Source of the DNA: Verrucomicrobiota bacterium
GTDB taxonomy: Bacteria; Verrucomicrobiota; Verrucomicrobiia; Limisphaerales; UBA11358
Assembly: GCA_049511835.1 (NCBI GenBank)
Contig: JBEKXN010000008.1
Span: 42,090 to 106,089 of the forward strand
Direction of reading: 5' to 3'
Length of the DNA: 64,000 nucleotides
Below the pieces are notes generated by a model, which was not told the origin of the DNA, made no database searches, and saw only the letters and a program-made list of their open reading frames with translations. Below, one piece after another: positions 1 through 64,000 of this stretch. Positions within the stretch are counted from its first letter, which is position 1. Every line of letters starts with the position of its first letter. A program made the position numbers and the translations under genes.

Positions 1-1218
1 CAGATCGGTCACGCTGCCATTGCCGCGAATGCTGATAATCCAGATGGCCGGCAACACCGCCAGCGTGCGCGAGATCATCCGCCGGATCCACGGGCGAATG
101 CGCCAGTGCATGAACCCTTCCATCACCACCTGCCCGGCCAGCGTGCCGGTGATGGTGCTGCTTTGTCCGCTGGCCAGCAGCGCCACGGCAAAGAGCGTGC
201 TGGCGGCCGTCGTGCCCAACAACGGGGCCAGCGTCAGATAGGCAATACGTATCCAATCGCTGTCGGGATTGAACATGACCACCTGGCCGCCCGCCACCGT
301 CACGCTCTGCCTTCCGTAAAATACCATTGCCGCCAGCACCAGGATCGCCGCATTGACGAAAAACGCGACGGTCAGCGCGACAGTGGAGTCAAAGGTGTTG
401 AAGCGGATGGCGGTGCGGATGGAATGCTCGTCACGCTTCAGCTTTCGCGTTTGCACCAGCGCTGAGTGCAGGAACAGATTGTGGGGCATGACGGTCGCTC
501 CGATCATGCCGATGGCCACGACGATCATGCCGGCTTCGCGAAAGTTGGGCTGCACCAGGGCCTGGCCCATCTCCAGAAAGCCGGGATGCGTCTGGGGAAG
601 AATGAAAATCTCGATGCCGTAGCAGACCCCGATGGTGGCGACAAATACCGTGACCACCGCCTCAATCATCCTCATGCCCAACCCTTGCAAAGCGAGCAGG
701 AGCAGCACATCGAAGGCGGTGATGACAATCGCCCACGCCATGGGAATGTGGAAAAGCAAATTCAAGGCGACCGCGCTGCCCAGCGATTCGGCCAGGTCCG
801 TCGCGATGATGGCAATTTCCATGGCTATCCAGTTCGGCCAGCGTGACCATGCGGGATACCAGTTGCGACAGCACTGGGCCAGGTCCCTGCCCGTGACCAC
901 GCCCAGGCGGGCGGCAATGACCTGAAGGATAACAGCCATAAAACTGGCCACGGCCACGACCCAGAGCAAACCGTATTTGAACTGCGCTCCGCCCGCCAGG
1001 TCGGTGCCCCAGTTCCCGGGATCCATGTACCCAACACTGACGAGGATTGCCGGTCCCGCAAACGCCCGCCACTGCCGCCAGAAGCCGGCCCGATCCGGCG
1101 GCACGTCCACAGTGCCATGCACTCCCTCCAGCGAAGGGTGGCTGGCGCAGTCGGTGGTGCCGCCGACTGCCGGCCGGTGCGCGTCGGCGGTCTCCTTTTT
1201 GTCAAATTCTTCCGGCAT
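1..1218 (-). CDS. mntH: NRAMP-family divalent metal (Mn2+/Fe2+) transporter; 3' end cut by window edge
   Basis: Own translation of minus strand from ATG at 1218: MPEEFDKKETADAH...AILVSVGYMDPGNWGTDLAGGAQFKYGLLWVV ... ALLASGQSSTITGTLAGQVVMEGFMHW. DPGN and GQSSTITG motifs are NRAMP hallmarks. Frame stays open to position 1, so it is absent from the ORF track. Confidence 0.85.
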   Translation of the reverse strand, partial: MPEEFDKKETADAHRPAVGGTTDCASHPSLEGVHGTVDVPPDRAGFWRQWRAFAGPAILVSVGYMDPGNWGTDLAGGAQFKYGLLWVVAVASFMAVILQVIAARLGVVTGRDLAQCCRNWYPAWSRWPNWIAMEIAIIATDLAESLGSAVALNLLFHIPMAWAIVITAFDVLLLLALQGLGMRMIEAVVTVFVATIGVCYGIEIFILPQTHPGFLEMGQALVQPNFREAGMIVVAIGMIGATVMPHNLFLHSALVQTRKLKRDEHSIRTAIRFNTFDSTVALTVAFFVNAAILVLAAMVFYGRQSVTVAGGQVVMFNPDSDWIRIAYLTLAPLLGTTAASTLFAVALLASGQSSTITGTLAGQVVMEGFMHWRIRPWIRRMISRTLAVLPAIWIISIRGNGSVTDL

Positions 1219-1225
1219 GCCTGTT

Positions 1226-1249
1226 AATTTGTAGCCTATGCTACAATTT
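1226..1249. promoter_or_regulatory. candidate DtxR/MntR-type operator in divergent mntH-mntR intergenic region
   Basis: Perfect inverted repeat TTGTAGC-CTAT-GCTACAA (extended AATTTGTAGC / GCTACAATTT, 9 of 10) inside the 77-bp gap between the two start codons. Confidence 0.4.
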
Positions 1250-1295
1250 AGCAGAAAGATTGTCAACCGCAGTTTGGTTTGGTTTAGTTTGGAAA

Positions 1296-1754
1296 ATGAA
1301 TTGCCCGCCGACCAAAGCCGCCAAGGTCCGTCCGCCGCTCCAGGGCAACCCCCGCCGCACCCGGCAGGAGCACTCCCAGGAAATTGCCCTGGACTACGTG
1401 GAGTTGATTGCCGAACTCATCGCCACAACCGGCGCGGCGCGGGTGACCGATCTGGCCCGCCGCCTGGGCGTCACGCACGTCACCGTCAACCGCACCATCC
1501 AGCGCCTACAGCGCGGCGGACTGGTCAACGCCCAACCGTATCGCTCCATTTTGCTCACCGAAGCCGGTCGGAAACTTTCCGAAGAATCACGCCGGCGGCA
1601 CGAGATTGTGGTCGAGGTCCTCAAGTCGCTCGGCGTTCCGGACGCCGTTGCCCATCTGGATGCGGAGGGCATGGAACACCATGTCAGCCGGAAGACCCTC
1701 TCCGCGTTCGTTAAACACCTCGAACGCTGCGGCCGACACCAGCCGCCGCCGTAA
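1296..1754 (+). CDS. mntR: DtxR/MntR-family metal-dependent transcriptional repressor
   Basis: ORF 1047..1754 trimmed to ATG 1296. IALDYVELIAELIATTGAARVTDLARRLGVTHVTVNRTIQRLQRGGLV...LTEAGRKL...RRRHEIV matches DtxR-type wHTH plus dimerisation region. Divergent from mntH. Confidence 0.8.
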   Translation: MNCPPTKAAKVRPPLQGNPRRTRQEHSQEIALDYVELIAELIATTGAARVTDLARRLGVTHVTVNRTIQRLQRGGLVNAQPYRSILLTEAGRKLSEESRRRHEIVVEVLKSLGVPDAVAHLDAEGMEHHVSRKTLSAFVKHLERCGRHQPPP

Positions 1755-1793
1755 TCGCTCAAGCCGGCCGAACTCCCGCGGCCCGGTGTTTCA

Positions 1794-2195
1794 TCATACA
1801 TGGCCAGGCTGCCAATCTTTCGGCCGCTCGACCAGGTGCAGCAGATTGCCTTCGCCATCATTGAAAAATAAAACTCTTCCGCCGCCGGCCGCCTGCCGGA
1901 TTTCATCATCAAACTTCACACCCCGCCGGGCCAGGTCGGTCTTCGCTGCGTCAATCGAATCCACGCGCAGCGCCAGATGCCGGAAGCCGGCGAGCTTGTT
2001 GTTGCCCCGATCGGCCAGCGGCAAATCGGTGGCGTAAATTTCCAGCCATACGCCACCGGGCAGTTCGATGAGACAGACCGGCGGGTTCTGGCCGTTGTCC
2101 CAAATCGGTCGCGCGCCGAGGACGCGTTCATACCACTTTTTCAAGGCGACGGGGTTCGTGGCGGGAATGGCAATGTGTTCAAGGGAAAGGTTCAT
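1794..2195 (-). CDS. VOC (glyoxalase/bleomycin resistance/dioxygenase) family protein
   Basis: 133 aa; LEHIAIPATN...FRHLALRVDSIDAAKTDLARRGVKF...GNLLHLVE pattern typical of VOC fold. Confidence 0.7.
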   Translation of the reverse strand: MNLSLEHIAIPATNPVALKKWYERVLGARPIWDNGQNPPVCLIELPGGVWLEIYATDLPLADRGNNKLAGFRHLALRVDSIDAAKTDLARRGVKFDDEIRQAAGGGRVLFFNDGEGNLLHLVERPKDWQPGHV

Positions 2196-2417
2196 GGTTA
2201 TATTTTAACCGCAGATTATGCGGACCCCCGGGAATTGAAAAACTAAATTCGCGTCATCCGGATGCGGCCGCCAGCACAGTCAACACCAACGCTCCTTGGA
2301 ACCGCGCAGCAGTCCCGCTTTGCGGGAGATTGCGGCGGCCCTCCGCCGCTTTAATCGGTGATTTCAGTTTCAAGTTCACTCGCACCCGGAATCCTGTAAC
2401 ATCCACCCGCGATTTTT

Positions 2418-3056
2418 ATGAACACCGAATCCATTCTCAAACAACGGCTGCTATGCATCGCGGTGGTGGATGATCCAGAAACCGCCGTGCCGCTCGCCGA
2501 GGCCCTGCTCGCCGGCGGATTGCATACCATGGAAATCCCCTTCCGCACCGCCGCCGCCGCCGAAACCATCCGCCGCATCCGCCAAGGCCTGCCGGATATG
2601 TCCATCGGCGCCGGCACGCTGCTGTCGCCGGAACAGGTGCAACGCGCCGTGGACGCCGGCGCGCAATTTGGCGTCTCGCCGGGCTTGAACGAGGCGGTCC
2701 TGGCGGCGGCGCACAAAAACAAAATACCGTTCTTCCCGGGAGTGATGACACCAACGGAAGTGGGGCGGGCACTGGATCTGGGCTGGAAACATCTGAAGTT
2801 TTTCCCGGCGGAAGCGGCCGGCGGCATGGCCATGCTCAAGGCGTTCGCCGGGCCGTTTGCGCACACCGGCGTGAAATTTATACCAACCGGCGGCATCGAT
2901 GTCACGAATTTGCCCGATTATCTCGCGCTGCCGCAGGTCGCGACCATCGGCGGTTCCTGGATGGCCGGGCGCAAGCTCATCGCGGAAAAGGCATGGTCAA
3001 AAATCACCGCGCTGACCGCCGAGGCGATGAAAGTCATCGCGCAGGCGAAGATTTAA
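2418..3056 (+). CDS. eda: 2-dehydro-3-deoxyphosphogluconate / 4-hydroxy-2-oxoglutarate aldolase
   Basis: 212 aa; VVDDPETAVPLAEALLAGGLHTMEIPFRT, GAGTLL, FPGVMTPTE, LKFFPAE, KFIPTGGI are the conserved Eda blocks. Confidence 0.9.
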   Translation: MNTESILKQRLLCIAVVDDPETAVPLAEALLAGGLHTMEIPFRTAAAAETIRRIRQGLPDMSIGAGTLLSPEQVQRAVDAGAQFGVSPGLNEAVLAAAHKNKIPFFPGVMTPTEVGRALDLGWKHLKFFPAEAAGGMAMLKAFAGPFAHTGVKFIPTGGIDVTNLPDYLALPQVATIGGSWMAGRKLIAEKAWSKITALTAEAMKVIAQAKI

Positions 3057-3062
3057 AACAAC

Positions 3063-3125
3063 TCGGAGGGGCGAGTTACACGAGCACCAATTTAAAAGCG
3101 GGACTCGCAGAGCTCGCCCCTCCGA
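3063..3125. repeat. REP-like hairpin element (family B), probable bidirectional terminator between convergent eda and DUF4861 gene
   Basis: 13-bp perfect inverted repeat TCGGAGGGGCGAG ... CTCGCCCCTCCGA. The left arm CGGAGGGGCGA(G/A)TTACACGAGC recurs at 5256. Confidence 0.55.
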
Positions 3126-3131
3126 AAATTT

Positions 3132-4433
3132 TCAGTTCCCCATCGTCACCTGCAACGGCGCGGCGCGGCGCCCGGCAAAGCGGCGCACGTAATTTTCCCA
3201 CTGGATGTGGTTGGTGAAATCGCCGCTGCGGTCCCAGCACGCGCCAAAGTAATACGTGAACGGCTGGCCGGCCTTCACCTGCGTAACGGCGAGCAAATTG
3301 CGGATCGGCGGCGCGCCTTCAACCGTCGGTTGCGGCACGACGGCGTGCAGAACTGAATCAGCCAAATCCGGCGCGTCGTTCGTAAATGCCTGCACACCGC
3401 CTTTTGGCAAAACGATGGCAACGCCCATGGTCCCTTTCGGCTTGTCTTCCGGCTGCCAGTAACTCATCCAGCCCTCGGTCCGGTCTTGCGCAATCAATTC
3501 CTCGCCGTCCGGCCCGCACGCGCGTTCGGCCAGCCCGACCGCGATGGTCAGCGGCGAATTGGTTCCGCTGGCGAATGTGCTCTGCGCCTTGGTAAACCAT
3601 GAACCGGCGTCAATGCTGTAACGTTTGGTTTCGGAAACCTTCCGTCCGTTGCCGGCGTCCCATGCGTCGTAGGTCAGCTCGAATTCCGACCGGATTGGGC
3701 CGGTGGTGATGAGCTTCCAGTTGCGGTAATTGCTTGAGGTGTAAAGCTTTTTGCCATCCCAAATGCCCACGCCTCCGCAGCCGCGGCTGTTGCCGACCCG
3801 ATAATCGTCCATGAACTCGCCGTTGTCCTCGTGGTAATGCTTGGTGGCATACATCATGTCCACGATGAGGTCGCGGTTCTTTTTGATCCAGACATCCGGG
3901 CCGCTGCTGATGGTCCCCTCACCCTTGATGAGCGCCTGGCCGTAGGTGCGGAAAGCGATGCGGTCGCTTTCCCACGCGAAATCGTCGTAGCGTTCCGGCA
4001 CGTAACGCGCAAGCGTCTTCACCGCCGGCGCTGACACATCGGTCAACGGCGTGGCGTCCAGAACGTAATACGTCCGCGTCTCATGTGGCGCGAGGTCAAC
4101 CTGGAAGAGCAGTTTGTCCGGCGCTGAATTCGATTCGGAAGCATAAACCTGGGAATCCAAAATGTTCAAGGAACCCGCGTCCATCACGGCGAACTTGCCC
4201 GTCGCCGGGTCAAGCTGAAGGACGGCGGCGACGGCCGGCAGATTGAATTCAACCGTTTCACTTTCGCGGCTGAAGTTCGCGGGGTTGGTGACCTTGACGG
4301 AAACTCGCGTCGCGTCCTTCAACCCCGCCGTTTGATTCCGCCCGCCGCCCGGCGCGGCGGCGGCGACCGTCAAGGCGACACAAAAACATGCCAAACCGGA
4401 CAAGAGTTGAAAACGAACAAATGAATTTTTCAT
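3132..4433 (-). CDS. secreted DUF4861-like protein of uronate/pectin utilisation loci
   Basis: ORF 3132..4694 trimmed to ATG 4433, which gives signal peptide MKNSFVRFQLLSGLACFCVALTVAAAAPG. RYDDFAWESDRIAFRTYG, GPDVWIKK, GCGGVGIWDGKKLY resemble DUF4861 (family recalled from memory). Sits next to kduD/kduI. Confidence 0.65.
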   Translation of the reverse strand: MKNSFVRFQLLSGLACFCVALTVAAAAPGGGRNQTAGLKDATRVSVKVTNPANFSRESETVEFNLPAVAAVLQLDPATGKFAVMDAGSLNILDSQVYASESNSAPDKLLFQVDLAPHETRTYYVLDATPLTDVSAPAVKTLARYVPERYDDFAWESDRIAFRTYGQALIKGEGTISSGPDVWIKKNRDLIVDMMYATKHYHEDNGEFMDDYRVGNSRGCGGVGIWDGKKLYTSSNYRNWKLITTGPIRSEFELTYDAWDAGNGRKVSETKRYSIDAGSWFTKAQSTFASGTNSPLTIAVGLAERACGPDGEELIAQDRTEGWMSYWQPEDKPKGTMGVAIVLPKGGVQAFTNDAPDLADSVLHAVVPQPTVEGAPPIRNLLAVTQVKAGQPFTYYFGACWDRSGDFTNHIQWENYVRRFAGRRAAPLQVTMGN

Positions 4434-4456
4434 CAGTGACGCAGGGTGGTTGTGGT

Positions 4457-5239
4457 TCACCGCGCCAGCCAGCCTCCATCCACGTTCATGATGGTACCGC
4501 TCAGATAGTCGGCGTCCTTCGAGGCGAGGAACAAGGCCGCTCCCGCAATGTCCTCCGGCCGACCCCAACGGCCCTCGGGGATGCGGTCGAGGATGGCCTG
4601 ATTGCGTCTGGCATCTTCCCGCAATGCCTTCGTGTTCTCCGTGGCGATGTAACCAGGGGCCACGGCGTTGATGTTGATGCGCTCCTTTGCCCATTCGTTG
4701 GCGAGGGCCTTTGTGATTCCCGCGACGCCATGTTTGCTCGCCGTGTAGGCGGCAATGTTGATACCGCCCTGAAATGAAAGCAGCGACGCGATATTCACAA
4801 TTTTCAAGCGCGCGTCAGCGGACGATTGTCCGCGTCCGCTCGTCAGCCACCATTTCGCCACCGCCTGGCAAAGGAAAAATGGCGCGGACAAATTGGTCTG
4901 CAACACCTCGTTCCAGTCCGCTTCGGAAAAATCCACCGCCGGCGCGCGGCGGATGATGCCGGCGTTGTTGACCAGCGCGTCAATGCGGCCGGTTTGCTTC
5001 AGAATCTGCGCCACCAAATCCGCGGCCTCCGGCTGCGTGGTTTTGCCCAGATCGGCATTGACGGCCACAAATTCGCCGCCGGCGTTTTTGACCTGCGAAG
5101 CCGTTCCCGACAAATCGCTCCGCGCCATGCCCGCGACCTTCGCGCCTTCGCGGGCAAACGCAATGGCGATGGCCTGCCCGATTCCCCGGCTCGCGCCGGT
5201 GACAACGACGACCTTGTTGGCAAATCGTTTCGTTTCCAT
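4457..5239 (-). CDS. kduD: 2-dehydro-3-deoxy-D-gluconate 5-dehydrogenase (SDR)
   Basis: ORF 4457..5332 trimmed to ATG 5239. TGASRGIG, NNAG, YTASKHG, C-terminal NVDGGWLAR. Adjacent to kduI. Confidence 0.85.
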   Translation of the reverse strand: METKRFANKVVVVTGASRGIGQAIAIAFAREGAKVAGMARSDLSGTASQVKNAGGEFVAVNADLGKTTQPEAADLVAQILKQTGRIDALVNNAGIIRRAPAVDFSEADWNEVLQTNLSAPFFLCQAVAKWWLTSGRGQSSADARLKIVNIASLLSFQGGINIAAYTASKHGVAGITKALANEWAKERININAVAPGYIATENTKALREDARRNQAILDRIPEGRWGRPEDIAGAALFLASKDADYLSGTIMNVDGGWLAR

Positions 5240-5255
5240 TTTTCTTTTATTTGAT

Positions 5256-5324
5256 TCGGAGGGGCGAATTACACGAGCCCCAAAACTTTTTTCTGTCAGG
5301 GCGTCGCGGAGCTCCGCCCTCCGG
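5256..5324. repeat. REP-like hairpin element (family B), second copy
   Basis: TCGGAGGGGCGAATTACACGAGC ... GGAGCTCCGCCCTCCGG. Imperfect inverted repeat in the kduI-kduD gap, same left arm as 3063. Confidence 0.5.
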
Positions 5325-5328
5325 GAAA

Positions 5329-6162
5329 TCATCGCAAATCCGCCGGCTTCACGCCATCCATGTCATCAAACGTCTGGTTTTCACCGGCCATGCCCCAGAT
5401 GAACCTGTAATTGCCCGTGCCGCAACCGCAATGGATGGACCAGTTCGGCGACAGCGCGACCTCCTCGTTGTGCAAAAACAGGTGCCGCGTCTGCTGTGGC
5501 TCGCCCAGAAAATGCGTCAGCACGTTCTCGCCGAGGTCGAAGTAAAAATAAATCTCCGTGCGCCGCCAGTGGGTGTGCGGCGGGAACGAATTCCACACGC
5601 TCCCCTCCTCCAGCGCGGTGAACCCCATCACGAGCTGGCAGCTTTGAATGCCGCCGGGGTGAATGTATTTGTAAATCACGCGCTGGTTCGCGTTCGCCTG
5701 CGAACCCAGCGGCACGGGCGACGCGTCCTTCGGTTTCATCGTCGCGGCGGGATGCGAGGCATGCGCCGGGCAGCTCAGGAAATAAAACTTCGCCGGATTC
5801 TTCGCGTTCTTGCTCTCGAACGTGACCGATTGGGTGCCCATCGGCAGATAAACGCAGTTCAGCCGGCCGAGCGAAAAGGTTTTGCCATCCGCATGTACCG
5901 CCCCTGCCCCGCCGACGTTGATGGCGCCGAACTCGCGGCGTTCGAGGAAAAACGCCCGCCCGGTTTCCTTGTGATTCGGCAGTTCCACCGGCTTGACCGG
6001 CATCACGCCGCCGACCACCAGCCGGTCGAGGTCGGTGAACACGCCGCGCAATTCGCCCGGCTTGAAAAGATTGGTGATTTGAAACGTGTCGCGCAATTCC
6101 TGGGTGTCTAGGCGCTGCACGTCTTGGGGCCGCGGCATCCGGCGAATGGCGTTTTCGAACAT
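5329..6162 (-). CDS. kduI: 5-dehydro-4-deoxy-D-glucuronate isomerase
   Basis: 277 aa; N-terminus MFENAIRRMPRPQDVQRLDTQELRDTFQITNLF and cupin-type core ...FPPHTHWRRTEIYFYF... are typical KduI. Confidence 0.9.
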   Translation of the reverse strand: MFENAIRRMPRPQDVQRLDTQELRDTFQITNLFKPGELRGVFTDLDRLVVGGVMPVKPVELPNHKETGRAFFLERREFGAINVGGAGAVHADGKTFSLGRLNCVYLPMGTQSVTFESKNAKNPAKFYFLSCPAHASHPAATMKPKDASPVPLGSQANANQRVIYKYIHPGGIQSCQLVMGFTALEEGSVWNSFPPHTHWRRTEIYFYFDLGENVLTHFLGEPQQTRHLFLHNEEVALSPNWSIHCGCGTGNYRFIWGMAGENQTFDDMDGVKPADLR

Positions 6163-6265
6163 AGGGATGCGAGTCTAGATTTGAGTTTTGGTCCCGGTCA
6201 ATGGAAAACAAAATCCGACCGGGCAACATGTTTGCCACCCGGCCGGCACTTATGCAAACCTCGAA

Positions 6266-8158
6266 TCACGCCTTCCAGATCATGTCCGCCACCGTGCGGT
6301 TCGCCGGAACGAACGGCACCACGTGTTCGGTATAGGGCACGATCACGTCGAGCACATACGGCTCCCTGGCGTCAAGCATCCGCTGGATGGCGGGGCGCAA
6401 ATCCTTTTTGAACATTACCCGTTCGCATTTCACGTTGAAGCTGTTGCAGACGCGCACGTAGTCGGGATAAATTTCCTCGCGTTTGTCAGGATCGCCGAGA
6501 TAGGTGTGACCCCGGTTTCCGGCGTAAAACTTGTCCTCCCATTGCACCACCATGCCGAGGTGCTGGTTGTTCAGGATGATGGCCTTGGCGTTGATTTTCT
6601 CGACGTGCGCGGTCGCCAGTTCCTGAATGTTCATCAGGAATGAACCGTCGCCGTCAATATCAATCACTTCCTTGTCCGGATGCGCGACCTTGACGCCGAG
6701 CGCCGCCGGGTAGCCAAAGCCCATTGAGCCCAGCCCGCCGCTGGTGATGAACTGGCGCGGGAACTGGTATTTATACCACTGGCCGGCCCACATTTGATGC
6801 TGGCCCACGCCGGTGGTGATGATGGCTTCGCCCTTGGTCAGTTCGTAAAGCGCCTCGACCACCATCTGTTGCAGGATGATCTGGTCTTCATGGCCTTTGA
6901 GATGGTCCTTCATGTGGTCGCTGCCGGCGATTTCCTGCGTAATGGTGTAGGCAAAAGGCCCCTTTTGCTTCCACCCGGCGATTTGTTCGAGCCATGCGGT
7001 GTGCTGCTTGTTGAGCGGACGCTTGGCCAGCATCGCATTGAGCCGCGTGAGCGCGTCCTTGATGTCGCCCACCACGGCGAGATTGGCGCGGCGGTTTTTG
7101 TTCAGCTCGGAAGCGTCAATGTCCAGGTGAACAATCGTGCCGTGCTTGCAAAATTCCTCGAACTTGCCGGTGACGCGGTCGTCAAACCGCACACCGAACG
7201 CGAGCAGCAAATCCGCGCCATCCTTGATTTTCACCATCGGATCGTTGGGGTTGGTGCGCTGTTTGTATTCGCCGTTGACGGCCCAATTCGCGAACGCCGC
7301 GCCGTGCATGCCCAGCCAGCGGAGCGAGAGCGGATGCGTTTCCGGAAAACCGCCGAGGCCCATGAGCGTGGTGGTCACGGGAATCTGCGCCGCCTCGGCA
7401 AACTTTTTCAATTCCGCCGCCGCCCCGCTGCTGATGATGCCGCCGCCGCAATAAATCACCGGGCGTTCGGCCTTCTCGATGAGGCCCATGATTTCGTTCA
7501 ACGCGAGGTCATCGGCGCGCAGGTCGGGTTGATGGTAGCCGCGCAGGCCTTTCTTGATTTGCTCGAGCGTCGGCCACACCGGCTGGGTCCGGGCCTGCTG
7601 GATGTTTTTCGGCACGTCAATCACCACCGGGCCGGGCCGTCCGGATTGCGCGATGTAAAACGCCTCCTTCACGACGCGTGGAATGTCGTTCACATCCGTG
7701 ATGAGATAGGAATGCTTCACGATGGGCAGCGTCACGCCGATGATGTCGGTTTCCTGGAACGCGCCGCGGCCGATCATGGTCTGGTTGACCTGGCCGGTGA
7801 TGGCAATGAGCGGGCAGGAATCGAGGTAGGCATCGGCAATGGCAGTGACGAGGTTCGTCGCGCCGGGGCCGCTGGTGCTCATGCACACGCCGGCCTTGCC
7901 GGTCGCGCGGGCGTAACCTTCCGCCGCAAAACTGCCGCCCTGCTCGTGACGCGGCAGGATGGTGCGGATCTTGGACCGGGTGAGCGACTGGTGGATTTCC
8001 ATGCTCGCGCCGCCGGGATAGGCGAAAATGACCTCCACCTCTTCACGTTCGAGGGCTTTGACGAGGATGTCGCACCCCGGCATGGTGGGGCCGACCTCGG
8101 CGCGCGGGGCGGAGGCGGATTTTTTTTTGGTTGCGGCCATTTCAGTTGTCTTGCTCAT
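6266..8158 (-). CDS. ilvB: acetolactate synthase (acetohydroxyacid synthase) large subunit
   Basis: 630 aa; VIFAYPGGASMEIHQSL, CMSTSGPGATNLVT, GGLGSMGFGYPAALG, LNNQHLGMVVQWE ThDP-enzyme blocks. No small-subunit gene adjacent. Confidence 0.9.
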   Translation of the reverse strand: MSKTTEMAATKKKSASAPRAEVGPTMPGCDILVKALEREEVEVIFAYPGGASMEIHQSLTRSKIRTILPRHEQGGSFAAEGYARATGKAGVCMSTSGPGATNLVTAIADAYLDSCPLIAITGQVNQTMIGRGAFQETDIIGVTLPIVKHSYLITDVNDIPRVVKEAFYIAQSGRPGPVVIDVPKNIQQARTQPVWPTLEQIKKGLRGYHQPDLRADDLALNEIMGLIEKAERPVIYCGGGIISSGAAAELKKFAEAAQIPVTTTLMGLGGFPETHPLSLRWLGMHGAAFANWAVNGEYKQRTNPNDPMVKIKDGADLLLAFGVRFDDRVTGKFEEFCKHGTIVHLDIDASELNKNRRANLAVVGDIKDALTRLNAMLAKRPLNKQHTAWLEQIAGWKQKGPFAYTITQEIAGSDHMKDHLKGHEDQIILQQMVVEALYELTKGEAIITTGVGQHQMWAGQWYKYQFPRQFITSGGLGSMGFGYPAALGVKVAHPDKEVIDIDGDGSFLMNIQELATAHVEKINAKAIILNNQHLGMVVQWEDKFYAGNRGHTYLGDPDKREEIYPDYVRVCNSFNVKCERVMFKKDLRPAIQRMLDAREPYVLDVIVPYTEHVVPFVPANRTVADMIWKA

Positions 8159-8191
8159 GTGCTCTTTCGGTTGTGGCTGACAATCGCAGGT

Positions 8192-8229
8192 AAAACAAAA
8201 AACCCGCGACCGTTTTGCAGCCGTGGGTT
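8192..8229 (-). terminator. attenuator-type intrinsic terminator between Val-rich leader ORF and ilvB
   Basis: Minus strand reads AACCCACGGCTGCAAAACGGTCGCGGGTTTTTTGTTTT: imperfect GC stem followed by a T-run, 33 nt upstream of the ilvB ATG. Confidence 0.5.
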
Positions 8230-8250
8230 CATGTTAAAGTTTATTTCAAT

Positions 8251-8325
8251 TCAACAAGCGCCAACGGCGTCGCTAACTACAACGACGACACCCAGTTTAA
8301 CTGCTTGTGAAAAGTTTTTCAACAT
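8251..8325 (-). CDS. putative ilvB leader peptide (24 aa, Val-rich)
   Basis: Own translation ATG(8325)..TGA(8251): MLKNFSQAVKLGVVVVVSDAVGAC. It has five consecutive Val codons plus further Val/Leu/Ala, placed just upstream of the terminator hairpin. Confidence 0.5.
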   Translation of the reverse strand: MLKNFSQAVKLGVVVVVSDAVGAC

Positions 8326-8357
8326 TCGCTTTAAATCTAGCTGAATTTCCGGTCCGG

Positions 8358-9677
8358 TCAAGCCCGGTTTTTGCCCAGCGCCTGGTTGCGGATGGCGAAC
8401 ATGAGCAGTCCGCCGATGACGCCAAACGGCACCATGAAGTAGAAGTAGGAGTCCCAGCTTTTATCGAGAAAATAGCCGAGCACCTTGAGCGCGAGGCTGG
8501 CGCCGAAGTATTGGAACGAGTCAATCACGCCCGACGCAAAGCCCGCCATCTTGCGCCCGCCGATGTCCATTGCCGCCGCCGGACCGAGGAGCGAGTGGGT
8601 CGAGTTGGCCGTGAAGGCGATCAACACGAAGAAAACGAGCGTCCAGTTGAGGCTGTGCATCTGCGTCGCCACGAGGATGACACAGACTTCGATGAAATAA
8701 ATCCACGCGGCCACGGGTGCGCGGCGGCCCTGGAAAAGCCGGTCGGAGATGATGCCCGATATCAGCGAGCCGGAAGAGGCAACAAACGGAATCAGAAACC
8801 CGAGCCATTGAAATCGCGCCGAACTCAATTCCAGGTGGTAAACTTCCTGAAAGTAACGCGGAAACCACTGGTCAATGCACTGCCGCACCGCGCCGGTGCA
8901 GGCATACGCCAGCGCGATGATCCAGACCAGCGGATTGCCGACGATTCGTTTGAATACCGTCGCGATCTCCCCATGGATGTCCGGGTCGGAATGGTCCGTC
9001 TCGCCGCCGTGAACGCCGGCAAAACCCGCTTCCTCCGGGGTGTCCTTGACCACGAGCGCGAGCACGACCGCCACCAGGCTCGCGACGCCCGCCGGAATCC
9101 AGAACAGCCAGCGCCAGTGCAGCGCGGGCACCTGCCACATGCCGAGAAACGTGAAACCGGCCAGCAGCGCGGCCCCGAAATAATTGATGCCAAGCCGCCC
9201 GAGGTTGATCATGAACCCGAAAATGCCCGCGAAGGTGCCGCGCTCCGTCTGGCCAAACCACGAGGCATTGATCTTGATGAAGCCCGGCGCGCCAAACGCC
9301 TGCACGTAGCCGTCAATGCTCCGCAACACCACGAACAGCCAGAGAAAACCCCAGAACGACGACGCACCGAAGAGCAGGTTCATCGTCACCGTGCCTGCCG
9401 CGCCGATGAGCATCGCACGCTTGCCGCCAAACCGGTCGGTCAAAAGGCCGTTGATAATCTGTCCGATCGCGTAGGCCAGCAGCTGGGCCGAGATGATGGT
9501 GCTCATGTCGGACTTTGAAAAATGCAACTCGTCGGCGATGGCTTTGTTGGCCAGCGGCAGGTTGTAGCGACAGAGGTAGTAGGACGTGTACATCAGCCCT
9601 ACCACGCCCCAGTTAAGTCCGCGGCGGGCGCGGAAACCGGGAGGGAGTTTTCGCCGGGTAAAAAAAGTTGTTGACAC
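8358..9677 (-). CDS. MFS transporter, organophosphate:Pi antiporter (GlpT/UhpC-like) family
   Basis: 439 aa, about 12 hydrophobic segments; YYLCRYNLPLANK, GLLTDRFGGKR, SWFGQTERG resemble GlpT-type signatures. Confidence 0.75.
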   Translation of the reverse strand: MSTTFFTRRKLPPGFRARRGLNWGVVGLMYTSYYLCRYNLPLANKAIADELHFSKSDMSTIISAQLLAYAIGQIINGLLTDRFGGKRAMLIGAAGTVTMNLLFGASSFWGFLWLFVVLRSIDGYVQAFGAPGFIKINASWFGQTERGTFAGIFGFMINLGRLGINYFGAALLAGFTFLGMWQVPALHWRWLFWIPAGVASLVAVVLALVVKDTPEEAGFAGVHGGETDHSDPDIHGEIATVFKRIVGNPLVWIIALAYACTGAVRQCIDQWFPRYFQEVYHLELSSARFQWLGFLIPFVASSGSLISGIISDRLFQGRRAPVAAWIYFIEVCVILVATQMHSLNWTLVFFVLIAFTANSTHSLLGPAAAMDIGGRKMAGFASGVIDSFQYFGASLALKVLGYFLDKSWDSYFYFMVPFGVIGGLLMFAIRNQALGKNRA

Positions 9678-9867
9678 GATCAGGCTCCTGAAACGGATTC
9701 GACCGGCTCAAAGCCGGATGCAACAAAGCAAAATCAAGGGTTCCGGTCAAGAAACGGCGGAGGATACGGCCGGGCCGCCGCCCGGTCGGATCGGTTCCGG
9801 ATTGAAACCGAACTCCGAAGTTGAATTCCGAAGTTGCCGCTGGTGGCGGGGTGGACCAAGCCCCGTC

Positions 9868-9973
9868 GGAGTGCGCCCGTCCCCGGGCGCAGCAACTGCC
9901 TTCGTTCAAGCCATGGAACATTTCCCAACCGCCCGCCCGCCGCACCTGGTTGCGGCCGGGACGGCCACACTCC
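9868..9973. repeat. MITE/REP-like element with hairpin termini (family A variant)
   Basis: GGAGTG-CGCCCGTCCCCGGGCG ... GCGGCCGGGACGGCCA-CACTCC. Each end is a GC hairpin with a GGGA/TCCC loop. Lies between the two MFS genes. Confidence 0.5.
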
Positions 9974-10025
9974 GCCAACGCAGAAACTCAATGTCGGAGT
10001 TCGGATTGAAACCGGTCGTCTGCTT

Positions 10026-11519
10026 TTACCCGATCTCGGCGAGGTATTTCCGGGTGGCGGCGGGCAGGTCGTGCCAGATTTTTATGGCAATCAGCATCCC
10101 GACCAGCGCGAATGGCATCAGAAAATACGGCCAGTAATGCCAGTTCCACGTCGTCAGGTAACCGAGGCTGAAGGACTGGATGCCGCTGCCGAGGTAGGTG
10201 CAACCATCCACGATGCCGGAGCATGTCGCCGCGGCTTTGCGTCCGCCGAAATCCGTCGCCGCCGTGCCGGCCATGAGCGACGTGATGCCCACCGCGCACA
10301 TCACGATGAGCACCGACGCACAGCCAAGAATGAGCGGGGAGGAAAACAAAAACACGGCCATCACCATCGCCATGATCAGGATGAAGCCGCACAGGAACGC
10401 CGTTGGGGGACCGCGCCGCGATTGGAACCACCAGTCGGATGCCATGCCGCCGGCGAACCCGCCGATGATGCCGAAGATGCATAACAGCAAGCCCCAATGT
10501 TGCAGGAAAAATTCCGCGCCCGGTTGTTTCACCTCGGCGGCAAAAACGAAATACCATTGCGTGATGCCATTGCGGAAAACACCCGAAGTCAGGCCGATGG
10601 CCGCAATCAGCAGCATCAACGGACTGGCAAAAACTTTTTTGAGCAGGTCGAGCGCCGTCAGCTCGATGTGCATCTGGCCGGACGAGGCGTCATGCGTGTC
10701 AAAGTACGGAAAATCCGCCTCTTCCGGTGTGTCCTTGATGAGCCACCAGTCAATCAGCACCCAGACAATCAAAATGGCCGACGGAATGAAAAACACCGCC
10801 CACGTCGCATCCACCGGTTTTGTGGTGGAAGCGAAAATGGCCTTCAGCAAATCGGGCAACCAGCCGCCGGTGGCGCCGGCTTTGGTCATATTGACAATCG
10901 CCTGCCCCCAGTCGAACGCGAAATAGACGCCGATGGAAATGAGCGTTCCAAAAATCGCGCCGAACACGCCGCGTTCGCGCACGTGGAACCAGTAGGCCTT
11001 GACCTTGATGATGGAAACCGCACCGTAGCTCTGGAAATACATGTTCACCGAGTAGAGAAATGAAAAGGCGACGACCATGTTGACTTTCAATTTTCCCATC
11101 ACGAGCAGCCAGGTCAGCACCCCGAGCAGGATATTCGCCGCCGACGCGCCCAAGGCGGCGATGATGATGCCGCGTTTGCCGCCGATTTTGTCCACGAGCG
11201 GGCCGTTGACGAGAAACGACACCGCGTAAGTGACCGTGCCCGCCGCGAAGATCAGCCCGAGGTCCTCCTTCGACATCAAATCGCCGAGCGCGTTTTTGGA
11301 GACGTTGAGGTTGTAGCGTCCCATGTAAAGGAACGCGTAAGTCATGCCGAGCGGAAACCAGTTGATGAAGCGGCGCAGCATGAACCACCGGCTGTGGCCC
11401 ATCGGGTTGTTGTGAAAATACAACCCGATAATCACCGCCAGACAAATGCCGACCAAAAGCAAGTCCATTAAAATCCTTCGGTAGCCCGACAGAAAAACAG
11501 ACCCGCCCGGCGCGGTCAA
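10026..11519 (-). CDS. MFS transporter, OPA (GlpT/UhpC-like) family, paralog
   Basis: 497 aa (TTG start at 11519; ATG alternative at 11468); FLYMGRYNLNVSK, GPLVDKIGGKR, YWFHVRERG. Confidence 0.75.
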   Translation of the reverse strand: MTAPGGSVFLSGYRRILMDLLLVGICLAVIIGLYFHNNPMGHSRWFMLRRFINWFPLGMTYAFLYMGRYNLNVSKNALGDLMSKEDLGLIFAAGTVTYAVSFLVNGPLVDKIGGKRGIIIAALGASAANILLGVLTWLLVMGKLKVNMVVAFSFLYSVNMYFQSYGAVSIIKVKAYWFHVRERGVFGAIFGTLISIGVYFAFDWGQAIVNMTKAGATGGWLPDLLKAIFASTTKPVDATWAVFFIPSAILIVWVLIDWWLIKDTPEEADFPYFDTHDASSGQMHIELTALDLLKKVFASPLMLLIAAIGLTSGVFRNGITQWYFVFAAEVKQPGAEFFLQHWGLLLCIFGIIGGFAGGMASDWWFQSRRGPPTAFLCGFILIMAMVMAVFLFSSPLILGCASVLIVMCAVGITSLMAGTAATDFGGRKAAATCSGIVDGCTYLGSGIQSFSLGYLTTWNWHYWPYFLMPFALVGMLIAIKIWHDLPAATRKYLAEIG

Positions 11520-11534
11520 AGGATTTTATGTGAC

Positions 11535-11562
11535 AAAAAAAGCCGCGGAGAATTTCCGCGGC
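11535..11562 (-). terminator. intrinsic terminator after the 11613..12077 gene
   Basis: Minus strand GCCGCGGA-AATTC-TCCGCGGC followed by T7. Nearly the same hairpin recurs at 14793 and 16837. Confidence 0.7.
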
Positions 11563-11612
11563 TTGGTGGAGCGCCAATAACAACGACATGGCGCGGCAAA
11601 AATAGAGCAACT

Positions 11613-12077
11613 CTATTTTGACAGCCGGAAGAACAAATTTCCCGTCGGCGGGCTGATGGTGATGCTGTTCGTGCCCTTGGCGGTGGCGATGGTACCGCCG
11701 TAACCGAGCCAGCTCGACGTGCTCAGATTGTTGTTGGTCTGGAGCGTGTAGCAGCAGGTTTCCGGCCAGGAAACGACCGCGCTGTTCGGTCCGACAAACG
11801 TGATGGTCAATGTCGGCGCGCCGGGAGTTTGGATAACAACCAGCAAACTCCAGAAACCGCCGGTGAGCGAGTAATTGCCGCCGGTCATCGGCCCGCCCGC
11901 ATCGTGCTGGCCGATGGTGCCGCTGACCTGATACGTCCCGCCGGCGCTCGTGCCGCCGCCACCGGAGACTTTATACCAGTCGATGGAATAACTCTGTGCT
12001 GGGGCCTTAAAGCAGAAGGCAAAAGGCAGAAGGCAGAGAAGAATGAGTTTGGTTTTCATGGTTGATGTTGCATTCAT
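11613..12077 (-). CDS. small secreted glycine-rich protein, function unknown
   Basis: Signal peptide MKTKLILLCLLPFAFCFKAPAQ; GGTYQVSGTIGQHDAG and GGNYSLTGGFW motifs; C-terminal ...NLFFRLSK. Starts 15 nt after the stop of the tail-fibre-like gene. Confidence 0.5.
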   Translation of the reverse strand: MNATSTMKTKLILLCLLPFAFCFKAPAQSYSIDWYKVSGGGGTSAGGTYQVSGTIGQHDAGGPMTGGNYSLTGGFWSLLVVIQTPGAPTLTITFVGPNSAVVSWPETCCYTLQTNNNLSTSSWLGYGGTIATAKGTNSITISPPTGNLFFRLSK

Positions 12078-12092
12078 GGCGTTGAATGGAGT

Positions 12093-14402
12093 TCAGGGTT
12101 TGGTGGTTTGCTGTTCCAGAATACGTTCCAGCTTCTCGATCCGGGATTCCAGGTCCTTCACCCTGTTGTGTTCCTTGAGGAATTCGTTCAGGAGCATCGC
12201 GTTGACCTGTTCGTAACGCACCGAATAAACCCGGCCTTGGGTGTCGTGCAGAACGAGTTCCGGCGCCACCTTTTCGACCTCTTCGGCAATCAGGCCAAAT
12301 TGCGGCGTTCCCTGCGGATCCAGGTCATGCTTGTAGCGGAAGGCCACGGGCCGGAGCGCGAGGAGCGCATCGCTCTGGCTGCCCATGTCCTGAATGGCTT
12401 CCTTGAAGCGGCGCGAGGAATTAACCGTGCCGAGCTGGCCTGAGCTGTTGACATAGACGGCAGAGCCAGCGGGTGAAATCGTTACTCCCGAAATGCCGGC
12501 GATGTAGGTGCTGGTTTGTGTTCCCGGCGTGCCGATGCGGATGGTGGCGCTCTCAGCCGCGACACCCCGGTTGCCGATATCAATGTTGTTATTGCCATAG
12601 GTGAGATTGAAACCCGCCACGTTGCCCAAGGCGATGTTTTCGCTACCGCTGTTGTAGTAAAGCGCCTCCTCGCCGATGGCGGTGTTGCCGTAGCCGCTCG
12701 AGTTGTCGTAAAGAGCGTTAGCGCCGATGGCCGTATTCCAATAACCGCTCGTGGTGTTCTCGAGCGCCAAAGCGCCGTCGGCCGTGTTGTAGTAGCCACT
12801 GGTGTTGTTCAAAAGTGCCGACTGGCCGCTGGCCGTATTGTAGTTGCCGTTCGTGTTGTAGTAAAGTGCCCCCTGGCCGCTGGCCGTGTTCCCCGTGCCG
12901 GTCGTGTTGGAATAAAGGGCTCCCACGCCATCGGCTGTGTTGTCGTTGGCGGTCGTGTTGGAGTAAAGGGCCTGATAACCGTTGGCCGCGTTGTCGCTGC
13001 CGCTCGTATTGGAGAAAAGCGCCTGAGAGCCGCTGGCCGTGTTGTAGGCGCCGTTCGTGTTGTTGAAAAGAGCCTGATAGCCGTTAGCGGTGTTTTCGAA
13101 GGCGATCGTGTTGTTCACCAGCGCCCAGACACCGTTGGCCGTGTTGTGGTAGCCGATGGTGTTGTTGAAAAGAGCCGAAAGGCCGACGGCCGTGTTGTAG
13201 GCGCCGGTCGTGTTGCTGAAAAGTGCACATACGCCGTTGGCCGTGTTATTGGAACCGCTGGTGTTGCTGAAAAGCGCCGAATTGCCGTTGGCCGTGTTGT
13301 ACCAGCCGTTCGTGTTGTTGTAGAGCGCCGTAACGCCGTCGGCCGTGTTGTAGGCGCCACTGGTGTTGTTGAAAAGCGCCAACTGGCCGCTGGCCGTGTT
13401 GTTGGAGCCGCTTGTGTTATAGATAAGCGCGTCAAAGCCAATGGCCGTGTTGTACGAGCCGACTGTGTTGTAATAAAGGGTATGATAACCGAAGGCGCTG
13501 TTCTGGGCGCCGTATGTGTCGGAGCTTAATGATTGATAACCCACTCCCGTGTTTTGATAACCGGTCAGCGTCAAGTTGCCCGCGCCCGCTCCGGCAAAAA
13601 AGTTTTGGTAGCCGGCGACATGCAGCAAGGTATTGGCGCCGGAATAGATGATGCCCGCCGTCGCCGTCGTCGCGGGCAGATTCAAATTTGCGTCGAGCGT
13701 TATGGTGTCGGCGGAAAAATTCCCGTTGTCATCCCGCTTGACGATGGCGTCCGGTATGTCGGCGTCGATGGCCGTATCGCCCAAAGTCACCGCGCCGTTC
13801 ATCGTCGCGACGGTAATGTCGTCGTTGCCGGCGACGGACAGCACGCCCGCATTGTTGAGCGTTTTTGAACCACCCAGCACGATCAGGCCGCCGCCGCTCA
13901 AGCCGGTACCGGCGTTCACCGTGACGGAGTTGTTGGCCAGTTGGCTGTTACCCACCGTGCCGCTCAGTTGGCTGGCCGGCAACAGGCCGGTGAGGTTTTC
14001 GGCCGTAATCGCGTAGGGTGTCGGCAGGAGCGGCTGGCGCGGGGTCAGGGCGGTGAATGAGCTGGCACCGTTGGTCCGCGCGCTGATATCGAGCCAGCGA
14101 GCGTCTCCCGGGAAGACGCCGGGACTGGCGCCGGGACTGAAGTCCAGCGTGACGGTAAACAGACCGTTGGTAACGGGCACCATGAGTCTGGTCAGGGTGG
14201 TTCCTTGTTGATTGCCCCCGCTGGCGGCGTCGAAGACCTCGAATTGGAAGTCATAAAGGCCGGTGGCGTGACAATTGCCGTCGTTAAGCCTGCCCTGGTA
14301 GGTAAAGGCCGTGCCTTGAGCCAAGGCGGTTGTGAGTAGAGGGCTGAGTGTCGAGAGCGCCAGAAGCACCAGCCATTGGGTTATGTGATGTTTTGTTTTC
14401 AT
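12093..14402 (-). CDS. secreted tail-fibre-like repeat protein with C-terminal peptidase S74 intramolecular-chaperone domain
   Basis: Signal peptide. About 25 copies of a 14-aa NTAxGxxALxxNTxG unit (about 12560-13520). C-terminus SSRRFKEAIQDM...LRPVAFRYK...FGLIAEEVEKVAPELV...YEQVNAMLLNEFLKEH, followed by a coiled coil, matches S74 auto-processing domains. Confidence 0.8.
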   Translation of the reverse strand: MKTKHHITQWLVLLALSTLSPLLTTALAQGTAFTYQGRLNDGNCHATGLYDFQFEVFDAASGGNQQGTTLTRLMVPVTNGLFTVTLDFSPGASPGVFPGDARWLDISARTNGASSFTALTPRQPLLPTPYAITAENLTGLLPASQLSGTVGNSQLANNSVTVNAGTGLSGGGLIVLGGSKTLNNAGVLSVAGNDDITVATMNGAVTLGDTAIDADIPDAIVKRDDNGNFSADTITLDANLNLPATTATAGIIYSGANTLLHVAGYQNFFAGAGAGNLTLTGYQNTGVGYQSLSSDTYGAQNSAFGYHTLYYNTVGSYNTAIGFDALIYNTSGSNNTASGQLALFNNTSGAYNTADGVTALYNNTNGWYNTANGNSALFSNTSGSNNTANGVCALFSNTTGAYNTAVGLSALFNNTIGYHNTANGVWALVNNTIAFENTANGYQALFNNTNGAYNTASGSQALFSNTSGSDNAANGYQALYSNTTANDNTADGVGALYSNTTGTGNTASGQGALYYNTNGNYNTASGQSALLNNTSGYYNTADGALALENTTSGYWNTAIGANALYDNSSGYGNTAIGEEALYYNSGSENIALGNVAGFNLTYGNNNIDIGNRGVAAESATIRIGTPGTQTSTYIAGISGVTISPAGSAVYVNSSGQLGTVNSSRRFKEAIQDMGSQSDALLALRPVAFRYKHDLDPQGTPQFGLIAEEVEKVAPELVLHDTQGRVYSVRYEQVNAMLLNEFLKEHNRVKDLESRIEKLERILEQQTTKP

Positions 14403-14792
14403 GAGTTTGGTTTTCGTTTTGGTGTTGAAGGTTTCACTGAAGTTTTAAACACGGATGAAGGCCGGTGAGCGATTGGGTTTCGGTTTTAACCATAGCGGGG
14501 TGGAGCCCAACAGCCTTGGAACGAAGATACAAAATTCGGGCTTGCCGCTGGCGGATCGTTCAATCCCGTCCGGAAGTCCGCCGTAATTCTTGCAGATGCC
14601 TTTACCACAGGACCGCGCCCCGATTTACAGCAACATCCTTCAAAACGAAGAACCCAACCTGTCCCTGGAGGAAACGGTGTCAAGAAGGATTAAGGTGGGT
14701 GATGCAAGTATAGGGTGAGGTGAATTTAATCATTAGGCGGTCCGGTTTGCGCAAAATGGCGGACCGTGCCCCTGAGGCTGACATCATTCCAC

Positions 14793-14819
14793 AAAAAAGC
14801 CGCGGAGGGTGTCCGCGGC
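14793..14819 (-). terminator. intrinsic terminator downstream of CE15-like gene
   Basis: Minus strand GCCGCGGA-CACCC-TCCGCGGC followed by T6. Confidence 0.6.
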
Positions 14820-15053
14820 CTGGTGGAAAATTCGCTGCTACGGCACGGAGCGGATGCGCCAGAAATTGTTCACGACCCTGTCCGGCGCAAAATGCGCTTC
14901 AGTTCCAGGATTTCCGGGATGTCCATCCCACCAGCAGAATGCCGCTGGCTGCAATCCAACTCCCGGCTGCGCGAACTACGATGCGCCGCCAGCCCCGGGC
15001 CTCCACGACCAGCGCCGGGAGGGTGTCAAGTCGCGGCGGTGGCTTCGGTCGGA

Positions 15054-16550
15054 TTATTTCGCGCTGCCGCTCGCGGGCGCAACCGGCTTGAGTCCCGGTA
15101 CCTTGATGTAATGCCCGGCAAATTCCAGAAACGCCGGCCAGTTTGGAACGTCCGTGTGCCCGCCGCTGTGTTCCCGGTAGGCCACGTCGCCATCAATCAA
15201 CGCGGTCTCGGGTGGAGGAAACACATCGGTCCCCAGGTTTTTCCTGCCGAGAAGCTTGTACACCGGACCGGCGCCGACCGTGGCCATGAACATGCCCCGC
15301 GGATCCGCAAATCCGTCACCGGCCTGGCCGCCGATGGCAGCGCCGGCACCAATGAACACGGGACGCGGCGCGCACAGGGCAATCAATTCATGACCATCCA
15401 CCGGCAGGTCCTTTGCCGTCAACGGGCCGGCGTATTTGATGAAATTGCCCGCATACCAGTGGTAGGCTTCCCACCAGGCGGCGTTCTCAATCACCTCGCC
15501 GTAATTGCGGCGGTTGATTTTTGCGCCGCCCTCGCCGGACGAACTCACGTAGGCAATCGCAAAGCGCTGGTCGTAAGCCATCGCCACCACGGCTGCTTTG
15601 CCCCAGCGCGAGTGGCCTTCCAAACCGACTTGCCGGGCATTCACCGCCGGGTCGGTTTCAAAATAATCCAGCGCGCGGCTCGCGCCCCAGGCCCAGGCCC
15701 GCAGCACGCCCCAATCATCCGGTTTCCGGGGCTGGCCCTGGTTGCAAAGCCCGATGATTCCCGTCGTCAAACCGGCGCCACCATCCGCTTGAATGCTGTA
15801 GGTGCCCAGCGTCGCGTATCCCCAGCCGTTGCTCAATGCGGTCGCCTGCCATGCCTGCAATCCCAAACCAAATCCACCAAACCCACCACGCCGGCCAGGA
15901 GCGTTCGTCCCCGCCGGAGTATTCGTTCGGACAAAGCTGCCAGGAGGAAATCCTCCGCCAAAACCGGGGGCAAATGGAAATAACACCATGATGACCGGCG
16001 AAGGCCCGGCCGCATTGGCTGGAAGCGTCAACGACAACTGGATGGTGACGGAGATGTTTGTATAAGCGGAATTGTCCACGTGACCCAGCAGTCGCTTCTC
16101 AATAACCGGAAAACTGGCGGACGCGTTGGTCACAACGCGGTTGGTCACGCTGGCAACCTCCCACTTCACCCCGGGTGTTACCCTGGGCATCCGGCCATAA
16201 ATCTCCCGGTCGAAATCCTCAACGATTTCCGGACGGCGCTGCTCCCACCACATGCGCGCGGTGGTGACCTTTGTGCCGTCCTTCAATGTCAGCGGATCCG
16301 GCAAATCGGGACAGGGGTTCGCCCTGGACTCTTCGTAATTGGTCTGTTTGCCCTTGCGAAACGTAGTCATGTGCAACAGACCCATGAGCCGTTGATGATC
16401 GTCCACGGCCGAGAGCGGCACCGGCGGGGGCAGGTTCCCGTTGGTGTCCGCCGCGCGCGCGGTTGGGGGTGCCAACGGCCCGATTGCCAGCGGCGCCAAC
16501 AGAACCAGGCCGGGCAAACTGCGAATCAAACCCGGGTTGAGGGTGGGCAT
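15054..16550 (-). CDS. secreted glucuronoyl esterase-like alpha/beta hydrolase (CE15-like)
   Basis: ORF 15054..16601 trimmed to ATG 16550 (signal peptide). GHSRWGKAA (compare the CE15 GCSRxGK nucleophile motif), ...HSGGHTDVPNWPAFLEF... near the C-terminus. Confidence 0.65.
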   Translation of the reverse strand: MPTLNPGLIRSLPGLVLLAPLAIGPLAPPTARAADTNGNLPPPVPLSAVDDHQRLMGLLHMTTFRKGKQTNYEESRANPCPDLPDPLTLKDGTKVTTARMWWEQRRPEIVEDFDREIYGRMPRVTPGVKWEVASVTNRVVTNASASFPVIEKRLLGHVDNSAYTNISVTIQLSLTLPANAAGPSPVIMVLFPFAPGFGGGFPPGSFVRTNTPAGTNAPGRRGGFGGFGLGLQAWQATALSNGWGYATLGTYSIQADGGAGLTTGIIGLCNQGQPRKPDDWGVLRAWAWGASRALDYFETDPAVNARQVGLEGHSRWGKAAVVAMAYDQRFAIAYVSSSGEGGAKINRRNYGEVIENAAWWEAYHWYAGNFIKYAGPLTAKDLPVDGHELIALCAPRPVFIGAGAAIGGQAGDGFADPRGMFMATVGAGPVYKLLGRKNLGTDVFPPPETALIDGDVAYREHSGGHTDVPNWPAFLEFAGHYIKVPGLKPVAPASGSAK

Positions 16551-16737
16551 ATTTTCCCTTTTCAGTTTTTGAAATGTTTTACCAGAATCTCCGGTGCTCA
16601 AGGATTTGACGGTGAGTAAACAATGCCAAGGCTTTCCCGGTCAAGGCACAATCATGGCTCAACGCCGGACGGCGAAGAAGCTTGAACTGCCGTCGCGGTT
16701 CACGACCGTGTCCTATGGTGCGACCCGTCCGCCTTTG

Positions 16738-16811
16738 GCGTAGCGGCTTTCGGGAGAAAGCCGCCATTTGAATTTCACGGTTTGCGGCTCTCTGCCGAGA
16801 GGCCGCTACGC
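16738..16811. repeat. structured REP-like element (two hairpins closed by a 10-bp stem)
   Basis: GCGTAGCGGC ... GCCGCTACGC encloses GGCTTTC-GGGA-GAAAGCC and GGCTCTC-TGCC-GAGAGCC hairpins. Confidence 0.5.
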
Positions 16812-16836
16812 TGATTTTATGGGGGCCTCAAAGCAT

Positions 16837-16863
16837 AAAAAAGCCGCGGAGAAGCCCCGCGGC
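16837..16863 (-). terminator. intrinsic terminator after rplI
   Basis: Minus strand GCCGCGG-GGCTTCT-CCGCGGC followed by T6. Confidence 0.65.
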
Positions 16864-16893
16864 TTGGTGAAAACAAATTGATTTGTTGCCAGC

Positions 16894-17655
16894 CTACTCG
16901 GCTTTTTTTTCCTTCTTTTCGGCCTTCGGTGCCTTGGGCGTCTTTTCAGCTTTTTCAGCTTTTTCAGCCTTTATATGCTTCTCGCCTTTGGGTTTGGCTT
17001 CGACAGCTTCAGATTTTTCGGCCTTGGCGTGTTTTTCACCGTGCTTCTCGCCGTGCTTTTCGGCCTTGGGTCTGGCTTCGGCAGCTTCGGGTTTTTCGGC
17101 CTTTTCGCCTTCGGCCTCCCGCCGGCCGTGACTGCGTTTTTCACGTCGGGGTTCCCCGCCCTCTTCTTTTTTCGGTTCAGCCGGCACCGGCGCAATCACC
17201 GGCGTGAGGCTTTCGACGCGGACCTTGAGCATGCCTTTGACTTCGGCGTGCAGATGCAGTTCGACCTCGTGGTCGCCCAGTGCGCGGATGGGGTGTTCGA
17301 GGTGGATTTTCCGCTTGTCGAGTGTGATGTCAAACTGATGTTTCAATTCGTCGGCAACCACGCCGGCGGTCACCGAGCCGAACATTTTGCCGTCCTCGCC
17401 CGCCTTGACCTTGATGATGCAGATGAGCTTGGCGACGCCCTTGGCGAGTTCGGTCATGGTGTTGAACTCGTGCGCTTCGCGTTCGGCGCGGCGCTGGCGC
17501 AAGGACTCGATCTGGCGTTTGTTGGCCATGGTCAGGGGGATGGCCAGGCGTTGCGGGAACAGATAGTTGCGCGCGTAACCGGCGGCGACCTTCACCTGGT
17601 CGGATTCGGCGCCGAGGCCGACGATGTTGTGCGTGAGAATGACTTCAGTCTTCAT
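16894..17655 (-). CDS. rplI: 50S ribosomal protein L9 with about 105-aa K/E/A/P-rich C-terminal extension
   Basis: MKTEVILTHNIVGLGAESDQVKVAAGYARNYLFPQRLA is canonical L9. The tail EKAEKPEAAEARPKAEKHGEKHGEKHAKAEK...KKEKKAE is low complexity. Confidence 0.9.
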   Translation of the reverse strand: MKTEVILTHNIVGLGAESDQVKVAAGYARNYLFPQRLAIPLTMANKRQIESLRQRRAEREAHEFNTMTELAKGVAKLICIIKVKAGEDGKMFGSVTAGVVADELKHQFDITLDKRKIHLEHPIRALGDHEVELHLHAEVKGMLKVRVESLTPVIAPVPAEPKKEEGGEPRREKRSHGRREAEGEKAEKPEAAEARPKAEKHGEKHGEKHAKAEKSEAVEAKPKGEKHIKAEKAEKAEKTPKAPKAEKKEKKAE

Positions 17656-17706
17656 AAAAGTGGCATGTGACGGGTGACAAGTGACGGGAAAATTCGCCCG
17701 GAAAAA

Positions 17707-18168
17707 TCAAAAGGGAACGTCGTCTCCTTCCGGCGGAGCGTCGGCTTCGCCGCCTTCGGGCGCGGGCGCCGGGGAAGTTGCCGCCGGACGCGAACGCGGA
17801 GCTTCGGCAGGACCGCCACCGCCGCTGTCGCCGCGATTCGAGTCAATGAACGAAAAGCTTTCGAGCACAACCTTCAATTTGCTCTGTTTTTGTTTCGTGT
17901 TTTTGTCTTCCCACGTGTCCTGTTTGAGCCGGCCTTCGACGAGCAGTGGCCGGCCCTTTTTCATGTATTGGGAAATGACTTCCGCCTGGCGTCCCCAAAC
18001 GTCCACGTCCACGAAACTGACTTCTTCCTTGTTTTCGCCGCTCTCGCTTTTCCAGGTGCGGTTGACGGCCAGGGTGATGCGGGCGACCGCCGTGCCCTTG
18101 GGCGTGTAGCGCAACTCCGGATCCCGGGTCAAATTGCCGGCGAGGATGACTTTGTTGAAGTTGGCCAT
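17707..18168 (-). CDS. ssb: single-stranded DNA-binding protein
   Basis: MANFNKVILAGNLTRDPELRYTPKGTAVARITLAVNR OB-fold N-terminus, Gly/Pro-rich linker, acidic tip DDVPF. Confidence 0.9.
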   Translation of the reverse strand: MANFNKVILAGNLTRDPELRYTPKGTAVARITLAVNRTWKSESGENKEEVSFVDVDVWGRQAEVISQYMKKGRPLLVEGRLKQDTWEDKNTKQKQSKLKVVLESFSFIDSNRGDSGGGGPAEAPRSRPAATSPAPAPEGGEADAPPEGDDVPF

Positions 18169-18182
18169 GACAGGACCTTTCG

Positions 18183-18488
18183 TTATTTGGCGGGTTTCGG
18201 TTCGGGAGATTGGGTGAACAGCACGCGGAACACTTCCTCGTTCAGCGCGAACCTGGTGCGCAATTGCGCGATGATGGCCGACGGGCCGGTGAAAATCACA
18301 TTCGCATAAAAGCCGGCGATGTGCTTTTTATCCGCCACCCGCGCAAAATTCTTTTTATCCATCTTTTGCACGGTTTCGACCTTGCCGCCCGCCGACTCGA
18401 TTTCCGCGGAAATTTTGTCGAGCGCGTCTTTGACGCCCTCTTCCCTGCCCGCCAGGTTCAGGATGAACAGACCTTCGTATCGTTTCAT
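18183..18488 (-). CDS. rpsF: 30S ribosomal protein S6
   Basis: MKRYEGLFILNLAGREEGVKDALDKISAEIESAGGKV... typical S6. Confidence 0.9.
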   Translation of the reverse strand: MKRYEGLFILNLAGREEGVKDALDKISAEIESAGGKVETVQKMDKKNFARVADKKHIAGFYANVIFTGPSAIIAQLRTRFALNEEVFRVLFTQSPEPKPAK

Positions 18489-18511
18489 TGTTATTTGTTA
18501 AATAAGTAATC

Positions 18512-18581
18512 AGTTAAATGGGTTAAATGGTTTGCGCTAGAGTCACTCGTTTTGACTAATCACTCATTTAACCATTTAACT
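18512..18581 (-). promoter_or_regulatory. AT-rich long imperfect inverted repeat spanning pth stop and rpsF 5' leader
   Basis: AGTTAAATGGGTTAAATG (18512-18529) pairs with CATTTAACCATTTAACT (18565-18581), with one C missing. The right arm overlaps the last pth codons. Confidence 0.35.
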
Positions 18582-19173
18582 CATTTGACTTTTCAACACT
18601 TCCGTTAAACTGGTTCATTGCTTTTTCAATGCCGGCATCCAACCAGCATTCCACCTGGTCGGCGGCACGGCCCAAAACTTTTTCCATCAACGCGGCCTCG
18701 CCCGCATCAAACCGTCCGAGCACATGATCCGTGATTTCCCGCGCGCCGTCCGCCCGGCCAATGCCGAGCCGCAACCGCGCAAAATCATTCGTGCCCAAAT
18801 GCTGCTCGATGGACTCAAGTCCGTGATGGCCGCCGCTGCCACCACCCGCCCGCAGGCGAATCTCGCCCAGCGGCAAATCCGCATCGTCCACCGCCACCAA
18901 CAGCTCCGACTGTGGTTGGAGCTGGTAAAAATTCTTCAAGGCGCCAACCGCTTCGCCGCTCAAATTCATGAACGTCTGCGCCTGGCAGAGCAAAACGCGG
19001 ACGCCGTTGCGTTCGGCACGCGCGACCCGGGCATTGAACTTCCGTTTGTTCGTCCAGCCTGCGTTCCACCGCACCGCCAGTTTTTCGACCAGCGTAAAAC
19101 CGGCGTTGTGGCGCGTCTGCGCGTATTCCGCGCCGGGATTGCCCAAACCCACGATGAGATGCAAATTCTCCAT
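18568..19173 (-). CDS. pth: peptidyl-tRNA hydrolase
   Basis: LIVGLGNPGAEYAQTRHNAGF N-terminal signature. Confidence 0.9.
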   Translation of the reverse strand: MENLHLIVGLGNPGAEYAQTRHNAGFTLVEKLAVRWNAGWTNKRKFNARVARAERNGVRVLLCQAQTFMNLSGEAVGALKNFYQLQPQSELLVAVDDADLPLGEIRLRAGGGSGGHHGLESIEQHLGTNDFARLRLGIGRADGAREITDHVLGRFDAGEAALMEKVLGRAADQVECWLDAGIEKAMNQFNGSVEKSNELNG

Positions 19174-19215
19174 GCGCGGCGCGGGCGCGGCGACCCTCGC
19201 GGATCGCCGGCAAAA

Positions 19216-20034
19216 TTATTTCTTTCTCTCCGCCGGCGTTTTCTCGCCGGGCTTGGCGGCACCCTTCTCCGGAACCGCGGCGGCACCCTTGGCCGGCGCC
19301 TTTTCGCCGGGCTTGACAGCCCCTTTTTCGCCGGGCTTGAAGGCGCCTTTTTCGCCCTTGGCCGGCGCAGCACCCTCTTCGCCTTCTTCTTTCTTCTCTT
19401 TGATCATTTCAACGTCGCCGGCGGCCACCGCCTCGCCCTCCGCAACCGCAGCCACTTCTTCCTCTTCCGTGCGCGGCAGGGCAACGGAGATGACAGCAAT
19501 GTTCTTGTCGCCGAGGATCTCGACCCCCGCGGGCGCCTTGATTTCGCCGAGGTGGATGGACTTGCCGAGTTCGAGATGGCTCACGTCCACAACCATCTGC
19601 TCGGGCAAATCCCTGGGCAGGGCGCGCACTCTTAATTTGAAGACCACGTGCTCGAGCACGCCGCCGCTGTTTTTCACGCCCATCGCTTCGCCGACGGTTT
19701 CCAACGGCACCAGAACGGTGACCTTTTCGTTTTCGGTCACTTCATGGAAATCCACGTGCATCACGTTGCCCTCCAGCGGGTGGTGCTGGATTTCCTGCAC
19801 CAGCGCAAGGCGTCTGGCGCGGGCGTCGTTTTCGACGGACAAATCCACCAGCAAATTTTCGGAAACCGAATGGTGTATGAGGTCGCCGATTTCCTTGGCG
19901 CTGACTTCGAGGTTTTGCGGTTTGGCCTGCCGGCCATAAATGACGGCGGGCACGCGCCCGGCGGCGCGCAACTTCCTGGCTCCATTCCGACGCGACTGCG
20001 TCCGGGGATACGCTTTCAACGGCACTGATTTCAT
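19216..20034 (-). CDS. rplY: 50S ribosomal protein L25 / general stress protein Ctc with K/P/G/E-rich tail
   Basis: RKLRAAGRVPAVIYGRQAKPQNLEV... L25 fold. Tail PAKGEKGAFKPGEKGAVKPGEKAPAKGAAAVPEKGAAKPGEKTPAERKK. Confidence 0.85.
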   Translation of the reverse strand: MKSVPLKAYPRTQSRRNGARKLRAAGRVPAVIYGRQAKPQNLEVSAKEIGDLIHHSVSENLLVDLSVENDARARRLALVQEIQHHPLEGNVMHVDFHEVTENEKVTVLVPLETVGEAMGVKNSGGVLEHVVFKLRVRALPRDLPEQMVVDVSHLELGKSIHLGEIKAPAGVEILGDKNIAVISVALPRTEEEEVAAVAEGEAVAAGDVEMIKEKKEEGEEGAAPAKGEKGAFKPGEKGAVKPGEKAPAKGAAAVPEKGAAKPGEKTPAERKK

Positions 20035-20061
20035 CGTTAAATCATCTTTTACTGCGGCGCG

Positions 20062-21006
<945 letters not shown>

Positions 21007-21232
21007 GAATTAATTGTATTTGTATTTCTGGTTAAAACGGCCGTCGTCGCGCCGGAGCGGCGCTTCCGTCTGCGTTTTACTTTGACGAGACAAGTTGCCG
21101 CGCCGCGAAGGCGGAAAAAACCGCCGCTGTCGGCGGATGAAATTGCAGAACTACTTTAGCAACGAACGACCCTGACGCAAGTGGAAATTGGGAATTATTG
21201 GCAGGGGGACAACTCAATTTTTATGCGTCTCT

Positions 21233-21376
21233 CATTAGCACCCGGCTTCAGCCGGGTGGCTATGGGAAAATGGGAAATTCAGCCGTTTCAACGGCTTTTC
21301 GGCGGCGAGAAAACCCGTTAAAACGGGTTTAGCGTTCAGGCTATCGTCCACACCCGGCTGAAGCCGGGTGCTAATG
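21233..21376. repeat. 144-bp structured element bounded by 26-bp perfect inverted repeats (MITE/REP-like or small RNA)
   Basis: CATTAGCACCCGGCTTCAGCCGGGTG (21233-21258) is the exact reverse complement of 21351-21376. Each arm holds its own CCCGGC-TTCA-GCCGGG hairpin. Internal hairpins are AGCCGTT-TC-AACGGCT and AAACCCGTT-AA-AACGGGTTT. Confidence 0.6.
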
Positions 21377-21473
21377 AAAGGTTTTCATGCCATCGTTCAA
21401 AAATTAAGGTTCGCCCTGGCCGCGGACGTCCGACCGCTTGCCATTGGCGGGCGCGTCACTTATTTTCGCTCCA

Positions 21474-22655
21474 ATGAAATATCGTCGTTTTGGCCGGACA
21501 GAGTTGATGATGCCGGTGATTTCCTGCGGCGGGATGCGTTATCAATTCAAGTGGCAGGATGTGGACCCGAAGGAAATCCCGCGCAAAAACCAGGAGAATC
21601 TCGAAGCCTGCATCCATTGCGCCCTTGAACTCGGCATCAATCACATCGAAACCGCGCGCGGCTACGGCACTTCCGAGATGCAACTGGGCAACGTGCTGCC
21701 CAAACTGCCGCGCGACAAAATCATCGTCCAGACCAAGGTCACACCCCGGGCCACGCCGGAGGAATTTCTCCAGACGTTCGAGACTTCGATGAAATATCTG
21801 AAGCTCGACCACGTGGATTTGCTGGCGTTGCACGGCATCAACAACCGCGAACTTCTGGACTGGTCGCTGAAGAAAAACGGCTGCCTCGCCGCCGCGCGCC
21901 GGTTGCAACAGGAGGGCCGCACGCGGTTCGTCGGTTTTTCCACGCACGCGACGACCGACATCATTCTTGCCGCGGTGAACAGCGGCGCGTTCGATTACGT
22001 GAACCTCCACTGGTATTTCGTGAACGATCTGAATTGGGCCGCGATTGAAGCCGCGCACCGGCTCGACCTGGGCGTCTTCATCATCAGTCCGAACGACAAG
22101 GGCGGGAAACTTTACGAGCCGCCGCCCAAGATGGTGGAACTCTGCGCGCCGCTGTCGCCGATGGTGTTCAACGATCTTTATTGCCTCGGGCGCAAGGAAG
22201 TCCACACGCTGAGCTGCGGCGCCAACCAGCCCGGGGATTTTGACGAGCACGTGGCCGCGCTGAAATTTTACGACAAGATTGCGGAGACGATTGCGCCGGT
22301 GGAAAAGCGGTTGCGCGCGGAAATGGAACGCGTGCTGGGCGCGGATTGGTGCGCGCGGTGGTTCGAGGGTTTGCCGAATTATGTGGACGTGCCGGGGCGG
22401 GTCAATGTGTCGGAAATCCTGCGGCTGTGGACTTATGCGAAGTCGCTCGACCTCGTGGCTTGGGGCAAGATGCGTTACAACTTACTCGGACAGGCCGAGC
22501 ACTGGTTTCCCGGCGAAAACGCGGCCAAGATCCGCGAACTGGACCTGCAGGCCGTGCTGTGGAACAGTCCTTTTGCCAGCCGGATTCCCGGAATTTTGGA
22601 GGAATCACACCGGCTGCTTTTTGAGAAACCGGCGCAGCGGCTCAGTGCAAGTTGA
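21474..22655 (+). CDS. aldo/keto reductase family oxidoreductase
   Basis: ORF 21438..22655 trimmed to ATG 21474. [23 protein letters not shown]...[14 protein letters not shown]...[10 protein letters not shown] are AKR blocks. Confidence 0.75.
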
Positions 22656-23292
22656 ACCCCGGCGGGTTGGTGCCCAACAATGACGACGGTGGGGTCACAC
22701 CCGCAGCGGGGGTGGCGCTAATCGGCGCACCGGCGTTGAGTCGTTTAAGAACGGCGTCGGTCAAATCGTTTTCGCCGTTGCTGTAGATCACCGCGGTCGT
22801 GGCATTGGCGGTTTCCGCCGCGGCGTCTATGACCAGCGAGTAGCCGGCGACCTTGGCCTGGGCGGTCACGGCCGCTTTGATATCACTGAGAATGTTGTCG
22901 CGCATCCGCTGGCTTTGCTCGGACAAGGTGATCTGCGCCTGACGATCAAACTGGTCCATGGCGGTTTTGGCATCCTGCAACTGTTTCAGTTTGTCAGCGG
23001 CGGCTTGTTTATGTTTGTCGCGTTGATCGGCGGAGAGGGCCTGGTCGTTTGCCTGTTCCAGAAGTTTTTGATATTCATCGCTGCCTTTCTTCAAGTCGTC
23101 ACTCAGGCTTTTGGCGTCCTTGGCGAGTTGCGCTTGTCGCTCGCTGAGGACGGTTTGCGCCTGCTGTTTTTTCCAATAGCCGTCGAACAGTTTGCGCAAG
23201 TCCACGGTGCCGATTTTGGTTTGCGCCAGCGCGGGAACGCTCAAGAAAGCCAGCAACGAAATGGTCAAAATTGTTGTGCGTAATAATTTCAT
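22642..23292 (-). CDS. skp: OmpH/Skp-family periplasmic chaperone
   Basis: ORF trimmed to ATG 23292 (signal peptide [23 protein letters not shown]). [21 protein letters not shown]... plus a long Q/K/A-rich coiled region and C-terminal [10 protein letters not shown]. Confidence 0.75.
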
Positions 23293-23363
23293 GGGAATAT
23301 CAAAGCAAATTCCACGGCCAACGCCAACTGAAAACTGGCAGGCCAAAGCCTGCGCCGGTGACA

Positions 23364-26300
23364 TCACGGCAGTTGCAGCAAATAAAATTCCTGCGGCGCG
23401 TTGGTTTGCGCGGTGTTGGTGAAGATGAAATTGCCTTCGCTGTCAAATTGATTGGTCGCAATGTACGTCCAGTTGGTCAGCGGCGCCAGAAGATTGGACG
23501 AGGCCAGCACGTAATAGGTGCCGTTGCTCAAGCCGCCCGTGCCACTCAATATAAAACTGCCGCTGACGCCGCTTTCGGCAATGATGTTCCCGAAACTCGG
23601 CGGTATGAAACCCAGCGGTATATTCGTCACCGTGAGGACCGCATTGGAACTGGTCACGCTGCCGATGGCGTTTGTAATGACGACGGCGTAGCCAGCCGCA
23701 TCGGCATCCTGCACATCGGTCAGGGTCAGGGTGGTACTGGTTGAACCGGACACGTTGCCGCCGTCAATGAGATTGGAACCGTTTTTCTGCCACTCATAAC
23801 TCAGCGCTGGCGCGCCCAGAGCGATCACGGTGAAGGTAACGGTTATATTGGTTGAAGCCGTTTGGCTAGCCGGCTGTCTGACAATGAACGGGGAACCGTC
23901 ATTCTCAAGTGCCATACTATGGAGGTAACCTCCGGCGACTGCCACCACATTGGTCAAATCTGCGGGCACATTGGTCTGGCCGTCGTCATCGGCCTCCCAA
24001 GCCACCACTGTGCCGTTGGCCTGGAGCGCCAGACTGTGATAGCCACCTCCAGCAATCGCCACCACATTGGTCAAATCTGCGGGCATATCGGTCTGGCCGT
24101 AGGTATTGTCTCCCCAAACCACCACTGTGCCGTTGGCCCGTAGCGCCAGACTGTGAAAGCCACCTCCAGCAATCGCCACCACATTGGTCAAATCTGCGGG
24201 CATATTGGTCTGGCCGTAGGTATTGTCTCCCCAAACCACCACCGTACCGTTGACTTGGAGCGCCAGACTGTCATAACCACTTCCAGCAACCGCTACCACG
24301 TTGCTCAATCCAACGGGTACGATGGATTGTCCGTAGTCATACCCGTCGCTCGGATTATTTGTTTGTCCTGCGCCCCACGCAACCACCGTGCCGTTGGCTT
24401 GGAGCGCCAGATTGTGGAAGAAACCTGCGGCAATAGCCACCACATTGGTCAAATCTGCGGGTACAATGGCCTGTCCGTACGCAGGAAACGAACCGGTATT
24501 GTTGGTACCTGCTCCCCAAGCTACCACCGTGCCATTGGCCTGGAGCGCCAGACTATGCACATAACCTGCGGCAATGGCCACCACATTGGTTAAATCTGCG
24601 GGCACATTGGCCTCGCCAAAATCATTAGCCCCCCAAGCCACCACCGTGCCGTTGGTCTGGAGCGCCAGACTGTGATAGCCGCCGCCGGCAATCGCCATCA
24701 CATTGGTCGCATCTACGGGCACATTGGTCTGGCCATGATCATTGTTCCCCCACGCGACAACCATTAACCGCACCACCGTCAGGACCGCGTTGGAACTGGC
24801 CACCGAACCGGCGATGTTCGTGATGACGACCGTATAGGTGCCACTGTTGTTTGTCTGCGCATTGCTGATGGTAAGGTTGGTGGTGGTTGAGCCGCTGGTA
24901 ATATCCCCATTTACCAGGTTCGTCCCATCCACCAGGTTCGTCCCGTTCATCTGCCACTGGTAACTCAACGGCGCTATTCCGATTGCGGCTACAGTAAAGG
25001 TCGCATCCGATCCCACCGCGATGGCCTGGTTGGTTGGGGTTGGTTGCATTACGATCACCGGCGCCGATACCATCGTCAGGACGGCATTGGAACTGGTCAC
25101 CGAGCCGACACTGTTGCTGACGATGACCGAATAGCTGCCGCTGTTGTTCGTCTGGGCGTTGCCGATGGTCAATACCGTGGTGGTCACGTTGCTGATGCCG
25201 CCGCCGTTCACCAGGTTCGTCCCGTTCATCTGCCACTGGTAATGCAACGGCACCGTCCCGATGACGGTGACGGCAAAGGTCGCCGTCGAGCCGGCCACAA
25301 TAGTCTGGTTTGTCGGTTGCATGGTGATGAGCGGCGACGCGGCCACGGTCAGGGTGGCAACGGAACTGGTCACCGAGCCGGCGAAGTTCGTGATGACGAC
25401 CGTGTAGTTGCCGCTGTTGGTCGTCTGCGCATTCTTGATGGTCAGCTCCCAGGTGGTGGCGCCACTGATTTGGCCGCTGTGGCCGCTGTTGACCAGATTC
25501 GTCCCGTTCAACTGCCACTGGTAGCTTAACGGCAACGTCCCGGTCGCGGTGACCGCAAAGTTTACCGTCGTTGCCGTCGCCACCGTCTGGTTCGTCGGCT
25601 GCACCGTGATCGTCGGCAGTTTATTCGTCACCGTCAGGAGCACGTTGGAGCTGGTCACCGATCCGGCAACGTTTGTGACGATGACCGAGTAGGAGTTGGT
25701 GATGTTGGGCGTGTTTGTGGTGGTGATGGTCAGCACATTGGTTTTCGCGCCACTGATGCCGCCTCCGTTTGTCAGGCTCGTTCCGTTCACCAGCCATTGG
25801 TAACTCAAAGGCACCGTTCCGATGGCGGTGACAGAATAGGTCGCAGTCGCGCCCACCGCGATCGCCTGGTTCGTTGGGGTTGGTTGCACTGTGATCACCG
25901 GTGACGAATACACCGTCAGGACGGCGACAGAACTGTTTGTCGAACCGCCAGGGCCCGTGACGACAACCGTGTAGTTGCCGTCGTTGTTTGTTTGCACATT
26001 GCTGATGGTCAGGACATTGCTGGTTGCGCCGCTGGTGATTACCTTTACCCCATTTACCAGGTTTGTTCCACTCATCAGATTCGTCGTTCCACCTATTATC
26101 CACTGATAACTCAACGGCGACGTGCCGGTTGCGGTGACAGTCATGGTCACCTTCGTTCCCACCCCGTTTGTTTGGCTTGCCGGTTGTAGCGTGATTGTCG
26201 GCGGAATATTCGTCACGTTCAAAACCGCGACGGAACTGGTCACGACTCCGGCAATGTTGGTGACGACGACCGTGTATTCGCCGCTGTTGGTCGTCTGCGC

Positions 26301-29300
26301 ATTGGTAATGGTCAACGTGTTGGCGGTTGTGCCATTGATGTTGCCCCGATTCACCAGGTTCACCGGGTTGTTCGTTCCAATCTGCCACTGAAAATGCAAC
26401 GGCACCGTCCCGATGGCGGTGACGGTAAAGGCCGCCGTCGCTCCCACCGCCATCGATTCGTTCGTTGGTTGCAAGGTAATCTTGGGCAACGCTGTTACCG
26501 TCAGAACGGCCAAAGCACTGGTCACCGAGCCTCCATAATTGGTGACGATGACCGAGTAGCCTGTGTTGTTGTCGTTCGTTTGCACGTTGCTGATGGTCAG
26601 CACATTGGTGGTCGCGCCACTGATGCGGCCGCCATTGACCAAGTTGGTCCAGCCACTCACCGAGTTGGTATCTTGTATCTGCCACTGGTAACTCAACGGG
26701 GCCGTTCCCGTCGCAGTGACAGTTAGGATCGCACCCGTTCCCGCCCCCACCAACTGGTTCGTCGGCTGCACGGTGATCGCCGGCGGTACATTCGTCACCG
26801 TCAAACCGGCGATAATACTGGTCACCGATCCTCCGTAGTTTGTGACGATGACCTGGTAGTAGAAACCGCTGTTGGTCATCTGTGCGTTGGTGATGGTCAG
26901 GCTGGTGGTGGTTGCGCCGCTGATATTTATTGCGTCCACCAAGTTTGTCCCGTTCACCAGGTTCGTCCCGTCCTGCCATTGATAAAAGAAAGGCGGCGTC
27001 CCATTCGTGTCGACGCTGACGCTGAATGTCGCGTTCGAACCCACCGCCACCGCTTGGTTTGTCGGCAGTATCGTTGCGTTGGTTGGCGCCGTCACCGACA
27101 GCATGATTTTGGTCAAGAAGGCGTCGTTCGTGCCGTTGAGGGTGGGATAATCCGCAATGAGTGTCAGGAAGTTCGTGGAGAGTGTCTGGCCGACGACGTA
27201 GGCATCGCCATTGGTGTACACCGCGATCCCATAGCCATAATCATTGTCCTTGCCGCCGAGGTAGGTGGAATACAGCAAGGCGGTGGCGTTGGTATTGAAC
27301 GCAATGACAAACGCGTCGCTCTTGCCGGAATTGGTATAACGCATCAAGGTGGGGACGTTGAAGGTCGGGAAATTGGTCGAGGAAGCCGCGCCGGTCACAA
27401 ATGCTTCACCCGCCGGGTCCACCGCCACGCCGTAGCCGATGTCCGCGCCGTTACCACCGAAAATCGTGGACCAGGCAATAACCGCCTGCGTGCCGTTGGT
27501 GATGATTTTGGTGAGAAAAACATTCGTGGCCAGGACGCTGAACGAGGTGTTGGTGGCCACGAACGAGTGGAGCGCGGCTATATTCGTGACGGTGTTCGGG
27601 AAATTCGTCGAAATGGTCCAGCCGGTCACGTAGGCGGCGCCGTTGTTGTCAACGGCGATGCCATTGGCCACGTCGTTATTCGTGCCGCCGAGGAAGGTGG
27701 AATAGATCAGATTCAGATTCGTGCCAGTGGAAGCGAATTTGGCGACAAAGGCGTCGTAGGGGGAGGTATTAGTAATCGAACCGTTGAGCAAAGAACCGTT
27801 CCAGGTATTGGTGATGGATACATAGTTGGTGCTCGAGGGGGTTACCTCGATGTTCGTCCAGACCATCTGTTGATACACCGCGTTGGTGGTGGGGAAATTC
27901 GTCGAAGCGGTGAAACCAGTCACATAGACAAATCCATTGGTGTCCACGGCGATGCCTTTGCCTTCGTCAAAGTTGGTGCCGCCGAAGTAGGAGGAACAGA
28001 CCAGATTCGTGCCGCCGGGACCGATTATGGCGATGAAGGCGTTGGCGTTGAAGTAAAAAGAATTGGTGCAAGCCAGATGATCCAAAACCGTGTTGGTCCT
28101 TCCGGCCAAACGATAGGCTATGGCATTCATGACGGGAAAATTGGTGGAGCTGGTAAAACCGGTTATGTAGGCATTGTCCGCCGCATCCACCGCAATGCCG
28201 TAAGCGCTATCCACGCCAGCGCCACCGAAATAAGTGGAATAGATGATATTTGTTCCGGCGGAACCCAATTCCGTCACGAAGGCGTCAACAGGGTAAGAAC
28301 CATAACTCGGGCGGAATGCTCCGCCGATTTTTTTCTGAATGGCATTAGTGCTGACGGGGAAATTTGTTGAATCCGTGTATCCGGCGACAAAAGCGTTTCC
28401 ATTATTGTCCACGGCCAGGCAGGTGGCCACTTCATCGTCGCTGCCGCCGAGATAGGTGATGTAAGCCGGATAGCCGGACGCAGCATCCAGCTTGAAAACA
28501 AAGGCGTCTCCGGTCAATTTGCCCCCGGCGAAGTTCGCCTGGTATGCGTTGGTGGTAAAAGGCACATTATTGGCAAACTGTTTGGAAAATGTCTGGCCGG
28601 CAATATAAACATTACCATTTATGTCCAAAGTTACCGACCAGGCCGTGTCACCGGCATCGCCGCCGATATAAGTCGAATAACTCAGGAGCGGGTCAATGAC
28701 CAGCGGCTGGCTGTGGTCATACTGGCCGATGGTAAAAGCCACCGTGTGCGCGTCCACCAACCGATAACCACCTTCAATTTCCTTCCGCGCGCCACCGATC
28801 ACCTGGTAAATCACCGGCTTGGGCTGGCGAATTTCACCACCCGCCAGACTCAAAATCAGTTCGCCCTGGGGGTTGATTGAAATTTTATCCACGCCATCAA
28901 AATGCATGGCGATGGCCAGTGGGTTGGCGCCCGGCGCGATGTCGAAATCATATTCGAGTTGCTGCTGGTTGCCGTAGTAAACCAGGTTGACGCCGGGATA
29001 AAGCCCGCCGACGCGGACTTTGGCGAACATGGCCAGGCCCACACGCCATTGCGCGGGGTCGTTGCCGGTAAGATGATTGATTTTACCGGGCAGTTCGGCG
29101 TCACCCCTGACTGGCGCCTGCGCATTGGCGCCGACGAATTGCATCCGCACGACGGCGGATTCGGCGGTGGTCTTGCGAAGCACGATTTGGGCTTCAGCCG
29201 GCGAAATCAGGAATTGGTAATCATGGCCGCGAGCAACGAACTGCGCCGGCGCATTGGCCTGGCCCTGGCTGGCCTCAAAGTAAAGCGGCAGATTGGCCGG

Positions 29301-29399
29301 CACGGCAACGGGTTGCGCCGCCGGGGCCGGCAATGTCAGCAGACCAAGCGCAAGCCCGCCCAGCCCCGCCAATGGAATAATTTTTACAAGACGAATCAT
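23364..29399 (-). CDS. 2011-aa secreted multidomain surface protein (SBBP beta-propeller repeats, 9 Ig-like domains, 7 RCC1 blades, C-terminal beta domain)
   Basis: ORF 23364..29690 trimmed to ATG 29399 (signal peptide MIRLVKIIPLAGLGGLALGLLTLPAPAAQP). The start lies 1 nt after the bamA stop. Domain calls are from repeat motifs, see the sub-features. Confidence 0.8.
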   Translation of the reverse strand: MIRLVKIIPLAGLGGLALGLLTLPAPAAQPVAVPANLPLYFEASQGQANAPAQFVARGHDYQFLISPAEAQIVLRKTTAESAVVRMQFVGANAQAPVRGDAELPGKINHLTGNDPAQWRVGLAMFAKVRVGGLYPGVNLVYYGNQQQLEYDFDIAPGANPLAIAMHFDGVDKISINPQGELILSLAGGEIRQPKPVIYQVIGGARKEIEGGYRLVDAHTVAFTIGQYDHSQPLVIDPLLSYSTYIGGDAGDTAWSVTLDINGNVYIAGQTFSKQFANNVPFTTNAYQANFAGGKLTGDAFVFKLDAASGYPAYITYLGGSDDEVATCLAVDNNGNAFVAGYTDSTNFPVSTNAIQKKIGGAFRPSYGSYPVDAFVTELGSAGTNIIYSTYFGGAGVDSAYGIAVDAADNAYITGFTSSTNFPVMNAIAYRLAGRTNTVLDHLACTNSFYFNANAFIAIIGPGGTNLVCSSYFGGTNFDEGKGIAVDTNGFVYVTGFTASTNFPTTNAVYQQMVWTNIEVTPSSTNYVSITNTWNGSLLNGSITNTSPYDAFVAKFASTGTNLNLIYSTFLGGTNNDVANGIAVDNNGAAYVTGWTISTNFPNTVTNIAALHSFVATNTSFSVLATNVFLTKIITNGTQAVIAWSTIFGGNGADIGYGVAVDPAGEAFVTGAASSTNFPTFNVPTLMRYTNSGKSDAFVIAFNTNATALLYSTYLGGKDNDYGYGIAVYTNGDAYVVGQTLSTNFLTLIADYPTLNGTNDAFLTKIMLSVTAPTNATILPTNQAVAVGSNATFSVSVDTNGTPPFFYQWQDGTNLVNGTNLVDAINISGATTTSLTITNAQMTNSGFYYQVIVTNYGGSVTSIIAGLTVTNVPPAITVQPTNQLVGAGTGAILTVTATGTAPLSYQWQIQDTNSVSGWTNLVNGGRISGATTNVLTISNVQTNDNNTGYSVIVTNYGGSVTSALAVLTVTALPKITLQPTNESMAVGATAAFTVTAIGTVPLHFQWQIGTNNPVNLVNRGNINGTTANTLTITNAQTTNSGEYTVVVTNIAGVVTSSVAVLNVTNIPPTITLQPASQTNGVGTKVTMTVTATGTSPLSYQWIIGGTTNLMSGTNLVNGVKVITSGATSNVLTISNVQTNNDGNYTVVVTGPGGSTNSSVAVLTVYSSPVITVQPTPTNQAIAVGATATYSVTAIGTVPLSYQWLVNGTSLTNGGGISGAKTNVLTITTTNTPNITNSYSVIVTNVAGSVTSSNVLLTVTNKLPTITVQPTNQTVATATTVNFAVTATGTLPLSYQWQLNGTNLVNSGHSGQISGATTWELTIKNAQTTNSGNYTVVITNFAGSVTSSVATLTVAASPLITMQPTNQTIVAGSTATFAVTVIGTVPLHYQWQMNGTNLVNGGGISNVTTTVLTIGNAQTNNSGSYSVIVSNSVGSVTSSNAVLTMVSAPVIVMQPTPTNQAIAVGSDATFTVAAIGIAPLSYQWQMNGTNLVDGTNLVNGDITSGSTTTNLTISNAQTNNSGTYTVVITNIAGSVASSNAVLTVVRLMVVAWGNNDHGQTNVPVDATNVMAIAGGGYHSLALQTNGTVVAWGANDFGEANVPADLTNVVAIAAGYVHSLALQANGTVVAWGAGTNNTGSFPAYGQAIVPADLTNVVAIAAGFFHNLALQANGTVVAWGAGQTNNPSDGYDYGQSIVPVGLSNVVAVAGSGYDSLALQVNGTVVVWGDNTYGQTNMPADLTNVVAIAGGGFHSLALRANGTVVVWGDNTYGQTDMPADLTNVVAIAGGGYHSLALQANGTVVAWEADDDGQTNVPADLTNVVAVAGGYLHSMALENDGSPFIVRQPASQTASTNITVTFTVIALGAPALSYEWQKNGSNLIDGGNVSGSTSTTLTLTDVQDADAAGYAVVITNAIGSVTSSNAVLTVTNIPLGFIPPSFGNIIAESGVSGSFILSGTGGLSNGTYYVLASSNLLAPLTNWTYIATNQFDSEGNFIFTNTAQTNAPQEFYLLQLP
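23895..24764 (-). other. seven RCC1-type propeller blades within the giant protein
   Basis: Seven units of VVAWGxNxxGQTNVPADLTNVVAIAGGGYHSLALQANGT. Blades 5-7 are near-identical at DNA level with 117-nt periodicity. Confidence 0.75.
24765..27089 (-). other. eight tandem Ig-like (I-set-like) domains within the giant protein; a ninth follows the RCC1 region
   Basis: Repeated PxITxQPTNQxxxxGxxAxFxVxAxGTxPLSYQWQxNGTNLxxGxxISGATTxxLTIxNAQxxNSGxYxVVxTNxxGSVTSxxAxLTV. Confidence 0.7.
27100..28690 (-). other. SBBP-type beta-propeller repeat region within the giant protein
   Basis: Repeated YSTYLGGxxxDxGxGIAVDxxGNAYVTGxTxSxNFP...DAFVTK units. Confidence 0.6.
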
Positions 29400-29400
29400 T

Positions 29401-31857
29401 TTAAAAAGGACGCTGCCAGCCGACACCGAATTGGAACCGGCCGGACCTGCCGTTGTATTGATCGTGATTAATGGGCACGCCATATTCAAGCCGCAACGGG
29501 CCGAGCTTGGGGATGTTGATGTGCAGGCCGAGGCCCCAGTTGTCATCAAAATTTCCTGAAAACGAATAGGGTTGCGCGCCAACGTCGCCGATGTCGTAGA
29601 ACAGGGCGAAGCGCACGCCGGGACCATTGTCCTTTTCAAAAATGGGCAGGCTGTATTCCACCGAGCCCATCCAGTAACTGTCGCCGCCAATCGGATCCTC
29701 CACTACTTTGGGTGCGTAGGGATCAAACGGTTCGCGCGGGCCGATGCTGCGGTATCTGAAACCGCGCAGCGAATAGAGGCCGCCAAGATAATACCGGTCA
29801 TAAAACGGCACGTCGCCGGAACTCAAACTGTCCGCAATGCCGGCGCGTCCGACCGCCTCAATCACATGGCCTTTGAACAGGCCGGGAAAATACCAGGCGG
29901 TTTTGGCTTCCACTTTGTAATACGTGGTGTCGCCGAGGCTGAATTCCGGGTCAATTTCCGTCCGCTGGCCGTGATTCGGCAATTGCGTGCTGTTGCGCGT
30001 GTCATAGGCAAGGGTTACGCCAAAGCGCTGATACAAATGATCGCCGGTTTGATCAAGAATGGCATTCGGCACGTTTCGCGAGTTTCCCCAAGGAAGAGGA
30101 TACGTTTCATCACCATGAAACCCGCCGTTCAGGCTGATGCCCACGTCTTCGAGCGTGTAGCTGACGCTGCCGATAAGAAAGTCGCTCCACAACGCGCGGG
30201 TCAGGCTCAGGCGCACGCCGGTCCGGTCTTCATTATAAATGTTATTCGGACTCTCAAAGTCCCATTGATGCCGGTAAAGGTCCACCCCGAACGAAAGTTT
30301 GCGGTTCAAAAACCACGGCTCGACGAACGAAAGTTCGTAGTCCTGGCGCTTGGTGCCGAGTTGAACGAAGAGCCGGAGTTTCTGGCCGGCGCCGGTGAAC
30401 GTGGGCGGGTGGAACAGGTCGGCATTGCCCTGCGTTATCTCGGCGTAACCCACCAGCGCGTCCACCGAACTGAAACCCGCGCCCAGCATGAAGTTGCCGG
30501 TGTTCTGTTCCTCCACGTTTACGATCAAATCCTTGCGCCCGGCAATCGGCGGGTCGGTCGTCTCCGGCCGCATGTCCACCTTTTCGAAATACTGCAAGCC
30601 TTCGAGACGCTGCTTGCTGATTTTGACGCGCACCATGTCAAAGGTTTCGCCCGGGGAAATGGCCAGTTCGCGGCGGATGACCTTGTCCTTGGTCTTGTTG
30701 TTGCCGCGGATGTCAATTTTTTCGACGCGGGATTTCTGTCCTTCCTTGATTTGAAACTCCAGATCCATCGTGCCCGTCTCCACGTTCGGAATGTACGCGG
30801 CGCGCAGCGCCGGTCCCTGCCCCACGTCAATGTAACCCTTGCTGCCGTAAAAATCCTCGATGGCCTGCGTGTCCTTGTTCAGGCCGCCGGGCGTGAAAAT
30901 GTCGCCGACGTCCATGGCCAGGCCGTGCGGGCCGAGCTTGTCCTTGGAATGTTCGAAGTTGTGGACGGATTGCAGGCCGTGATGGATTTCCTCCGCATTG
31001 AAAAGTTTGTTGCCGGTGAAGGTGACCGAGCCGACCTTGTATTGCCGTCCTTCATTGAGGTAAAAACGAATCACCATTTTGTTTGTCGCCGGGTGATCGA
31101 GCTTCACGTCCTTGATTTCAAAATCAAGATAACCCCGACTGTGGTAAAATTCGGCGAGCTGGTCGCGGTCGTCGTCGAAATCATCCTCCTTGAACACGCC
31201 GCTGCCCGTCAGCCACGAAAACATCCAGCGCCGTTTGGTCTTGAGCTGTTTGCGCAGTTCCTTTTGCGAGAAGGCCGCCGGGCCGATGAAATCAACCTGC
31301 TCGATTTTGATCTTTTGCGCTTCGGTGATTTCAAAGGTGACCGTGCCGCGTCCCGCATTCTCGTCAATGTTCGGAACATATTTCACCTGGGTGCCGGCCC
31401 GGCCATATTTTTCGTAAAGCTTCTGGATTTCCTGGCAGTCGCTGAACATTTTCTGCTCGTCGAAAGGCTGGCCGGTTTTCACGGTGATTTTCTTCCGGAT
31501 TTTGGAATCACTGAGTTTTTTGTTGCCCTGAATCTTGATGTCCGTCAGCCGCGGCCGCGGCTGCACCACGTAGGTGAGCACCACGCCGCCGTCATCGGCC
31601 GGTTCCGCCGTGACGCGGATGTTGTAAAACTGCCCGGTCGCATAGAGCGCGTGGATGTCGTCCTCGGTGGCCAGGGGAAGATAAATGTCGCCGGCTTTGA
31701 GGCGGATGTTGGAACGGACCAATTGTTCGCTGACCGACGCCGGGCCGATATACTTCACGTCCACGCGGTCAATTTTCGGGCCGGTCGGCTGCGCCCACAC
31801 GGCTGACGCGCCGCCGAGCAACAGCCAGATTCCGAATCGGCGGAAAAATAATTTCAT
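29401..31857 (-). CDS. bamA: outer membrane protein assembly factor BamA (Omp85)
   Basis: 818 aa; signal peptide, five POTRA-like segments (IDRVDVKYIG..., LTDIKIQGNKKLS..., IEQVDFIGPAAFS..., VGSVTFTGNKLF..., VEKIDIRGNNKTKDKVIRREL), C-terminal barrel ending ...RFQFGVGWQRPF. Confidence 0.9.
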   Translation of the reverse strand: MKLFFRRFGIWLLLGGASAVWAQPTGPKIDRVDVKYIGPASVSEQLVRSNIRLKAGDIYLPLATEDDIHALYATGQFYNIRVTAEPADDGGVVLTYVVQPRPRLTDIKIQGNKKLSDSKIRKKITVKTGQPFDEQKMFSDCQEIQKLYEKYGRAGTQVKYVPNIDENAGRGTVTFEITEAQKIKIEQVDFIGPAAFSQKELRKQLKTKRRWMFSWLTGSGVFKEDDFDDDRDQLAEFYHSRGYLDFEIKDVKLDHPATNKMVIRFYLNEGRQYKVGSVTFTGNKLFNAEEIHHGLQSVHNFEHSKDKLGPHGLAMDVGDIFTPGGLNKDTQAIEDFYGSKGYIDVGQGPALRAAYIPNVETGTMDLEFQIKEGQKSRVEKIDIRGNNKTKDKVIRRELAISPGETFDMVRVKISKQRLEGLQYFEKVDMRPETTDPPIAGRKDLIVNVEEQNTGNFMLGAGFSSVDALVGYAEITQGNADLFHPPTFTGAGQKLRLFVQLGTKRQDYELSFVEPWFLNRKLSFGVDLYRHQWDFESPNNIYNEDRTGVRLSLTRALWSDFLIGSVSYTLEDVGISLNGGFHGDETYPLPWGNSRNVPNAILDQTGDHLYQRFGVTLAYDTRNSTQLPNHGQRTEIDPEFSLGDTTYYKVEAKTAWYFPGLFKGHVIEAVGRAGIADSLSSGDVPFYDRYYLGGLYSLRGFRYRSIGPREPFDPYAPKVVEDPIGGDSYWMGSVEYSLPIFEKDNGPGVRFALFYDIGDVGAQPYSFSGNFDDNWGLGLHINIPKLGPLRLEYGVPINHDQYNGRSGRFQFGVGWQRPF

Positions 31858-31860
31858 CGT

Positions 31861-33333
31861 CTATTGGTCCACCGGCACGTCTTCGTCACTGACTTTGGCT
31901 GCGCTTTCAAAACGAGTGTACGGTTTCAAAAAGGTTAAGTTTACATCACCTGTGGGGCCGTTGCGCTGCTTCGCAATCAACAGATTAATCGGCAGTCCAT
32001 CCGGCTCTTCCACTGTGGCGCCATCTTCATCTTCACCAGCGTTCGGCTTGTACAGCAGACCCACCACGTCGGCGTCCTGTTCAATCGCGCCCGATTCACG
32101 CAAATCAGACAACCGCGGCTTGCGGCTTTTGTCCCGCTCCAATTCGCGGTTCAACTGGCTGAGCACCAGCATCGGCACCTTCAATTCCTTCGCCAGCGCC
32201 TTGATGCCGCTGGAAATGTCCGAAATTTCCTGCTGCCGGTTTTCCTGTGCCCGGCGCGCAGTAGAATGCAGCAATTGCAGGTAGTCAATCACGAAAAGCT
32301 TGATGCCGTGCTGCTGCGCCAGCCGCCGCGCCCGCGCGCGCAGTTGCAAAATCGAAAGCGCCGCCGAATCATCAATGAACAACGGCGCGCCCGCCAGCCG
32401 GCCCGCCGCGTTGGTCAGCTTCGGAAAATCCGACTCGCTCATGAAGCCTTCGCGGATGCTGCGCAGATTCACCCGCGCGAGCGAACACATCATGCGCAAC
32501 ACCAGCGCCTCCGCGCTCATTTCCAGGCTGAACACGGCCACCGGCAACTTTTGCTCCAGCACCACGTGCTCCGCGATGTTCATGGCGATGGAGGTTTTGC
32601 CCATGCTGGGACGGGCGGCGATGACGATCATTTCACTCCCGTGCAAACCGTCCGTTATCCGGTCCAGGTCCGTGAAGCCCGTGGCCAGGCCGTTCAACAC
32701 GCCTTTGCGGCTGAAATAATTTTCAATCGTCCCGATGGCCTTGCCCACCAGCTCCTTCGTGGGCAACACGCCGCCTCGCACGCGCGATTCCGCAATTTGC
32801 AAAACATCTCGTTCAACCTCGTCAAGTAGTGCATCAACCTCTCCTTCAAATTCATAGACTTTACTGGTCGCCTCAGTGCAAACCGCAATCATTTTCCGCA
32901 ACAAAAATTTTTCGCGGACGATGTCTAGGTAATAGGAAAGATTCGCTGCACTCGGAACTGCGTCCTGGAGTTGGGACAAATAAAGAATCCCACCGATTTG
33001 TTCCAGTAAACCTTTATCTTTTAGCTTTTGCTGAAGAGTGATTACATCAATTCCTTGCCGCTGATCGTACATTGCGGCCAACATCTCGTAAATTGTTTGA
33101 TGTCGCAGGTCATAAAAAACGTCTGGTCCAATATCCTTTAGTTTCTCGATGCATTCTCCCATGCATTCATTAGGCGAAAGCAGCGCACAACCTAGAACCC
33201 CTTGTTCTGCTTCGATCGAATGGGGCGGCAATCGATCCAGATGCAACTTTTCCGTTGCTTCTGACCTTACACGGCGAGTCTTTTTCAAATCTGGCGAAGC
33301 GGTTCTATCTGAATTTAAATTGCTCATATGCAT
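31861..33333 (-). CDS. dnaB: replicative DNA helicase DnaB (start uncertain: ATG 33333 or 33387)
   Basis: LPPHSIEAEQGVLGCALL N-terminal domain; Walker A AARPSMGKTS; IDYLQL; SQLNRELE; AKQRNGPTG. ATG 33333 overlaps the TAA of the upstream 92-aa ORF (TAATG). GC drops from about 60% to about 40% upstream of about 32800. Confidence 0.9.
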   Translation of the reverse strand: MHMSNLNSDRTASPDLKKTRRVRSEATEKLHLDRLPPHSIEAEQGVLGCALLSPNECMGECIEKLKDIGPDVFYDLRHQTIYEMLAAMYDQRQGIDVITLQQKLKDKGLLEQIGGILYLSQLQDAVPSAANLSYYLDIVREKFLLRKMIAVCTEATSKVYEFEGEVDALLDEVERDVLQIAESRVRGGVLPTKELVGKAIGTIENYFSRKGVLNGLATGFTDLDRITDGLHGSEMIVIAARPSMGKTSIAMNIAEHVVLEQKLPVAVFSLEMSAEALVLRMMCSLARVNLRSIREGFMSESDFPKLTNAAGRLAGAPLFIDDSAALSILQLRARARRLAQQHGIKLFVIDYLQLLHSTARRAQENRQQEISDISSGIKALAKELKVPMLVLSQLNRELERDKSRKPRLSDLRESGAIEQDADVVGLLYKPNAGEDEDGATVEEPDGLPINLLIAKQRNGPTGDVNLTFLKPYTRFESAAKVSDEDVPVDQ

Positions 33334-33611
33334 TAATTGTTTTGGTTTGCGGTGGCTTTTGATAACGCTCGTTTGGATCTTCGCCATTGGGTGATATCCG
33401 ACGGCACGTAGATTTTGCTTAACTTTGTGTTAAGCCAATCAGCCCCAAAATCTCCTCTACCAAAATCGTAAGCAGCTTGATCGGGGTCTGTATAATTGGA
33501 GTGAATGAATACCCCATTGAAACAAAAATCCCAAAAGCCTGGACACTCTTTGTTTTTGGAAAGGCTCAACACGCCTTTGCCGGTGTCAAATTCATAATAT
33601 TTGGGTTCCAT
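33333..33611 (-). CDS. hypothetical 92-aa protein, low GC, translationally abutted to dnaB
   Basis: ORF-track ORF MEPKYYEFDTGKGVLSLSKNKECPGFWDFCFNGVFIHSNYTDPDQAAYDFGRGDFGADW... No family recognised. Confidence 0.4.
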   Translation of the reverse strand: MEPKYYEFDTGKGVLSLSKNKECPGFWDFCFNGVFIHSNYTDPDQAAYDFGRGDFGADWLNTKLSKIYVPSDITQWRRSKRALSKATANQNN

Positions 33612-33711
33612 ACGTTTCGAAGATCAGGCTACTCATTCAACTGTAAAAGAAAAAAACGACTTCTTCACCGCTTAAATCGACGTTTGTGAATAAAGGACGA
33701 GTAATTTTTTT

Positions 33712-35034
33712 TTATTCACAAGGTTGCTGACAAAAATTCATTACGAAAGTGCTGGCACTACGGCCAATGTGGCGGTTTGGTGACGCTCCGTTCCGGACGA
33801 GCTTGATCTCCCCAGCCTTTTGTCCAATTGCAGGAGCACTCCAGTTTTCGCGGTTTATCTGCCGGGACAACGCCAAGTAGAGGCATACCCAAATCAAATT
33901 GAAATCTCTGATGCGGCATTGTGGAAGCTCCGGTAATCCGTGTTTATCCTTGTTCCAAGGTGAAGCACCGCCGCCGTTGTGCGGGTGATAACTGACGAGT
34001 TGCCAGCGCCGCCCGTCCGCCACAACGAGGCCTTGTGGCGAACCTGCGACGCGACCCAACAGCGGTGAACCTTCCGGCAGATGAGCGCCGTCAAGCGGTT
34101 GGCCGGGATAACCACCCGGCACAATGACCAGCACATCGGTCATCTGAAGATGCCGGTAACCCGGACGCGTTGGCACGTCGCGGTAAATCACCGCCGGGAA
34201 CGGTTGCTGGATGAAATCCACCCGGCAACCACCCTGCTTGAGTTTTTCCAACTCGCGCTCAATGCGCGTCGGTTCGACAAAGCCGCCGGCGACGTTGTTT
34301 CGAACCACACGGAACTCGTCGCAGTTCTCGATGCAAATCTCCTTGTCCAAGGGCACGGGTTCGGGTTCGCCCTTCTTCAACAGGCGGAACACTTCCGTAT
34401 TGCGCGGATTGTCGCTGACAAGCGCGGCGATTTGCAACCCAGTCATGTGATGCTTTACGCCCTCGGCCTCAGTGAAGCGTTTGTTGTTCACGATGATTTC
34501 CAGTTGAGTGTGCTGACGGCGGGTGTAAAACACCGGCCCCTTGTCAAACGGCGCGGCTTCTTCAAGGCTGATTGACTCGTCACGCGGTGACTCAAAATCC
34601 CGGAACAGAAGCACGTCATCCTTAAAGCCAAACAGCTCGCGGATGGACTTTCCAGTCTGATGCGGATTTATCGTCACCTCCGCCCGGTCGTCCACGATTA
34701 GGGCCAGCTTCGGCGGCGCGCTGCATTGCCCACGCGGTTTTACGTCGCAGGCGGCCAACCGATAGAAGACGTTTCCTTTTGCGAGGTCAACGGTTTCTCC
34801 GTCGGCTAATACCGTGTCATCCGGCGAGTCGTAATCACGGACCAGCACGAAATTGGGAGGAATCTCGGCTTGCGCCTTGATGACGCCGACCTTGACCAGT
34901 TGCCGCGGCATCGGAATCGGCTCATCATCAACCAGCGCTGCCCACTTTGGCGCGGGGCTGCAATTCTGCGCATGTTCTGCCTCGGGTTCTCCGCGGCCCT
35001 CTTGAATAACTTTATCGTTCATAGTCTTTCTCAT
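33712..35034 (-). CDS. fusion of three ubiquitin-like (multiubiquitin-type) repeats with a prokaryotic E2-fold (Prok-E2_E-like) domain
   Basis: ORF 33712..35178 trimmed to ATG 35034 (or 35022), because the long form overlaps the divergent XRE gene. Three repeats of about 65 aa: ALVDDEPIPM...GNVFYRL / ALIVDDRAEV...GPVFYTR / LEIIVNNKRFTEAEGVKHHMTGLQIAAL...DEFRVV. Then VPTRPGYRHLQMTDVLVIVPGGYPGQPLDGAHL...DGRRWQLVSYHPHNGGGASPWNKDKHGL, resembling the lPxGY...DlLixlPxgYP...WQRwSRH...W pattern. Family assignment is from memory and unverified. Confidence 0.55.
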   Translation of the reverse strand: MRKTMNDKVIQEGRGEPEAEHAQNCSPAPKWAALVDDEPIPMPRQLVKVGVIKAQAEIPPNFVLVRDYDSPDDTVLADGETVDLAKGNVFYRLAACDVKPRGQCSAPPKLALIVDDRAEVTINPHQTGKSIRELFGFKDDVLLFRDFESPRDESISLEEAAPFDKGPVFYTRRQHTQLEIIVNNKRFTEAEGVKHHMTGLQIAALVSDNPRNTEVFRLLKKGEPEPVPLDKEICIENCDEFRVVRNNVAGGFVEPTRIERELEKLKQGGCRVDFIQQPFPAVIYRDVPTRPGYRHLQMTDVLVIVPGGYPGQPLDGAHLPEGSPLLGRVAGSPQGLVVADGRRWQLVSYHPHNGGGASPWNKDKHGLPELPQCRIRDFNLIWVCLYLALSRQINRENWSAPAIGQKAGEIKLVRNGASPNRHIGRSASTFVMNFCQQPCE

Positions 35035-35074
35035 TTCGAGTTTTAGCGACCAGTTCCAACGTGGGAACCAGCTC

Positions 35075-35102
35075 GATGTTGCGTTAGTGCAACATCGTTG
35101 CA
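35075..35102. promoter_or_regulatory. overlapping palindromes, candidate XRE operator(s) in divergent promoter region
   Basis: GATGTTGC-GTTAGT-GCAACATC overlapping TGCAAC-ATC-GTTGCA. Half-site GTTGC/GCAAC occurs four times within 28 bp between the Ubl/E2 gene and the XRE gene. Confidence 0.4.
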
Positions 35103-35170
35103 TTACCAATAACACAAAAGACTTGTCGCGCAAGTGAAAAAGTGTATCATTCAAGAAACAGTTATTGCCT

Positions 35171-35545
35171 ATGCCCACTCAACCACATATCAACCTGAAA
35201 AAATTGGCGGCTCACCTTCGCACGAAGCGCGGCACAAAAGGCCTGCGCGAAGTAGCGATGGAAATTGGCGACGTGAGTGCTTCTACACTCTCGCGAATCG
35301 AACAAGGCAATGTGCCAGATGTGGCCACCTTCATGCGCATTTGTCGGTGGTTGGGGGTAGATTCCCGTGCATTCATGACGGAAACATCTTCGGAAAAGGA
35401 AAAAATCGATACCCCGCACGTCATTGAAGCGCATCTCCGGGCGGATCGCGTTCTGCCTTCAGAAACGATTAACGCGCTATCAGAAATGATTCGCGTCGCG
35501 TATAAGGCGGCGAAGGAGGGGAAACTAAAAAAAATGAACGAATGA
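35171..35545 (+). CDS. XRE-family helix-turn-helix transcriptional regulator
   Basis: LKKLAAHLRTKRGTKGLREVAMEIGDVSASTLSRIEQGNVPDVATFMRICRWLGV is a Cro/C1-type HTH. ATG 35171 preferred over TTG 35165. Confidence 0.75.
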   Translation: MPTQPHINLKKLAAHLRTKRGTKGLREVAMEIGDVSASTLSRIEQGNVPDVATFMRICRWLGVDSRAFMTETSSEKEKIDTPHVIEAHLRADRVLPSETINALSEMIRVAYKAAKEGKLKKMNE

Positions 35546-35549
35546 ATTC

Positions 35550-36122
35550 ATGCAACGTGGTTTCAAAACTAAGGCAGAAAAAATTGCGTGTGAACTCAGG
35601 GCCAAGCTCGGACTTACCGCACATTCACCACTTTCTGCAAAGAAACTCATCGAGCATTTGGAGGTTTTGCTCCTCCGGCCTACGGACATCCCTGAATTAA
35701 AGCCCGAGGTGATTGACGAAATGCTGAACGGTAGTGCAAGTCGTTGGTCCGCTGTTACGATTTACGATCCGTGCGGTCAGCCTTTCATTATCCACAATCC
35801 GAAACATGCGCCGACGCGTCAAGAAAGTGATCTCATGCACGAGGCTGCCCATGTTCTATGCAAACATCCACCTGGAAAGATTGTTCGGGTAGGAGAACTA
35901 AATTTTCGCTCCTATGATGAAAACCATGAGGAAGAAGCCAAATGGCTCGGTGCATGTTTGCAGATCACCAGACGCGGCTTACTTTGGGCTATCGGTCGCC
36001 AGATGACCATCGAGCAAATTGGCGAATATTTCTGTGCAAGCGAGGCGCTCATTCGGTATCGGCGGAATGTGACAGGTGTGGATGTGCAAATGATGCGGTA
36101 TTACGGTGTTTCGTATCGTTGA
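35550..36122 (+). CDS. ImmA/IrrE-family zinc metallopeptidase
   Basis: HEAAHVLCKH (HExxH) with downstream EEEAKWLGACL. Lies 4 nt after the XRE gene, the classical XRE-ImmA pair. Confidence 0.75.
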   Translation: MQRGFKTKAEKIACELRAKLGLTAHSPLSAKKLIEHLEVLLLRPTDIPELKPEVIDEMLNGSASRWSAVTIYDPCGQPFIIHNPKHAPTRQESDLMHEAAHVLCKHPPGKIVRVGELNFRSYDENHEEEAKWLGACLQITRRGLLWAIGRQMTIEQIGEYFCASEALIRYRRNVTGVDVQMMRYYGVSYR

Positions 36123-36253
36123 AAACTTTATTCGATTCTTCAGCGCACCTTCATGAAAGCCGGAAACGGATTAAACAATTCGCCAACAGTTCTTGACTTT
36201 AGTGGCCCGGCTCGTAAGCGTTAGTCCTGCTGCCGCTGCTGCTGCTTTTATTT

Positions 36254-36709
36254 ATGAAATTCAAAATCTACGCTGCTAAAATCGAAGACATGAACCAAGG
36301 TTGGGTTTGGCTTGGCGGGCACGACAAGCTTGACCAACGAAGTATTGTCAAGTTCTCAACTGGCAGCACGCATAAAAGTGTCTATTGTGAAGTTCTCAAA
36401 ATAGACGGAAACTTCATAAACGACTACAACCGGCCCGGCGAAGGCCGCATTGCGATTAGTGATCAGCAATCAGCATTAGTTGTTAGCGAGTGGTATAGGA
36501 AAAAGTTGGGAAATTTGCAAACACGCACCGAGGTTGAAATCAACGTGGAAGTCGCTAATCGTGTTTGTGGACGGCTTCATGCCTGTTTAGATCATCCCCA
36601 AGTGGTGGTTCGCCTTGCTACAATGCTTGGAATTTGGAGCGTCGTTCTCGGTGTTATTGCTGTCATTCTTGGCGCTATCGCTATTGTCGAACCTTTCTTC
36701 ATAAAATGA
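36254..36709 (+). CDS. hypothetical protein with soluble N-terminal beta-rich domain and C-terminal transmembrane anchor
   Basis: 151 aa; C-terminus LATMLGIWSVVLGVIAVILGAIAIVEPFFIK is strongly hydrophobic. Low GC. No family recognised with confidence. Confidence 0.5.
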   Translation: MKFKIYAAKIEDMNQGWVWLGGHDKLDQRSIVKFSTGSTHKSVYCEVLKIDGNFINDYNRPGEGRIAISDQQSALVVSEWYRKKLGNLQTRTEVEINVEVANRVCGRLHACLDHPQVVVRLATMLGIWSVVLGVIAVILGAIAIVEPFFIK

Positions 36710-36898
36710 CCAAATCCGTGTCAAAAATCTGCGTTCATCCGCATATCTACTGGTGACCCGCCGGCCATTTACATCTCTACTGTATCGGCTAACGCGCGTC
36801 CTGCATCGGCTCATGGGTTTCCTTGACCCGCTAACAGCCTGACCGAAAAATTCTGTCAATTCCATCGGCCACCGCTAAACTTGGCGCATATTGGAGAC

Positions 36899-38188
36899 AT
36901 GAACCGCAAACCATCGTTGCTCGTCGTTTTCCTGACGGTCTTCATTGACCTCATCGGTTTCGGCATCGTCGTGCCGCTGGTGCCGATTTACAGCCGGCAT
37001 TACGGCGCCAACGGCTTCGTCATCGGCGCCATCTTCGCCTCGTTTTCCGCGATGCAATTTGTCTTTTCCCCGGTTTGGGGCCGGCTGTCCGACCGGCACG
37101 GTCGTCGGCCGATTCTGCTCATCAGCACCGCCAGCGCGGCTGTGTCGTACCTGCTGTTTGCCATCGGTTCGGGCTTTGAAAATCACACCGCCGCGCTTTG
37201 GGCGTTGCTGATCTCCCGCGTCTGTGCCGGTATTTGTGGCGGCAACATCACCGTCGCCCAGGCTTACATCGCCGACATCACGCCGCCGGAAAACCGGTCG
37301 AAGCGGATGGCCCTCATCGGCGTGGCCTTCGGATTGGGGTTTGTTATCGGTCCGGCACTCGGCGGGATTACCTTGCATTTTTTCGGCGCCACCGGTCCGG
37401 GTTGGACTGCCGCGGCGCTGTGCGCGGCCAATTTCATTCTGGCGTTTTGCATCCTCGCCGAAAGCTTGAAGCCGGAATCCAGCCAGGCGACCCGACGACC
37501 GCATTTTGCCCAGTGGGGCCACACCCTGTCTCAGCCGAAAATCGGCTTGTTGATCCTGATTTTCTTTCTGGCCACGTTCGCCTTCAGTTGCTTTGAAACA
37601 ACCCTGGCATTGTTGGTTAACGATAATTTCAATCTCGGCCTCACTGTGGACGAAACCAAACCGGGAGTCACGGTCACTTCCCTGTTTGTTTTTTGTGGAA
37701 TCATCGGCGTGTTTATCCAGGGCGGGGCCATCGGCCGGCTGGTCAAAATGTTCGGCGAACCGAAATTGATTTCCCTGAGCCTGTTCCTGACCGGCATCAG
37801 CCTGATTCTCCTGCCGTTCATCAAAGGCGACGGCCAGCTCAAGTGGCTGGCCGTTCTGCACGCGACCGACTGGCCGTGGATCAAAATGCTTCTGGCGCTG
37901 GCGCTGCTGGCAGTGGGTACCGCCCTGACGCGACCGCCGCTGTTCGGATTGCTTTCCAACCTGGCGCCGCCGAACGAACAGGGCGCGACCATCGGCGTCG
38001 CGCAAAGCGCCGGCAGTCTGGCGCGCATTCTCGGCCCGCTCTTCGCCGCGACGCTTTACACGCACGTCGCATCGCTGCCTTACGTGACTTGTGGTGTCAT
38101 TTCCATCCTGGCTGGGGTTTTGGCGGTTGGGCGGTTGGGCGGGGGAGCCGGGGCCGTTGACAGAAAAGCGCCGGAAGCGGCGAATTGA
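36899..38188 (+). CDS. MFS transporter (TCR/Tet-like drug:H+ antiporter type)
   Basis: ATG 36899 preceded by GGAGA. MNRKPSLLVVFLTVFIDLIGFGIVVPLVP...GRLSDRHGRRPILL motif A. Confidence 0.8.
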   Translation: MNRKPSLLVVFLTVFIDLIGFGIVVPLVPIYSRHYGANGFVIGAIFASFSAMQFVFSPVWGRLSDRHGRRPILLISTASAAVSYLLFAIGSGFENHTAALWALLISRVCAGICGGNITVAQAYIADITPPENRSKRMALIGVAFGLGFVIGPALGGITLHFFGATGPGWTAAALCAANFILAFCILAESLKPESSQATRRPHFAQWGHTLSQPKIGLLILIFFLATFAFSCFETTLALLVNDNFNLGLTVDETKPGVTVTSLFVFCGIIGVFIQGGAIGRLVKMFGEPKLISLSLFLTGISLILLPFIKGDGQLKWLAVLHATDWPWIKMLLALALLAVGTALTRPPLFGLLSNLAPPNEQGATIGVAQSAGSLARILGPLFAATLYTHVASLPYVTCGVISILAGVLAVGRLGGGAGAVDRKAPEAAN

Positions 38189-38189
38189 T

Positions 38190-39407
38190 TCAGCGCAAAA
38201 AAAGTTCCGCCGCCGAATCGGCAAAACGCAATCCCTGCGGTGTGAGTCGAAATTGTTGCGCGTCGCATGAAGCCCAGCCGCGTTCCACCAATTGGTTCAT
38301 TTCCGCCGACCACCCGTCGCGCAAATCGAAATCAGTCGCGCGCCGGAATTCCGCAAACGGCCAGCCTGCATTCATCCGCAAACCGAACGCGGCGGTTTCG
38401 CCCGCGCGTTTCAACGGCGGCAATTCTTCGCGGGATTCAATGGCGCGTTTCCCCTTTTCCAGTTGCTCGCAGTAAAGTTGCGTGTTCGACCAGTTCTTCG
38501 TCCGCACGCCGCGCACGTAACTCGTCGCACTGGGGCCCAACCCGTAAAACGGACCGCCGCGCCAGTAATTCACATTGTGTTTGCAGGCAAGGGCGGGAAT
38601 GGAACGCCGGCCTCCGGCCCGGCTTTGACCGGAACGTGCAAATCGTGCCGTGCCGGAGGCCGGCGCTCCGGCTCCGCGCGCAAAATTGGCAACCTCGTAT
38701 TGTTGAAATCCCGCCGCCGTTGCCTGTTCGATGAGTTCCTCATACATCGCGCAGGCCAGGTCTTCATCCACGTCAAATTCCCCGGCCTGCAGTTGCGCAA
38801 AGAGCGGCGTGTCGTCCTCGTAAATGACTTCGTAGGTGGACAAATGTTCGCTGCCGAGCGCCAGTGCCTCGGACAGGGTCGCGCGCCAGATTTCCATGGT
38901 CTGACCGGGAATCGCGAACATCAGGTCGAGATTCAAATTGTCAAAACCGGCCCGGCGCAGGATGTCGAACGACTTGAAGGCCATTTCGCGGGTATGGATG
39001 CGGCCGAGCCGTTCGAGCAATGGTTCGTCGAGTGACTGCACGCCCAGGGAGATGCGGTTCACGCCGAAGTCGCGAAGCAATTTTGCCTTGTCGGGTGAAA
39101 CGGTGGCGGGATTGCATTCCACCGTGAATTCTTCCGCGCCCAGCAGATTCAACCGCTCCAGGGCGTGGAGAATTTGTTCCCACTGGCGCAAGTTGAGCAG
39201 CGATGGTGTGCCGCCGCCAAAGAAAATCGTGCGGGGCTGAAGATCGTGCGCCACCAGTTCCAGCTCGCGGAGGAGCGCGGCGACGTAGCGGTTGATGAGG
39301 TCGCCGCTGGACGGCTCGGAATAAAAGGCGCAGTACGCGCATTTCTGCGCGCAGAATGGAACGTGAATATAAAGGCTTTCGACCGTGGTCGCGATGGAAC
39401 CAGCCAT
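38190..39407 (-). CDS. hemW: radical SAM heme chaperone HemW / coproporphyrinogen III oxidase-like
   Basis: LYIHVPFCAQKCAYCAFYS (CxxxCxxC), GGGTPS, HemN_C-like tail. Confidence 0.85.
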   Translation of the reverse strand: MAGSIATTVESLYIHVPFCAQKCAYCAFYSEPSSGDLINRYVAALLRELELVAHDLQPRTIFFGGGTPSLLNLRQWEQILHALERLNLLGAEEFTVECNPATVSPDKAKLLRDFGVNRISLGVQSLDEPLLERLGRIHTREMAFKSFDILRRAGFDNLNLDLMFAIPGQTMEIWRATLSEALALGSEHLSTYEVIYEDDTPLFAQLQAGEFDVDEDLACAMYEELIEQATAAGFQQYEVANFARGAGAPASGTARFARSGQSRAGGRRSIPALACKHNVNYWRGGPFYGLGPSATSYVRGVRTKNWSNTQLYCEQLEKGKRAIESREELPPLKRAGETAAFGLRMNAGWPFAEFRRATDFDLRDGWSAEMNQLVERGWASCDAQQFRLTPQGLRFADSAAELFLR

Positions 39408-39488
39408 GAAGGAATAATACCCCCTTCGTTCATGGCTGGCGAACGAAAATCTCCCGCTTCGCGGGATTTGCCCGGATGAAACCCGGCG

Positions 39489-39698
39489 TTACGCCGGAGT
39501 CACGCGCTGGACATTTTGGGCTTTGAGCCCTTTGTCGCTGGGGACAACATCGAAGGAAACTTCGTCTCCTTCATTCAAGGTTTTGAATCCCGCACCCGTG
39601 ATGGACGTGTGATGCACGAACACGTCCTGCCCGGAATCCTGGGCGATAAAGCCAAACCCTTTTTTGTTGTCGAACCACTTGACTTTGCCACTGGCCAT
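39489..39698 (-). CDS. cold-shock protein (CspA family)
   Basis: [33 protein letters not shown] with RNP1/RNP2 motifs. ORF trimmed to ATG 39698. Confidence 0.9.
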
Positions 39699-39901
39699 AA
39701 TTAACTCCTGACTTTTCGAGGCCCGCCCCAAAGCAAAAAAGACACGACCGAAATTCAGCCGTGCCAAAAATTACTTTTCAAAAACGCTCATGCCTCAATT
39801 AGGAGGCCATCCTAATTACCCGTTGGGCCAAAGTCAAGCGCTAGTTTCAGGCTGGTTACAAACAGGTTGCGCACAGGTTACCAACATCATCCGCCGGGTG
39901 C

Positions 39902-40273
39902 CTACACCTGCAACGCCTGGTTCAAAAGTTGCGGCAGGTAATTGGCAATGGCGGCCTCGCCGACCACCAGCGTCGCGCCGGCTTTTTGCGCGGCGGCCTG
40001 CAATTCCGTCGCCTGTTCGCCGGCAAATGCAATGATGGGAACATGTTGCGTGGCGGCGTCCGCCTTCAACGCGGCAATGGCGCGGCAAACGTCATCGCGC
40101 TTCGATTCCAGGTCCACCACCACCAGCATGGGGCCTTCACTTTGCGCACCGCGCAGGAGCGCCGGCAGCTCGTTGACGGCCTGCACGCGATAATTCAGGT
40201 CTTGCAGCCGGTTCACCAACTGGCTGCCCGGCAGCAATTTTTCGTAGAAAACCAGCGCGAGCGGTTGCGTCAT
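39902..40273 (-). CDS. CheY-like receiver-fold single-domain protein (atypical)
   Basis: ORF trimmed to ATG 40273. Alternating beta/alpha pattern LALVFY / YRVQAV / MLVVVDL / PIIAFAG / ATLVV. The N-terminal acidic pair is not evident. Confidence 0.4.
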   Translation of the reverse strand: MTQPLALVFYEKLLPGSQLVNRLQDLNYRVQAVNELPALLRGAQSEGPMLVVVDLESKRDDVCRAIAALKADAATQHVPIIAFAGEQATELQAAAQKAGATLVVGEAAIANYLPQLLNQALQV

Positions 40274-40497
40274 GCAAACAACGTGCAGCGTAAACGAAGA
40301 AATTGCAAAACTGTTTTTAGGCGGTAATCCGTTTTCATTCGTGCCCACCCGTGGTTGAATCCTTGTGTTCTTTGCGTTCTCTTGCGGCCAATGAACTCCC
40401 GGATTGACCTCCCCGCCGGGGCGTCGTACGGTTGATTTGTAAAGCGAACGGGCCCGGATCAGCGCCCATTCGGAGACTGAAAAAGAGACAAACCATA

Positions 40498-40881
40498 ATG
40501 TCACAGAAAAATACATCAAACAACTGGGGCCCCCATTTCATTGTGCCCACGGGCACGCGCCGGAAGTATTCCGGCCCCATCAGCCTGCGGGAGACTCTCG
40601 ACAAAGAGCTCCTGGGCAAGGAACTGGCGGAACTGGGGCTGCCGCGGAAAGTGCTGAAAATTTCCAACCCTTGGTATTACCGGAAGAAGGGTGCCGAAAC
40701 GTGGATTAAAATCGGAGAGTCCGACAACGAGTCGGGGAACTTCCCGGTGACGTGGGACACGACAAAAATTGAGAACGGACCCTACGAGATTCTTGGCCTG
40801 ATGCATGTCTATGTCGGGAATGGCACCGTCCAGGGAGCCATTGCGCGGGAGGCCGTAACCCCGCTCACGGTTGAGAATTGA
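40498..40881 (+). CDS. hypothetical protein
   Basis: ORF 40432..40881 trimmed to ATG 40498. MSQKNTSNNWGPHFIVPTG... No family recognised. Confidence 0.35.
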   Translation: MSQKNTSNNWGPHFIVPTGTRRKYSGPISLRETLDKELLGKELAELGLPRKVLKISNPWYYRKKGAETWIKIGESDNESGNFPVTWDTTKIENGPYEILGLMHVYVGNGTVQGAIAREAVTPLTVEN

Positions 40882-40945
40882 TCCTCGCGCCAATTAAAAA
40901 GCCACACGGCGACGCCGTGTGGCTGAATTTTGATCAGACTTGGTT

Positions 40946-42589
40946 TTACGCCTTGAGAATGGCCATGGCCTTTTTGTTTTCCGAATCGGTCAGGTACGGA
41001 ATGCCGGTTTCCGCCGCGGTCTCTCGATTGCCGGCCATGAGGTCGTCGCGAGAGATCTCGGACAGTTTGGCCCGGCGGGCACCGGCCATGAACTGCTGCA
41101 GACCGCAGGCGACTTTGTCGGCATAGGCATACATCGCCACCGCGCCGAACGGAATCTTCTTCATCTCGGCGGCGCCGACCTTCTTGGACACCGCTTCCCA
41201 CGCGGCAAAGATCTGCTCGGGCTTGTCGCCGTAGCAGGTGACGGTGGCCGGCAATTCATCCCAGTGACCGTGTACCGCCTGGCGGCGATCCGGATGCAGC
41301 ACGCCTTCGATGTTGCTGCCCACAAAGGCCGGGATCATCGGAGCGCGGCCCATGCAGACGAGCTTCACAAACGGCGCGCCCAAGGCGAGGGCTTTGAACA
41401 TGTGGTCTTCGCGCGCCAGACCGCCCGCAAACGCGAGGTCCGGCACGGCCAGGCCGCGGTCGGCCAGCATCTTGGTGTACTCGTAAGCCTTCGCATGGAG
41501 CGGCAGGGACGGCACACCCCAATGCTCCATCATGTTCCACGGGCTCATGCCGGTGCCGCCACCCGCACCGTCAATGGTGAGCAGGTCCAGCTTGGCGTCG
41601 GTGGCGCAACGGATGGCCAGCGCCAGTGCTTCCATGCCGTAGGAACCGGTCTTGAGCGTGATGCGCTTGTGGCCGATCTTGCGCAGGTACTTGATGGCCT
41701 TCATGAAATCGTCCTGCACCTGTTTGGCGGACGAGAGGTTCGTGCCGCCCAGACGGCTGTGCCGGGCGAACGCGCGAAGTGCGCCGCTCTTGAACGCCGC
41801 TTCCACGATCGGATCGTACGGATCGGGATCCACAATGTAGCCGCGGTCCTTGAGGAACCGGGCGTATTCGATATTATCCACCTGGATTTCGCCGCCGATG
41901 CACTTGGCCCCCTGGCCCCACTTGAGTTCGAGAATGACCTCGTTGGGATATTTTTCGGCCAGGTATTCCGCGACGCCGTTGCGGGTGTCTTCGACATTCA
42001 TCTGCACAATGATGACGCCCTTGCCGTCAAAGTAGCGCAGGAACATGTTGATGCGACGATCCAATTCCGGCGAAATCTCGATGCGCCCCTTTTTGAGAAC
42101 GGATTTGCGGTCCACGCCAACGACGTTCTCGCCCACGACTATGGGGAATCCGCAGAGGGCGGCGCCGATGGCAAAGGAATCCCAGTAACGCGCCGCCACG
42201 AACGTGGAGCCCAGCGCGCCGGTCATCATCGGGACGCGGCATTTGACGGGGTTGGTCCGTCCGAACTGCGTGGAGATGTCCACTTCCGGGAAAATGCAAT
42301 GGTCGGCATCGGTTTTGCCGTCCTTCCCGTTCCAACCATAGGCATAGCCATGGATGCGCAAGGCGTGGTAGCCCACGCCCACGGAAGTCACGTTGCCGGA
42401 ACCGGACGTGATGTAGCCGAATTTTCGCGGATACAACATTTCCCGCCCCCGCAGGGCGGACATCCACGTTTCACATTTGCCTTTGCAGGCCGAGTCGCAC
42501 AACGTGCACAGACCCGACTCACAGGGATTTCCCCGGTTGCTGGTTCCCAGGGCGTCATTGCTTTTTCTCCATTCAATCATAACCACCAC
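40946..42589 (-). CDS. stand-alone FMN-binding glutamate-synthase-domain-2 family protein with N-terminal Cys cluster
   Basis: 547 aa; CESGLCTLCDSACKGKCE, then ...MMTGALGST..., KWGQGAKCIGGEIQ, TIDGAGGGTGMSP, AFAGGLAREDHMFKALALGA resemble the GltB FMN (TIM-barrel) domain. Confidence 0.75.
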   Translation of the reverse strand: MVVMIEWRKSNDALGTSNRGNPCESGLCTLCDSACKGKCETWMSALRGREMLYPRKFGYITSGSGNVTSVGVGYHALRIHGYAYGWNGKDGKTDADHCIFPEVDISTQFGRTNPVKCRVPMMTGALGSTFVAARYWDSFAIGAALCGFPIVVGENVVGVDRKSVLKKGRIEISPELDRRINMFLRYFDGKGVIIVQMNVEDTRNGVAEYLAEKYPNEVILELKWGQGAKCIGGEIQVDNIEYARFLKDRGYIVDPDPYDPIVEAAFKSGALRAFARHSRLGGTNLSSAKQVQDDFMKAIKYLRKIGHKRITLKTGSYGMEALALAIRCATDAKLDLLTIDGAGGGTGMSPWNMMEHWGVPSLPLHAKAYEYTKMLADRGLAVPDLAFAGGLAREDHMFKALALGAPFVKLVCMGRAPMIPAFVGSNIEGVLHPDRRQAVHGHWDELPATVTCYGDKPEQIFAAWEAVSKKVGAAEMKKIPFGAVAMYAYADKVACGLQQFMAGARRAKLSEISRDDLMAGNRETAAETGIPYLTDSENKKAMAILKA

Positions 42590-42941
42590 TCTTTCTTATG
42601 GTTCAACTCATTCAGATTTTTACATTCAAGTTCACCGCGGCAGCCCAGCCAGGGCCGCCGCTGATCCGCACTTCCGGCACCATTACCAAAGGCGAATAGT
42701 GCACATCGTCCACATTCGAGTTTAATAATAATGCAAAGGACAGGCTTAACGGTTATTGCTAATTAATGGCCCTTTATTGGTTAAAAGTGTTCATGTTTGG
42801 AAGGCATAAAAAAGCATGAAATATAAGATGTACAAATAACCGAAAACACATAAGGACGGGCGGTTGAACGAAACCTGTCCTGGTTGGGTGTCGGCCCGGG
42901 ATCGGCCCGGGTCAAATTTCAGGGTGCGGTGGGAACGGGGT

Positions 42942-43853
42942 TCAAGTCGGCTTCGCTCTTCCTTTGCCGGGGTGGCTGCCGTTTTGCAGCAGTTCGATGA
43001 ACGCCCGGGTGTTGGCGGAAAGCCGGCGCCCGTGGCGATAGACAATCCCCAGCGGTCGCACAAAGTTCGGGGGGGACAACGGCACGGCTGCCAGCGTGGC
43101 CGCCTGCAGTTCGTGCTCCAGCGTTGGCCGCGGCAAAATCGCCACGCCGGAACCGACCTCCACGGCGCGTTTGACCGCCTCGACGTTGTCGAAGGTCAGC
43201 ACCACCCTCACTTCCACCCCATGTTTGCGCAGGAAGCCGTCAATCTTCTTGCGGATCACCAGGTCCGGGTCGAACCCCACAAACGGTTCGCCGGCCAGTT
43301 GCTTCACCGCGACGGTCTTCATTCGGGCCAGCCGGTGCTGGGGATGGCAGGCCAGCACCATCGTCTCGTTCCGCCACGGGATGACCGTCAGGTCCCGTCG
43401 CTCCTGCGGGAACGAAAGGATGCCCAGGTCCACCTCGTCGTTGAGGACCCGCTCGCGAACCCGGCTGGGATGGAGATATTCCAATTTCACGCGTGCTTGC
43501 GGCTGCAGCTCGTTGAACCGGCGCACGCACTGGCTCATGTCGCGCAGGTTGGCCGAGTAAATGGCCGCCACCCGCACTTCCGTGTCGGCGGCGGTTTGCC
43601 GGCCGCGCACCTCGCCCTCCAGCCCGTAGTAACGTTCCAGCACTTCCCGGCAACCATCATAGAAAATCTGGCCCTCGCGCGTCGGCTTCCAGGGCCGGCA
43701 GGACCGGTCAATCAGCGTCACTCCCAGATGCTTTTCCAGCCGTTGAACGGTCAGGCTCGCGGCCGCTTGCAGCACGTTGTTCGCCTCCGCACCGCGGGAG
43801 AAGCTGCGGAGACGCACCACGTCGCAATATATCTTCAGCGTGTCAATCTGCAT
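42942..43853 (-). CDS. LysR-family transcriptional regulator
   Basis: MQIDTLKIYCDVVRLRSFSRGAEANNVLQAAASLTVQRLEKHLGVTLIDRS is a LysR HTH, followed by a periplasmic-binding-protein-like effector domain. Divergent from the mvhD-metF... cluster. Confidence 0.85.
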   Translation of the reverse strand: MQIDTLKIYCDVVRLRSFSRGAEANNVLQAAASLTVQRLEKHLGVTLIDRSCRPWKPTREGQIFYDGCREVLERYYGLEGEVRGRQTAADTEVRVAAIYSANLRDMSQCVRRFNELQPQARVKLEYLHPSRVRERVLNDEVDLGILSFPQERRDLTVIPWRNETMVLACHPQHRLARMKTVAVKQLAGEPFVGFDPDLVIRKKIDGFLRKHGVEVRVVLTFDNVEAVKRAVEVGSGVAILPRPTLEHELQAATLAAVPLSPPNFVRPLGIVYRHGRRLSANTRAFIELLQNGSHPGKGRAKPT

Positions 43854-43975
43854 GGTCGAAGCAAACGAATGTCAACGTTGTCTGGCGAACACCGTATGCG
43901 GAATCCCGGCGGCGTCAACTCCATACTCCCGCCGGAATCGCGCAAAAGGCTGTGTTGTACCCGTACCAGACGCGT

Positions 43976-44103
43976 AGGACAGGCGTCCCGCCTGTCTCCA
44001 TCTTCACGGATCCCACTCACCGATCAGTGACAGCTTATGGCAGCGACCATTCTTCCTGAAACAGAGGTTGTTGGATTTGAGAGACAGGCGGGACGCCTGT
44101 CCT
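43976..44103. repeat. 128-bp MITE-like element with 23-bp perfect terminal inverted repeats (family A)
   Basis: AGGACAGGCGTCCCGCCTGTCTC (43976-43998) is the exact reverse complement of 44081-44103. Each terminus is itself a hairpin, CAGGCG-TCCC-GCCTG. Lies between lysR and the redox cluster. Confidence 0.65.
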
Positions 44104-44310
44104 GCGATATGGATGCGCCTTCAGGCGACTTGCCGTAAGGTTTGTCCGGACCGCCTTGCCCCGCTCCCCTGACCACAGGGTTTTGCGCCGGTTTCCACCT
44201 TCCCCGGCCCCGCCGGCGCAGTATTGGCAAATGAAATGCTGTGTATTTACTAGTTGCGAAAAAAGTTATGGACATTGCGACCCGGTTCGGTTAAAATTTC
44301 GCCGGATTAT

Positions 44311-44330
44311 GCCGGTTGTGATCAACCGGC
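44311..44330 (+). promoter_or_regulatory. perfect 8-bp-arm palindrome 40 nt upstream of first cluster gene
   Basis: GCCGGTTG-TGAT-CAACCGGC. Could be an operator or a 5'-UTR hairpin. Confidence 0.25.
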
Positions 44331-44370
44331 CTGCTGAGTTGATTTTTAGCAAAATGGCCCAATACGTTTT

Positions 44371-44811
44371 ATGACTCATCCCGCTGTGAAAACGTATGTT
44401 TTTTATTGCTCCAACCATCTGGCGGCCGGCCAGTTCGCCGGCCTTGGCCATGGTCCGGAGGGTGACACCATCAAGACCATCAGCCTGCCCTGCTCCGGCA
44501 AGGTGGATGTTCCCTATTTGATCAAGGCGTTTGAAACCGGCGCGGACGGTGTGGCGATTGTGACCTGCCCCAGGAACGAGTGCCGCCACTTCGAGGGCAA
44601 CCTGCGGGCGCACAAGCGCGCCGAGGCCGTTGAATCTTTGCTGGAGGAAATCGGACTGCCCGCAGGCCGGATGGCCGTATTTGAGTGCGGACAGCAGGAC
44701 GTCGGCCAGGTCCTCGGCGAAATCAGGCAGTTCATTGACCGGGTGAGAAATCTGCCCCCACCACCCGCCCGCAGCGACGCCGCCAATAAACAGGAGAGCA
44801 CGGTTGCATGA
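44371..44811 (+). CDS. mvhD: MvhD/FlpD-like (methyl-viologen-reducing hydrogenase delta subunit family) iron-sulfur protein
   Basis: VFYCSNHL...ISLPCSGKVDVPYLIKAFETGADGVAIVTCPRNECRHFEGNLRAHKR is the FlpD/MvhD signature. Confidence 0.8.
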   Translation: MTHPAVKTYVFYCSNHLAAGQFAGLGHGPEGDTIKTISLPCSGKVDVPYLIKAFETGADGVAIVTCPRNECRHFEGNLRAHKRAEAVESLLEEIGLPAGRMAVFECGQQDVGQVLGEIRQFIDRVRNLPPPPARSDAANKQESTVA

Positions 44812-45713
44812 AACCAGATAGCAAACTCGCAAAAAAAATTGACGCAGGAGATTTTATCGTCACCGCCGAGTGTGCGCCGGGCGCCACCGCGAACGGCGCC
44901 ACCACCGAAGCGGCATTGAAACTCCTCGACGGCAAACCGGTGGCCATCAACTTTCCTGACAACTCCCATGGCGTGGCGATCTCCTCGGTGGCCGCGGCGG
45001 TGGCGGCCATAAAACTGGGAGCCGAACCGATCCTCCAAATGGTCACCCGCGACCGGAACCGCATCGCCCTCCAGTCCGATTTGCTGGGCGCCGCCAGCCT
45101 GGGAATCAAGAATGTGCTTTGCATGACCGGCTATCACCAGATGCTGATCGGCTGTCCGGAATCCGCCAACGTTTTCGATGTGGATTCCTCCCAATTTATC
45201 GATCTGGCCACCCGGATGTCCGAAAACGGCGTTCTGGCCGACGGGACAAAATTTGACGGGCAATTTTCGATGCTGGTCGGGGCGGTGGCGAATCCGTTCC
45301 TGAAACCGTTGGATCTCAACCTGTTCCGGCTTGGTATAAAAATCGAAGCCGGCGCAAAATTTATTCAAACCCACGCAGTCTTTGACCTCGAGGCCTTCAG
45401 CCAATGGCTCGATGCTGTCCGCAAGGAGGGTCTCACCAAAAAGACGGCGATTTTGGCCGGTGTTTTTCCCTTGGCCAGCGCGGCGGAAGCCCAAAAGCTC
45501 CGTGACACTTACGCCGAATTTCGCATTCCGGACGAGGTCATTGAACGGCTGAAAAAAGCGGGTGATGCCGCTGCGCAGAAAAAGGAGGGAATCGCCATCT
45601 GCGCTGAAACCATCAAGCAGCTCAAGGCGCTCGAGGGTTTGCGTGGCATCCATATTCTATCGGGCGGCAAGGAGGCCTTGGTGCCGGAAATCCTGGCCGC
45701 CGCCGGACTGTAA
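44808..45713 (+). CDS. metF: methylenetetrahydrofolate reductase catalytic subunit (acetogen-type MetF)
   Basis: FIVTAECAPG...QMVTRDRNRIALQSDLLGAASLGIKNVLCMTGY...KFIQTHAVFD. ATGA overlap with the mvhD stop. Confidence 0.8.
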   Translation: MKPDSKLAKKIDAGDFIVTAECAPGATANGATTEAALKLLDGKPVAINFPDNSHGVAISSVAAAVAAIKLGAEPILQMVTRDRNRIALQSDLLGAASLGIKNVLCMTGYHQMLIGCPESANVFDVDSSQFIDLATRMSENGVLADGTKFDGQFSMLVGAVANPFLKPLDLNLFRLGIKIEAGAKFIQTHAVFDLEAFSQWLDAVRKEGLTKKTAILAGVFPLASAAEAQKLRDTYAEFRIPDEVIERLKKAGDAAAQKKEGIAICAETIKQLKALEGLRGIHILSGGKEALVPEILAAAGL

Positions 45714-45728
45714 TTACCGGGAGAAATC

Positions 45729-47129
45729 ATGCCGGAAAAATATCACATCAAAACCCAGCCGGTTCCGCCGCGGCGGCCGCGCATCGGCAAACATGGCGTG
45801 GTGGATTGGCGCGAAGACTGCGCCCGGTGTCATAACTGCGTCAAAAAAGCCTGCGTCTATGACCGCTACAAACAGGAGGTGGATTACATCCGCAATCTCA
45901 GCGACGTGGATGCGCTGTTTTTCGAGTGCATGGGGTGTTTTTCCTGCGTGCAGAATTGCACGAAGAACATCCTGTGCCTGTCCATCAATCCCGCCTACGA
46001 AAAACTCGGGAACAAATACTGGAAACCTGACATCATCAAAACGACCTGGCTTCAGGCTGAGACCGCAAAAATCCCGGTTTCGGGCGCGGGCTATCGCGGG
46101 CCGTTTTCCGGCCCGGGTTTTGATTCCATGTGGACGGACATGTCGGAAATCGTCCGGCCCACCCGCGACGGCATTCATGGACGCGAATACATCAGCACGT
46201 CGGTTGATATCGGCCGGAAGCCTTCGTATCTGTCGCTGAACGGGACCCAATCGCTCGCTAATCTGCCGCCGCTGGCTTCGCTTCCGATGCCGTTGATCAT
46301 TGATCTGAGTTCGCCGGCGCACACCTTGCCGAAGCTGGACCCGGCGATCGAACAGACCGCCGCCGGCACCGGCTTGATCGCCATCATGGATTCGCGTTAC
46401 CGGCCGGCGGACGAGGCCCACCTGAAAAACATTGCGTTTTACCTCGGCCCGGACAGTCCGCCCGTGCCGGACGCGATGCTGAAAAAGACCCGGCTGGTGG
46501 AAATTGCCGACAGCCCGGCGGTGGCGGAGCGCATCAAGGAAATCAAAAAGATCCATCCGCAAATCGTCGTCGCCATCCGCGTGGAACTGAGCACGGCGGG
46601 CATCGGGCGCGCCATCGAACTGGCCGGACAAGGCGAGGTCGAGGTGATTCACGTCGTGGCCGACGCCAACGGCAACGAATTGACGGCGCAAAAGCCGCGG
46701 TTTGTGAAGGACATGATCCGGCAGATCCACACCACGCTCATCGAGAAGGGCGTTCGGGATGAAATCACGCTCATGGCCGGCGGCGGCATCGCGCTGCCGG
46801 AACACATGGCCAAGGCCATCATCTGCGGCGCCGACCTGGTGACCATCAACCTGCCGCTGCTGGTCGCGCTGGAATGTCATCTCTGCGACAGTTGCCGGCC
46901 CGGCATGCCCTGTCCGGCCCGGCTCGAGAAAATTGACTCCCCATACGCCGTGGGCCGGATGACCAATTTGATCGCCGCGTGGCACGACCAGTTGATCGAG
47001 CTGATGGGCGCCATGGGCATGCGCGAGGCCCGCCGCCTGCGCGGCGATGTCGGCCGCGCCATGTTCTTCGAGAACCTCGAGGAGGAAACCTTCGGCAAAC
47101 TTTTCGGTGCCAGAAAGGCAGGGTTATGA
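45729..47129 (+). CDS. ferredoxin-domain plus degenerate GltB-FMN-domain-like protein (paralog A)
   Basis: Two Cys motifs, CARCHNCVKKAC and CMGCFSCVQNC. C-terminal GGGIALPEHMAKAIICGADLV...CHLCDSCRPGMPCP is like GltB domain 2, but the MSFGS and QGAKPG blocks are not visible. Confidence 0.6.
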   Translation: MPEKYHIKTQPVPPRRPRIGKHGVVDWREDCARCHNCVKKACVYDRYKQEVDYIRNLSDVDALFFECMGCFSCVQNCTKNILCLSINPAYEKLGNKYWKPDIIKTTWLQAETAKIPVSGAGYRGPFSGPGFDSMWTDMSEIVRPTRDGIHGREYISTSVDIGRKPSYLSLNGTQSLANLPPLASLPMPLIIDLSSPAHTLPKLDPAIEQTAAGTGLIAIMDSRYRPADEAHLKNIAFYLGPDSPPVPDAMLKKTRLVEIADSPAVAERIKEIKKIHPQIVVAIRVELSTAGIGRAIELAGQGEVEVIHVVADANGNELTAQKPRFVKDMIRQIHTTLIEKGVRDEITLMAGGGIALPEHMAKAIICGADLVTINLPLLVALECHLCDSCRPGMPCPARLEKIDSPYAVGRMTNLIAAWHDQLIELMGAMGMREARRLRGDVGRAMFFENLEEETFGKLFGARKAGL

Positions 47130-48685
47130 ACGTTACGAACGATATGAACGTTTTACCCGAAAATACGCTGAAGACGCGTGTGCCGCAGGAAAAAGTGGAC
47201 CGGGTCGTCAAACCCGCGCCGTCCCGCTATCGCAACGAGATCGCCAAATACATCGTCCATCGCAGCCTCGATTGCGAGCGCTGCGGCAAGTGCGTGGAGG
47301 TCTGCACCCACGGCGTCCACGTGCGGAAACCCGGCTTTGAATTTTTCGGCGAGCCCAACCATCACCTGTGCATCGGACCGGCCTGCGCAAAAAACGGGCA
47401 TTATTGCGTGGCCCAGTGCCCCAAACAGGCGCTCCAAATCCGAGAAAATCCCATGTACCGGGCGCTCGGTGATTTTCGCTGGTCGCCGGATTTGGTTTTG
47501 GCGACGTGGAAAATGGCCGAGACCGGCGAGGCGCCTTCTGAAGAATACGATTACAATTATGAGTGCGGCGATTCCGGCGGCGGCTTCGACAAGCTCCGGT
47601 TCAAATTCCCCAAGCAACCGCCGGTAAAAATCGCCGCGGACCAGATTGACACCAGCATCTCGCTGAACAAGCGCGATGATGGCCGGCCCAAGGTCAAAAT
47701 TGATGTTCCTTGGTATGGCGGTGGCATGTCGTTCGGGTCGGTCAGCAACGTGACCCAATTGTCAAAGGCCCGCGCGGCCGTGGCGTGGAACACGTTCACC
47801 TGCACCGGCGAGGGCGGTTACATGGAACGCATGCGGCCGTATGACGACCATATGATTACGCAGGTTGCCACGGGCCTTTTCGGTGTGCGCGAGGAAACCA
47901 TCCAGCGGGTGCCGATCGTGGAATTCAAGTATGCCCAGGGCGCCAAGCCCGGTCTGGGCGGCCATTTGCTCGGCGATAAAAACACCCCGGCCGTGGCCAG
48001 AATGCGCGAGACCGTCCTCGGCATATCGCTGTTTTCACCGTTCCCGTTCCATAGCGTCTATTCCATCGAAGATCACATGAAGCACATTGACTGGGTCAAG
48101 CATGTGAACCGGCGCGCCTTGATTTCAACAAAGGTTTCCACCCCCACGGACGTGGACATGGTTGCCGTGGGCAGCTATTCCGCCGGCACGCATATTGTCC
48201 ACATTGACGGCGGCTACGGCGGGACCGGCGCGGCGCCGGACATCGCCAAGAAGAACATCGCCATGCCCATCGAATACGCCATCGGCAAGGTGCACAATTT
48301 TCTCACGGATGAAGGCGTCCGCGACAAGGTGACGCTCATCGCCAGCGGCGGAATCCGCTCGGCCCACGACATCGCCAAGGCCATCGCCCTGGGCGCGGAC
48401 GGCGTGGTCGTCGGCACGGCGGAACTGGTCGCACTGGGATGTGTGCGGTGCAGCCTTTGCGCGAGCGGACGGGGTTGCCCGCGCGGCATCGCCACCACCG
48501 ATCCCGAGCTTTGCGGGAAAATGGATTTGGACTGGGGCACCCAGCGGCTGGTCAACCTTTACAGCGCCTGGCGCAAGACGCTGGTTGGAATTTTGCAGCG
48601 CCTGGGCCTCCGCAGCGTCGCCGAATTGCGCGGACGCACCGACCTTTTGATGCATTTGGATTACACCAACGAGGGCAAATCTTGA
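47126..48685 (+). CDS. archaeal-type glutamate synthase FMN-domain protein with N-terminal 2x[4Fe-4S] ferredoxin domain (paralog B)
   Basis: ORF 46979..48685 trimmed to ATG 47126 (ATGA overlap). CERCGKCVEVC, CVAQCP; GGMSFGSVS, KYAQGAKPGLGGHLLG, SPFPFHSVYSIEDH, IDGGYGGTGAAP, ASGGIRSAHDIAKAIALGAD, CVRCSLCASGRGCPRGI are canonical GltB domain-2 blocks. Confidence 0.8.
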   Translation: MNVTNDMNVLPENTLKTRVPQEKVDRVVKPAPSRYRNEIAKYIVHRSLDCERCGKCVEVCTHGVHVRKPGFEFFGEPNHHLCIGPACAKNGHYCVAQCPKQALQIRENPMYRALGDFRWSPDLVLATWKMAETGEAPSEEYDYNYECGDSGGGFDKLRFKFPKQPPVKIAADQIDTSISLNKRDDGRPKVKIDVPWYGGGMSFGSVSNVTQLSKARAAVAWNTFTCTGEGGYMERMRPYDDHMITQVATGLFGVREETIQRVPIVEFKYAQGAKPGLGGHLLGDKNTPAVARMRETVLGISLFSPFPFHSVYSIEDHMKHIDWVKHVNRRALISTKVSTPTDVDMVAVGSYSAGTHIVHIDGGYGGTGAAPDIAKKNIAMPIEYAIGKVHNFLTDEGVRDKVTLIASGGIRSAHDIAKAIALGADGVVVGTAELVALGCVRCSLCASGRGCPRGIATTDPELCGKMDLDWGTQRLVNLYSAWRKTLVGILQRLGLRSVAELRGRTDLLMHLDYTNEGKS

Positions 48686-48836
48686 CACCGCCACCAAACA
48701 ACTCCGTGCAAATGGGAACGCCGATTTCCAAATCGGCAGGCTCTGTGGTCATGAGTACGCAGGTGATGCCGGGTCGGAGCCCGGCGCTCCGGTGGCAGTG
48801 TCAAGATTCGCCCACCAACGACGTGCCGGCAAAAAA

Positions 48837-51563
48837 ATGAACAGTGAACTGATAAAACGGCTGGCCGGTTCCAGAAAACGACTGGCGGAAAGCCTCAACT
48901 ATTCTTCGGCCATCCGGAAGGAAGCGGAGGAGGGCGGCTGCGGTGTCGTCGGCTTCTGCTGCAGCGAACCGGTCGCCGGCCGGCATATTTACGAACCATC
49001 ATGCCAGATGCACAACCGCGGGAATGGCAAGGGCGGCGGCATCGCGGCGGTGGGACTCGTCCCGGAACAGCTCGGTGTCAGCCGGGAGGTGCTCGACAGC
49101 CATTACCTGCTGCACGTGGCGTTCATTGACACGAAGGTGCGCCCGGAAATCGAGGAACAATATATTACGCCGTTCTTCGACATCGCCGCCTCCGCGCAAC
49201 TCGACAAGGTCGCTGACTGGAAATCCGTGCCGGGCCTGGAGGTGTTGCCGCCCGATGTCTGCCGTTACTTTGTCCGCGTCAAGCCACCGGTGCTCGATAA
49301 GTTCATTGCGAAAAACCATCTGCAACAACTCGACCGCAGCGAGGCGGAGGACGAATTCGTCAACCAGAACAGCTTCAATCTCAATCAAAAATATTACGCG
49401 TCACTGGGCGAAAAGCGGGCCTTCGTGCTCTCGCATGGCCGGGACATCATGATCCTCAAGGTGGTCGGTTATGCCGAAGCCATCGTGAAGTATTACAAAA
49501 TCGAGGAGCTGTGCGCCCACGAATGGATTGCGCACCAACGGTTCCCCACCAAGGGCCGCGTCTGGCATCCCGGCGGCGCCCATCCGTTTGCGGCCATTGA
49601 CATGGCGCTGGTGCACAACGGCGACTTCGCCAATTACCATTCGGTGACCGAATATCTCAAACAGCGCCACATCTATCCGCAGTTCCTCACCGACACGGAA
49701 GTGTCCGCGCTGTTGTTCGACCTGCTCACCCGGACCTATCATTATCCGCTGGAGCATATCATCGAGGCGCTCGCGCCCACCACGGAACTGGACTTCGACC
49801 GGCTCGCCCCGGAGAAGCAAAAGATTTACCGGGCCATTCAAGCCACCCATATCCACGGCTCGCCCGATGGTCCGTGGTTTTTCATCATCGCCCGCAACCT
49901 GGCCCGCCAGAAGCAATTCCAGTTGATGGGCATCACCGACACCGCGATGCTCCGGCCCCAGGTGTTCGCCTTCTGCGACGGCGAAGTCCAGGTGGGTCTG
50001 ATTGCCTCGGAAAAACAGGCCATCGACGCCACGCTGTTGAGTCTCTCGAAGGATGACAAACGCATCTGCCCCGTGGCGGACCGCTACTGGAACGCGCGCG
50101 GCGGCAGCCATAACGACGGCGGAGCGTTCATTTTCAATCTCCAAAAAAATCCGGCCGGCAAAATCCGGATTTCCTGCACGGACAAATTCGGCAAACCGGT
50201 CCCCATGCCGGGTGGAACCGAGTCCTGCGATTTTTCAAGGGATGTAGCCATACAAACCGACGGTAGGAGCCGAGGTAACGAGGCTTCTCCAGGAAAATCA
50301 GAGCCTCCTCACGTCGGCTCCTACAGTCTGGAAAGCACGCTCAACGAGAAACTGGCCGCCGGCAACAGCATGACGGCCTTTGAATGGATGCGCGGCCAGC
50401 TTCCGAAATGGACATTCGACGAATTCCGCGCCGCGTGCCGGCAGATGGCCGACGCGGCAAAAGATCCCGCCAAGACCGCCACCGCCATCGAGATCTTTGC
50501 GCTGCTCAACGACCGGCACTACTCGACCGGCGCCAAGAAACGCAGCCACGTTCTGCATGTCATCCACACTGAGTTGAGCCGGCTGCTCGGCAGCCTCCCC
50601 CACATCGGTTCAAAGGATGCCGGCAAGAGCGCGTTCCGGCTCATTGATTTCGCGACGCGCGGCGATCTGCGGCCGCCGCAGGAAAACGAAACCACGCTGG
50701 TCATTGACGCCGCCCACTTCCCGCCGGAAGGCAACGACTGCGACGCCGCCCTGCTCGTGGACGCCTTCATGAAAGGCTGGCGGCATTTCATCAGCTTCAA
50801 TTGCATCGGCCAGCGTTATATCAGCTGCGGCCTCGGACCGGAAACCGCCGATGTGACCATCGAGGTTTACGGCAGCAGCGGCGATTATCTGGGTTCCGGC
50901 ATAGACGGGCTGACCATCACGGTGCATGGCAACGCCCAGGACCAGTTGGGCCAGATCATCAAAGAGGGAAAAATGGTCGTCCATGGCGACGTCGGCCAGA
51001 CGTTCATGTACGGCGCCAAAGGCGGCGCGGTCTATGTGCTCGGCAACGCGGCCGGCCGGCCGCTCATCAATTCCGTCGGCAAACCCCGCGTGGTCATCAA
51101 TGGCACCTGCCTCGACTTTCTGGCCGAGTCCTTTATGGCCGGCGACCCCAATCGCGGCGGCGGTTTCGTCATCTTGAACGGGGTCAAATTCGACGATGAA
51201 GGAAAACTGGTTCCCCTGCCCGAGCCGTATCCGGGCAGCAACCTGTTCTCGCTGGCCTCGGGCGGCGCGATTTTTGTCCGCGACCCCGGCAAGACCATGG
51301 TCAATGAGCAGTTGAACGGTGGTCAGTTTGCCAAGCTGACCGATGACGACTGGGAATTGATTCTGCCGTACCTTGAAGAAAACCAGAAACTTTTCGGCAT
51401 CACCGTTGAACAGCTTTTGACCGTGAACGGCAAACGGTTCAAGCCGTGCCAGGTCTATCGCAAGGTCATTCCCGGCAACATCAAGGCCATCGCCGCCGAG
51501 GACACCGACGATGTCATGGCTGAAGAGCTGGTTGAAGCCGAAGCCGAACTGGCCGCGAAGTAA
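48837..51563 (+). CDS. fusion of class-II (Ntn) glutamine amidotransferase-like domain and GXGXG (GltB domain 3 / FwdC-like) domain
   Basis: ORF trimmed to ATG 48837. About 37-aa pro-sequence, then CGVVGF...NRGNGKGGGIA...HQRFPTKG...HNGDFANY (GATase-2). C-terminal VYGSSGDYLGSGIDGLTITVHGNAQDQLGQIIKEGKMVVHGDVGQTFMYGAKGGAVYVLGNAGRP (GXGXG). The two halves are joined by a repeat-derived linker. Confidence 0.75.
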   Translation: MNSELIKRLAGSRKRLAESLNYSSAIRKEAEEGGCGVVGFCCSEPVAGRHIYEPSCQMHNRGNGKGGGIAAVGLVPEQLGVSREVLDSHYLLHVAFIDTKVRPEIEEQYITPFFDIAASAQLDKVADWKSVPGLEVLPPDVCRYFVRVKPPVLDKFIAKNHLQQLDRSEAEDEFVNQNSFNLNQKYYASLGEKRAFVLSHGRDIMILKVVGYAEAIVKYYKIEELCAHEWIAHQRFPTKGRVWHPGGAHPFAAIDMALVHNGDFANYHSVTEYLKQRHIYPQFLTDTEVSALLFDLLTRTYHYPLEHIIEALAPTTELDFDRLAPEKQKIYRAIQATHIHGSPDGPWFFIIARNLARQKQFQLMGITDTAMLRPQVFAFCDGEVQVGLIASEKQAIDATLLSLSKDDKRICPVADRYWNARGGSHNDGGAFIFNLQKNPAGKIRISCTDKFGKPVPMPGGTESCDFSRDVAIQTDGRSRGNEASPGKSEPPHVGSYSLESTLNEKLAAGNSMTAFEWMRGQLPKWTFDEFRAACRQMADAAKDPAKTATAIEIFALLNDRHYSTGAKKRSHVLHVIHTELSRLLGSLPHIGSKDAGKSAFRLIDFATRGDLRPPQENETTLVIDAAHFPPEGNDCDAALLVDAFMKGWRHFISFNCIGQRYISCGLGPETADVTIEVYGSSGDYLGSGIDGLTITVHGNAQDQLGQIIKEGKMVVHGDVGQTFMYGAKGGAVYVLGNAAGRPLINSVGKPRVVINGTCLDFLAESFMAGDPNRGGGFVILNGVKFDDEGKLVPLPEPYPGSNLFSLASGGAIFVRDPGKTMVNEQLNGGQFAKLTDDDWELILPYLEENQKLFGITVEQLLTVNGKRFKPCQVYRKVIPGNIKAIAAEDTDDVMAEELVEAEAELAAK
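50263..50324. repeat. REP-like inverted repeat embedded in frame in the interdomain linker of the GATase-GXGXG ORF
   Basis: GTAGGAGCCGAGGTAACGAGGCT ... AGCCTCCTCACGTCGGCTCCTAC (20 of 23 complementary), translated as ...DGRSRGNEASPGKSEPPHVGSYS... Confidence 0.6.
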
Positions 51564-51618
51564 AGAACGTAAATGCGAATAAATTCAACCATCAAGATCG
51601 CAACGCAGCGCGGGCATT

Positions 51619-51727
51619 CCCCTCGCCCCACAGCGCAGCGCGGGGAGAGGGTCAGGGAGAGGGGATTTTTTAAAACGTGCCACCTCTCCCCGGCCCTCTC
51701 CCCCAACTTCGTTGGCGGAGAGGGAGA
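51619..51727 (+). terminator. two GC-rich hairpins, the first followed by a T-run: possible internal terminator/REP between GATase-GXGXG gene and hdrC
   Basis: CCCCTC...GAGGGG-ATTTTTT (51619-51671), then CCCTCTCCCCCAAC-TTCG-TTGGCGGAGAGGGAG (51694-51726). Confidence 0.4.
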
Positions 51728-51808
51728 TCATATCGAGTACTGGTCCGAGAATATCGGCGCTCCACAATTCCTGCGATCGGCGAAATTTTTACACTCCATC
51801 GGAACCGG

Positions 51809-52396
51809 ATGGCGTCACGAAAGGCAATCACGGTGATAACCATATCGAAAAAGAAAAACGGTTCGCTGCGGAAAGCCGTCGAAGAGATTTCCGGCGTGGA
51901 CATCAGCGTCTGCTTCCAATGCAAGAAATGCTCCAGCGGTTGTCCGGTGGCCAAGCTCACCAAGTCCCGCCCTTCGGAAATCATGCGGCAACTGCATCTG
52001 GGCGCGGGCAATGAACTGCTGGAAAGTGATCTCGTCTGGATGTGCGCCTCGTGTGAGACCTGTTCCGCCCGCTGCCCGATGGGCATTGATGTGGCGGCGG
52101 TCATCGACGCGTTGCGCCGGCTGGCCCTGGCCCGGGGGGCCTCGAAGCAGAAAGGCAATGTGCCGCTGTTCAACCGCGCCTTTTTGAAAACGGTCGAAAC
52201 TTTCGGCCGCTCCTACGAAATCGGCATGATCACCGCCTACAAACTCGGCACGTGGAAATTGATGAACGACACGGAAAAATTCCCGGCCATGTTGAAGAAG
52301 GGGAAAATCGCGCTGTTGCCGCCCCGGGGCGGCGACCGGAAGACCGTGAAACGCATTTTCAAGGCCTACAAACAAAACAAAGGGGCCAAAGCATGA
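51809..52396 (+). CDS. hdrC: heterodisulfide reductase subunit C-like (2x[4Fe-4S])
   Basis: ORF trimmed to ATG 51809. CFQCKKCSSGCP and CASCETCSARCP motifs with the HdrC-like helical remainder. Confidence 0.8.
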   Translation: MASRKAITVITISKKKNGSLRKAVEEISGVDISVCFQCKKCSSGCPVAKLTKSRPSEIMRQLHLGAGNELLESDLVWMCASCETCSARCPMGIDVAAVIDALRRLALARGASKQKGNVPLFNRAFLKTVETFGRSYEIGMITAYKLGTWKLMNDTEKFPAMLKKGKIALLPPRGGDRKTVKRIFKAYKQNKGAKA

Positions 52397-53256
52397 GATA
52401 CGCCTATTATCCCGGATGCTCGGCTGAATCCACGGCCCGCGACATGCACCAGTCCACGTTGGCCGTTGCCAGGGCGCTGGGAATTGATCTGGTCGAACCC
52501 AAGGGCTGGACCTGCTGCGGCGCCACCGCCGGGCACCAGACCGACCGCTTGCTGGCCGTGTCCCTGCCCGCCGCCAATCTCACCAAGGTCCAGGACATGA
52601 AGCTGGACATGATGGTCAATTGCGCCGCCTGCTACAACCGTATGAAAGTGGCCAACCACGAAATCGCGGCTCATTCGGAAATCCGCCAGGGCGTCCGCGA
52701 AGCGCTGGACCGGGATTACGACGGCTCGGTCAAAGTCCGGCACCTGCTCGAGGTGCTCCTGGAAGATGTCGGCCTGCCGGCCATCACCAAGGCCGTCAAA
52801 CGTCCGCTGAACGGACTCAAGGTGGCCTGTTACTACGGCTGTCTGCTGGTCCGTCCGCCCAAGATTTTAAAATTTGATGACCCGGAAAATCCGACGTCGC
52901 TCGACCGGCTGGTCACCGCAATGGGCGGCACGAGCCTGGAATGGCCGTCCAAGGTCGAATGTTGCGGCGGCGGCCTGTCGCTGTCGCGCACAGACGTGGT
53001 GGTCGAACTCACGGGGTCAATCATTGACATGGCCGCCAGCGTGGGCGCCGATTGCATCGCGGTCAGCTGCCCCATGTGCCAGGTCAATCTCGATTTGCGT
53101 CAGCAGGACATCAACCGGCAGACCGGGAAGAACTATCAAATCCCGATAGTTTATATCACCCAGCTCCTCGGCCTTTGCCTCGGCATCGGCCCCGGTGATC
53201 TCGGGTTCGACAAACTGATGGTCCCGGCCACGAATGTTTTGGAGAAGGTGAAATGA
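52393..53256 (+). CDS. hdrB: heterodisulfide reductase subunit B-like (two CCG domains)
   Basis: ORF trimmed to ATG 52393 (ATGA overlap). YYPGCS...WTCCGA...CAACYNR and YYGCLLVRP...ECCGGG...CPMCQVNL. Confidence 0.85.
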   Translation: MRYAYYPGCSAESTARDMHQSTLAVARALGIDLVEPKGWTCCGATAGHQTDRLLAVSLPAANLTKVQDMKLDMMVNCAACYNRMKVANHEIAAHSEIRQGVREALDRDYDGSVKVRHLLEVLLEDVGLPAITKAVKRPLNGLKVACYYGCLLVRPPKILKFDDPENPTSLDRLVTAMGGTSLEWPSKVECCGGGLSLSRTDVVVELTGSIIDMAASVGADCIAVSCPMCQVNLDLRQQDINRQTGKNYQIPIVYITQLLGLCLGIGPGDLGFDKLMVPATNVLEKVK

Positions 53257-53289
53257 ACGCGCATAAAATTCTAACGACGCATTTGGGTT

Positions 53290-53436
53290 GGGGAGCGCGG
53301 GCGTCTCGCCCGCGGTTTTCGGCCTCTGGCCGGAAACATTTCGCACCCTGCAACCGGAACCTTTTGGTATGGCATGCCGGTGCAGTAAACAGTCGGCGGG
53401 ACACCGACTGCGGCGACCGGGACGGTCGCGCTCCCC
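53290..53436. repeat. 147-bp MITE-like element (family A) between hdrB and hdrA-like gene
   Basis: GGGGAGC-GCGGGCGTCTCGCCCGC ... GCGACCGGGACGGTCGC-GCTCCCC. Hairpin at each end, closing GGGGAGC/GCTCCCC stem. Confidence 0.65.
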
Positions 53437-53476
53437 TTCTTCAACTGAATTCGCTCCGACTTAGACAGGTCATGAT

Positions 53477-56400
53477 ATGCAGCAAACCATCATGAGTAAA
53501 TCCGACGGCAAAAAAATTGGCGCGGTGCTGGTGCAAGGCGGCGGCATTGCCGGCGTCCAGGCCTCGCTCGACCTCGCCAACAGCGGCTTCAAGGTCTATC
53601 TCGTCGAGCGCGACGGCGCCATCGGCGGCATGATGGCGCATCTGGACAAGACATTTCCGACCGGCGACTGCGCCACCTGCATCGTCTCGCCCAAACTCGT
53701 CGAATGCGCGCGGAACCTGAACATCGAAATCATGACCCTTTCGGAAGTGACCGGTCTGGAAGGCGAACCCGGTCATTTCACCGCCACGGTCAAGCGGCAT
53801 CCGCGCTATGTCATCGAGGACAAATGCACCGGTTGCAGCGAATGCACGCAGGTCTGCCCCGTGGACATTCCGGACGAGTTCAACCGTTGTCTCGGCACCC
53901 GCAAAGGCATCGCCAAACTTTACGCCCAGGCCACCCCGAACATTTTCGGCATCCTCAAAAATGGCCACTCACCCTGTAAAATGACGTGCCCGGCCCGGGT
54001 GAACGTCCAGGGTTACGTCCAGCTCATCAAGCAAAAGGAATATCTCAAGGCCGTCGAACTCGTCCGCCAGCGGAATCCGCTGTCGGCCATCTGCGGCCGC
54101 ATCTGCACCCATCCCTGCGAGTCTGAATGCATGCGGGGCAAGGCCGACGATCCCATCGCCATCCGCCTGCTGAAACGGTTCGCCTCGGACAAGGAAATGG
54201 AACTGCTGGCGGCGGGCAAACTCACCTTGCCGGAGGAAAAAACTCCCGCGCCAGACGCCAAAAAGGTGGCCGTCATCGGCGGCGGCCCGGCTGGACTCAC
54301 CGCGGCCAACGACCTGGCCGACGCCGGATTCGCCGTCACCGTCTATGAAGCGATGGCCGCCGCGGGCGGCATGCTGCGCTACGGCATTCCCGGATATCGC
54401 CTGCCCAAGAAGGTGCTCGACCACGAAATCGAAATCATCCGCCGCAAGGGCGTCAAGTTCTTCTATAACTGCCGCATTGGCCGGAACGTCACCATCGAGA
54501 CGCTCCAGTCGGTTTATGCCGCGATCTTCATTTCCGCCGGCGCCCAGAAGAGCCGCAAACTCCGCGTGGAAGGCGAGAACATCAAGGGCGTGTTGCACGG
54601 CATTGAATTTCTCCGGGACGCCGGCTCGGCCCATAAACCCGCGGTGAAAGACCGGGTGCTGGTCATCGGCGGCGGCAACGTGGCGGTGGACGTTGCCCGG
54701 ACCGCCCTGCGCCTGGGCGCAAAAAATGTCGAGATGATTTGTCTCGAACAGCGGCACGAGATGCCCGCTTACAAGGAGGAAATCGAAGCGACCCTCGCCG
54801 AAAACATCAAAATCCGAAACGGCTGGGGCCCCAAACGCATCCTCGGCAACGGCTCCGTCACCGGCATCGAGCTGAAACGTTGCACCCGGGTTTTTGACAG
54901 CCAGAAACGGTTCAGCCCGACCTTCGACGAAAACAATCTAACGACGATTGAAGCGGACCAGATTATCGTGGCCATCGGCCAGGCAGTGGATGAGGAACTG
55001 GTCAGCCACATCAAGATCCAAAACGAACGGGGCTGTTTCAAGGCCGACAAGGTCACCGGCCAGACTTCCGTGCTCAGCATTTTTGCCGGGGGCGACAATG
55101 CCTCGGGTCCCGCGTCCGTCATTGATGCCGTCGCCGCCGGCAAACGGGTCGCCGAATCCATCGAACGTTATTTGAAAGGCAAGGACCTGCTCGGCGGCCG
55201 GTTCGAGGATTCGCTTCGCCCGCTTCCGCCGGCGTTCCTGCCCACGCTCGACAAGCTGGAGAAAAAATCCCGGCCCCATGCCGCGGAACTGGCCCCGGCC
55301 AGCCGCCTGAACAATTTTGACGAGGTCGAAAAAGGACTCACCGAGGAGCAAGCCCTCGCGGAGGCCGCGCGTTGCCTGAATTGCGCGCTGTGCTCGGAAT
55401 GCAACCGGTGCGTCGAAACCTGCAAGCAGCACGCCATTGACCACGCCATGCGCGAGCAGACGGTCAAGCTCGAGGTGGGCTCGGTCATCCTGACTCCGGG
55501 TTTCAAGGAGTTCGATGCCCGGCGCAAAGGTGAATTCGGTTATGGCCGCTATGACAACGTCGTCACCAGCGTCCAGTTTGAACGGATGCTTTCCGCCGCC
55601 GGCCCGTTCGAAGGCCATGTCATCCGCCTGTCCGACGGCCGCGAGGCGAAGCGCATCGGCTGGATTCAATGCGTCGGTTCGCGCGATGCGTCGTGCGGGA
55701 ACGATTATTGTTCCTCCATCTGCTGCATGATGGCCACGAAACAGGCGCTCGTCGCCGGCGACCACGTCCACGACCTGGACGCGACGATTTTCTACATGGA
55801 CATCCGCGCCCACGGCAAGGATTTCGACCAGTATTACGAGCGCGCCCGGGCGCAGAAACACATCCATTACCTCAAGAGCATTCCGTCCCGGATTGTCCAA
55901 GTGCCCGGCAGCAAGGACCTGCGCGTTTCGTTCATTGACGAGAACAGCCGGCTGCAGCAACAAGATTTCGACCTCATCGTCCTGTCCGTGGGCATGGAAC
56001 CGGCGAACGGCCTCGCGGACCTGGCCTCCCGTCTGGACATCAAGCTCAACCAGTTCGGCTTCTGCGACACCGACCGGCTCCTGCCGCTGTCCACCTCGCG
56101 GCCCGGCGTGTTCGTCGGCGGCGCGGTGCAGGAACCCAAGGACATTCCCGAGACCGTCACCCAAGCCAGCGCCGCGGCGTCCATGGCCATGGAACTGCTC
56201 GCGCCGGCGCGCAACACGCTCATCACCAAAAAGAGTTATCCCACCGAGCATGACGTGGCTGATGAAGCCCCGCGGCTCGGCGTCTTTGTCTGTCACTGCG
56301 GCATGAATATCGCGTCGGTCGTGGACGTGGAGGCGGTGGTCAAACGCATCGAGCACGAACCGGACGTGGTTCTGGCGAACCACACCATGTTCACCTGCGC

Positions 56401-58018
56401 CGACACCAGCCTGTCCAACATCAAGGACATGATCCATCAACACCGGCTCAACCGCATCGTCGTCGCCTCCTGCACGCCGCGCACGCACGAGCCGCTGTTC
56501 CGCGAAACCCTGCGCGAAGCCGGGCTGAACCCCTATCTGTTCGAAATGGCCAACATCCGCGACCAATGTTCCTGGGTGCATTCCGCCGTGCCGCAATCCG
56601 CCACCGAAAAGGCGGTTGAACTCGTGAAAATGTCCGTCGCCCGCGCGCGCACGCTTTCGCCGCTGGAAGGCGGAACGCTCACGGTGGACCAGACCGGCAT
56701 TGTCATCGGCGGCGGACTGAGCGGCATGACCGCCGCCCTGGCGCTGGCCGACCAGGGATTCAACGTCCATCTGGTGGAACAAAGTGACCGTTTGGGCGGG
56801 ACCCTGCACGATATTCATCGCACCTTCGAGCACGATGACATCGCCGCCTTCACCCGCGGCCTCATTGACAAGGTCCAGAAACATCCGCGCATCAAGTCCT
56901 ACCTGGAAGCCGAAATCACCGGCATCAAGGGTCACATCGGCAAGTTTGCCGTGACGCTCGCCAAGGGCGGCGCGAGCTTTGAAATTTCCGGCGGCGCCAT
57001 CATCGTGGCCACCGGCGCGCAAGCGGCCAAGACCACCGACTTTTTATACGGCAAATCCGACCGGGTCCTGACCCAGGTCGAACTGGAACAACGGTTGCAC
57101 GACAAGACCTGGCCCGCGAAGGGACAAAACATCGTCATGATCCAGTGCGTCGGCTCGCGCAACGAAAAGCATCCGTATTGCAGCCGCATCTGCTGCTCGA
57201 TGGCCGTCAAAAACGCATTGGACATCAAGAAACTAGACCCCGACGCCAATGTCTATGTGCTTTACCGCGACGTCCGGACCTACGGCTTCCGGGAAATTTA
57301 CTATCAGCAGGCGCGCGAGGCTGGGGTGGTCTTCATCCGCTACTCGCCGGAAGCGCCGCCGCAGGTGGCCGACAATAACGGCCTGGTCGTCACGCTCAAA
57401 AGTCCCGACCTTCCCGACACGCTGGCGATCGAAGCCGACAACGTCGTGCTCAGCACCGGAGTGGAAGTGGATTTGAAGAACAACAAGCGCGTCTCGGACA
57501 TGCTCAAGGTGCCGCTCAACGCCGATGGATTCTACGTGGAAGCCCACATGAAACTGCGGCCCGTGGATTTCACCACCGAAGGCATCTTCCTCTGCGGCCT
57601 GGCCCATTCGCCGAAGTTCATTGACGAAAACATTTCGCAGGCGCGCGCCGCCGCCGCGCGGGCGGCCACCGTCCTGTCCAAAACGCAGCTCGATGTCAGC
57701 GCCCAGGTCTCGTACGTGGACCAGCAGAAGTGCATCTCCTGCATGACCTGCGTCACGGTTTGTCCGTATTCCGCGCCTTACTGCAACAAGGACGGCAAGG
57801 GCCAGATCGAAGCCGCCAAGTGCATGGGCTGCGGCATTTGCGCCGCCGAATGTCCGGCCCGCGCCATCCAGTTGCATCATTTCGAGACCGACCAGTTCGA
57901 GGTGATGATCAAGGCGTTGCTCGCCGGGGAAGATTTGGAAAACGTCAGCAACGTAAGCCACGGCAAGAACGGCAACGGTCAGCCCCGCCAGGGCATCCGG
58001 TTAATGGCCCCGAATTGA
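53477..58018 (+). CDS. hdrA: 1513-aa HdrA-type flavoprotein megafusion: HdrA module with inserted GltD/NfnB-like NAD(P)H:FAD/Fe-S module, followed by a second HdrA module (HdrL-type)
   Basis: GAVLVQGGGIAGVQASLDLA...FPTGDCATCI (HdrA). CPARVNVQGY...CGRICTHPCESEC, VAVIGGGPAGLTAANDL, VLVIGGGNVAVDVA (GltD-like). CLNCALCSECNRC. WIQCVGSRD...CSSICC. VFVCHCGMNI. Second GIVIGGGLSGMTAALAL...IQCVGSRNEKHPYCSRICC...CISCMTCVTVCP...CMGCGICAAECP. Confidence 0.85.
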   Translation: MQQTIMSKSDGKKIGAVLVQGGGIAGVQASLDLANSGFKVYLVERDGAIGGMMAHLDKTFPTGDCATCIVSPKLVECARNLNIEIMTLSEVTGLEGEPGHFTATVKRHPRYVIEDKCTGCSECTQVCPVDIPDEFNRCLGTRKGIAKLYAQATPNIFGILKNGHSPCKMTCPARVNVQGYVQLIKQKEYLKAVELVRQRNPLSAICGRICTHPCESECMRGKADDPIAIRLLKRFASDKEMELLAAGKLTLPEEKTPAPDAKKVAVIGGGPAGLTAANDLADAGFAVTVYEAMAAAGGMLRYGIPGYRLPKKVLDHEIEIIRRKGVKFFYNCRIGRNVTIETLQSVYAAIFISAGAQKSRKLRVEGENIKGVLHGIEFLRDAGSAHKPAVKDRVLVIGGGNVAVDVARTALRLGAKNVEMICLEQRHEMPAYKEEIEATLAENIKIRNGWGPKRILGNGSVTGIELKRCTRVFDSQKRFSPTFDENNLTTIEADQIIVAIGQAVDEELVSHIKIQNERGCFKADKVTGQTSVLSIFAGGDNASGPASVIDAVAAGKRVAESIERYLKGKDLLGGRFEDSLRPLPPAFLPTLDKLEKKSRPHAAELAPASRLNNFDEVEKGLTEEQALAEAARCLNCALCSECNRCVETCKQHAIDHAMREQTVKLEVGSVILTPGFKEFDARRKGEFGYGRYDNVVTSVQFERMLSAAGPFEGHVIRLSDGREAKRIGWIQCVGSRDASCGNDYCSSICCMMATKQALVAGDHVHDLDATIFYMDIRAHGKDFDQYYERARAQKHIHYLKSIPSRIVQVPGSKDLRVSFIDENSRLQQQDFDLIVLSVGMEPANGLADLASRLDIKLNQFGFCDTDRLLPLSTSRPGVFVGGAVQEPKDIPETVTQASAAASMAMELLAPARNTLITKKSYPTEHDVADEAPRLGVFVCHCGMNIASVVDVEAVVKRIEHEPDVVLANHTMFTCADTSLSNIKDMIHQHRLNRIVVASCTPRTHEPLFRETLREAGLNPYLFEMANIRDQCSWVHSAVPQSATEKAVELVKMSVARARTLSPLEGGTLTVDQTGIVIGGGLSGMTAALALADQGFNVHLVEQSDRLGGTLHDIHRTFEHDDIAAFTRGLIDKVQKHPRIKSYLEAEITGIKGHIGKFAVTLAKGGASFEISGGAIIVATGAQAAKTTDFLYGKSDRVLTQVELEQRLHDKTWPAKGQNIVMIQCVGSRNEKHPYCSRICCSMAVKNALDIKKLDPDANVYVLYRDVRTYGFREIYYQQAREAGVVFIRYSPEAPPQVADNNGLVVTLKSPDLPDTLAIEADNVVLSTGVEVDLKNNKRVSDMLKVPLNADGFYVEAHMKLRPVDFTTEGIFLCGLAHSPKFIDENISQARAAAARAATVLSKTQLDVSAQVSYVDQQKCISCMTCVTVCPYSAPYCNKDGKGQIEAAKCMGCGICAAECPARAIQLHHFETDQFEVMIKALLAGEDLENVSNVSHGKNGNGQPRQGIRLMAPN

Positions 58019-58047
58019 AAATGAGCGTTCAAAGACATTTTGGAATT

Positions 58048-58195
58048 GGGGAGCGCGACCGTCCCGGTCGCTCCAGTTGGCGTCTCGCCGACTGGTTTTT
58101 GCGGATGAGCACCAGCTCTAACAATTCTTTCGGGTTGTGGAGGGAAATTTGCGGCCGGAGGCCGCAAATTGCGAGCGGGACGCCCGCGCTCCCCC
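58048..58195. repeat. 148-bp MITE-like element (family A) between hdrA-like gene and second mvhD
   Basis: GGGGAGC-GCGACCGTCCCGGTCGC ... GCGAGCGGGACGCCCGC-GCTCCCCC. Internal perfect hairpin AATTTGCGGCC-GGA-GGCCGCAAATT. Followed by (CTCTGCGT)x3 at 58208-58231. Confidence 0.65.
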
Positions 58196-58244
58196 AATCA
58201 ATTACGCCTCTGCGTCTCTGCGTCTCTGCGTTAAATTCGATTGC

Positions 58245-58727
58245 ATGAACACCCAAACTTTTGAACCCAAAATCCTGGCCTTTTGCTGCCACTATTGCGC
58301 CTATTCGTCGGCGGATCTGGCGGGGGTCATGCGCATCCAGTATCCGCCCAATGTGCGCATCATCCGCACCCCCTGCACCGGCCGGCTGGAGACCGAATAC
58401 TTCATGAAGGCCTTGGAGAACGGCGCGGACGGCGTGCTCGTGGCGGGTTGTCTGGAAGGTGGCTGCCATTTCGTGGAAGGCAATCTCTGCGCCAAACGCC
58501 GGGTCAATTACACCCGCGACCTGCTGGAAGAAATCGGCATCGAAAAGGAACGCCTCCGCATGGTCAACATTTCCGCCGCCATGGCGCGGCCATTGGCGGA
58601 CGTCATCACCGACATGGTGGAAACAATACGCAAACTGGGACCAAACCCAATAAGGAAGGCTGAAGTCCAAAGCCCAATGTCCAAGGTCCAAAGTCCACAG
58701 CCCACAGTCCGGAGCCTAAAGTCCTAA
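58245..58727 (+). CDS. mvhD: MvhD/FlpD-like iron-sulfur protein, second copy
   Basis: ORF trimmed to ATG 58245. ILAFCCHYCAYSSADLAG...IIRTPCTGRLETEYFMKALENGADGVLVAGCLEGGCHFVEGN. The last 25 aa or so are encoded by a simple-sequence tract. Confidence 0.8.
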   Translation: MNTQTFEPKILAFCCHYCAYSSADLAGVMRIQYPPNVRIIRTPCTGRLETEYFMKALENGADGVLVAGCLEGGCHFVEGNLCAKRRVNYTRDLLEEIGIEKERLRMVNISAAMARPLADVITDMVETIRKLGPNPIRKAEVQSPMSKVQSPQPTVRSLKS

Positions 58728-58758
58728 CTACTAACTGCTAGCTGCCAACTACTAACTC
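58664..58758. repeat. simple-sequence tracts: degenerate (A/C)AGTCC units, then CTAACTN heptamers x5
   Basis: AAGTCCAAAGCCCAATGTCCAAGGTCCAAAGTCCACAGCCCACAGTCC...AAAGTCC followed by CTAACTA CTAACTG CTAGCTG CCAACTA CTAACTC. Spans the mvhD2 3' end and the gap before metV. Confidence 0.6.
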
Positions 58759-58766
58759 CCAATTTT

Positions 58767-59435
58767 ATGATCGTCGCACAAAGAAAAAACATACCCGAAC
58801 TGCTGGACATCGTTGGTAAACACCGGAAGGTGCTCCTGCTCGGCTGCGGCACCTGCGTGACCGTCTGTCTGGCCGGCGGCCAGCGCGAAGTCGGCATCAT
58901 CGCCTCCGCCCTGCGCATGGCGGCCAAATTGAAAGGCCGCCCCCTGGAAGTCGAGGAACTCACCATCGAACGCCAGTGCGACAACGTCTTCCTCGAACAA
59001 GCCGCCGATGCCATCAAGCAAAACGACTGCGTGCTGTCCATCGGCTGCGGCGCCGGTGTGCAGGCCATCGCCGAGCGATTCGCCAACAAACCGGTTTATG
59101 CCGGGCTGAACACCGCGTTCATCGGCATCCTGGAAGAACGGGGCGTCTGGACGGAAAAATGCGCCGCCTGCGGCGAATGTGTGCTGCATCTCTACGGTGG
59201 CATCTGTCCCATCACCCGGTGTGCGAAGAAAATGATGAACGGCCCGTGCAGCGGTTCCCGAGAGGACCGATGCGAAGTCAGTCCCGACCGACCCTGCGCC
59301 TGGCAATTGATTTACAAACGCCTGAAAGACATCGGCCAGTTAGACCGCCTGAAAGAGCACAAGAAACCCAAGAACTGGCAGCCGAGCCTCTCCGGCGGTT
59401 TCCGTAAAATAATTAGAGAAGACCACAGAGTTTAA
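58767..59435 (+). CDS. metV: MetV-type methylenetetrahydrofolate reductase small (Cys-rich, MTHFR_C-like) subunit
   Basis: LLLGCGTCVTVCLAGG...SIGCGAGVQ...CAACGECVLHLYGGICPITRCAKKMMNGPCSGS...CEVSPDRPCAW. Confidence 0.75.
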   Translation: MIVAQRKNIPELLDIVGKHRKVLLLGCGTCVTVCLAGGQREVGIIASALRMAAKLKGRPLEVEELTIERQCDNVFLEQAADAIKQNDCVLSIGCGAGVQAIAERFANKPVYAGLNTAFIGILEERGVWTEKCAACGECVLHLYGGICPITRCAKKMMNGPCSGSREDRCEVSPDRPCAWQLIYKRLKDIGQLDRLKEHKKPKNWQPSLSGGFRKIIREDHRV

Positions 59436-59625
59436 ACGGCTGAAACAAAAACTCTAGCGTTTAGCTTTTATCTTTTGGCATTTCCGCTGGCCCGTAGCGT
59501 GGGGCAATGCCTTTTACGTGAGCCAGCCACGTGGCGCAACTCAGCGGGTGGCTTGAAGATGAACCCCGCCCAGATATTGCATTTAGATGTAAATGGCTTG
59601 TAAAACAAAGATATTATGTTAAAGC

Positions 59626-59940
59626 ATGATTCCTATGAATGGGAAAGCATTGGCTTCAAGATTAGAAGGTAAAAGAGTTGGTCAGTGGAATGTGATCAAA
59701 CGCAAACCCAAAGATGCGGCTGATTCTAGCGGATATTTTTCGTCTTGCTACTTCGTTGAGAACGACAAGGGAGAAAAGGCGTTCTTAAAAGCTTACAATT
59801 ACCTCTATGCGTTCGGTCGCAAAACGGGTTCCGCCGACACGTTGAAATTCATGACAGAAAATTTCACATATGAACGTGATCTGTTAAAGATATGCGGTGA
59901 TAGCAAAATGCGTCGAGTGGTAAGGCGAAACGATATTAAG
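59626..59940 (+). pseudogene. N-terminal fragment of a protein-kinase-like gene, truncated where the toxin-antitoxin cassette begins
   Basis: LEGKRVGQWNVIKRK...GYFSSCYFVENDKGEKAFLKAYNY...ENFTYERDLLKI resembles a kinase N-lobe (glycine loop region, AxK, alphaC Glu). Beyond about 59940 the ORF runs antisense to higA. Confidence 0.3.
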
Positions 59941-59960
59941 CGATCAGGGAACGCATGCGT

Positions 59961-60251
59961 TTATGCTGGTTCCAACACAATCTTGACCTTGCGTCCCAGG
60001 GCGCGCGCCGCCTTGCCCAAGGTGTTCAGTGTGACCGAGGCATTGGAAGCATCCAGCAACCGGTCCACCGCCGCGCGGCTGGTTTTCATCCGGGCCGCCA
60101 TTTGCGTCTTGGTCAGTTCCTTCTCTTTCAACAGGCGGTCCAATTGAAGGCTCAACGCCTGCTTCAGCGCGCGGGCCTCGACTTCGCCCCGGATGCCTTG
60201 TTCATCCAGGAAATCCCGGAAGTCGCTTCCGCGATGTGTTTTTTTGCTCAT
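59961..60251 (-). CDS. higA: HTH (XRE-type) antitoxin, HigA-like
   Basis: ATG 60251 overlaps the toxin stop (ATGA). ...LLKEKELTKTQMAARMKTSRAAVDRLLDASNASVTLNTLGKAARALGRKVKIVLE. Confidence 0.7.
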   Translation of the reverse strand: MSKKTHRGSDFRDFLDEQGIRGEVEARALKQALSLQLDRLLKEKELTKTQMAARMKTSRAAVDRLLDASNASVTLNTLGKAARALGRKVKIVLEPA

Positions 60252-60598
60252 AGATTTTGCCAATATTGTTTTTTGCGTTTCTTTGCCAATTCCAGTTCGT
60301 CTGGCGGCGTCTTTTGCTGTTTCTTGATGAAGCCGTGCAGCAGCACAATTTCCTGATCCACCATCGTAAACAGCGTCCGCGCGATGCGGTTATCCAACCG
60401 TGAACGGACCTCCCAAATGCCGTCACCCAAATTGTCAACCAACGGCTTCCCTACCGGCCACGCGTATTGCACCGTCAGAATGTCCGTGCCGATGACCTTG
60501 CAGTCCTCTTTCGACAATCCTTTCAGCCATTCCCGCACTGGTTCATTGCCCGCCTCGGTCTTGAAAAAGACGACTTTGAGCGGGCGTTCAGCTTTCAT
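60248..60598 (-). CDS. higB: RelE/ParE-superfamily toxin (HigB / phage Gp49-like), toxin-first operon
   Basis: LKVVFFKTEAGNEPVREWLKGLSKEDCKVIGTDILTVQYAWPVGKPLVDNLGDGIWEVRSRLDNRIARTLFTMVDQEIVLLHGFIKKQQKTP. Confidence 0.75.
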   Translation of the reverse strand: MKAERPLKVVFFKTEAGNEPVREWLKGLSKEDCKVIGTDILTVQYAWPVGKPLVDNLGDGIWEVRSRLDNRIARTLFTMVDQEIVLLHGFIKKQQKTPPDELELAKKRKKQYWQNL

Positions 60599-60938
60599 CC
60601 GCAAAGTAGTGTATCAAAAAAGATACGTTTGTCAAATGGAGATAAGCAGCGCCCCGATGTGCTTTGGAACTGGTCACAAATTGTGACCAGTTCGGAGTAT
60701 CTTTCTGAATGCCAATGGATTGCACACATGAGGTCACAAATTGTGACCTCAAGTTGGCGACTTCTGCCGCAGTCAGTTGAAAGGTAAAGTCCGTGGGAAA
60801 TCGGTCAAAGTTGCGCTTTACAGCCTGGTTGAAAACTTTTGTCGGCACACCATAAAGCTCCGCCAAGTCGGCATCCAGAATCACCTTCTGATTGCGAATG
60901 TTCAAAATCAGGGTTTCAATCGGTTTCTTTGGCTTCAT
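60588..60938 (-). CDS. ORF6N (KilA-N-like) DNA-binding domain protein, probably C-terminally truncated/degenerate
   Basis: IRNQKVILDADLAELYGVPTKVFNQAVKRNFDRFPTDFTFQLTAAEVANLRSQFVTS is ORF6N-like. The usual GGRRYxPYAFTE continuation is garbled, and the 3' end overlaps higB. Confidence 0.55.
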   Translation of the reverse strand: MKPKKPIETLILNIRNQKVILDADLAELYGVPTKVFNQAVKRNFDRFPTDFTFQLTAAEVANLRSQFVTSCVQSIGIQKDTPNWSQFVTSSKAHRGAAYLHLTNVSFLIHYFADES

Positions 60939-61013
60939 ATTGTCGGATGGTCCCAGTTCGATTCCCGGCCCAAGCGGATTGGCAATTATCGTAGCCCTCG
61001 GCAGATTTTAGGC

Positions 61014-61053
61014 AAATAGAAAACCGCGTAAAGCGGCGGAGCCGCCACGCGGT
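61014..61053 (-). terminator. intrinsic terminator after the 61211..61582 gene
   Basis: Minus strand ACCGCGT-GGCGGCTCCGCCGCTTT-ACGCGGT followed by TTTTCTATTT. Confidence 0.45.
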
Positions 61054-61210
61054 GGGCTGGGGAAGTTTCAAGTTTTCAGTGTTCAGTTTTCAGCCGCAAA
61101 GGGGCAAAGGGGTCGGATAAAAGGTACCGCCTCACCGATGAATTATTCCTGGTCTTGATTGAAGCCGATGCGGCGCCGGGGTTTCTCCGGCAGGGGCGTT
61201 GGGATTATGT

Positions 61211-61582
61211 TTACCTCTTAATCGTCGTGTGAAATGATTTTCTGTCATCCGCCGTCACACTGAGTTTTGTATCGGAGACGACAATCTTAAGTTTGGCCTC
61301 AGCTGGAATCTTCGCTTTTTCCATCCCATCGAGCAAAAGTCGTTCTTTCTCAATTACAAGCTTGTGTCCGAGAAACTCAACGCCCGGCTCACTGTTTCGA
61401 TCAACGATGAAGCCGGAAGCATCAATGTCGGCATTGATTTCGTGTCCGGCCACGTTCCCCATAAGAATCGAATGAACCGCCGGCAGAGCGACGGCCTGAT
61501 TGGGTTTACTACGACCCCATGACGCGGTTATCCCTACCGCGGTTACGAGCGCGATCAAAAGCAGTGGGATAAGTATGCGCAT
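61211..61582 (-). CDS. hypothetical membrane-anchored/secreted protein
   Basis: ORF trimmed to ATG 61582. MRILIPLLLIALVTAVGITASWG signal/anchor. Low GC. Confidence 0.4.
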   Translation of the reverse strand: MRILIPLLLIALVTAVGITASWGRSKPNQAVALPAVHSILMGNVAGHEINADIDASGFIVDRNSEPGVEFLGHKLVIEKERLLLDGMEKAKIPAEAKLKIVVSDTKLSVTADDRKSFHTTIKR

Positions 61583-62169
61583 GGTTGTCCTGTCCTTTTC
61601 CGGTTGGACGCGCTGATGCCGGAGACGCACCATTCCGGGTGCTTGGACGATTTCGCCGGAAAATCCAAGCGCAACGTTTGCAGTTTCTTTCATGTTCTTT
61701 TGTTTAACTTACGGACTTCACCCCCGGGCATCCGCCCAAGCATTTGCCCGGGTGTATAAACTATCCAACACAAACGGCCGGAATGAAACGAATTAGGGAC
61801 AGAAGGCAGATTTGCGGGGTGAATTGCGCCTGGCACAGGGCGAAATGCCGGCAGAAAATCGAGACCAAACATTGTCAAATGACAGGGGGCCTGAATTTCG
61901 GAGGGACAAGCCGTTCCGCAAACGGTTTTATCCGCAGACCTGTCCACCATCCCGTCCATCGACCTGTCCACCGTAGCCTTCCTCCCTTCCAAAGCTTTTG
62001 CGACGGAGGGGGCGAAGGTGGAAGTCCCGCAACACGGGACGAAGTTGGAAGCTTCTGAGCGAAGGATGGATTGCGCTGATTAACGCAAATTCTTGGGTGG
62101 CCTCGGCGACGGTGAAAATCTTTAATTGCCCGGTCGGAAAAATGGGTTGTCAGCGGCTTTATTTTCGTC

Positions 62170-64000
62170 ATGCTCCCCGGACGGACCATGTGGAACCGAT
62201 TCCCAGTCTATTTCGGCCGGTGGATGTTTTGGCTGGGATTTTTTCTGTCCTGCACGGCCCTGGCGGCGGATGCTCCTGTCTCCGAATCCAAAGTCACCGT
62301 GGCCCCGGCCGGAGCCTGGGTGAAACCCAATTTCTTCGACCGCGCGTTGCAGTATGCCCCGGTGCCGGCCGGTGAAAACGAACGCTGGCTGTTGCTGGAA
62401 ACGGAAATCAACGTTCCCGAAAGTGCGACCTTCTGCCATCTGGTAAAACAAATCAGCAGTTATGCCGGCATGCAGAACGGCGCGCAAATCTCCCTTGATT
62501 TTGACCCCAGCTATGAATCGCTGCAACTGCACTGGGTGAGGATCTGGCGCGGCACGAATTTTCTCAACCAACTCGACCGGGACAAGATCAAAATCATCCA
62601 GCAGGAGCGCGATCTGGAACAGCATGAACTCAATGGCCAGTATTCCGCGATTCTGGTGCTGGAGGATGTCCGCGTGGGCGACGTCATTGATTACGCCTTT
62701 ACCTTCCAGGGGGACAACCCGGTCTTTGGCGGCCGGTTCGCGCGCTCCATTCAGCTTCAATCCGAAGAGCCGATTGGACGCCTTCGAACCCGGCTGCTCT
62801 GGCCGGCGAAAAAGCGGCTCTATGTAAAAAATCACGGAACCAGCGCGCAACCGGTGATCATTCGTGGCAAGGAAGTCACCGAATACTGCTGGGATTCGAG
62901 CCGGGTTCCGGGGCTGTCTTTGGAAGATTCCCTGCCGGATTGGTATGAATGCCGGCCGTGGGTGCAGTTGAGCGACTTCCAAACCTGGGACGAAGTCAAC
63001 CAATGGGCGCTGACGCTTTTCCCAAACGGTTCCGTTTTGTCGCCGGAGTTTTCCCAAAGACTCGATGCGTGGCGGCGCATGGCCAACCCGGAGGAACGGG
63101 TCCTGGCCGTCCTGCGCTTTGTCCAGGATGAAGTGCGTTATTTCGGAATTGAAATGGGCGAAAAATCCCACAAACCCTCGGACCCCTCCACGGTTTGCAA
63201 CCGGCGATTCGGCGACTGCAAAGACAAGTCGTTTCTGTTCGTCACCGCCCTGCGGGCGTTGGGCATCGAAGCCTGGCCGGTGCTGGTCAACACCTCCGAA
63301 CGCCGCACCCTCGATCAATGGCAGCCGTCGCCGCTGGCTTTCGATCATGTCATTGCGGCGGTGCGCCTGGACGGCCAGCTTCGCTGGTTCGATCCGACGA
63401 TCAATTACCAGCGCGGGCCGCTGTCCGTCCGTTACCTGCCTGATTACGAGCGCGGCCTGATCATCAGCCCGAAAACCACCGGCCTGACCGTCATTACCAA
63501 CACCAGTGCCGACCAGAGTCTGACCAGCGTGAGTGAATACTTTCAATTGCGCGGCCGGGATGAACCCGCCGATCTAAAAGTCGTGACCGTGGCCACCGGT
63601 GGCGACGCGGACGCCCTGCGGGAACAGTTCGCCACCAACGGCCGGGACAAAATCCAGAAGAGCTACCAGGATTTTTATTCCCATTACTATCCGCAGATCA
63701 AAATTGCGCAGCCTGTTCAGTTCGCCGATGACGAACAGCAAAACCGGATCGAGATGACCGAGTTTTACACCGTTGAAAAAATGTGGACGCGGTCCGCCAA
63801 CGACAAACGGTTCTGGTGTGAATTCTTCCCGCATACGATCACCAGCCTCCTGTATCAAAAACCAAGGGACAAGGACCGGTCGATGCCGCTGGCCCTGGAA
63901 TTTCCCGAACACCGGATTTTCCGCGCCGAGGTGGCTTTGCCGGGAGTCTGGCCGGCGGACAAACGGAACAAAACGATTTCCGACCCCGCGTTTTTCTTTC
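62170..64000 (+). CDS. DUF3857-like N-terminal domain plus transglutaminase-like cysteine protease-fold protein; 3' end cut by window edge
   Basis: Own translation from ATG 62170 (first start after in-frame TGA at 62113): MLPGRTMWNRFPVYFGRWMFWLGFFLSCTALAADAP... RFGDCKDKSFLFVTALRALGIEAWPVLV (Cys), FDHVIAAV (His), WFDPT (Asp). Open to 64000, hence not in the ORF track. Confidence 0.7.
   Translation, partial: MLPGRTMWNRFPVYFGRWMFWLGFFLSCTALAADAPVSESKVTVAPAGAWVKPNFFDRALQYAPVPAGENERWLLLETEINVPESATFCHLVKQISSYAGMQNGAQISLDFDPSYESLQLHWVRIWRGTNFLNQLDRDKIKIIQQERDLEQHELNGQYSAILVLEDVRVGDVIDYAFTFQGDNPVFGGRFARSIQLQSEEPIGRLRTRLLWPAKKRLYVKNHGTSAQPVIIRGKEVTEYCWDSSRVPGLSLEDSLPDWYECRPWVQLSDFQTWDEVNQWALTLFPNGSVLSPEFSQRLDAWRRMANPEERVLAVLRFVQDEVRYFGIEMGEKSHKPSDPSTVCNRRFGDCKDKSFLFVTALRALGIEAWPVLVNTSERRTLDQWQPSPLAFDHVIAAVRLDGQLRWFDPTINYQRGPLSVRYLPDYERGLIISPKTTGLTVITNTSADQSLTSVSEYFQLRGRDEPADLKVVTVATGGDADALREQFATNGRDKIQKSYQDFYSHYYPQIKIAQPVQFADDEQQNRIEMTEFYTVEKMWTRSANDKRFWCEFFPHTITSLLYQKPRDKDRSMPLALEFPEHRIFRAEVALPGVWPADKRNKTISDPAFFF

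Follow-up and report, generated by a model that had tools for sequence, protein, structure and literature searches.

The ubiquitin-like locus described here is very probably a Type I Bub-like (6E.1-like) operon that was inactivated by a microhomology-mediated deletion. It lies in a 64,000-nt stretch of DNA (the window) from a Verrucomicrobiota bacterium and consists of a truncated Ubl3–E2 fusion gene, the remnant of a JAB–E1 gene, and a divergently oriented pair of regulators. In our reading it belongs to a known family, was inactivated recently, and is a broken version of a system already described rather than a new one. A first-pass annotation of the same DNA placed the open reading frames correctly; its observations and its interpretation each hold in part. 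The relevant features are as follows.

33333..33611, minus strand: conserved hypothetical gene of 92 aa, separating the operon from dnaB
33712..35022, minus strand: annotated 436-aa ORF; residues 1–363 are BubAB-like, residues 364–436 a frameshift tail
33758..33937, minus strand: JAB–E1 (BubCD-like) remnant, the last 59 codons and the stop codon, in a frame that differs from the fusion ORF
33934..34281, minus strand: E2-like (BubB-type) domain, residues 248–363, with the last 16 residues missing (weak Prok-E2_E match, Foldseek match, invariant residues)
33935..33939, no strand: deletion junction with a single GGATT (coding-strand reading), the 5-bp microhomology
34282..34947, minus strand: three tandem beta-grasp (ubiquitin-like) domains, residues ~26–247 (Multi_ubiq match, AF2 model, PDB matches)
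35023..35170, no strand: divergent promoter/operator region with an inverted repeat, a palindrome, and a sigma-70-like site
35171..35545, plus strand: CapH-like XRE-family HTH repressor, 124 aa (HTH_31, HTH_3), or 126 aa if translation starts at the TTG at 35165
35550..36122, plus strand: CapP-like M78 (ImmA/IrrE-type) zinc metallopeptidase, 190 aa (HEAAH motif, Peptidase_M78)
36254..36709, plus strand: 151-aa protein with a hydrophobic C-terminus, a neighbor and not a conserved component

The truncated Ubl3–E2 fusion

A protein identical to the 436-aa ORF product is on record from a Verrucomicrobiota MAG as a hypothetical protein. Intact homologs are 376–385 aa long, and in the alignment their similarity to the ORF ends past "...WNKDKHGL". 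The last 73 residues, modeled by AF2 with pLDDT <50, come from reading the E1 remnant, plus the DNA immediately past its stop codon, in a different frame and lie outside the E2 domain.

The remainder of the AF2 model contains three confident beta-grasp units and an alpha/beta domain. Within the beta-grasp region (pLDDT >90), strands and a helix repeat three times, and Foldseek returned the solved bacterial multi-ubiquitin proteins 9cd2 and 9d5a as top matches (E 3.5e-11 to 7e-10). Together with a Pfam match to Multi_ubiq (PF14452, 25.8 bits; cut-off 24.5), these results confirm the three ubiquitin-like repeats proposed by the first-pass annotation. The Gly residues closing the Ubl region, G246/G247, are invariant across 73 aligned sequences. 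By analogy with Citrobacter BubAB, in which cleavage follows the corresponding Gly (Ye et al., bioRxiv 10.1101/2024.11.21.623953), Gly246-Gly247 is the predicted JAB processing site.

The proposal that an E2 of the multiubiquitin-associated family follows the repeats was likewise upheld, by a match of the fusion model to Citrobacter BubB (Foldseek, 9eae_C; prob 1.00, E 0.023) and a weak match to Prok-E2_E (PF14462, 17.1 bits, which does not reach the Pfam cut-off of 25). In agreement with the first-pass remark that Cys is lacking at the expected active-site position, the homolog alignment shows no conserved Cys in the E2 region; D311, S344, and H346 are invariant instead. They correspond to D299/S333/H335 of Citrobacter BubB, the reported active site of Citrobacter BubAB (Ye et al., bioRxiv 10.1101/2024.11.21.623953). 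The Type I Bub E2 carries Ser/His/Asp in place of Cys and uses oxyester-based chemistry (bioRxiv 10.1101/2024.11.21.623953).

Within the 16 residues lost from the E2, Y366, E369, W373, and A377 are invariant, and structure prediction of an intact homolog places a helix at residues 363–375 (block-mean pLDDT ~77–78). The remaining 363 codons carry neither stops nor frameshifts. Their pairwise dN/dS versus relatives, at dS ~0.5–1.0, is 0.06–0.11, the same as among intact genes, and mostly records pre-deletion history, so it says little about present selection. With clean codons and a dN/dS equal to that of intact genes, decay is invisible beyond the deletion itself; this is compatible with the event being recent, without being proof that function is lost.

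The deletion junction and the JAB–E1 remnant

The first-pass annotation stated that neither an E1 nor a JAB gene is present and thereby missed the end of a JAB–E1 gene. Using tblastn, residues 429–487 of the E1 from a related locus (L001) align to 33761–33937 with 96.6% aa identity (E 1e-32), and a 53-aa ORF listed at 33758–33919 is part of this remnant. The remnant starts directly after fusion residue 363, out of frame. At the junction, the window reads ...AAACACGGATTACCGGAGC...; relatives read ...CACGGATT followed by GCACAC... at the BubAB 3′ end and ...GGATGGATT followed by ACCGGAGC... at BubCD codon 428. In L001, 1,348 bp separate the two GGATT sites, a distance that is not a multiple of 3, and blastn alignments to L001, L005, L006, and L012 cover the 3′ ends of BubAB and BubCD, skip what lies between, and overlap by 5 bp. 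The 1,348 bp comprised the last 16 E2 codons (the predicted C-terminal helix), the bubAB stop codon, and ~427 of the 487 JAB–E1 codons. E1 and JAB are therefore missing because of a deletion whose junction is readable in the window.

An E1 gene (~487 aa) lies directly downstream of the fusion gene in all 46 of 46 related genome loci with a comparable BubAB-type match, and likewise next to it in the closest metagenomic relatives. The relatives' full-length E1 matches ThiF at 94–104 bits and Prok-JAB at up to 24.8 bits (Pfam), as well as Citrobacter BubCD in the PDB (5.8e-10). The syntenic locus L005 is arranged MFS...BubAB-BubCD-92aa-DnaB, with a full E1 and ~80–85% nt identity to the window. 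Its 92-aa gene, 85% identical to ours, lies at the corresponding position between the intact E1 and DnaB; the 92-aa protein has neither a Pfam nor a PADLOC match.

The truncated Ubl3–E2 protein might nevertheless have kept or gained a conjugation-free function, or be served by an E1/JAB encoded elsewhere, within a module still working under XRE/M78. One example of a conjugation-free function would be a DNA-damage-inducible protein that self-assembles via its first two beta-grasp domains. The intact regulators, promoter elements, and 363 ORF codons are in keeping with continued function, as are the low dN/dS of the remaining part and the presence of the allele in five assemblies; moreover, as outlined in 10.1101/2024.11.21.623966, Ubl3 proteins of Bub/Bil operons alone form Ca2+-dependent filaments. 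We consider this scenario improbable, given the pre-deletion origin of most of the dN/dS signal, the retention of E1 beside the fusion gene in all 46 related loci, and the loss of four invariant positions along with the predicted helix. As to an E1 acting in trans, tblastn found no second E1 of BubCD type within the 64-kb window, and no ABSG80-tagged BubAB paralog or BubCD homolog is among the matches listed.

An assembly or binning artifact as the source of the apparent deletion, with an intact operon in the true genome, is very unlikely. The window does derive from a metagenome-assembled genome, and split matches in related long-read MAG loci (L013, L041, and L046) suggest frameshift errors there. 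However, the same allele recurs in four other assemblies (two from JGI, one from ENA, one from Logan), which argues against an artifact: the junction-spanning sequence is identical in these four contigs, which differ in sample and pipeline of origin (JGI, a k141 assembly from ENA, Logan). A 5-bp repeat is also far too short for assembly collapse, and both junction flanks are colinear with relatives.

Regulators, promoter, and neighboring genes

Pfam matches agree with the XRE and ImmA/IrrE-type pair assigned at first pass: the XRE protein matches HTH_31 (29 bits) and HTH_3 (28.5 bits), and the M78 protein matches Peptidase_M78 (48.4 bits). The M78 protein also weakly matches PADLOC capP (15.3 bits, E 0.0026); neither regulator has a PDB sequence match. 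Homologous XRE+M78 pairs divergently adjoin Bub genes in four other loci, where the XRE protein, next to BubA/BubAB genes, is 64–73% identical (L089, L092, and L094) or 36% identical (L057). CapH+CapP have been reported at 168 of 544 Bub operons, 31% (Ye et al., bioRxiv 10.1101/2024.11.21.623953), and CapP cleaves CapH upon ssDNA or DNA damage (Lau et al., bioRxiv 10.1101/2022.04.27.489752).

The intergenic region indeed contains palindromes. It holds an inverted repeat, CGATGTTGC-N6-GCAACATCG, at 35074–35097, a palindrome, ACTTGTCGCGCAAGT, at 35121–35135, and a sigma-70-like site, TTGTCG-16-TATCAT, at 35123–35150. Both repeats are conserved in three other loci (L089, L092, and L094), whose equivalent intergenic regions keep the GTTGC-N6-GCAAC arms and a CTTGTC.CGCAAGTG...GTAT block.

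The membrane protein proposed as a further partner did not withstand comparison. The 151-aa protein has neither a Pfam nor a PADLOC match and is absent at other XRE/M78 loci. Its 64-member family occurs beside integrase/RadC/AAA_5/HsdM, HEPN_Apea, or TIR genes, never beside XRE/M78 or Bub genes; judging from these neighborhoods, it is an unrelated neighbor of the Bub-like locus. The reported drop in GC (0.505 over the noted stretch) holds for the flanking blocks, i.e., the 92-aa gene and DnaB 5′ end (0.42–0.44) and the XRE/M78/151-aa block (0.45–0.51), but not for the fusion gene (0.582 versus a window mean of 0.579). A new, compact, horizontally acquired defense system of XRE–ImmA, orphan Ubl3–E2, membrane protein, and small gene that never needed E1/JAB is scarcely credible. 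The compactness of the gene set, the lower GC of the regulator block, and the location of operon relatives in defense or mobile islands with AbiE, Fic, R-M, and integrase genes speak for it, yet the E1 remnant and readable junction show a former E1–JAB gene, the architecture is that of Type I Bub with CapH/CapP-type regulators, the 151-aa protein keeps other company, and the fusion gene has background GC and shares its chromosomal position with its counterpart in a relative (~80–85% identity).

For the inactivated Bub-like operon, the following course can be proposed. The domain makeup, the deletion with its junction, the synteny, and the recurring link with these regulators are shown; the biochemical steps, taken over from Citrobacter Bub and CBASS CapH/CapP, and the loss of function are inferred. 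The ancestral cassette, intact in relatives, had two core genes: bubAB, whose three ubiquitin-like beta-grasp domains are joined to an E2 without Cys, and bubCD, in which a ThiF-type E1 follows an N-terminal JAB peptidase. By homology to Citrobacter, the JAB domain would cut BubAB after Gly-Gly to release the Ubl, which E1 would adenylate and then pass, as an oxyester on an E1 Tyr, to E2 Ser344 (assisted by His346 and Asp311) and on to target lysines. The CapH-like repressor probably sits on the conserved GTTGC-N6-GCAAC putative operator at the divergent promoter, and the CapP-like peptidase is expected to cleave it in response to DNA damage or single-stranded DNA. The first-pass proposal of a conflict or stress module with a damage-responsive switch is supported. 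Deletion between the two GGATT pentamers then yielded the frameshifted fusion ORF and left the regulators intact. With peptidase and E1 gone, the Ubl would be neither released nor activated, and the conjugation pathway would therefore be dead.

Comparison with known systems

Bil (bacterial ISG15-like) operons likewise unite genes for Ubl, E2, JAB peptidase, and E1; their separate proteins, Cys-based E2, and E1 with tandem adenylation domains and a Cys domain have no counterpart here. The regulators resemble CapH+CapP of CBASS and other immune operons (bioRxiv 10.1101/2022.04.27.489752) in that an XRE-type HTH gene precedes an M78/ImmA-like HExxH peptidase gene, the pair is located upstream of the operon it regulates, in divergent orientation, and palindromes occupy the shared promoter region. 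Association of this pair with ubiquitin-like operons has been explicitly reported. Here, by contrast, the operon under putative control is broken, and the direct capP match is weak. The neighborhoods of Multiubiquitin, Prok-E2 family E, E1, and JAB (PF14452, PF14462), both of whose Pfam models match here, describe this same system by an earlier name that was purely bioinformatic.

Among the closest known systems is Type I Bub (formerly 6E.1/DUF6527), e.g., BubAB-BubCD-BubE of Citrobacter sp. RHBSTW-00271, described by Ye, Gong, Chambers, and Corbett (bioRxiv 10.1101/2024.11.21.623953); phage protection by Bub operons is not yet demonstrated (PMC13373217). HMMER found no direct match to the BubA or BubB chains in the PDB, as sequence similarity is too low, and the link therefore rests on Pfam families, fold, and architecture. 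Unlike in Type I Bub, just 59 out-of-frame codons of bubCD survive here, and the C-terminal helix is missing from the E2. DUF6527 (BubE) has been stated for all Bub operons (Ye et al., bioRxiv 10.1101/2024.11.21.623953), whereas no such gene occurs at this locus or in the sampled BubAB/BubCD clade (46 genome loci and the closest metagenomic relatives); as a positive control, it was found in 8 more distant loci. Many close relatives have, in its place, a hydrophobic protein of 72–80 aa encoded downstream of bubCD and a gene for a sigma-70-like regulator upstream.

The shared features are a Ubl–E2 fusion whose Ubl part comprises three beta-grasp domains and ends in a conserved Gly, an E2 of ~133 aa in which Cys is lacking and Ser, His, and Asp are invariant, a JAB–E1 fusion directly downstream (in relatives; a remnant here), and frequent CapH+CapP regulators. 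By fold, the solved BubA and BubB chains match, and the relatives' E1 matches BubCD. The gene set first taken for an orphan, including its Ser-based E2 and CapH+CapP-type pair, hence has a named counterpart. Because the architecture is that of Type I Bub and the missing E1/JAB are explained by the deletion, what was found is a decayed remnant of a canonical E1–E2–JAB operon, the outcome named beforehand as counting against novelty.

Gene order, fold and composition

The locus between dnaB and an MFS transporter gene belongs, with high confidence, to a known operon family and was recently inactivated by a deletion; its regulators are also of a known kind. Five ORFs lie between the two flanking genes:

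31861–33387, minus strand: dnaB, left flank of the locus
33333–33611, minus strand: 92-aa ORF, no Pfam match
33712–35022, minus strand: 436-aa ORF, the fusion gene; the gene callers start it at the ATG at 35022
35171–35545, plus strand: XRE-family HTH gene, HTH_31/HTH_3 matches
35550–36122, plus strand: Peptidase_M78 gene, 48.4 bits
36254–36709, plus strand: 151-aa ORF with a hydrophobic C-terminus, no Pfam match
36881–38188, plus strand: MFS transporter gene, right flank of the locus

Pfam and structure prediction, the checks proposed in the first-pass annotation, bore out its reading of the large ORF as three ubiquitin-like (Ubl) repeats followed by an E2-like domain. The protein matches Multi_ubiq at 25.8 bits (Pfam cut-off 24.5) and, weakly, Prok-E2_E at 17.1 bits (cut-off 25). 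In an AlphaFold2 model of the 436-aa protein, built on 73 homologs, three confident beta-grasp units occupy residues ~26–241 with pLDDT mostly >90, an alpha/beta domain follows to about residue 345, and the tail (residues 356–436) is modeled with pLDDT <50. Foldseek against the PDB ranked the bacterial multi-ubiquitin proteins of E. coli ZDHYS365 (9cd2) and Citrobacter (9d5a) highest (E 3.5e-11 to 7e-10), and also returned Citrobacter BubB (9eae_C; probability 1.00, E 0.023) and BubA 155–229 (9ea8_B). This link to Bub structures was obtained solely by fold search; sequence searches of PDB chains with the fusion protein and with the 73-sequence profile returned nothing meaningful. The E2 active-site Cys reported missing is indeed absent: no Cys in the E2 region is invariant among the 73 sequences, and the invariant residues are instead S344, H346 and D311, in the 'SYHPH' and 'PLD' motifs. 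Gly246–Gly247, which ends the third beta-grasp domain, is likewise invariant in all 73.

The low-GC island described in the first-pass annotation holds only in part. The stretch so described has a GC of 0.505, but the fusion gene itself (0.582) sits at the mean of the 64-kb window (0.579), and GC is low only in the 92-aa gene and the dnaB 5' end (0.42–0.44) and in the block of XRE, M78 and 151-aa genes (0.45–0.51). The 5' part of dnaB (32801–33387) has a GC of 0.44 versus 0.59 in the remainder of the gene; since this AT-rich region is also conserved in L005, a related locus on a 2.2-Mb contig, the low GC is a local trait rather than a piece of an acquired island. Only one other 1-kb stretch of the window (60501–61500) falls below 0.50, at 0.497. 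As marks of an integrated island, tRNA genes are absent from the window and flanking direct repeats are short and at chance level. A terminator scan found no terminator.

Deletion of the E1 gene

The fusion-protein family has many members among metagenome-assembled genomes of Verrucomicrobiota and Planctomycetota (328 matches). Its intact members are 376–385 aa long and cover only 83% of the window's protein, with similarity stopping precisely after '...WNKDKHGL' at residue 363; homologs run 16 residues further (HTYxDEILCWIHRAN.) and then end, and the window has 73 unrelated residues there. In close relatives, a ThiF-family gene of ~487 aa lies ~10 bp 3' of the fusion gene. Residues 429–487 of a relative's E1 match window 33761–33937 on the minus strand (tblastn, 96.6% identity, E 1e-32), the one significant match to an E1 of this type in the whole window. 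This region forms a small 53-aa ORF (33758–33919) in a frame different from that of the 436-aa ORF. The earlier statement that no E1 or JAB partner is present overlooks an E1 3' remnant, which comprises the last 59 codons out of frame.

Nucleotide alignments to four intact loci (L001, L005, L006 and L012) follow the fusion gene to 33935, skip ~1.35 kb in the relative, and restart at 33939, with the two aligned segments overlapping by 5 bp at the junction. Relatives read ...AAACACGGATT|GCACAC... at the bubAB (Ubl–E2 fusion gene) 3' end and ...GGATGGATT|ACCGGAGC... at E1 codon 428; the window reads ...AAACACGGATTACCGGAGC... at the junction. The missing DNA amounts to 1,348 bp between two GGATT pentamers, a length not divisible by three. 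The fusion gene lost its final 16 codons and its stop codon, the 9-bp spacer went entirely, and ~427 codons of the 487-codon E1 gene are missing. Read out of frame, the 3' end of E1 and 43 bases past the E1 stop codon make up the tail of the 436-aa ORF. The deleted allele, with identical protein and junction, recurs in four additional contigs (two from JGI, one from ENA, and one from Logan) and so is no artefact of assembly.

A scan of one genome per species yielded 68 loci. In 46 of the 46 with a BubAB-type match (L001–L044, L046 and L047, the matches being split in L013, L030, L041 and L046), the E1 gene, bubCD, lies immediately downstream. The relatives' E1 scores 94–104 bits against ThiF and up to 24.8 bits against Prok-JAB in its N-terminal domain (cut-off 25), and it matches Citrobacter BubCD in the PDB colinearly (5.8e-10). 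The closest metagenomic relatives (84–91% amino acid identity) all share one layout, in which bubAB is followed by bubCD and a small 72–80-aa gene, with a sigma-70-like gene and a 248–337-aa gene (three genes in L001) divergent from bubAB. L005 is syntenic with the window at ~80–85% nucleotide identity and reads MFS, regulators, BubAB, full BubCD, 92-aa gene, DnaB, which indicates that the operon occupied this chromosomal site before the deletion. The proposal of a novel orphan module is thereby refuted: these are remnants of a known operon that is intact in relatives, an outcome that the first-pass annotation had itself named as refuting its proposal.

In L005, the MFS gene 5' end (window 36891–36978) occurs twice, ~3 kb apart (5903–5990 versus 1657–2876), which points to either a target-duplicating insertion or a rearrangement in the stretch that separates the MFS gene from the Bub regulators. 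The E1 gene of L030 (~10378–11370) falls into two tblastn pieces, residues 2–421 and 419–482, with ~1 kb between them, and may be an independent bubCD disruption near the same codon region. A pair of large genes (~807 aa and ~331 aa) is conserved beside the Bub operon in about 10 loci (L016–L021, L024, L028, L032, L041 and L043; e.g., L016 3513–6853).

With BubCD gone, the peptidase that exposes the Ubl C-terminus and the E1 that adenylates the Ubl would both be lacking; ATP-dependent oxyester conjugation is expected to be absent, and this copy dead for conjugation. The lost 16 residues form a predicted helix in an intact homolog (363–375, block-mean pLDDT ~77–78) and include the invariant Y366, E369, W373 and A377. 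Across the surviving 363 codons, dN/dS against relatives is 0.06–0.11, compared with 0.05–0.14 among intact genes apart from one very close pair (0.22). A dN/dS test for relaxed selection thus did not distinguish the window gene from intact genes, and the surviving codons contain no internal stops, which together point to a deletion that is young in comparison with how far the sampled relatives have diverged.

A residual function, either conjugation-independent or in trans, is very unlikely; none of the listed BubAB and BubCD homologs carries this MAG's locus prefix, which is weak evidence as only some matches carry names. We likewise see little prospect that the Ubl3–E2 protein, shortened and no longer processable, is kept for a conjugation-independent role under a DNA-damage switch that is still intact or, separately, that its clade constitutes a distinct BubE-less Type I Bub subtype. 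If the former were true, the triple-ubiquitin module might, for example, self-assemble upon damage, or the protein might act as a decoy or in a dominant-negative manner. On the preferred account of a recently inactivated operon, the discovery value is small, as the system is known and the copy broken. The locus is nonetheless of some use as a clear case from nature in which microhomology-mediated deletion has removed a putative defence or stress operon and left its regulators in place. It also carries a caution: when an 'orphan' component comes with a long, odd C-terminal tail, the first step should be to look there for the missing partner as a frameshifted remnant.

Regulator pair and neighboring genes

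Pfam matches and gene order support the XRE and ImmA-type pair annotated as divergent to the fusion gene. XRE and M78 homologs with 57–77% identity are found in metagenome contigs; those in L089, L092 and L094 are divergent neighbors of multi-ubiquitin or BubAB-type genes, with L092 having a separate Prok-E2_E gene (47 bits). In L057, from a Frigoriglobus MAG, a 35–36% identical XRE/M78 pair adjoins a multi-Ubl gene in the same divergent arrangement. The palindromes noted in the divergent promoter region are present and conserved across four loci (the window, L089, L092 and L094), where an intergenic inverted repeat, GTTGC-N6-GCAAC (35074–35097), and a block, CTTGTC.CGCAAGTG...GTAT, are kept; the block holds a palindrome (35121–35135) and a sigma-70-like promoter match. 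GTTGC-N6-GCAAC and ACTTGTCGCGCAAGT are candidate XRE sites in the shared promoter. The recurrent adjacency and these conserved intergenic features argue that the XRE/M78 pair is a genuine, still intact regulator of this kind of operon rather than a sign of a new system. The PADLOC matches, to capP/RmrA, were all weak, and the M78 protein had no more than a chance match among PDB sequences. A scan of viral contigs found no relatives of the M78 protein, leaving a prophage origin of the regulator block unsupported.

L089 encodes, at 884–1627, a 247-aa multi-ubiquitin protein with 75% identity to the window's over residues 1–184 (the first two beta-grasp domains), a different third domain and no E2; its gene is divergent to an XRE/M78 pair 72–77% identical to that of the window. 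Many relatives have, instead of XRE/M78, a divergently oriented sigma-70-like gene (Sigma70_r2, up to 33.7 bits) whose partner varies by locus (L001 5658–7860; L005 6251–7802; upstream genes of L083–L088). Its partners in L001 are proteins of 137 aa and 337 aa, the latter with an HEIAH motif. The sigma-70-like gene and its partners may form a further protease-based module that regulates Bub operons.

The 151-aa membrane protein, earlier counted as part of the module, belongs to a family of 64 members whose genes lie beside integrase/RadC/AAA_5/HsdM, HEPN_Apea or TIR genes. None of these homologs adjoins XRE/M78 or Bub genes, and the family is absent from other XRE/M78 loci; given these contexts, we treat the protein as a neighbor. 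It was also considered as a substitute for BubE, the serine protease of Type I Bub operons, which has a hydrophobic extension, and was rejected for its lack of a DUF6527 signal or C4 Cys cluster and the unrelated contexts of its homologs. The 92-aa gene was rejected as BubE on the same grounds, and is conserved next to dnaB in L005, between bubCD and dnaB.

Comparison with Type I Bub and CapH/CapP

The intact architecture is Type I Bub, and the system type, the Cys-less chemistry and the regulator pair are already published. Type I Bub (formerly '6E.1') operons, described by Ye, Gong, Chambers and Corbett (bioRxiv 10.1101/2024.11.21.623953), encode BubAB, a Ubl–E2 fusion; BubCD, a JAB peptidase–E1 fusion; and BubE, a DUF6527 serine protease. 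In the same report, the pathway passes via oxyester intermediates, an invariant Ser of BubB lies close to a His and an Asp (S333/H335/D299 in Citrobacter), and BubAB is cut by the JAB domain of the Citrobacter system after the Gly at the Ubl end. A second report (10.1101/2024.11.21.623966) assigns 53% of Bub Ubls to the three-beta-grasp type and describes Ca2+-dependent filaments of Ubl3 proteins. Phage protection by Bub operons has not yet been shown (PMC13373217), so 'defence' is a presumed role for the whole family.

The window retains the BubAB features, with a Ubl fused N-terminally to an E2 and a conserved Gly, although the E2 is short by 16 residues; the E2 part of an intact homolog is ~133 aa, the same as in Citrobacter. 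Gly246–Gly247 lies at the position equivalent to the Citrobacter cleavage Gly. A Cys-less E2 with invariant Ser, His and Asp is also found in the window's family at a spacing resembling that of Citrobacter, and we infer that S344/H346/D311 are positionally equivalent to S333/H335/D299. BubCD, present in 46/46 related loci, is reduced in the window to 59 out-of-frame codons.

Every Bub operon is said to possess bubE (Ye et al., 10.1101/2024.11.21.623953), whereas BubE (DUF6527, PF20137) is found neither in the window nor in the sampled clade. Pfam gave no DUF6527 match for the 92-aa and 151-aa proteins, no such gene lies within ~8 kb across the BubAB+BubCD clade (L001–L047), and PF20137 is absent from precomputed Pfam listings of close neighborhoods. 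A motif scan for DUF6527 came up empty in the window and in L001–L047 and recovered eight ORFs in more distant multi-Ubl loci (L050, L058, L060–L062, L065, L067 and L069), two of which Pfam confirmed as PF20137 (86–92 bits). An HMM built from the eight had no match in the window or L001–L047, so the clade appears to be a branch that lacks BubE and often has a small hydrophobic third gene (72–80 aa, directly after bubCD in close relatives) and a sigma-70-like upstream regulator. Were it a true subtype, it would be marked by that third gene, where present, and by the usual sigma-70-like regulator with varied partners, one with HExxH. This is a modest, variant-level point about the relatives, not about the window's broken copy. 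A large Verrucomicrobiota/Planctomycetota BubAB–BubCD clade with other regulators and without the supposedly universal BubE may merit a note to pathway researchers.

The regulators also have a described counterpart. CapH+CapP pairs occur at 168/544 Bub operons (Ye et al., 10.1101/2024.11.21.623953); in CBASS, CapP cleaves CapH when ssDNA or DNA damage activates the peptidase, and the pair has also been noted beside ubiquitin-like operons (Lau et al., 10.1101/2022.04.27.489752). As in those pairs, an XRE HTH gene and an M78/ImmA-like zinc-peptidase gene sit side by side in the window, upstream of the operon and divergent to it, and by analogy its M78 peptidase would cleave the XRE repressor upon ssDNA or DNA damage.

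Follow-up and report, generated by a model that had tools for sequence, protein, structure and literature searches.

The replicative helicase gene dnaB of a peat-bog Verrucomicrobium is a recombinant in-frame mosaic and not a uniform vertical gene. It occupies positions 31861-33333 on the minus strand of the 64-kb stretch of DNA that was analysed here (hereafter the window, to which all positions refer) and encodes a 490-aa protein. Its 3' part is native, and its 5' part belongs, together with a small upstream gene (orf92) and the leader of that gene, to a low-GC allele class termed class A below. We consider it probable that this class A cassette was imported and joined to the native rest of the gene, most likely by homologous allelic recombination. 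The features of the locus are listed in Table 1.

Table 1. Features of the dnaB locus and its flanks in the window.
Feature	Position	Strand	Remarks
bamA, native flank downstream of dnaB	29401..31857	-	nucleotide identity to close species
dnaB 3' part, linker helix and RecA-like C-terminal domain	31861..32748	-	residues 196-490 and stop; GC3 0.76
dnaB recombination junction	32749..32785	-	residues ~184-195, variable linker past the N-terminal helical hairpin
dnaB codons 1-183, class A N-terminal tail, globular head and helical hairpin	32786..33333	-	GC3 0.41
orf92, 92-aa protein of a dnaB-linked family	33333..33611	-	stop overlaps dnaB start (TAATG)
Conserved leader 5' of orf92	33612..33750	-	5' limit of sequence common to cassette-bearing loci
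Inverted pair of DnaA-box-consensus motifs TTATTCACA	33685-33693, 33712-33720	-, +	consensus matches
Multi_ubiq / Prok-E2_E-like ORF	33712..35178	-	weak Pfam matches; runs into out-of-frame ThiF-type E1 remnant 33762-33939
XRE-type HTH	35165-35545	+	Pfam HTH_3/HTH_31
M78/ImmA-like peptidase	35550-36122	+	Pfam Peptidase_M78
orf151	36254-36709	+	regulator side of island (35165..36709)
MFS transporter, native flank across variable spacer	36881..38188	+	L004 homology resumes at 36897

The product is the replicative DNA helicase DnaB, with both domains above curated cut-offs. Pfam DnaB_N (PF00772) covers residues 36-141 (E 8e-30) and DnaB_C (PF03796) residues 215-476 (E 4e-98), the TIGR00665 score is 485.7 bits (cut-off 385.25), the Walker A motif GKT is present, and the protein aligns over its full length to the Geobacillus DnaB structures 2R6A and 2VYE (E 4e-117). 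The gene stands at the chromosomal orthologous locus and is not a phage or plasmid paralogue. The order hemN-MFS-dnaB-bamA-large protein-ompH is common to most of 80 species-level loci (where sequence extends that far), and the 64-kb window contains no second dnaB.

A fall in GC within dnaB had been noticed in an earlier note on this DNA, and its five 60-nt blocks were reproduced (0.617, 0.583, 0.45, 0.40 and 0.367). The stretch 32800-33387 has a GC of 0.439, whereas the window averages 0.579 (sd 0.040), and just 0.8% of all 588-nt windows lie as low. Most of the step is at synonymous sites. Over the first ~180 codons GC3 runs at 0.30-0.53 and beyond them at 0.73-0.93, with a maximum-likelihood change point at residue 183 (0.41 to 0.76, LRT 59.7). 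In ~78 relatives the N-terminal GC3 averages 0.73 (sd 0.07, minimum 0.55), more than 4 sd above the value here. The step is therefore real, but its maximum-likelihood position, ~32785, is slightly 3' of the 32800-32820 first proposed. It does fall within the inter-domain linker, as the note's placement at the domain boundary implied, but the linker helix itself (residues ~196-214) is native and GC-rich. The low GC had also been said to continue seamlessly into the neighbouring Ubl/E2 island; it continues through the 92-aa ORF and leader to ~33800, but GC is 0.55-0.65 at 33900-34900. The overlap of orf92 with dnaB was read correctly (stop TAA at 33335-33333, dnaB ATG at 33333-31).

Separate JGI, ENA and Logan samples yielded eight contigs of the same strain, which are 99.4-100% identical to the window. 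Four of these assemblies (L092, L093, L095 and L097) span the junction at 32749-32785, so the mosaic is not an assembly chimera.

The two halves of the gene have conflicting relationships. The C-terminal part is 96-98% identical in nucleotides (dS ~0.10) to loci L004-L008 and L015, the closest species by BamA and by the DnaB C-terminal domain. In these species the dnaB N-terminus has normal GC and is very different, sharing with the N-terminal domain of the window only 62-70% of nucleotides and 32-45% of third positions. That domain is instead 81-85% identical to L003, L084, L104 and L105 (best L003, 85%). Neighbour-joining trees on Kimura distances were built for each half separately and proved strongly incongruent. 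The N tree places the window, L003 and L084 in an exclusive clade (100/100 bootstraps), and the C tree places the window with the L004-type loci and excludes L003 (98/100 bootstraps). In trees that took in seven orf92-linked loci, all seven N-terminal domains group together to the exclusion of others, but the corresponding C-terminal domains are dispersed. The deeper class A clade (L033, L100, L101) could owe part of its support to compositional attraction, but not the group of the window, L003 and L084.

Maximum chi-squared analysis places the breakpoints at residues 187-198 (values 141-181; reached in 0/1000 permutations), and on the window the breakpoint lies at 32742-32785. In the codon alignment the window follows the L003/L084 type as far as ...QIAESR, and from residue 196 onwards it does not differ from the L004 type. 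Together with the incongruent trees and the divergent, normal-GC N-terminus of the close species, this bears out the suggestion in the earlier note that the N-terminal domain was exchanged with a foreign dnaB.

The flanks agree with the C-terminal half. The bamA gene is 87-96% identical to that of L004-L008, L010, L011 and L015, but 74-78% to that of most cassette-bearing loci, 70% to L105 and 75% to L102. The MFS gene, examined for an import reaching into it, is 84-87% identical to its counterparts in the close species, which are 86-92% identical among themselves, and so is slightly more divergent than between sister species. A near-identical donor was not found among 5.8e9 proteins, where a search with the N-terminus only returned mostly fragments (best 86%). 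The nearest class A sequences have nucleotide identities of 81-85% for the N-terminal domain and 90% for orf92 (L102).

The piece exchanged is a unit that the earlier note had missed, comprising the dnaB N-terminal domain, orf92 and the leader. Among 5.8e9 proteins the orf92 family forms 24 clusters, and a profile search found 51 representatives; the family lies directly before dnaB in 12/12 other loci examined (L003, L033/86, L084, L085, L089, L090, L100, L101, L102, L103, L104 and L105). A profile search of 85 loci found the family upstream of dnaB only in low-GC loci. A GC3 step at codons 175-192 occurs in 8/9 complete mosaic class A loci, the exception being L102; in L101 an orf92-family gene stands beside a dnaB of uniform GC3 (~0.48). 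The ~80 species-level loci without orf92 have a mean N/C GC3 difference of ~0.05 and no comparable step. Three loci without orf92 show smaller or shorter steps, the clear exception being L001/L002, with a step at residue 96; L001 is an independent mosaic with its breakpoint near residue 100.

Because the same boundary recurs in 8/9 complete mosaic loci, low GC3 is a property of the class A lineage and not the product of a single event, and it persists in high-GC hosts across deep class A divergence. Class A is an old class of alleles rather than the result of a single import: values of dS among class A N-terminal domains (0.9-1.75) are at least as large as those of their C-terminal domains (0.45-0.75). 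The amino-acid closeness of the window, L003 and L084 accordingly reflects in part strong constraint rather than recent sharing. Class A occurs as singletons within clades dominated by the other class (class B). Between loci whose C-terminal domains are at least 95% identical, N-terminal identity ranges from 0.61 to 1.00, so that several allele classes exist.

The orf92 protein has no match in Pfam, PHROG, NCBIfam or PADLOC, and a search of two fold libraries with its AF2 model (pLDDT 76) gave no significant match. We considered DciA/DUF721, DnaC/DnaI, G39P and lambda P and rejected them, there being no sequence or significant fold similarity. Among viral contigs, 107 pattern matches yielded 0 confirmed members of the family. 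Purifying selection is evident in orf92 (dN/dS 0.10-0.15), and dN/dS is 0.03-0.06 in the class A N-terminal domain compared with 0.16-0.17 in class B pairs. The DnaB collar is the surface that contacts primase and DnaA. On the leading reading, orf92 may be a partner of this N-terminal collar, as suggested by its tight, translationally coupled and exclusive pairing with one clade of N-terminal domains and by the stronger purifying selection on that clade. Going further, orf92 could possibly represent a new family of small DnaB-collar binders (a co-factor, a regulator, a loader-like 'operator' or a shield against hijacking by phages) that co-evolves with its own class of N-terminal domain, the pair being moved or maintained as a module in Limisphaerales, which we propose tentatively.

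Homology of the leader to L003, L084, L085, L033 and L088 in blastn stops at 33694-33750. The pattern TTATNCACA matches three times in the window, twice in the leader and once 2 kb off (0.66 expected; 4/100 shuffles reach 3). A DnaA-box-like motif is kept in all orf92 leaders, and at related loci 12/20 boxes in 1.23 Mb lie at most 450 nt upstream of dnaB. A promoter and terminator scan of the leader gave results no better than shuffles. An oriC was rejected on the grounds of too few boxes, no GC-skew inflection in the window, and AT-rich DNA that is coding and under purifying selection.

Beyond the leader lies the Ubl island. Its Multi_ubiq ORF shares 85% of nucleotides with the Multi_ubiq gene of L102. 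The stretch 33762-33939 corresponds, at 82% identity, to the 3' end of the ThiF gene of that locus, and L102 positions 3922-5264 are absent from the window (E1 gene deleted). In L102, Multi_ubiq, an intact E1, the leader and orf92 are collinear with the window at 80-90% nucleotide identity, though bamA is at 75%, and all that is left of the MFS gene beside the island is a 95-nt piece of its 5' end. The regulator genes differ between the two islands; HTH, M78 and orf151 have no homolog in the 91 related loci or in L102 and L103 (L100, L101, L104 and L105 lay outside this search), and the regulator region of the window also holds a weak capP match. This side of the island is specific to the strain or species. 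The Ubl island is probably a later addition, common only to the window and L102, and in this sub-lineage island and cassette travel together. More generally, the MFS-dnaB spacer ranges from 138 to 4120 nt among relatives and holds unrelated cargo. In L005 and L006 a low-GC gene has entered precisely at the start codon of dnaB, accompanied by an 11-nt duplication, ATGATTGATTC, and the N-terminal domain stays native, as it does with the cargo insertions of L034 and L054.

The earlier note had offered as its other explanation that an integrating element targeted the 5' end of dnaB. A mobile island of this kind would have brought the first ~184 codons in frame together with a promoter. It is very unlikely for the window, where it is largely refuted, and as stated it is not supported. 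Neither the Pfam nor the PADLOC scan found an integrase or recombinase among the ORFs of 33.3-36.9 kb, which comprise the Multi_ubiq/E2-like protein, the HTH, the M78 peptidase and three unknowns. The att-like repeats sought near 32.8 and 36.87 kb amount to 13-23-nt matches at chance level, the window contains no tRNA or tmRNA, and tblastn, blastn and pattern searches found neither a displaced native dnaB 5' end nor the native leader ATGATTGATTCC. The link between island and cassette does hold in L102, where even the MFS remnant looks as if pieces of the flank had travelled along, the island does adjoin the replaced segment, and the insertion in L005/L006 indicates that events rebuilding the 5' end of dnaB do occur here. 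Yet the regulator genes of the two islands differ, and the same low-GC N-terminus and upstream ORF are found without the Ubl island in at least seven lineages (L003, L033, L084, L100, L103, L104 and L105). The island-free cassette adjoins MFS or other genes in L003, L088, L090, L100, L103, L104 and L105. The GC drop is therefore decoupled from the island, a result that the earlier note itself had named as counting against its proposal. Given that integrase, att repeats, tRNA and displaced dnaB fragment are all missing, we regard homologous allelic replacement as more likely than site-specific integration. Less probable still is that no exchange took place, the low GC3 arising from local selection or mutation (a translation ramp, or a regulatory or DNA-unwinding region) or from a chimera of assembly or binning. 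In its favour, AT-rich DNA and DnaA-box-like motifs do occur together upstream, and the low GC3 is kept across deep class A divergence. This reading is ruled out by the ~80 relatives of the same synteny that have no GC drop, by the incongruence of the two halves with full bootstrap support, and by independent assemblies that agree at 99.4-100% across the junction; the window also has no GC-skew switch.

A more serious rival, though still an unlikely one, is an ancient balanced trans-species polymorphism, in which class A and class B 5' ends long persisted side by side in Limisphaerales populations, the lineage of the window retained class A, with no foreign import, and the flanks were homogenised by frequent recombination with sister species. 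Frequency-dependent selection by phages, through hijacking or inhibition of the helicase collar, would be one conceivable cause, which we give as an example. Such a retained polymorphism with homogenised flanks fits most of the data equally well. The large dS of class A N-terminal domains, the class A singletons inside class B-dominated clades and the wide spread of N-terminal identity at near-identical C-terminal domains are all in its favour. So is the recurrent boundary, which is expected if homogenisation ends where homology does, and the C-terminal domain is unusually alike among species (95-99% nucleotide identity, compared with 84-93% for bamA, mfs and hemN). Against it, no species was seen to carry both classes, and every same-strain contig retrieved is class A, although these contigs were fetched by exact orf92 identity and are not a fair sample of dnaB alleles. 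Recombination at the junction would still be needed, so that it differs from import by allelic replacement only in direction and timing.

Under allelic replacement, which we prefer, the imported cassette would extend over ~32786-33750 and comprise the DnaA-box-like leader, orf92 and dnaB codons 1-~184. It belongs to an old, AT-rich class A lineage with a patchy distribution in Limisphaerales (Verrucomicrobiota). The rest of the gene (linker helix and RecA-like domain) is native, as are bamA, the MFS gene and hemN. The class B 5' end of the sampled sister species lacks the ORF and has host-like GC3, and it is most likely this that class A replaced by homologous allelic recombination. The 3' crossover probably fell within the linker (32749-32785), where high-identity alignment of the two classes first becomes possible, and the 5' crossover somewhere in the hypervariable MFS-dnaB spacer (138 nt to 4.1 kb). 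The cassette may have come with the Multi_ubiq/E2-E1 system or gained it later, the E1 having since been deleted. Two candidate causes of the low GC3 can be named. The class could have been exported repeatedly from lower-GC genomes (cf. L101), or a divergent, rarely recombining allele may escape GC-biased gene conversion or selection and drift towards AT.

Mosaic core genes formed by interspecies homologous recombination are familiar from penA and pbp2x of Neisseria and Streptococcus. The dnaB locus resembles them in having divergent blocks from related lineages with sharp breakpoints in an essential native gene, demonstrated by incongruent trees and maximum chi-squared. It differs in that an entire structural domain of the replicative helicase makes up the block, along with an ORF and a leader, with a strong synonymous-site shift and the same boundary in at least eight lineages, and is without a known selective agent. 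Core genes can also hitch-hike with flanking hypervariable loci, as gnd does beside the E. coli O-antigen cluster. Here too the gene borders a variable spacer, and diversity is much greater in its spacer-side half than in the distal one, but the divergent part is tied to one small ORF and not to cargo, whose insertion leaves the N-terminal domain native. Integrative elements that carry a replacement gene end are represented by e14 and phage 21 at the 3' end of icd and by tRNA/tmRNA-targeting islands. As with e14 and phage 21, a segment of foreign composition replaces the end of a housekeeping gene in frame beside accessory genes, but it is the 5' and not the 3' end, there is no integrase, att duplication or displaced fragment, and most carriers are without the island.

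Partners of the replicative helicase have been replaced non-homologously (DciA by DnaC/DnaI, DopE, VdhL1/2), with DnaB co-evolving (PMC5109545, PMC11087808), and in phage SPP1 the G39P loader gene lies directly upstream of the G40P helicase gene (PMC6316719, PMC11087808). The class A locus shares with these systems a sporadic small protein coupled to DnaB, a distinct DnaB class and the gene order small factor then helicase. Known loaders bind the LH-DH module on the C-terminal side (PMC9912922), whereas orf92 co-varies with the N-terminal collar. Exchange of a domain of the helicase itself, as at this locus, is not described in the studies of loader replacement (PMC5109545, PMC11087808). On the hypothesis of GC-biased gene conversion, GC3 is lower in rarely recombining or accessory DNA (PMC4450053). 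The class A pattern is similar, with the GC3 deficit confined to a stretch too divergent to recombine with the majority allele next to a GC-rich, near-identical C-terminal domain. Origin in a low-GC genome of the L101 kind explains the same pattern.

The case thus offers a natural experiment on AT-rich, rarely recombining alleles, in which a low-GC donor can be set against escape from GC-biased conversion. It also makes dnaB a poor single-gene marker in this clade, and near-identical C-terminal halves across species break metagenome assemblies at the dnaB locus. Helicase loaders and operators are still being found and, to our knowledge, bacteria of the PVC group are almost unstudied in this respect, so orf92 is a testable candidate for a new DnaB partner. 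Replicative helicases are usually taken to be vertical, slowly evolving core genes, but here half of one behaves as an exchangeable allele, and this half is the collar that contacts primase and DnaA, strictly coupled to orf92. If orf92 and the collar do form a module of binder and binding surface, the primase- and DnaA-facing half of an essential replisome protein would be a swappable, polymorphic module, and its AT-rich composition would be the trace left by an allele that seldom recombines.

The start of dnaB in the window overlaps the stop of a 92-aa ORF (orf92) in a TAATG, as the earlier note had read it, and a longer reading is possible from an ATG at 33387 (508 aa). The low-GC 5' part of the gene that the note described was confirmed both by the five 60-nt blocks, whose recomputed GC is exactly as quoted there, and by a change point in GC3. 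At 32800-33387 the GC is 0.439, whereas the window averages 0.579 (sd 0.040), and only 0.8% of equally long windows have a GC as low. GC3 is 0.30-0.53 in the first ~180 codons and 0.73-0.93 thereafter, with the step from 0.41 to 0.76 placed at residue 183 by likelihood change-point analysis (LRT 59.7). The shift lies mainly at synonymous sites, and GC1, GC2 and amino-acid composition change only slightly across the step. Pfam assigns residues 36-141 to the N-terminal domain and 215-476 to the C-terminal domain; by alignment to Geobacillus DnaB structures, the step falls just past the helical hairpin, at the start of the linker, the structural boundaries being those of the published structures.

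Features of the window and related loci (L-numbers), with nucleotide identities to the window
Feature	Locus	Position (strand)	Description	Closest species (L004-L008, L015)	L003, L084, L104, L105	L102
dnaB	window	31861-33333 (-)	ATG at 33333 backed by homologues			
dnaB N-terminal domain	window			62-70%; third positions 32-45%, essentially saturated	81-85%, nearest N-termini	76%
dnaB C-terminal domain	window			96-98%, dS ~0.10	82-84%	84%
bamA	window			87-96%	70-78%	75%
orf92	window	33333-33611	92-aa ORF of small uncharacterised family			90%
Leader	window					80%
Multi_ubiq gene	window					85%
E1 3' end	window					82%
'Ubl/E2' ORF	window	33712-35178				
Out-of-frame E1 remnant	window	33762-33939				
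Island regulator side	window	35165-36709				
hemN	window	38190-39407				
Second low-GC patch	window	~59300-60600	GC 0.43-0.47			
DnaA-box-consensus matches	window	33685-33693 (-), 33712-33720 (+), 35788-35796 (+)				
Spacer cargo	L005/L006		M78-peptidase-like gene			
Spacer cargo	L034		IS3-type element			
Spacer cargo	L054		Sugar-modification genes			

DnaB was cut at the GC3 step and its halves were compared with those of 80 species-level loci and of metagenome loci. In neighbour-joining bootstraps, the N-terminal half of the window forms an exclusive group with L003 and L084 (100/100 replicates), whereas its C-terminal half groups with the L004 type and leaves L003 outside (98/100). Max-chi2 analysis of triplets places the breakpoint at residues 187-198 (window 32742-32775), with values of 141-181 that were matched by 0/1000 permutations. 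In the codon alignment the window is of the L003/L084 type as far as ...LQIAESR (residue 184) and identical to the L004 type from residue 196 on, residues 185-194 being a linker private to the window; the junction is therefore 32749-32785. It is the first point at which the two allele classes can be aligned at high identity. Thus the dnaB of the window is a recombinant, and the earlier suggestion that its N-terminal domain was exchanged by recombination is supported and sharpened by the tree conflict, the max-chi2 result and the codon-level switch.

An assembly artefact was also considered as the source of the mosaic, and was ruled out by same-strain contigs from separate samples; eight (JGI, ENA and Logan) agree with the window at 99.4-100%, and four (L092, L093, L095 and L097) cross the junction. 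The nearest DnaB proteins are from Verrucomicrobiota/Limisphaerales MAGs, many of them from peat and bog metagenomes. Relatives share the gene order hemN, MFS (divergent), spacer, dnaB, bamA, large surface protein and ompH. Between 138 nt and 4.1 kb long and holding unrelated cargo, the MFS-dnaB spacer is an insertion hot spot.

The exchanged unit is more than the DnaB domain alone: it is a cassette of leader, orf92 and dnaB N-terminal codons. At the DNA level the window is homologous to other carriers from the dnaB junction across the ORF and into some 125-140 nt of leader, and this homology ends at 33694-33750. The orf92 family comprises 24 clusters at 90% identity among 5.8 billion proteins, all 'hypothetical' and, where the source names an organism, from Verrucomicrobiota; a profile search of 1.84 billion sequences gave 51 representatives. 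Across 85 dnaB loci, the profile found the family upstream of low-GC dnaB genes only, and wherever the sequence continues it lies directly before or overlaps the dnaB start (13 loci: the window, L003, L033/L086 counted as one, L084, L085, L089, L090 and L100-L105). The GC3 change point lies within codons 175-192 in the window, L003, L033, L084, L100, L103, L104 and L105, and the step in L102 is intermediate; in loci lacking orf92 the mean N/C difference in GC3 is ~0.05. An exclusive clade in the N tree unites all seven ORF-linked N-termini that it included, and the same loci are scattered in the C tree. We call this clade class A and the common type class B. The window is the clearest replacement: its flanks hardly differ from those of class B sister species, while its N-terminus is saturated with differences.

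The earlier note had also proposed that an integrating element targeted the 5' end of dnaB. The window contains no convincing direct repeats, att-like or otherwise, no tRNA, no second dnaB or displaced native 5' fragment, and no trace of the native leader-start sequence ATGATTGATTCC; among the genes examined in the island region there is no integrase. Integration is not supported on these counts, while the part of the proposal that ties island to cassette has some standing, as the two are co-inherited with L102. The cassette occurs without any island, adjoining MFS or other genes, in L088, L090, L100, L103, L104 and L105, and where low-GC cargo lies before dnaB the N-terminal domain remains native. 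These observations, together with a separate mosaic in L001/L002, favour homologous allelic replacement. In L001 (5605-7495; L002 is the same) the breakpoint is near residue 100, so breakpoints are not restricted to one site; low GC3 (0.38) is confined to the first ~100 codons, which diverge from all sampled loci, and the upstream 111-aa ORF is unique, differs from orf92 and has no homologue in the other loci. In L005 (6880-8010; L006 is the same) the dnaB start is the exact insertion point of a 267-aa low-GC M78-peptidase-like gene. This gene is now headed by the native leader and first four dnaB codons (ATGATTGATTC), the 11-nt string is duplicated in front of dnaB, and dnaB has gained a new leader with a TTATTCACA box and kept its native N-terminal domain.

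The Ubl island can be compared with L102, a distant class A genome (2.2-Mb contig) that is collinear through Multi_ubiq, ThiF-type E1, leader, orf92 and dnaB. There (2840-5446), a 377-aa Multi_ubiq protein is followed by an intact 487-aa E1. L102 positions 3922-5264 are absent from the window, and most of the E1 gene is therefore deleted there; the 'Ubl/E2' ORF of the window (488 aa) is a deletion derivative lacking ~1.34 kb of E1 and continues into a remnant of E1 that is out of frame. In the window this ubiquitin-like system is probably defective. On the regulator side, the window has an XRE HTH gene, an M78 peptidase (weak capP-like match) and a 151-aa membrane-anchored ORF (orf151), none with relatives in the related loci searched; L102 (1132-2671) differs, with a sigma-70-like protein and a 287-aa ORF. 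Island and ORF are co-inherited, and were probably co-transferred, in the window/L102 sub-lineage; in the comparison with L102, orf92 and the N-terminal domain are separated by a further breakpoint. The cassette is older and more widespread than the island.

Within class A, dS is 0.9-1.75 among N-terminal domains and 0.45-0.75 among the corresponding C-terminal domains; N-terminal dS is at least as high, which makes class A old. None of the sampled carriers is a recent donor of another. orf92 is under purifying selection (dN/dS 0.10-0.15), and constraint is stronger on class A N-terminal domains (dN/dS 0.03-0.06) than on those of class B (0.16-0.17 at comparable dS).

Two explanations may account for the low GC3. 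Class A may have been exported from lower-GC genomes, which is in keeping with L101 (1-2696), a 2.7-kb fragment of ~49% GC with an orf92-family gene beside a dnaB of uniform GC3 (~0.48). Its orf92-family protein has 157 aa and overlaps the dnaB start, and a small coiled-coil ORF lies downstream of dnaB in place of bamA; this may be a lower-GC lineage, or a mobile context, whose composition the pair matches. Alternatively, a rarely recombining divergent allele could escape GC-biased gene conversion or selection and drift towards AT (a hypothesis from PMC4450053), which would explain why the boundary is identical in eight lineages, why GC3 has stayed low in high-GC hosts over dS > 1 and why L001 has a short low-GC tract.

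The 64-kb window has three matches to the DnaA-box consensus TTATNCACA, all in 33.68-35.80 kb; two of them, inverted relative to each other, lie in the conserved leader of orf92. Leaders of L003, L005, L006, L022, L033, L062, L084, L085 and L088-L090 also bear boxes, and in 1.23 Mb of related loci 12 of 20 boxes lie in the last 450 nt before dnaB, both at class A loci and at some of class B. The pattern suggests candidate DnaA-dependent control of dnaB in the clade. The dnaB C-terminal half (window 31864-32748) is 95-99% identical (nt; dS 0.04-0.15) across several GTDB species (window, L001, L004-L011, L015, L022 and L025). Their bamA, mfs and hemN genes share 81-96% identity, mostly 84-93%. 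A recent sweep of the dnaB C-terminal half, or its very frequent recombination, may be the cause. Many DnaB database proteins of the clade are fragments ending at ~200-320 aa, and assemblies therefore tend to break at dnaB. Codons ~241-320 of hemN are only 52-67% identical (nt) to the closest species, except L006 (84-87%) and L001 (72-74%), and the remaining gene is mostly 90-98% identical; the segment is a further local mosaic or hypervariable patch. In the second low-GC patch, a 118-aa ORF beside a 100-aa ORF looks by eye like a putative toxin-antitoxin pair.

Mosaic core genes beside hypervariable sites are a known phenomenon, of which the dnaB of the window is a variant; what is unusual here is a domain-sized, compositionally distinct helicase allele tied to an unknown small protein. 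In its AF2 model (pLDDT 76) orf92 shows four strands and two helices along with a basic, disordered tail; the model has no significant match in PDB or BFVD, and orf92 falls in no Pfam, PHROGs, NCBIfam or PADLOC family. From its exclusive place ahead of dnaB, the start/stop overlaps, its occurrence together with a single clade of N-terminal domains and the tighter constraint on that clade, the most economical inference is that orf92 is a candidate physical partner of the DnaB N-terminal collar. Horizontal transfer has repeatedly replaced small helicase partners, which co-evolve with DnaB (PMC5109545, PMC11087808), and established loaders bind the LH-DH module, not the collar (PMC9912922). Were orf92 to bind the collar, it would differ in kind from those partners.

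Follow-up and report, generated by a model that had tools for sequence, protein, structure and literature searches.

A conserved gene cluster joining glutamate synthase modules to a heterodisulfide-reductase-type core: a candidate bifurcating glutamate synthase of anaerobic bacteria

The MetFV-HdrABC-MvhD complex of Moorella is held to be electron-bifurcating, its second acceptor being unknown (PMC5861303). HdrL and type III HdrA have also been described (PMC2702500, PMC12054007). In type III HdrA a GltD insert is located at the ferredoxin exit (PMC12054007). The window analysed here, a stretch of 64,000 nucleotides from a Verrucomicrobiota bacterium, contains a cluster (44371-59435) in which genes of the MetFV-HdrABC-MvhD type enclose a set of glutamate synthase (GOGAT) genes.

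Gene content and conservation of the cluster

ORF checks and Pfam/NCBIfam profiles confirmed the ten co-oriented genes (g1-g10; Table 1) that an earlier note had read from the letters of this DNA, with ATGA start/stop overlaps exactly at 44808, 47126 and 52393, and assigned each ORF to the expected family. The start of g9 required correction from 58244. The GltB-type modules reported in the note were all found, but their order and fusion had been given wrongly: the degenerate g3 precedes g4, and the amidotransferase and GXGXG domains form one protein, g5. The two flanking genes were also as described, except that the stand-alone Glu_synthase-family gene had to be placed on the minus strand. 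The divergent LysR gene adjoins the cluster in loci L080 and L015 as well; its product matched NCBIfam GltC weakly, below the cut-off, and it is a candidate cluster regulator within the Verrucomicrobiota lineage. The cluster ends with g10, and the genes downstream are unrelated.

Table 1. Features of the cluster and its surroundings (window positions; aa, residues of the g8 protein).
Feature	Position	Strand	Description	Evidence or remark
Stand-alone gene	40946-42463	-	Glu_synthase family	cluster flank
LysR gene	42942-43853	-	LysR-family regulator, divergent from cluster	Pfam HTH_1 + LysR_substrate
g1	44371-44811	+	MvhD-like protein 1, 146 aa, divergent copy	Pfam FlpD 2.9e-25
g2	44808-45713	+	MetF-like flavoprotein, 301 aa	Pfam MTHFR 8.6e-30
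g3	45729-47129	+	non-catalytic GltB-FMN-domain paralogue, 466 aa	partial Pfam Glu_synthase match only
g4	47126-48685	+	catalytic GltB-type synthase subunit, 519 aa	Pfam Glu_synthase E 9e-90
g5	48837-51563	+	class-II (Ntn) GATase fused to GXGXG, 908 aa	Pfam GATase_6 + GXGXG
Imperfect palindrome	51631-51714		g5-g6 gap	32-nt arms, 78% complementary, T-run within loop
g6	51809-52396	+	HdrC-like, 2x[4Fe-4S], 195 aa	Pfam Fer4_17/Fer4_8, NCBIfam CoB_CoM_SS_C
g7	52393-53256	+	HdrB-like, two CCG domains, 287 aa	Pfam CCG x2, NCBIfam CoB_CoM_SS_B 1.3e-62
REP/MITE-like palindromic insert	53278-53436		g7-g8 gap	inverted repeats I1, I2 pair with 58030-58212
g8	53477-58018	+	HdrL-type giant HdrA, GltD-type insert, 1513 aa	domain mapping onto 5odc_A
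g8 core	aa 17-159 and 637-849		HdrA FAD/inserted-ferredoxin core	mapped on 5odc_A
g8 insert	aa 160-636		GltD/NfnB-like NAD(P)H-FAD-2x[4Fe-4S] insert	
g8 second unit	aa 930-1484		second HdrA-like unit: N-terminal, Rossmann and C-terminal ferredoxin domains	
REP/MITE-like palindromic insert	58030-58212		g8-g9 gap	terminator-like hairpin inside, 58073-58095
g9	58245-58727	+	MvhD-like protein 2, canonical copy, 160 aa	Pfam FlpD 3.7e-50
g10	58767-59435	+	MetV-like Cys-rich subunit, 222 aa	Pfam DUF5981 / MTHFR C-terminal 4.2e-37

The cluster was compared with 160 related loci, 80 from genomes and 80 from metagenomes. Gene content and order were the same, or circularly permuted, in all 160, order and strand being judged where DNA was available. 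The permutation, present in six loci, retains all ten genes and shifts g1-g4 as one block behind g10; g1 comes first in every locus with the standard order, and g9 follows g8 in all metagenome loci. The genome loci carry eight phylum labels, which come from MAG bins and may be wrong, and the carriers are anaerobic bacteria. Median intergenic gaps in the relatives are at most 20 nt. Pairwise identity of g4 across phyla is at least 69%, and the pairwise-identity matrices of g2-g7 correlate with one another (rho 0.64-0.90). Neither the Hdr/MetFV half nor the GltB half was found alone in the 160 loci. The arrangement is thus far beyond chance juxtaposition, and is a conserved, co-inherited unit. 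No description of such a cluster was found in the searchable literature.

Palindromic elements occupy gaps on both sides of g8 and between g5 and g6. The earlier note had reckoned with a terminator at 51619-51671 that would separate the two halves. None is there: the scan gave no call at the g5-g6 palindrome, which is lineage-specific and has its T-run in the loop, and the corresponding gap in relatives is close to zero (about -8 nt). The core motif of the REP/MITE-like inserts is present in four copies around g8. In relatives the g7-g8 gap has a median of about 18 nt and the g8-g9 insert is missing; the g7-g8 insert is lineage-specific and lies outside the system.

The predicted subunits

The g4 protein has a 2x[4Fe-4S] ferredoxin domain ahead of its FMN TIM barrel, and aligns with residues 853-1170 of A. 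brasilense GltB. It retains the FMN motifs, the four-Cys cluster motif and, in Synechocystis Fd-GltS numbering, the 2-oxoglutarate contacts Q969, K972, R992 and S1011 together with the coupling residue E1013. It differs from GltB in having Leu at E975, His at Q978 and FHS in place of HHD ahead of the YSIED loop, and is only 31-34% identical to the other GltB-type FMN proteins compared and to MgsC. A Subdoligranulum GltB-type protein, taken as a conventional split-GOGAT FMN subunit, likewise carries Ile at position 975 and His at position 978. Paracoccus MgsC has no Fe-S Cys motif and carries TGPDD in place of YSIED, whereas g4 is GOGAT-like in both respects and matched split-GOGAT proteins better (E 1e-79) than MgsC (4e-27).

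In g5 the nucleophile, Cys35, follows a 34-aa leader; the surrounding EEGGCGVVGFC is invariant in 61 orthologues, and alignment with GlmS showed that the class-II amidotransferase Cys1, Arg, Asn-Gly and Asp are all kept. Its GXGXG part most resembles FwdC and the Subdoligranulum GXGXG protein (split-GOGAT proteins, E 7e-21; MgsB, 4e-8), while its N-terminus matches Paracoccus MgsA (33% identity over 105 aa). For g5, AlphaFold gave a model of poor quality. The g3 protein, 25% identical to g4 over its full length, is devoid of the QGAKPG...YSIED segment and of GGTGA. Its N-terminus carries two CxxCxxCxxxC motifs and a Cx2Cx2Cx5CP motif, and 36% of its residues are at least 95% conserved among 80 orthologues. 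It is probably an Fe-S scaffold or electron-transfer subunit.

Structure-based mapping of g8 bore out the proposal of a GltD-type module inside HdrA, and the nearest structures to this part were 9bov_A, 9n5u_A (NfnA), 8oh5_C and 4ylf_B. Both Cys motifs of the HdrC-like g6 are conserved across orthologues, as are the CCG cysteines of both motifs of g7 in 59 orthologues; the intact CCG motifs would fit an undiscovered disulfide substrate better than a role confined to relaying electrons. The two MvhD-like proteins, g1 and g9, are 30% identical. The g10 protein aligns with Acetoanaerobium and Paracoccus MetV, with the Cys motifs retained.

The MetF-like g2 shares the TRDRNRIALQ/AGA-FIQT framework with acetogen MetF, but has the motif TGYHQ where the acetogen, Paracoccus, human and E. 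coli proteins carry (T/R)GD. The position of the folate-binding Asp (MetF Asp120) is occupied in 76 orthologues by Tyr (62), Phe (11), His (2) or Thr (1) and never by Asp, and the Q183 position is variable. Among the 150 best library representatives, GYHQ is limited to the g2 clade. An altered or residual folate chemistry is possible, since the flavin-binding framework and the equivalent of Glu28 are retained in g2.

Nitrogen-gene context and rival readings

Of the 107 loci whose flanking DNA reaches 3 kb or more, 37 have a NifA-like sigma-54 activator, NrpR, Amt, PII, GlnA or GDH gene nearby, and sigma-54 -24/-12 sites precede g1 in 12 of 77 loci, where 0.3 would be expected. About two thirds of loci have no nitrogen gene inside 10 kb, and the lineage to which the window belongs has just the LysR regulator. 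A conventional split GOGAT adjoins the cluster in L133 and L134, and the cluster is therefore not simply 'the' GOGAT. No Wood-Ljungdahl, folate or corrinoid/methyltransferase genes, and no mgd or N-methylglutamate genes, were found near the cluster in the 160 loci. GmaS-like matches (about 33% identity) occurred in five loci, the same ones as GlnA matches, and are read as ordinary glnA glutamine synthetase genes. This context, new relative to the earlier note, favours a true glutamine:2-oxoglutarate amidotransferase.

We favour, with about even confidence, a single multi-subunit, nitrogen-regulated glutamate synthase on an HdrL/HdrBC/MvhD core, probably bifurcating, with MetF/MetV as a relay. 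Gene content, motif conservation, synteny, co-inheritance and nitrogen-gene context are the direct evidence on which it builds. The earlier note's first proposal, that a supercomplex works on the methylene-/methyl-THF couple at MetF as well as on glutamine and 2-oxoglutarate at GltB, appears unlikely. The couple and the GOGAT reaction could be two alternative exergonic acceptors, or GOGAT could pull methyl-THF oxidation while NAD+ is reduced via the GltD insert, whose place at the ferredoxin-exit domain of HdrA suits NAD+ as the uphill acceptor. Membership of g2 in the MTHFR family is clear, MetV is canonical, and Paracoccus oxidises methyl-THF with a MetVF whose genes lie beside methyltransferases. 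However, the Asp lost from g2 is catalytic as well as folate-binding, the Q183 position drifts, and the neighbourhood is one of nitrogen assimilation, with folate, Wood-Ljungdahl and methyl-transfer genes in none of the loci. The joint Hdr/MvhD/MetFV and GltB/GltD unit of that proposal stands; its THF leg is weakened. Its other suggestion, an MgsABC-type N-methylglutamate-synthase-like enzyme acting on methylamine and passing the methyl group to THF at MetF, is hardly credible: the three domain types and the MgsA match of g5 are shared, and the Paracoccus NMG locus also contains an Amt gene, but g4 and the GXGXG part of g5 side with split GOGATs, mgd-like genes are missing from the 160 loci, MetF is without its Asp, and NMG synthase, being redox-neutral, has no need of an Hdr.

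Two further readings concern the unity and the substrate of the system. The trio might use another 2-oxo acid or imine, or HdrB an unknown disulfide, with an Hdr-type reductase only loosely tied to nitrogen. The substitutions in g4, its low identity to the proteins compared, the intact CCG sites and the additional GOGAT in L133 and L134 would accord with this, which we nevertheless consider quite unlikely, given the complete set of 2-oxoglutarate contacts and E1013, the Ile/His of the Subdoligranulum protein, and NrpR and PII/Amt neighbours typical of a GS-GOGAT regulon. Still somewhat less probable are two separate, co-transcribed enzymes, an Hdr-coupled MetFV-type reductase (g1, g2, g6-g10) and a split ferredoxin-type glutamate synthase (g3-g5). 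Stand-alone counterparts are known for both, in Moorella-type hdrCBA-mvhD-metVF and in the split GOGATs of L133/L134 and Subdoligranulum (L088), and the ferredoxin domain of g4 could take electrons from free ferredoxin. Against this, every locus has its GltB genes interposed between metF and hdrC, permutation never parts the two sets, the boundary supposed between them is bridged by start/stop overlaps and near-zero gaps, and evolutionary rates are correlated between halves that never occur alone; a MetF without its Asp also makes an independent reductase unlikely.

A proposed mechanism and its relation to known enzymes

For the favoured nitrogen-regulated synthase, the assembly of a complex, its electron paths, bifurcation and the part played by MetF/MetV are inferred from the sequences. 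The processed N-terminal Cys of g5 would hydrolyse glutamine, and the ammonia would pass to g4, where 2-oxoglutarate would be aminated and the imine reduced by FMN fed via the Fe-S clusters of g4 and g3. NAD(P)H would enter at the GltD/NfnB-like insert of HdrL, whose nucleotide loop points to NADH; the other electron paths would run through the HdrA flavin, HdrC/HdrB, both MvhD proteins and the MetV/MetF-like flavoprotein. Given the place of the GltD insert at the ferredoxin exit in type III HdrA, NAD(P) could instead be an acceptor. By our estimate, roughly -50 kJ/mol, a GOGAT reaction driven by NAD(P)H is strongly exergonic. Since the core is of the bifurcating HdrA/NfnB kind, this suggests the coupling 2 NAD(P)H + oxidised ferredoxin + glutamine + 2-oxoglutarate -> 2 NAD(P)+ + reduced ferredoxin + 2 glutamate.

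The complex appears to descend from a MetFV-HdrABC-MvhD methylene-THF reductase. The role of exergonic acceptor would have gone to the GltB-like module, and the MetF-like subunit, which no longer has the folate-binding Asp, would persist as a flavin relay. Where an ordinary GOGAT is supplied with electrons by a simple GltD subunit, the supply here would run through a heterodisulfide-reductase-type flavin/Fe-S core. The joining of all glutamate synthase parts to such an electron-splitting machine points to an undescribed, possibly energy-conserving form of nitrogen assimilation.

Gene content and conservation of the cluster

Ten co-oriented genes (g1 to g10, see table) were delimited from the ORF list, Pfam, NCBIfam and the public gene calls for the contig, which together confirmed the domain content that the earlier note had read from the sequence alone. 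The ATGA start/stop overlaps at 44808, 47126 and 52393 proved exact. All the modules of a glutamate synthase (GOGAT) alpha subunit, GltB, that had been seen in the middle of the cluster are present, but their order is different, with the degenerate paralogue first, and the glutaminase and GXGXG domains belong to a single protein. The flanks were also as described, with a divergent LysR gene upstream and a stand-alone Glu_synthase-family gene beyond it. The latter adjoins the LysR gene in a second locus (L080) and has a 50% relative in another (L041).

Features of the ten-gene cluster and its surroundings (nucleotide positions in the window; amino acid positions in HdrL, the g8 product, as mapped onto M. 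thermolithotrophicus HdrA)
Feature	Position	Strand	Length	Content
Cluster	44371-59435	+		g1 to g10
g1		+		FlpD/MvhD
g2		+		MTHFR family
g3		+	466 aa	Two CxxCxxCxxxC motifs; Glu_synthase profile matched over its C-terminal half only
g4		+	519 aa	Ferredoxin domain and full Glu_synthase FMN domain (E 9e-90)
g5		+	908 aa	Class-II amidotransferase fused to GXGXG domain
g6		+		HdrC
g7		+		HdrB, two CCG domains
g8 (HdrL)		+	1513 aa	HdrA with GltD-type module
g9		+		Second FlpD/MvhD
g10		+		MetV-type DUF5981 protein
HdrL segment	aa 17-159			HdrA 146-288; start of FAD domain and inserted ferredoxin domain
HdrL segment	aa 160-636		477 aa	GltD-type insert, between HdrA positions 288 and 291
HdrL segment	aa 637-849			HdrA 291-504
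HdrL segment	aa 930-1081			HdrA 2-153; start of second unit
HdrL second-unit Rossmann region				Inserted ferredoxin domain and flavin-near Cys both absent
HdrL segment	aa 1338-1479			HdrA 503-647
REP/MITE-like palindromes	43973-44106; 48673-48813; 51631-51714; 53278-53436; 58030-58212			Occupy the long gaps of the operon
Suspected terminator	51619-51671			Palindrome with a T-run in its loop
Terminator-like hairpin	58073-58095			In the g8-g9 insert
Stand-alone gene	40946-42463	-	505 aa	Glu_synthase family; Fe-S Cys motif absent, large insertion in QGAK loop
Rejected ORF	40940-42664	+		Mere shadow of the minus-strand stand-alone gene
Genes directly 3' of metV	59961-60938	-		Small HTH_37/Gp49 (toxin-antitoxin-like) pair and ORF6N-domain gene; marks cluster end
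Giant surface protein, ordinary	23364-29690	-	2108 aa	Ig I-set, RCC1, SBBP beta-propeller and DUF7948 repeats
BamA and DnaB genes	29401-33387			Downstream of the 2108-aa protein; unrelated to the cluster

Related loci were collected by two scans. One genome per GTDB species was scanned with g3 patterns, which gave at least 579 confirmed stretches out of 600, and the analysis used the best 80 loci; metagenome contigs were scanned with MetV (g10), independently of the g3 scan, giving a further 80. The relatives all come from MAGs or metagenome contigs, whose taxon labels may be wrong. The closest of those collected are Limisphaerales/Verrucomicrobiota MAGs of bog origin, and the same sequence is also present on a JGI peat metagenome contig. 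When all window proteins were compared by tblastn, g1-g2-g3-g4-g5-g6-g7-g8 were found on the same strand in 80 of 80 genome loci, as far as the DNA reaches. In the 80 metagenome loci, g9, g8, g7, g6, g5 and g4 always precede g10 wherever DNA exists. A chance juxtaposition, as the earlier note had pointed out, would leave the genes without synteny in any relative; synteny held in all 160 loci, which favours a genuine cluster. Six loci (L029, L076, L120, L123, L129 and L132) carry the circular permutation g5-g6-g7-g8-g9-g10-g1-g2-g3-g4, in which all ten genes are retained and metV, mvhD and metF stand side by side. This order resembles the hdrCBA-mvhD-metVF of Moorella and may be ancestral.

Eight phylum labels occur in the record titles of the genome loci: Verrucomicrobiota, Planctomycetota (Sedimentisphaerales, Phycisphaerales, Pirellulales), Desulfobacterota/Thermodesulfobacteriota (Syntrophales, Smithella, Syntrophorhabdus), Chloroflexota (Dehalococcoidia), Spirochaetota/Leptospirales, Bacteroidota, Ignavibacteriota and FCPU426. 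The pairwise-identity matrices of g2 to g7 are correlated (rho 0.64-0.90), indicating that these genes travelled together. Any two g4 products from the 52 loci share at least 69% identity, and in g3, g4 and g5 conservation reaches 95% or more at 36-48% of the residues; the ten-gene set is among the most conserved across phyla in this analysis. Such very high identity between phyla suggests either mis-binning or a recent lateral exchange between anaerobes of wetlands. A MAG with a delta-proteobacterial label (L074) shares 82-87% identity with the Verrucomicrobiota window. MAGs from peat, fen, wetland, lake sediment and groundwater carry the operon in abundance; the GTDB species representatives gave at least 579 matches, and the protein clusters number in the thousands.

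The long gaps of the window (151, 245, 220 and 226 nt) are lineage-specific, the estimated median gaps of its relatives being 20 nt or less at every junction. A core, GGGGAGCGCGnnCGTCCCG, occurs four times around g8 as two inverted pairs that bracket hdrL. The terminator suspected in the earlier note, between g5 and g6, was not called by the terminator scan, and the sole good terminator-like hairpin lies inside the lineage-specific, REP-like insert between g8 and g9. Promoter and terminator counts for the window were at the level of shuffled sequence, and a search of 40000-60500 against Rfam revealed no riboswitch, only sub-threshold miRNA-like matches on the palindrome at 51.6 kb.

Properties of the encoded proteins

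The g5 protein has the nucleophile Cys and the Arg, Asn-Gly and Asp of the glutamine site that characterize class-II (Ntn) amidotransferases: IAHQRFPTKG, VHNGDF and LTDTEV align to R73, N98-G99 and D123 of the GlmS glutaminase domain, and EEGGCGVVGFC is invariant in 61 of 61 orthologues. As the nucleophile is residue 35, a leader of 34 aa would have to be removed; leader removal before the nucleophile Cys also occurs in GltB and PurF. The GXGXG domain was recognized by Pfam (2.6e-16) at aa 655-827, or 670-842 in the longer, 923-aa ORF scanned. An AlphaFold2 model of g5, built from 37 homologues that were all at least 77% identical, had a mean pLDDT of 50.7, with the amidotransferase half below 50.

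The g4 protein aligns to residues 853-1170 of Azospirillum brasilense GltB. In the numbering of Synechocystis Fd-GltS, against which the residues were checked directly, g4 and its orthologues keep Q969, K972, R992, S1011 and E1013, while g4 has Leu for E975 and His for Q978. E1013, in loop 4, is said to couple the glutaminase and synthase sites. A GltB-type FMN subunit from Subdoligranulum, with the same ferredoxin-domain architecture as g4, has Ile and His at positions 975 and 978. Loss of the 'catalytic' Glu from the GMSxGAxSxEAH motif of g4 was considered and discarded as meaningful, since this Subdoligranulum protein and MgsC of N-methylglutamate synthase also lack it. GGTGAAP and GGIR..D are present too, and GCVRCSLCASGRGCP, a four-Cys Cx2Cx2Cx5CP motif, follows the last barrel strand, where GltB has C1102/C1108/C1113 (3Fe-4S). 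The g3 protein is a full-length paralogue of g4 (25% identical); the segment from QGAKPG to YSIED and the GGTGA motif are absent, all three Cys motifs are kept and the protein is very conserved. We read it as a putative Fe-S subunit without catalytic activity, resembling in function the central domain of GltB, which is itself weakly similar to the FMN barrel in secondary alignment matches. The cluster is a probable member of the glutamate synthases.

The GltD-type module lies within HdrL. It is nearest to the NADPH-FAD-2x[4Fe-4S] modules of the Nfn/Stn enzymes (9bov_A, 9n5u_A, 8oh5_C, 4ylf_B) and less similar to GltD proper. NADPH-specific relatives have Arg-Arg in the nucleotide loop. HdrL has Glu in this place (GGGNVAVD...CLEQRH), from which NADH would be a reasonable guess for the cofactor. 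The insert follows the inserted ferredoxin domain, as in the type III HdrA with a GltD insert defined in PMC12054007, where it is placed at the ferredoxin exit of HdrA; HdrL-type proteins have been described previously (PMC2702500, PMC5947623). The g9 gene (mvhD) is directly downstream of g8 in all loci where it is visible. A reading of HdrL as a tandem HdrA pseudo-dimer was down-weighted in view of the features missing from its second unit (see table).

The g10 protein is a normal MetV, whose sequence had no match in the PDB, and g2 clearly belongs to the MTHFR family and keeps the flavin-binding framework. At the position of RGD in human MTHFR, however, g2 has TGYHQ. TGD is found there in an acetogen MetF from a Wood-Ljungdahl cluster (L089) and in a Paracoccus MetF beside a methyltransferase system (L090). 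Database sequences from human, Acetoanaerobium and Paracoccus were the references, to which E. coli MetF was added only as a fourth. In E. coli MetF, D120 reportedly binds the pterin and is required for the folate half-reaction. Among 76 g2 orthologues the equivalent position is Tyr in 62, Phe in 11, His in two, Thr in one and Asp in none. At the position of E. coli Gln183 the residue varies (Gln in 39, His in 29, Ser in five, others), and the Glu28 equivalent is kept. A search of 1.84 billion representatives found the GYHQ form, among the 150 best matches, only in the g2 clade; those outside the clade mostly have (T/S)GD, with a further set bearing other replacements. It is probable from these replacements that g2 is not a working methylene-THF reductase; a flavin subunit taken over from a MetFV-Hdr ancestor is more likely.

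Thirteen further MetF-like proteins without the catalytic Asp (P0130, P0135, P0143, P0146, P0147, P0162, P0165, P0192, P0199, P0200, P0217, P0240 and P0245) have the motifs SGTHQ, TGRHQ, SGNHQ and TGLHQ. They suggest a wider group of MTHFR-family members that are perhaps not folate enzymes, and counsel caution against scoring every MTHFR-family match in metagenome surveys as a Wood-Ljungdahl or folate enzyme.

Nitrogen context and proposed reaction

Flanking ORFs of the genome loci were clustered and their identities confirmed by Pfam. Recurrent upstream neighbours were a GAF-AAA+ sigma-54 activator (16 loci), whose best NCBIfam match is NifA (498 bits against a cut-off of 529), an NrpR-family repressor (nine), an ammonium transporter with PII (seven), an aminotransferase (seven), a class-I amidotransferase (six), GDH (three) and CarA (three). 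NrpR, GlnA, a NifA-like activator and GDH also occur downstream of g10 in the metagenome loci. At strict thresholds, 37 of the 107 loci with at least 3 kb of flank have one or more NifA-like, NrpR, Amt, PII, GlnA or GDH genes. A relaxed pattern located sigma-54 -24/-12 sites (TGGCACGACTTTGGCA and similar) in 12 of 77 loci, at 110-380 nt upstream of g1, where 0.3 would be expected; a strict pattern gave one site, and the NrpR operator pattern GGAA-N6-TTCC gave none. By contrast, no CooS, Fhs, FchA, AcsC/D/E, MttB, corrinoid protein or MeTr gene was found within 10 kb in the 160 loci. The nitrogen-gene neighbours, the sigma-54 sites and the absence of C1 genes suggest that the cluster accompanies the GS-GOGAT regulon, not C1 metabolism.

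In two loci (L133 and L134) the DNA 3-6 kb beyond the 3' end of g10 encodes a NifA-like activator and a conventional split GOGAT, the latter made up of a 376-aa class-II amidotransferase (N-terminus MC...) and a ferredoxin-domain GltB of 544 aa with QGAKPGDGG; both systems thus occur side by side in some organisms. The lineage of the window itself has only the LysR-type regulator, whose match to GltC was weak and below cut-off, so that orthology with GltC was rejected. Loci labelled Spirochaetota and Leptospirales (L053 and L055) have palindromes of the kind CCGAAATTCGG / CCGAATTTCGG some 100-170 nt upstream of g1, possible operator sites for some regulator.

The cluster is a co-inherited unit in which the glutaminase and 2-oxoglutarate/FMN sites are intact and the coupling loop is kept, and it encodes many Fe-S relays, an NAD(P)H module, an HdrA flavin, HdrBC with intact CCG sites in HdrB, two MvhD proteins and a MetF-like flavoprotein without the folate Asp. 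We propose that the ten proteins could form one complex making glutamate from glutamine and 2-oxoglutarate, with electrons entering as NAD(P)H and the MetF-derived flavoprotein, its folate binding lost, reused as an internal electron relay. An Hdr-linked glutamate synthase of this kind has, in our judgement, an even chance of being what the cluster encodes. In a bifurcating version, which we regard as tentative and rather doubtful, the driving force of the GOGAT reaction would be used at the HdrA or NfnB-like flavin to put a second electron pair onto ferredoxin. That driving force would be about -50 kJ/mol with NADPH, by our estimate from the summed GDH and glutaminase equilibria. The proposed coupling to ferredoxin would parallel the role assumed for methylene-THF in the MetFV-HdrABC-MvhD complex of Moorella, whose second acceptor is not known (PMC5861303).

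The earlier note had also offered an N-methylglutamate synthase of the MgsABC type, feeding its methyl group to THF, as a reading of the GltB-like trio. MgsABC does have the same three domain types (GATase-like, GXGXG and FMN-binding Glu_synthase), and was compared using a Paracoccus plasmid locus (L087: mgsA, mgsB (glxC), mgsC, gmaS, mgdABCD). Paracoccus MgsC, however, lacks the Fe-S Cys motif and has TGPDD where g4 and the GOGATs have YSIED. By BLASTP, g4 is closer to a split-GOGAT FMN subunit than to MgsC (1e-79 vs 4e-27) and the GXGXG part of g5 closer to the split-GOGAT partner than to MgsB (7e-21 vs 4e-8); the amidotransferase part is uninformative between the two. MgsABC is redox-neutral and linked to gmaS and mgdABCD, whereas the 160 loci contain no Mgd homologues and their GmaS-like matches are only ordinary glnA genes (33% identity). 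We give this reading scarcely any credence.

A complex that also turns over methylene-/methyl-THF is unlikely, given the loss of the folate Asp from the MetF-like protein and the absence of a C1 context. Some other substrate at the GltB-like or HdrB site is a decidedly slim prospect. Slimmer again is that of two co-transcribed enzymes, since the two gene sets are interleaved, circularly permuted as a whole, joined by zero gaps and correlated in their evolution.

Significance and comparison with known systems

Nitrogen enters biomass mainly through glutamate synthase, whose known electron sources are NADPH, NADH, ferredoxin and F420. An Hdr-coupled form, if true, would add a further class of electron supply. 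If it is bifurcating, fermenters and syntrophs near the thermodynamic limit would conserve energy in nitrogen assimilation itself, and anaerobes of energy-poor habitats would recover the free-energy drop of GOGAT as reduced ferredoxin; it would be the first Hdr-type bifurcase to be driven by nitrogen assimilation, and would illustrate MetFV-HdrABC-MvhD complexes swapping their exergonic acceptor. A variant with a different terminal reductase would also offer a new handle on the wiring of the Moorella-type core, whose physiological partner and second acceptor are not known. Annotation pipelines scatter the operon under 'glutamate synthase-related', 'ferredoxin', 'Hdr' and 'MTHFR'.

The earlier statement that no characterized enzyme unites these modules agrees with the openly accessible full-text literature that was searched: the component families are known, and GltB-like genes inside an hdr/metFV cluster are undescribed there. 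In Candidatus Smithella cisternae, gene 437_38 appears both under GS/GOGAT and at the head of an 'Hdr/Flox' cluster, 437_38:51 (PMC5606693), which is probably the same operon, unrecognized and filed under another name. We would place the cluster with the Hdr-type flavin-based bifurcating complexes and, as a probable member, with the glutamate synthases, as a combination of the two that is unreported in that literature.

A MetFV-HdrABC-MvhD methylene-THF reductase has reportedly been found in Moorella thermoacetica. The Moorella-type complex is soluble, rich in flavin and Fe-S, and presumed to be electron-bifurcating with NADH (PMC5861303). It shares the parts list, with MetF, MetV, HdrA, HdrB, HdrC and MvhD encoded together, and the permuted order found here, hdrCB-hdrL-mvhD-metV-mvhD-metF, is similar to its own. 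The present cluster differs in its three inserted GltB-type genes, two MvhD proteins, the GltD/NfnB insert and second HdrA unit of its 1513-aa HdrL, and a nitrogen-assimilation rather than a Wood-Ljungdahl context. We do not count it among the Moorella-type reductases, because the MetF Asp, a defining feature of theirs, was looked for and is absent.

GltBD (A. brasilense, 1ea0/2vdc/6s6s) and Fd-GltS (Synechocystis, 1llw/1ofd) have the four GltB functions present in the cluster (Ntn glutaminase, FMN synthase site, a TIM-barrel paralogue reminiscent of the central domain, GXGXG beta-helix); the synthase-site and coupling residues are conserved and a GltD-type module is present. In the cluster, however, these modules are on three proteins, with the amidotransferase and GXGXG domains fused, the FMN subunit and its paralogue have extra 2x[4Fe-4S] domains, the motif has four Cys instead of three, HdrA contains the GltD module, and identity with GltB is only ~35% over the FMN domain. 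The split 'archaeal-type' GOGATs (L133/L134 and Subdoligranulum, L088) likewise combine a ferredoxin domain with a TIM barrel bearing the four-Cys motif, have the QGAKPG(I/L)GGH variant and keep glutaminase and GXGXG separate from the FMN subunit. They are only 31-34% identical, have amidotransferase and GXGXG unfused, and lack both a g3-type degenerate paralogue and Hdr, MvhD or MetFV partners. MgsABC is less similar to g4 and g5 than these split enzymes are.

HdrL of Desulfobacterium autotrophicum and Syntrophobacter fumaroxidans and the type III HdrA of ANME-1 and Bathyarchaeota share the GltD-type NAD(P)H domain within HdrA, an extra thioredoxin-reductase-like unit and mvhD next downstream, but the neighbours of the described loci are dsr, fdh, por or hdrABC, and none is reported with GltB-like or MetFV genes. 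The NADPH-FAD-2x[4Fe-4S] subunit that carries the bifurcating FAD in NfnAB, NfnABC and StnABC (9n5u_A, 8oh5_C, 4ylf_B, 5jca_L) resembles the GltD-like insert; the NfnA domain (PyrK-like, 2Fe-2S, FAD), however, is absent from the ten proteins, and the NfnB-like module is inserted in HdrL. Fdh-Hdr-Fmd of Methanospirillum hungatei (7bkb) and Mvh-Hdr (5odc) have the same HdrABC-MvhD core and give the best PDB matches for HdrA and GXGXG, and in Fdh-Hdr-Fmd this core is wired directly to a terminal enzyme with a GXGXG subunit (FmdC/FwdC). That enzyme, unlike a glutamate synthase, reduces CO2 and takes the low-potential electrons, while the high-potential acceptor of these archaeal systems is the heterodisulfide.
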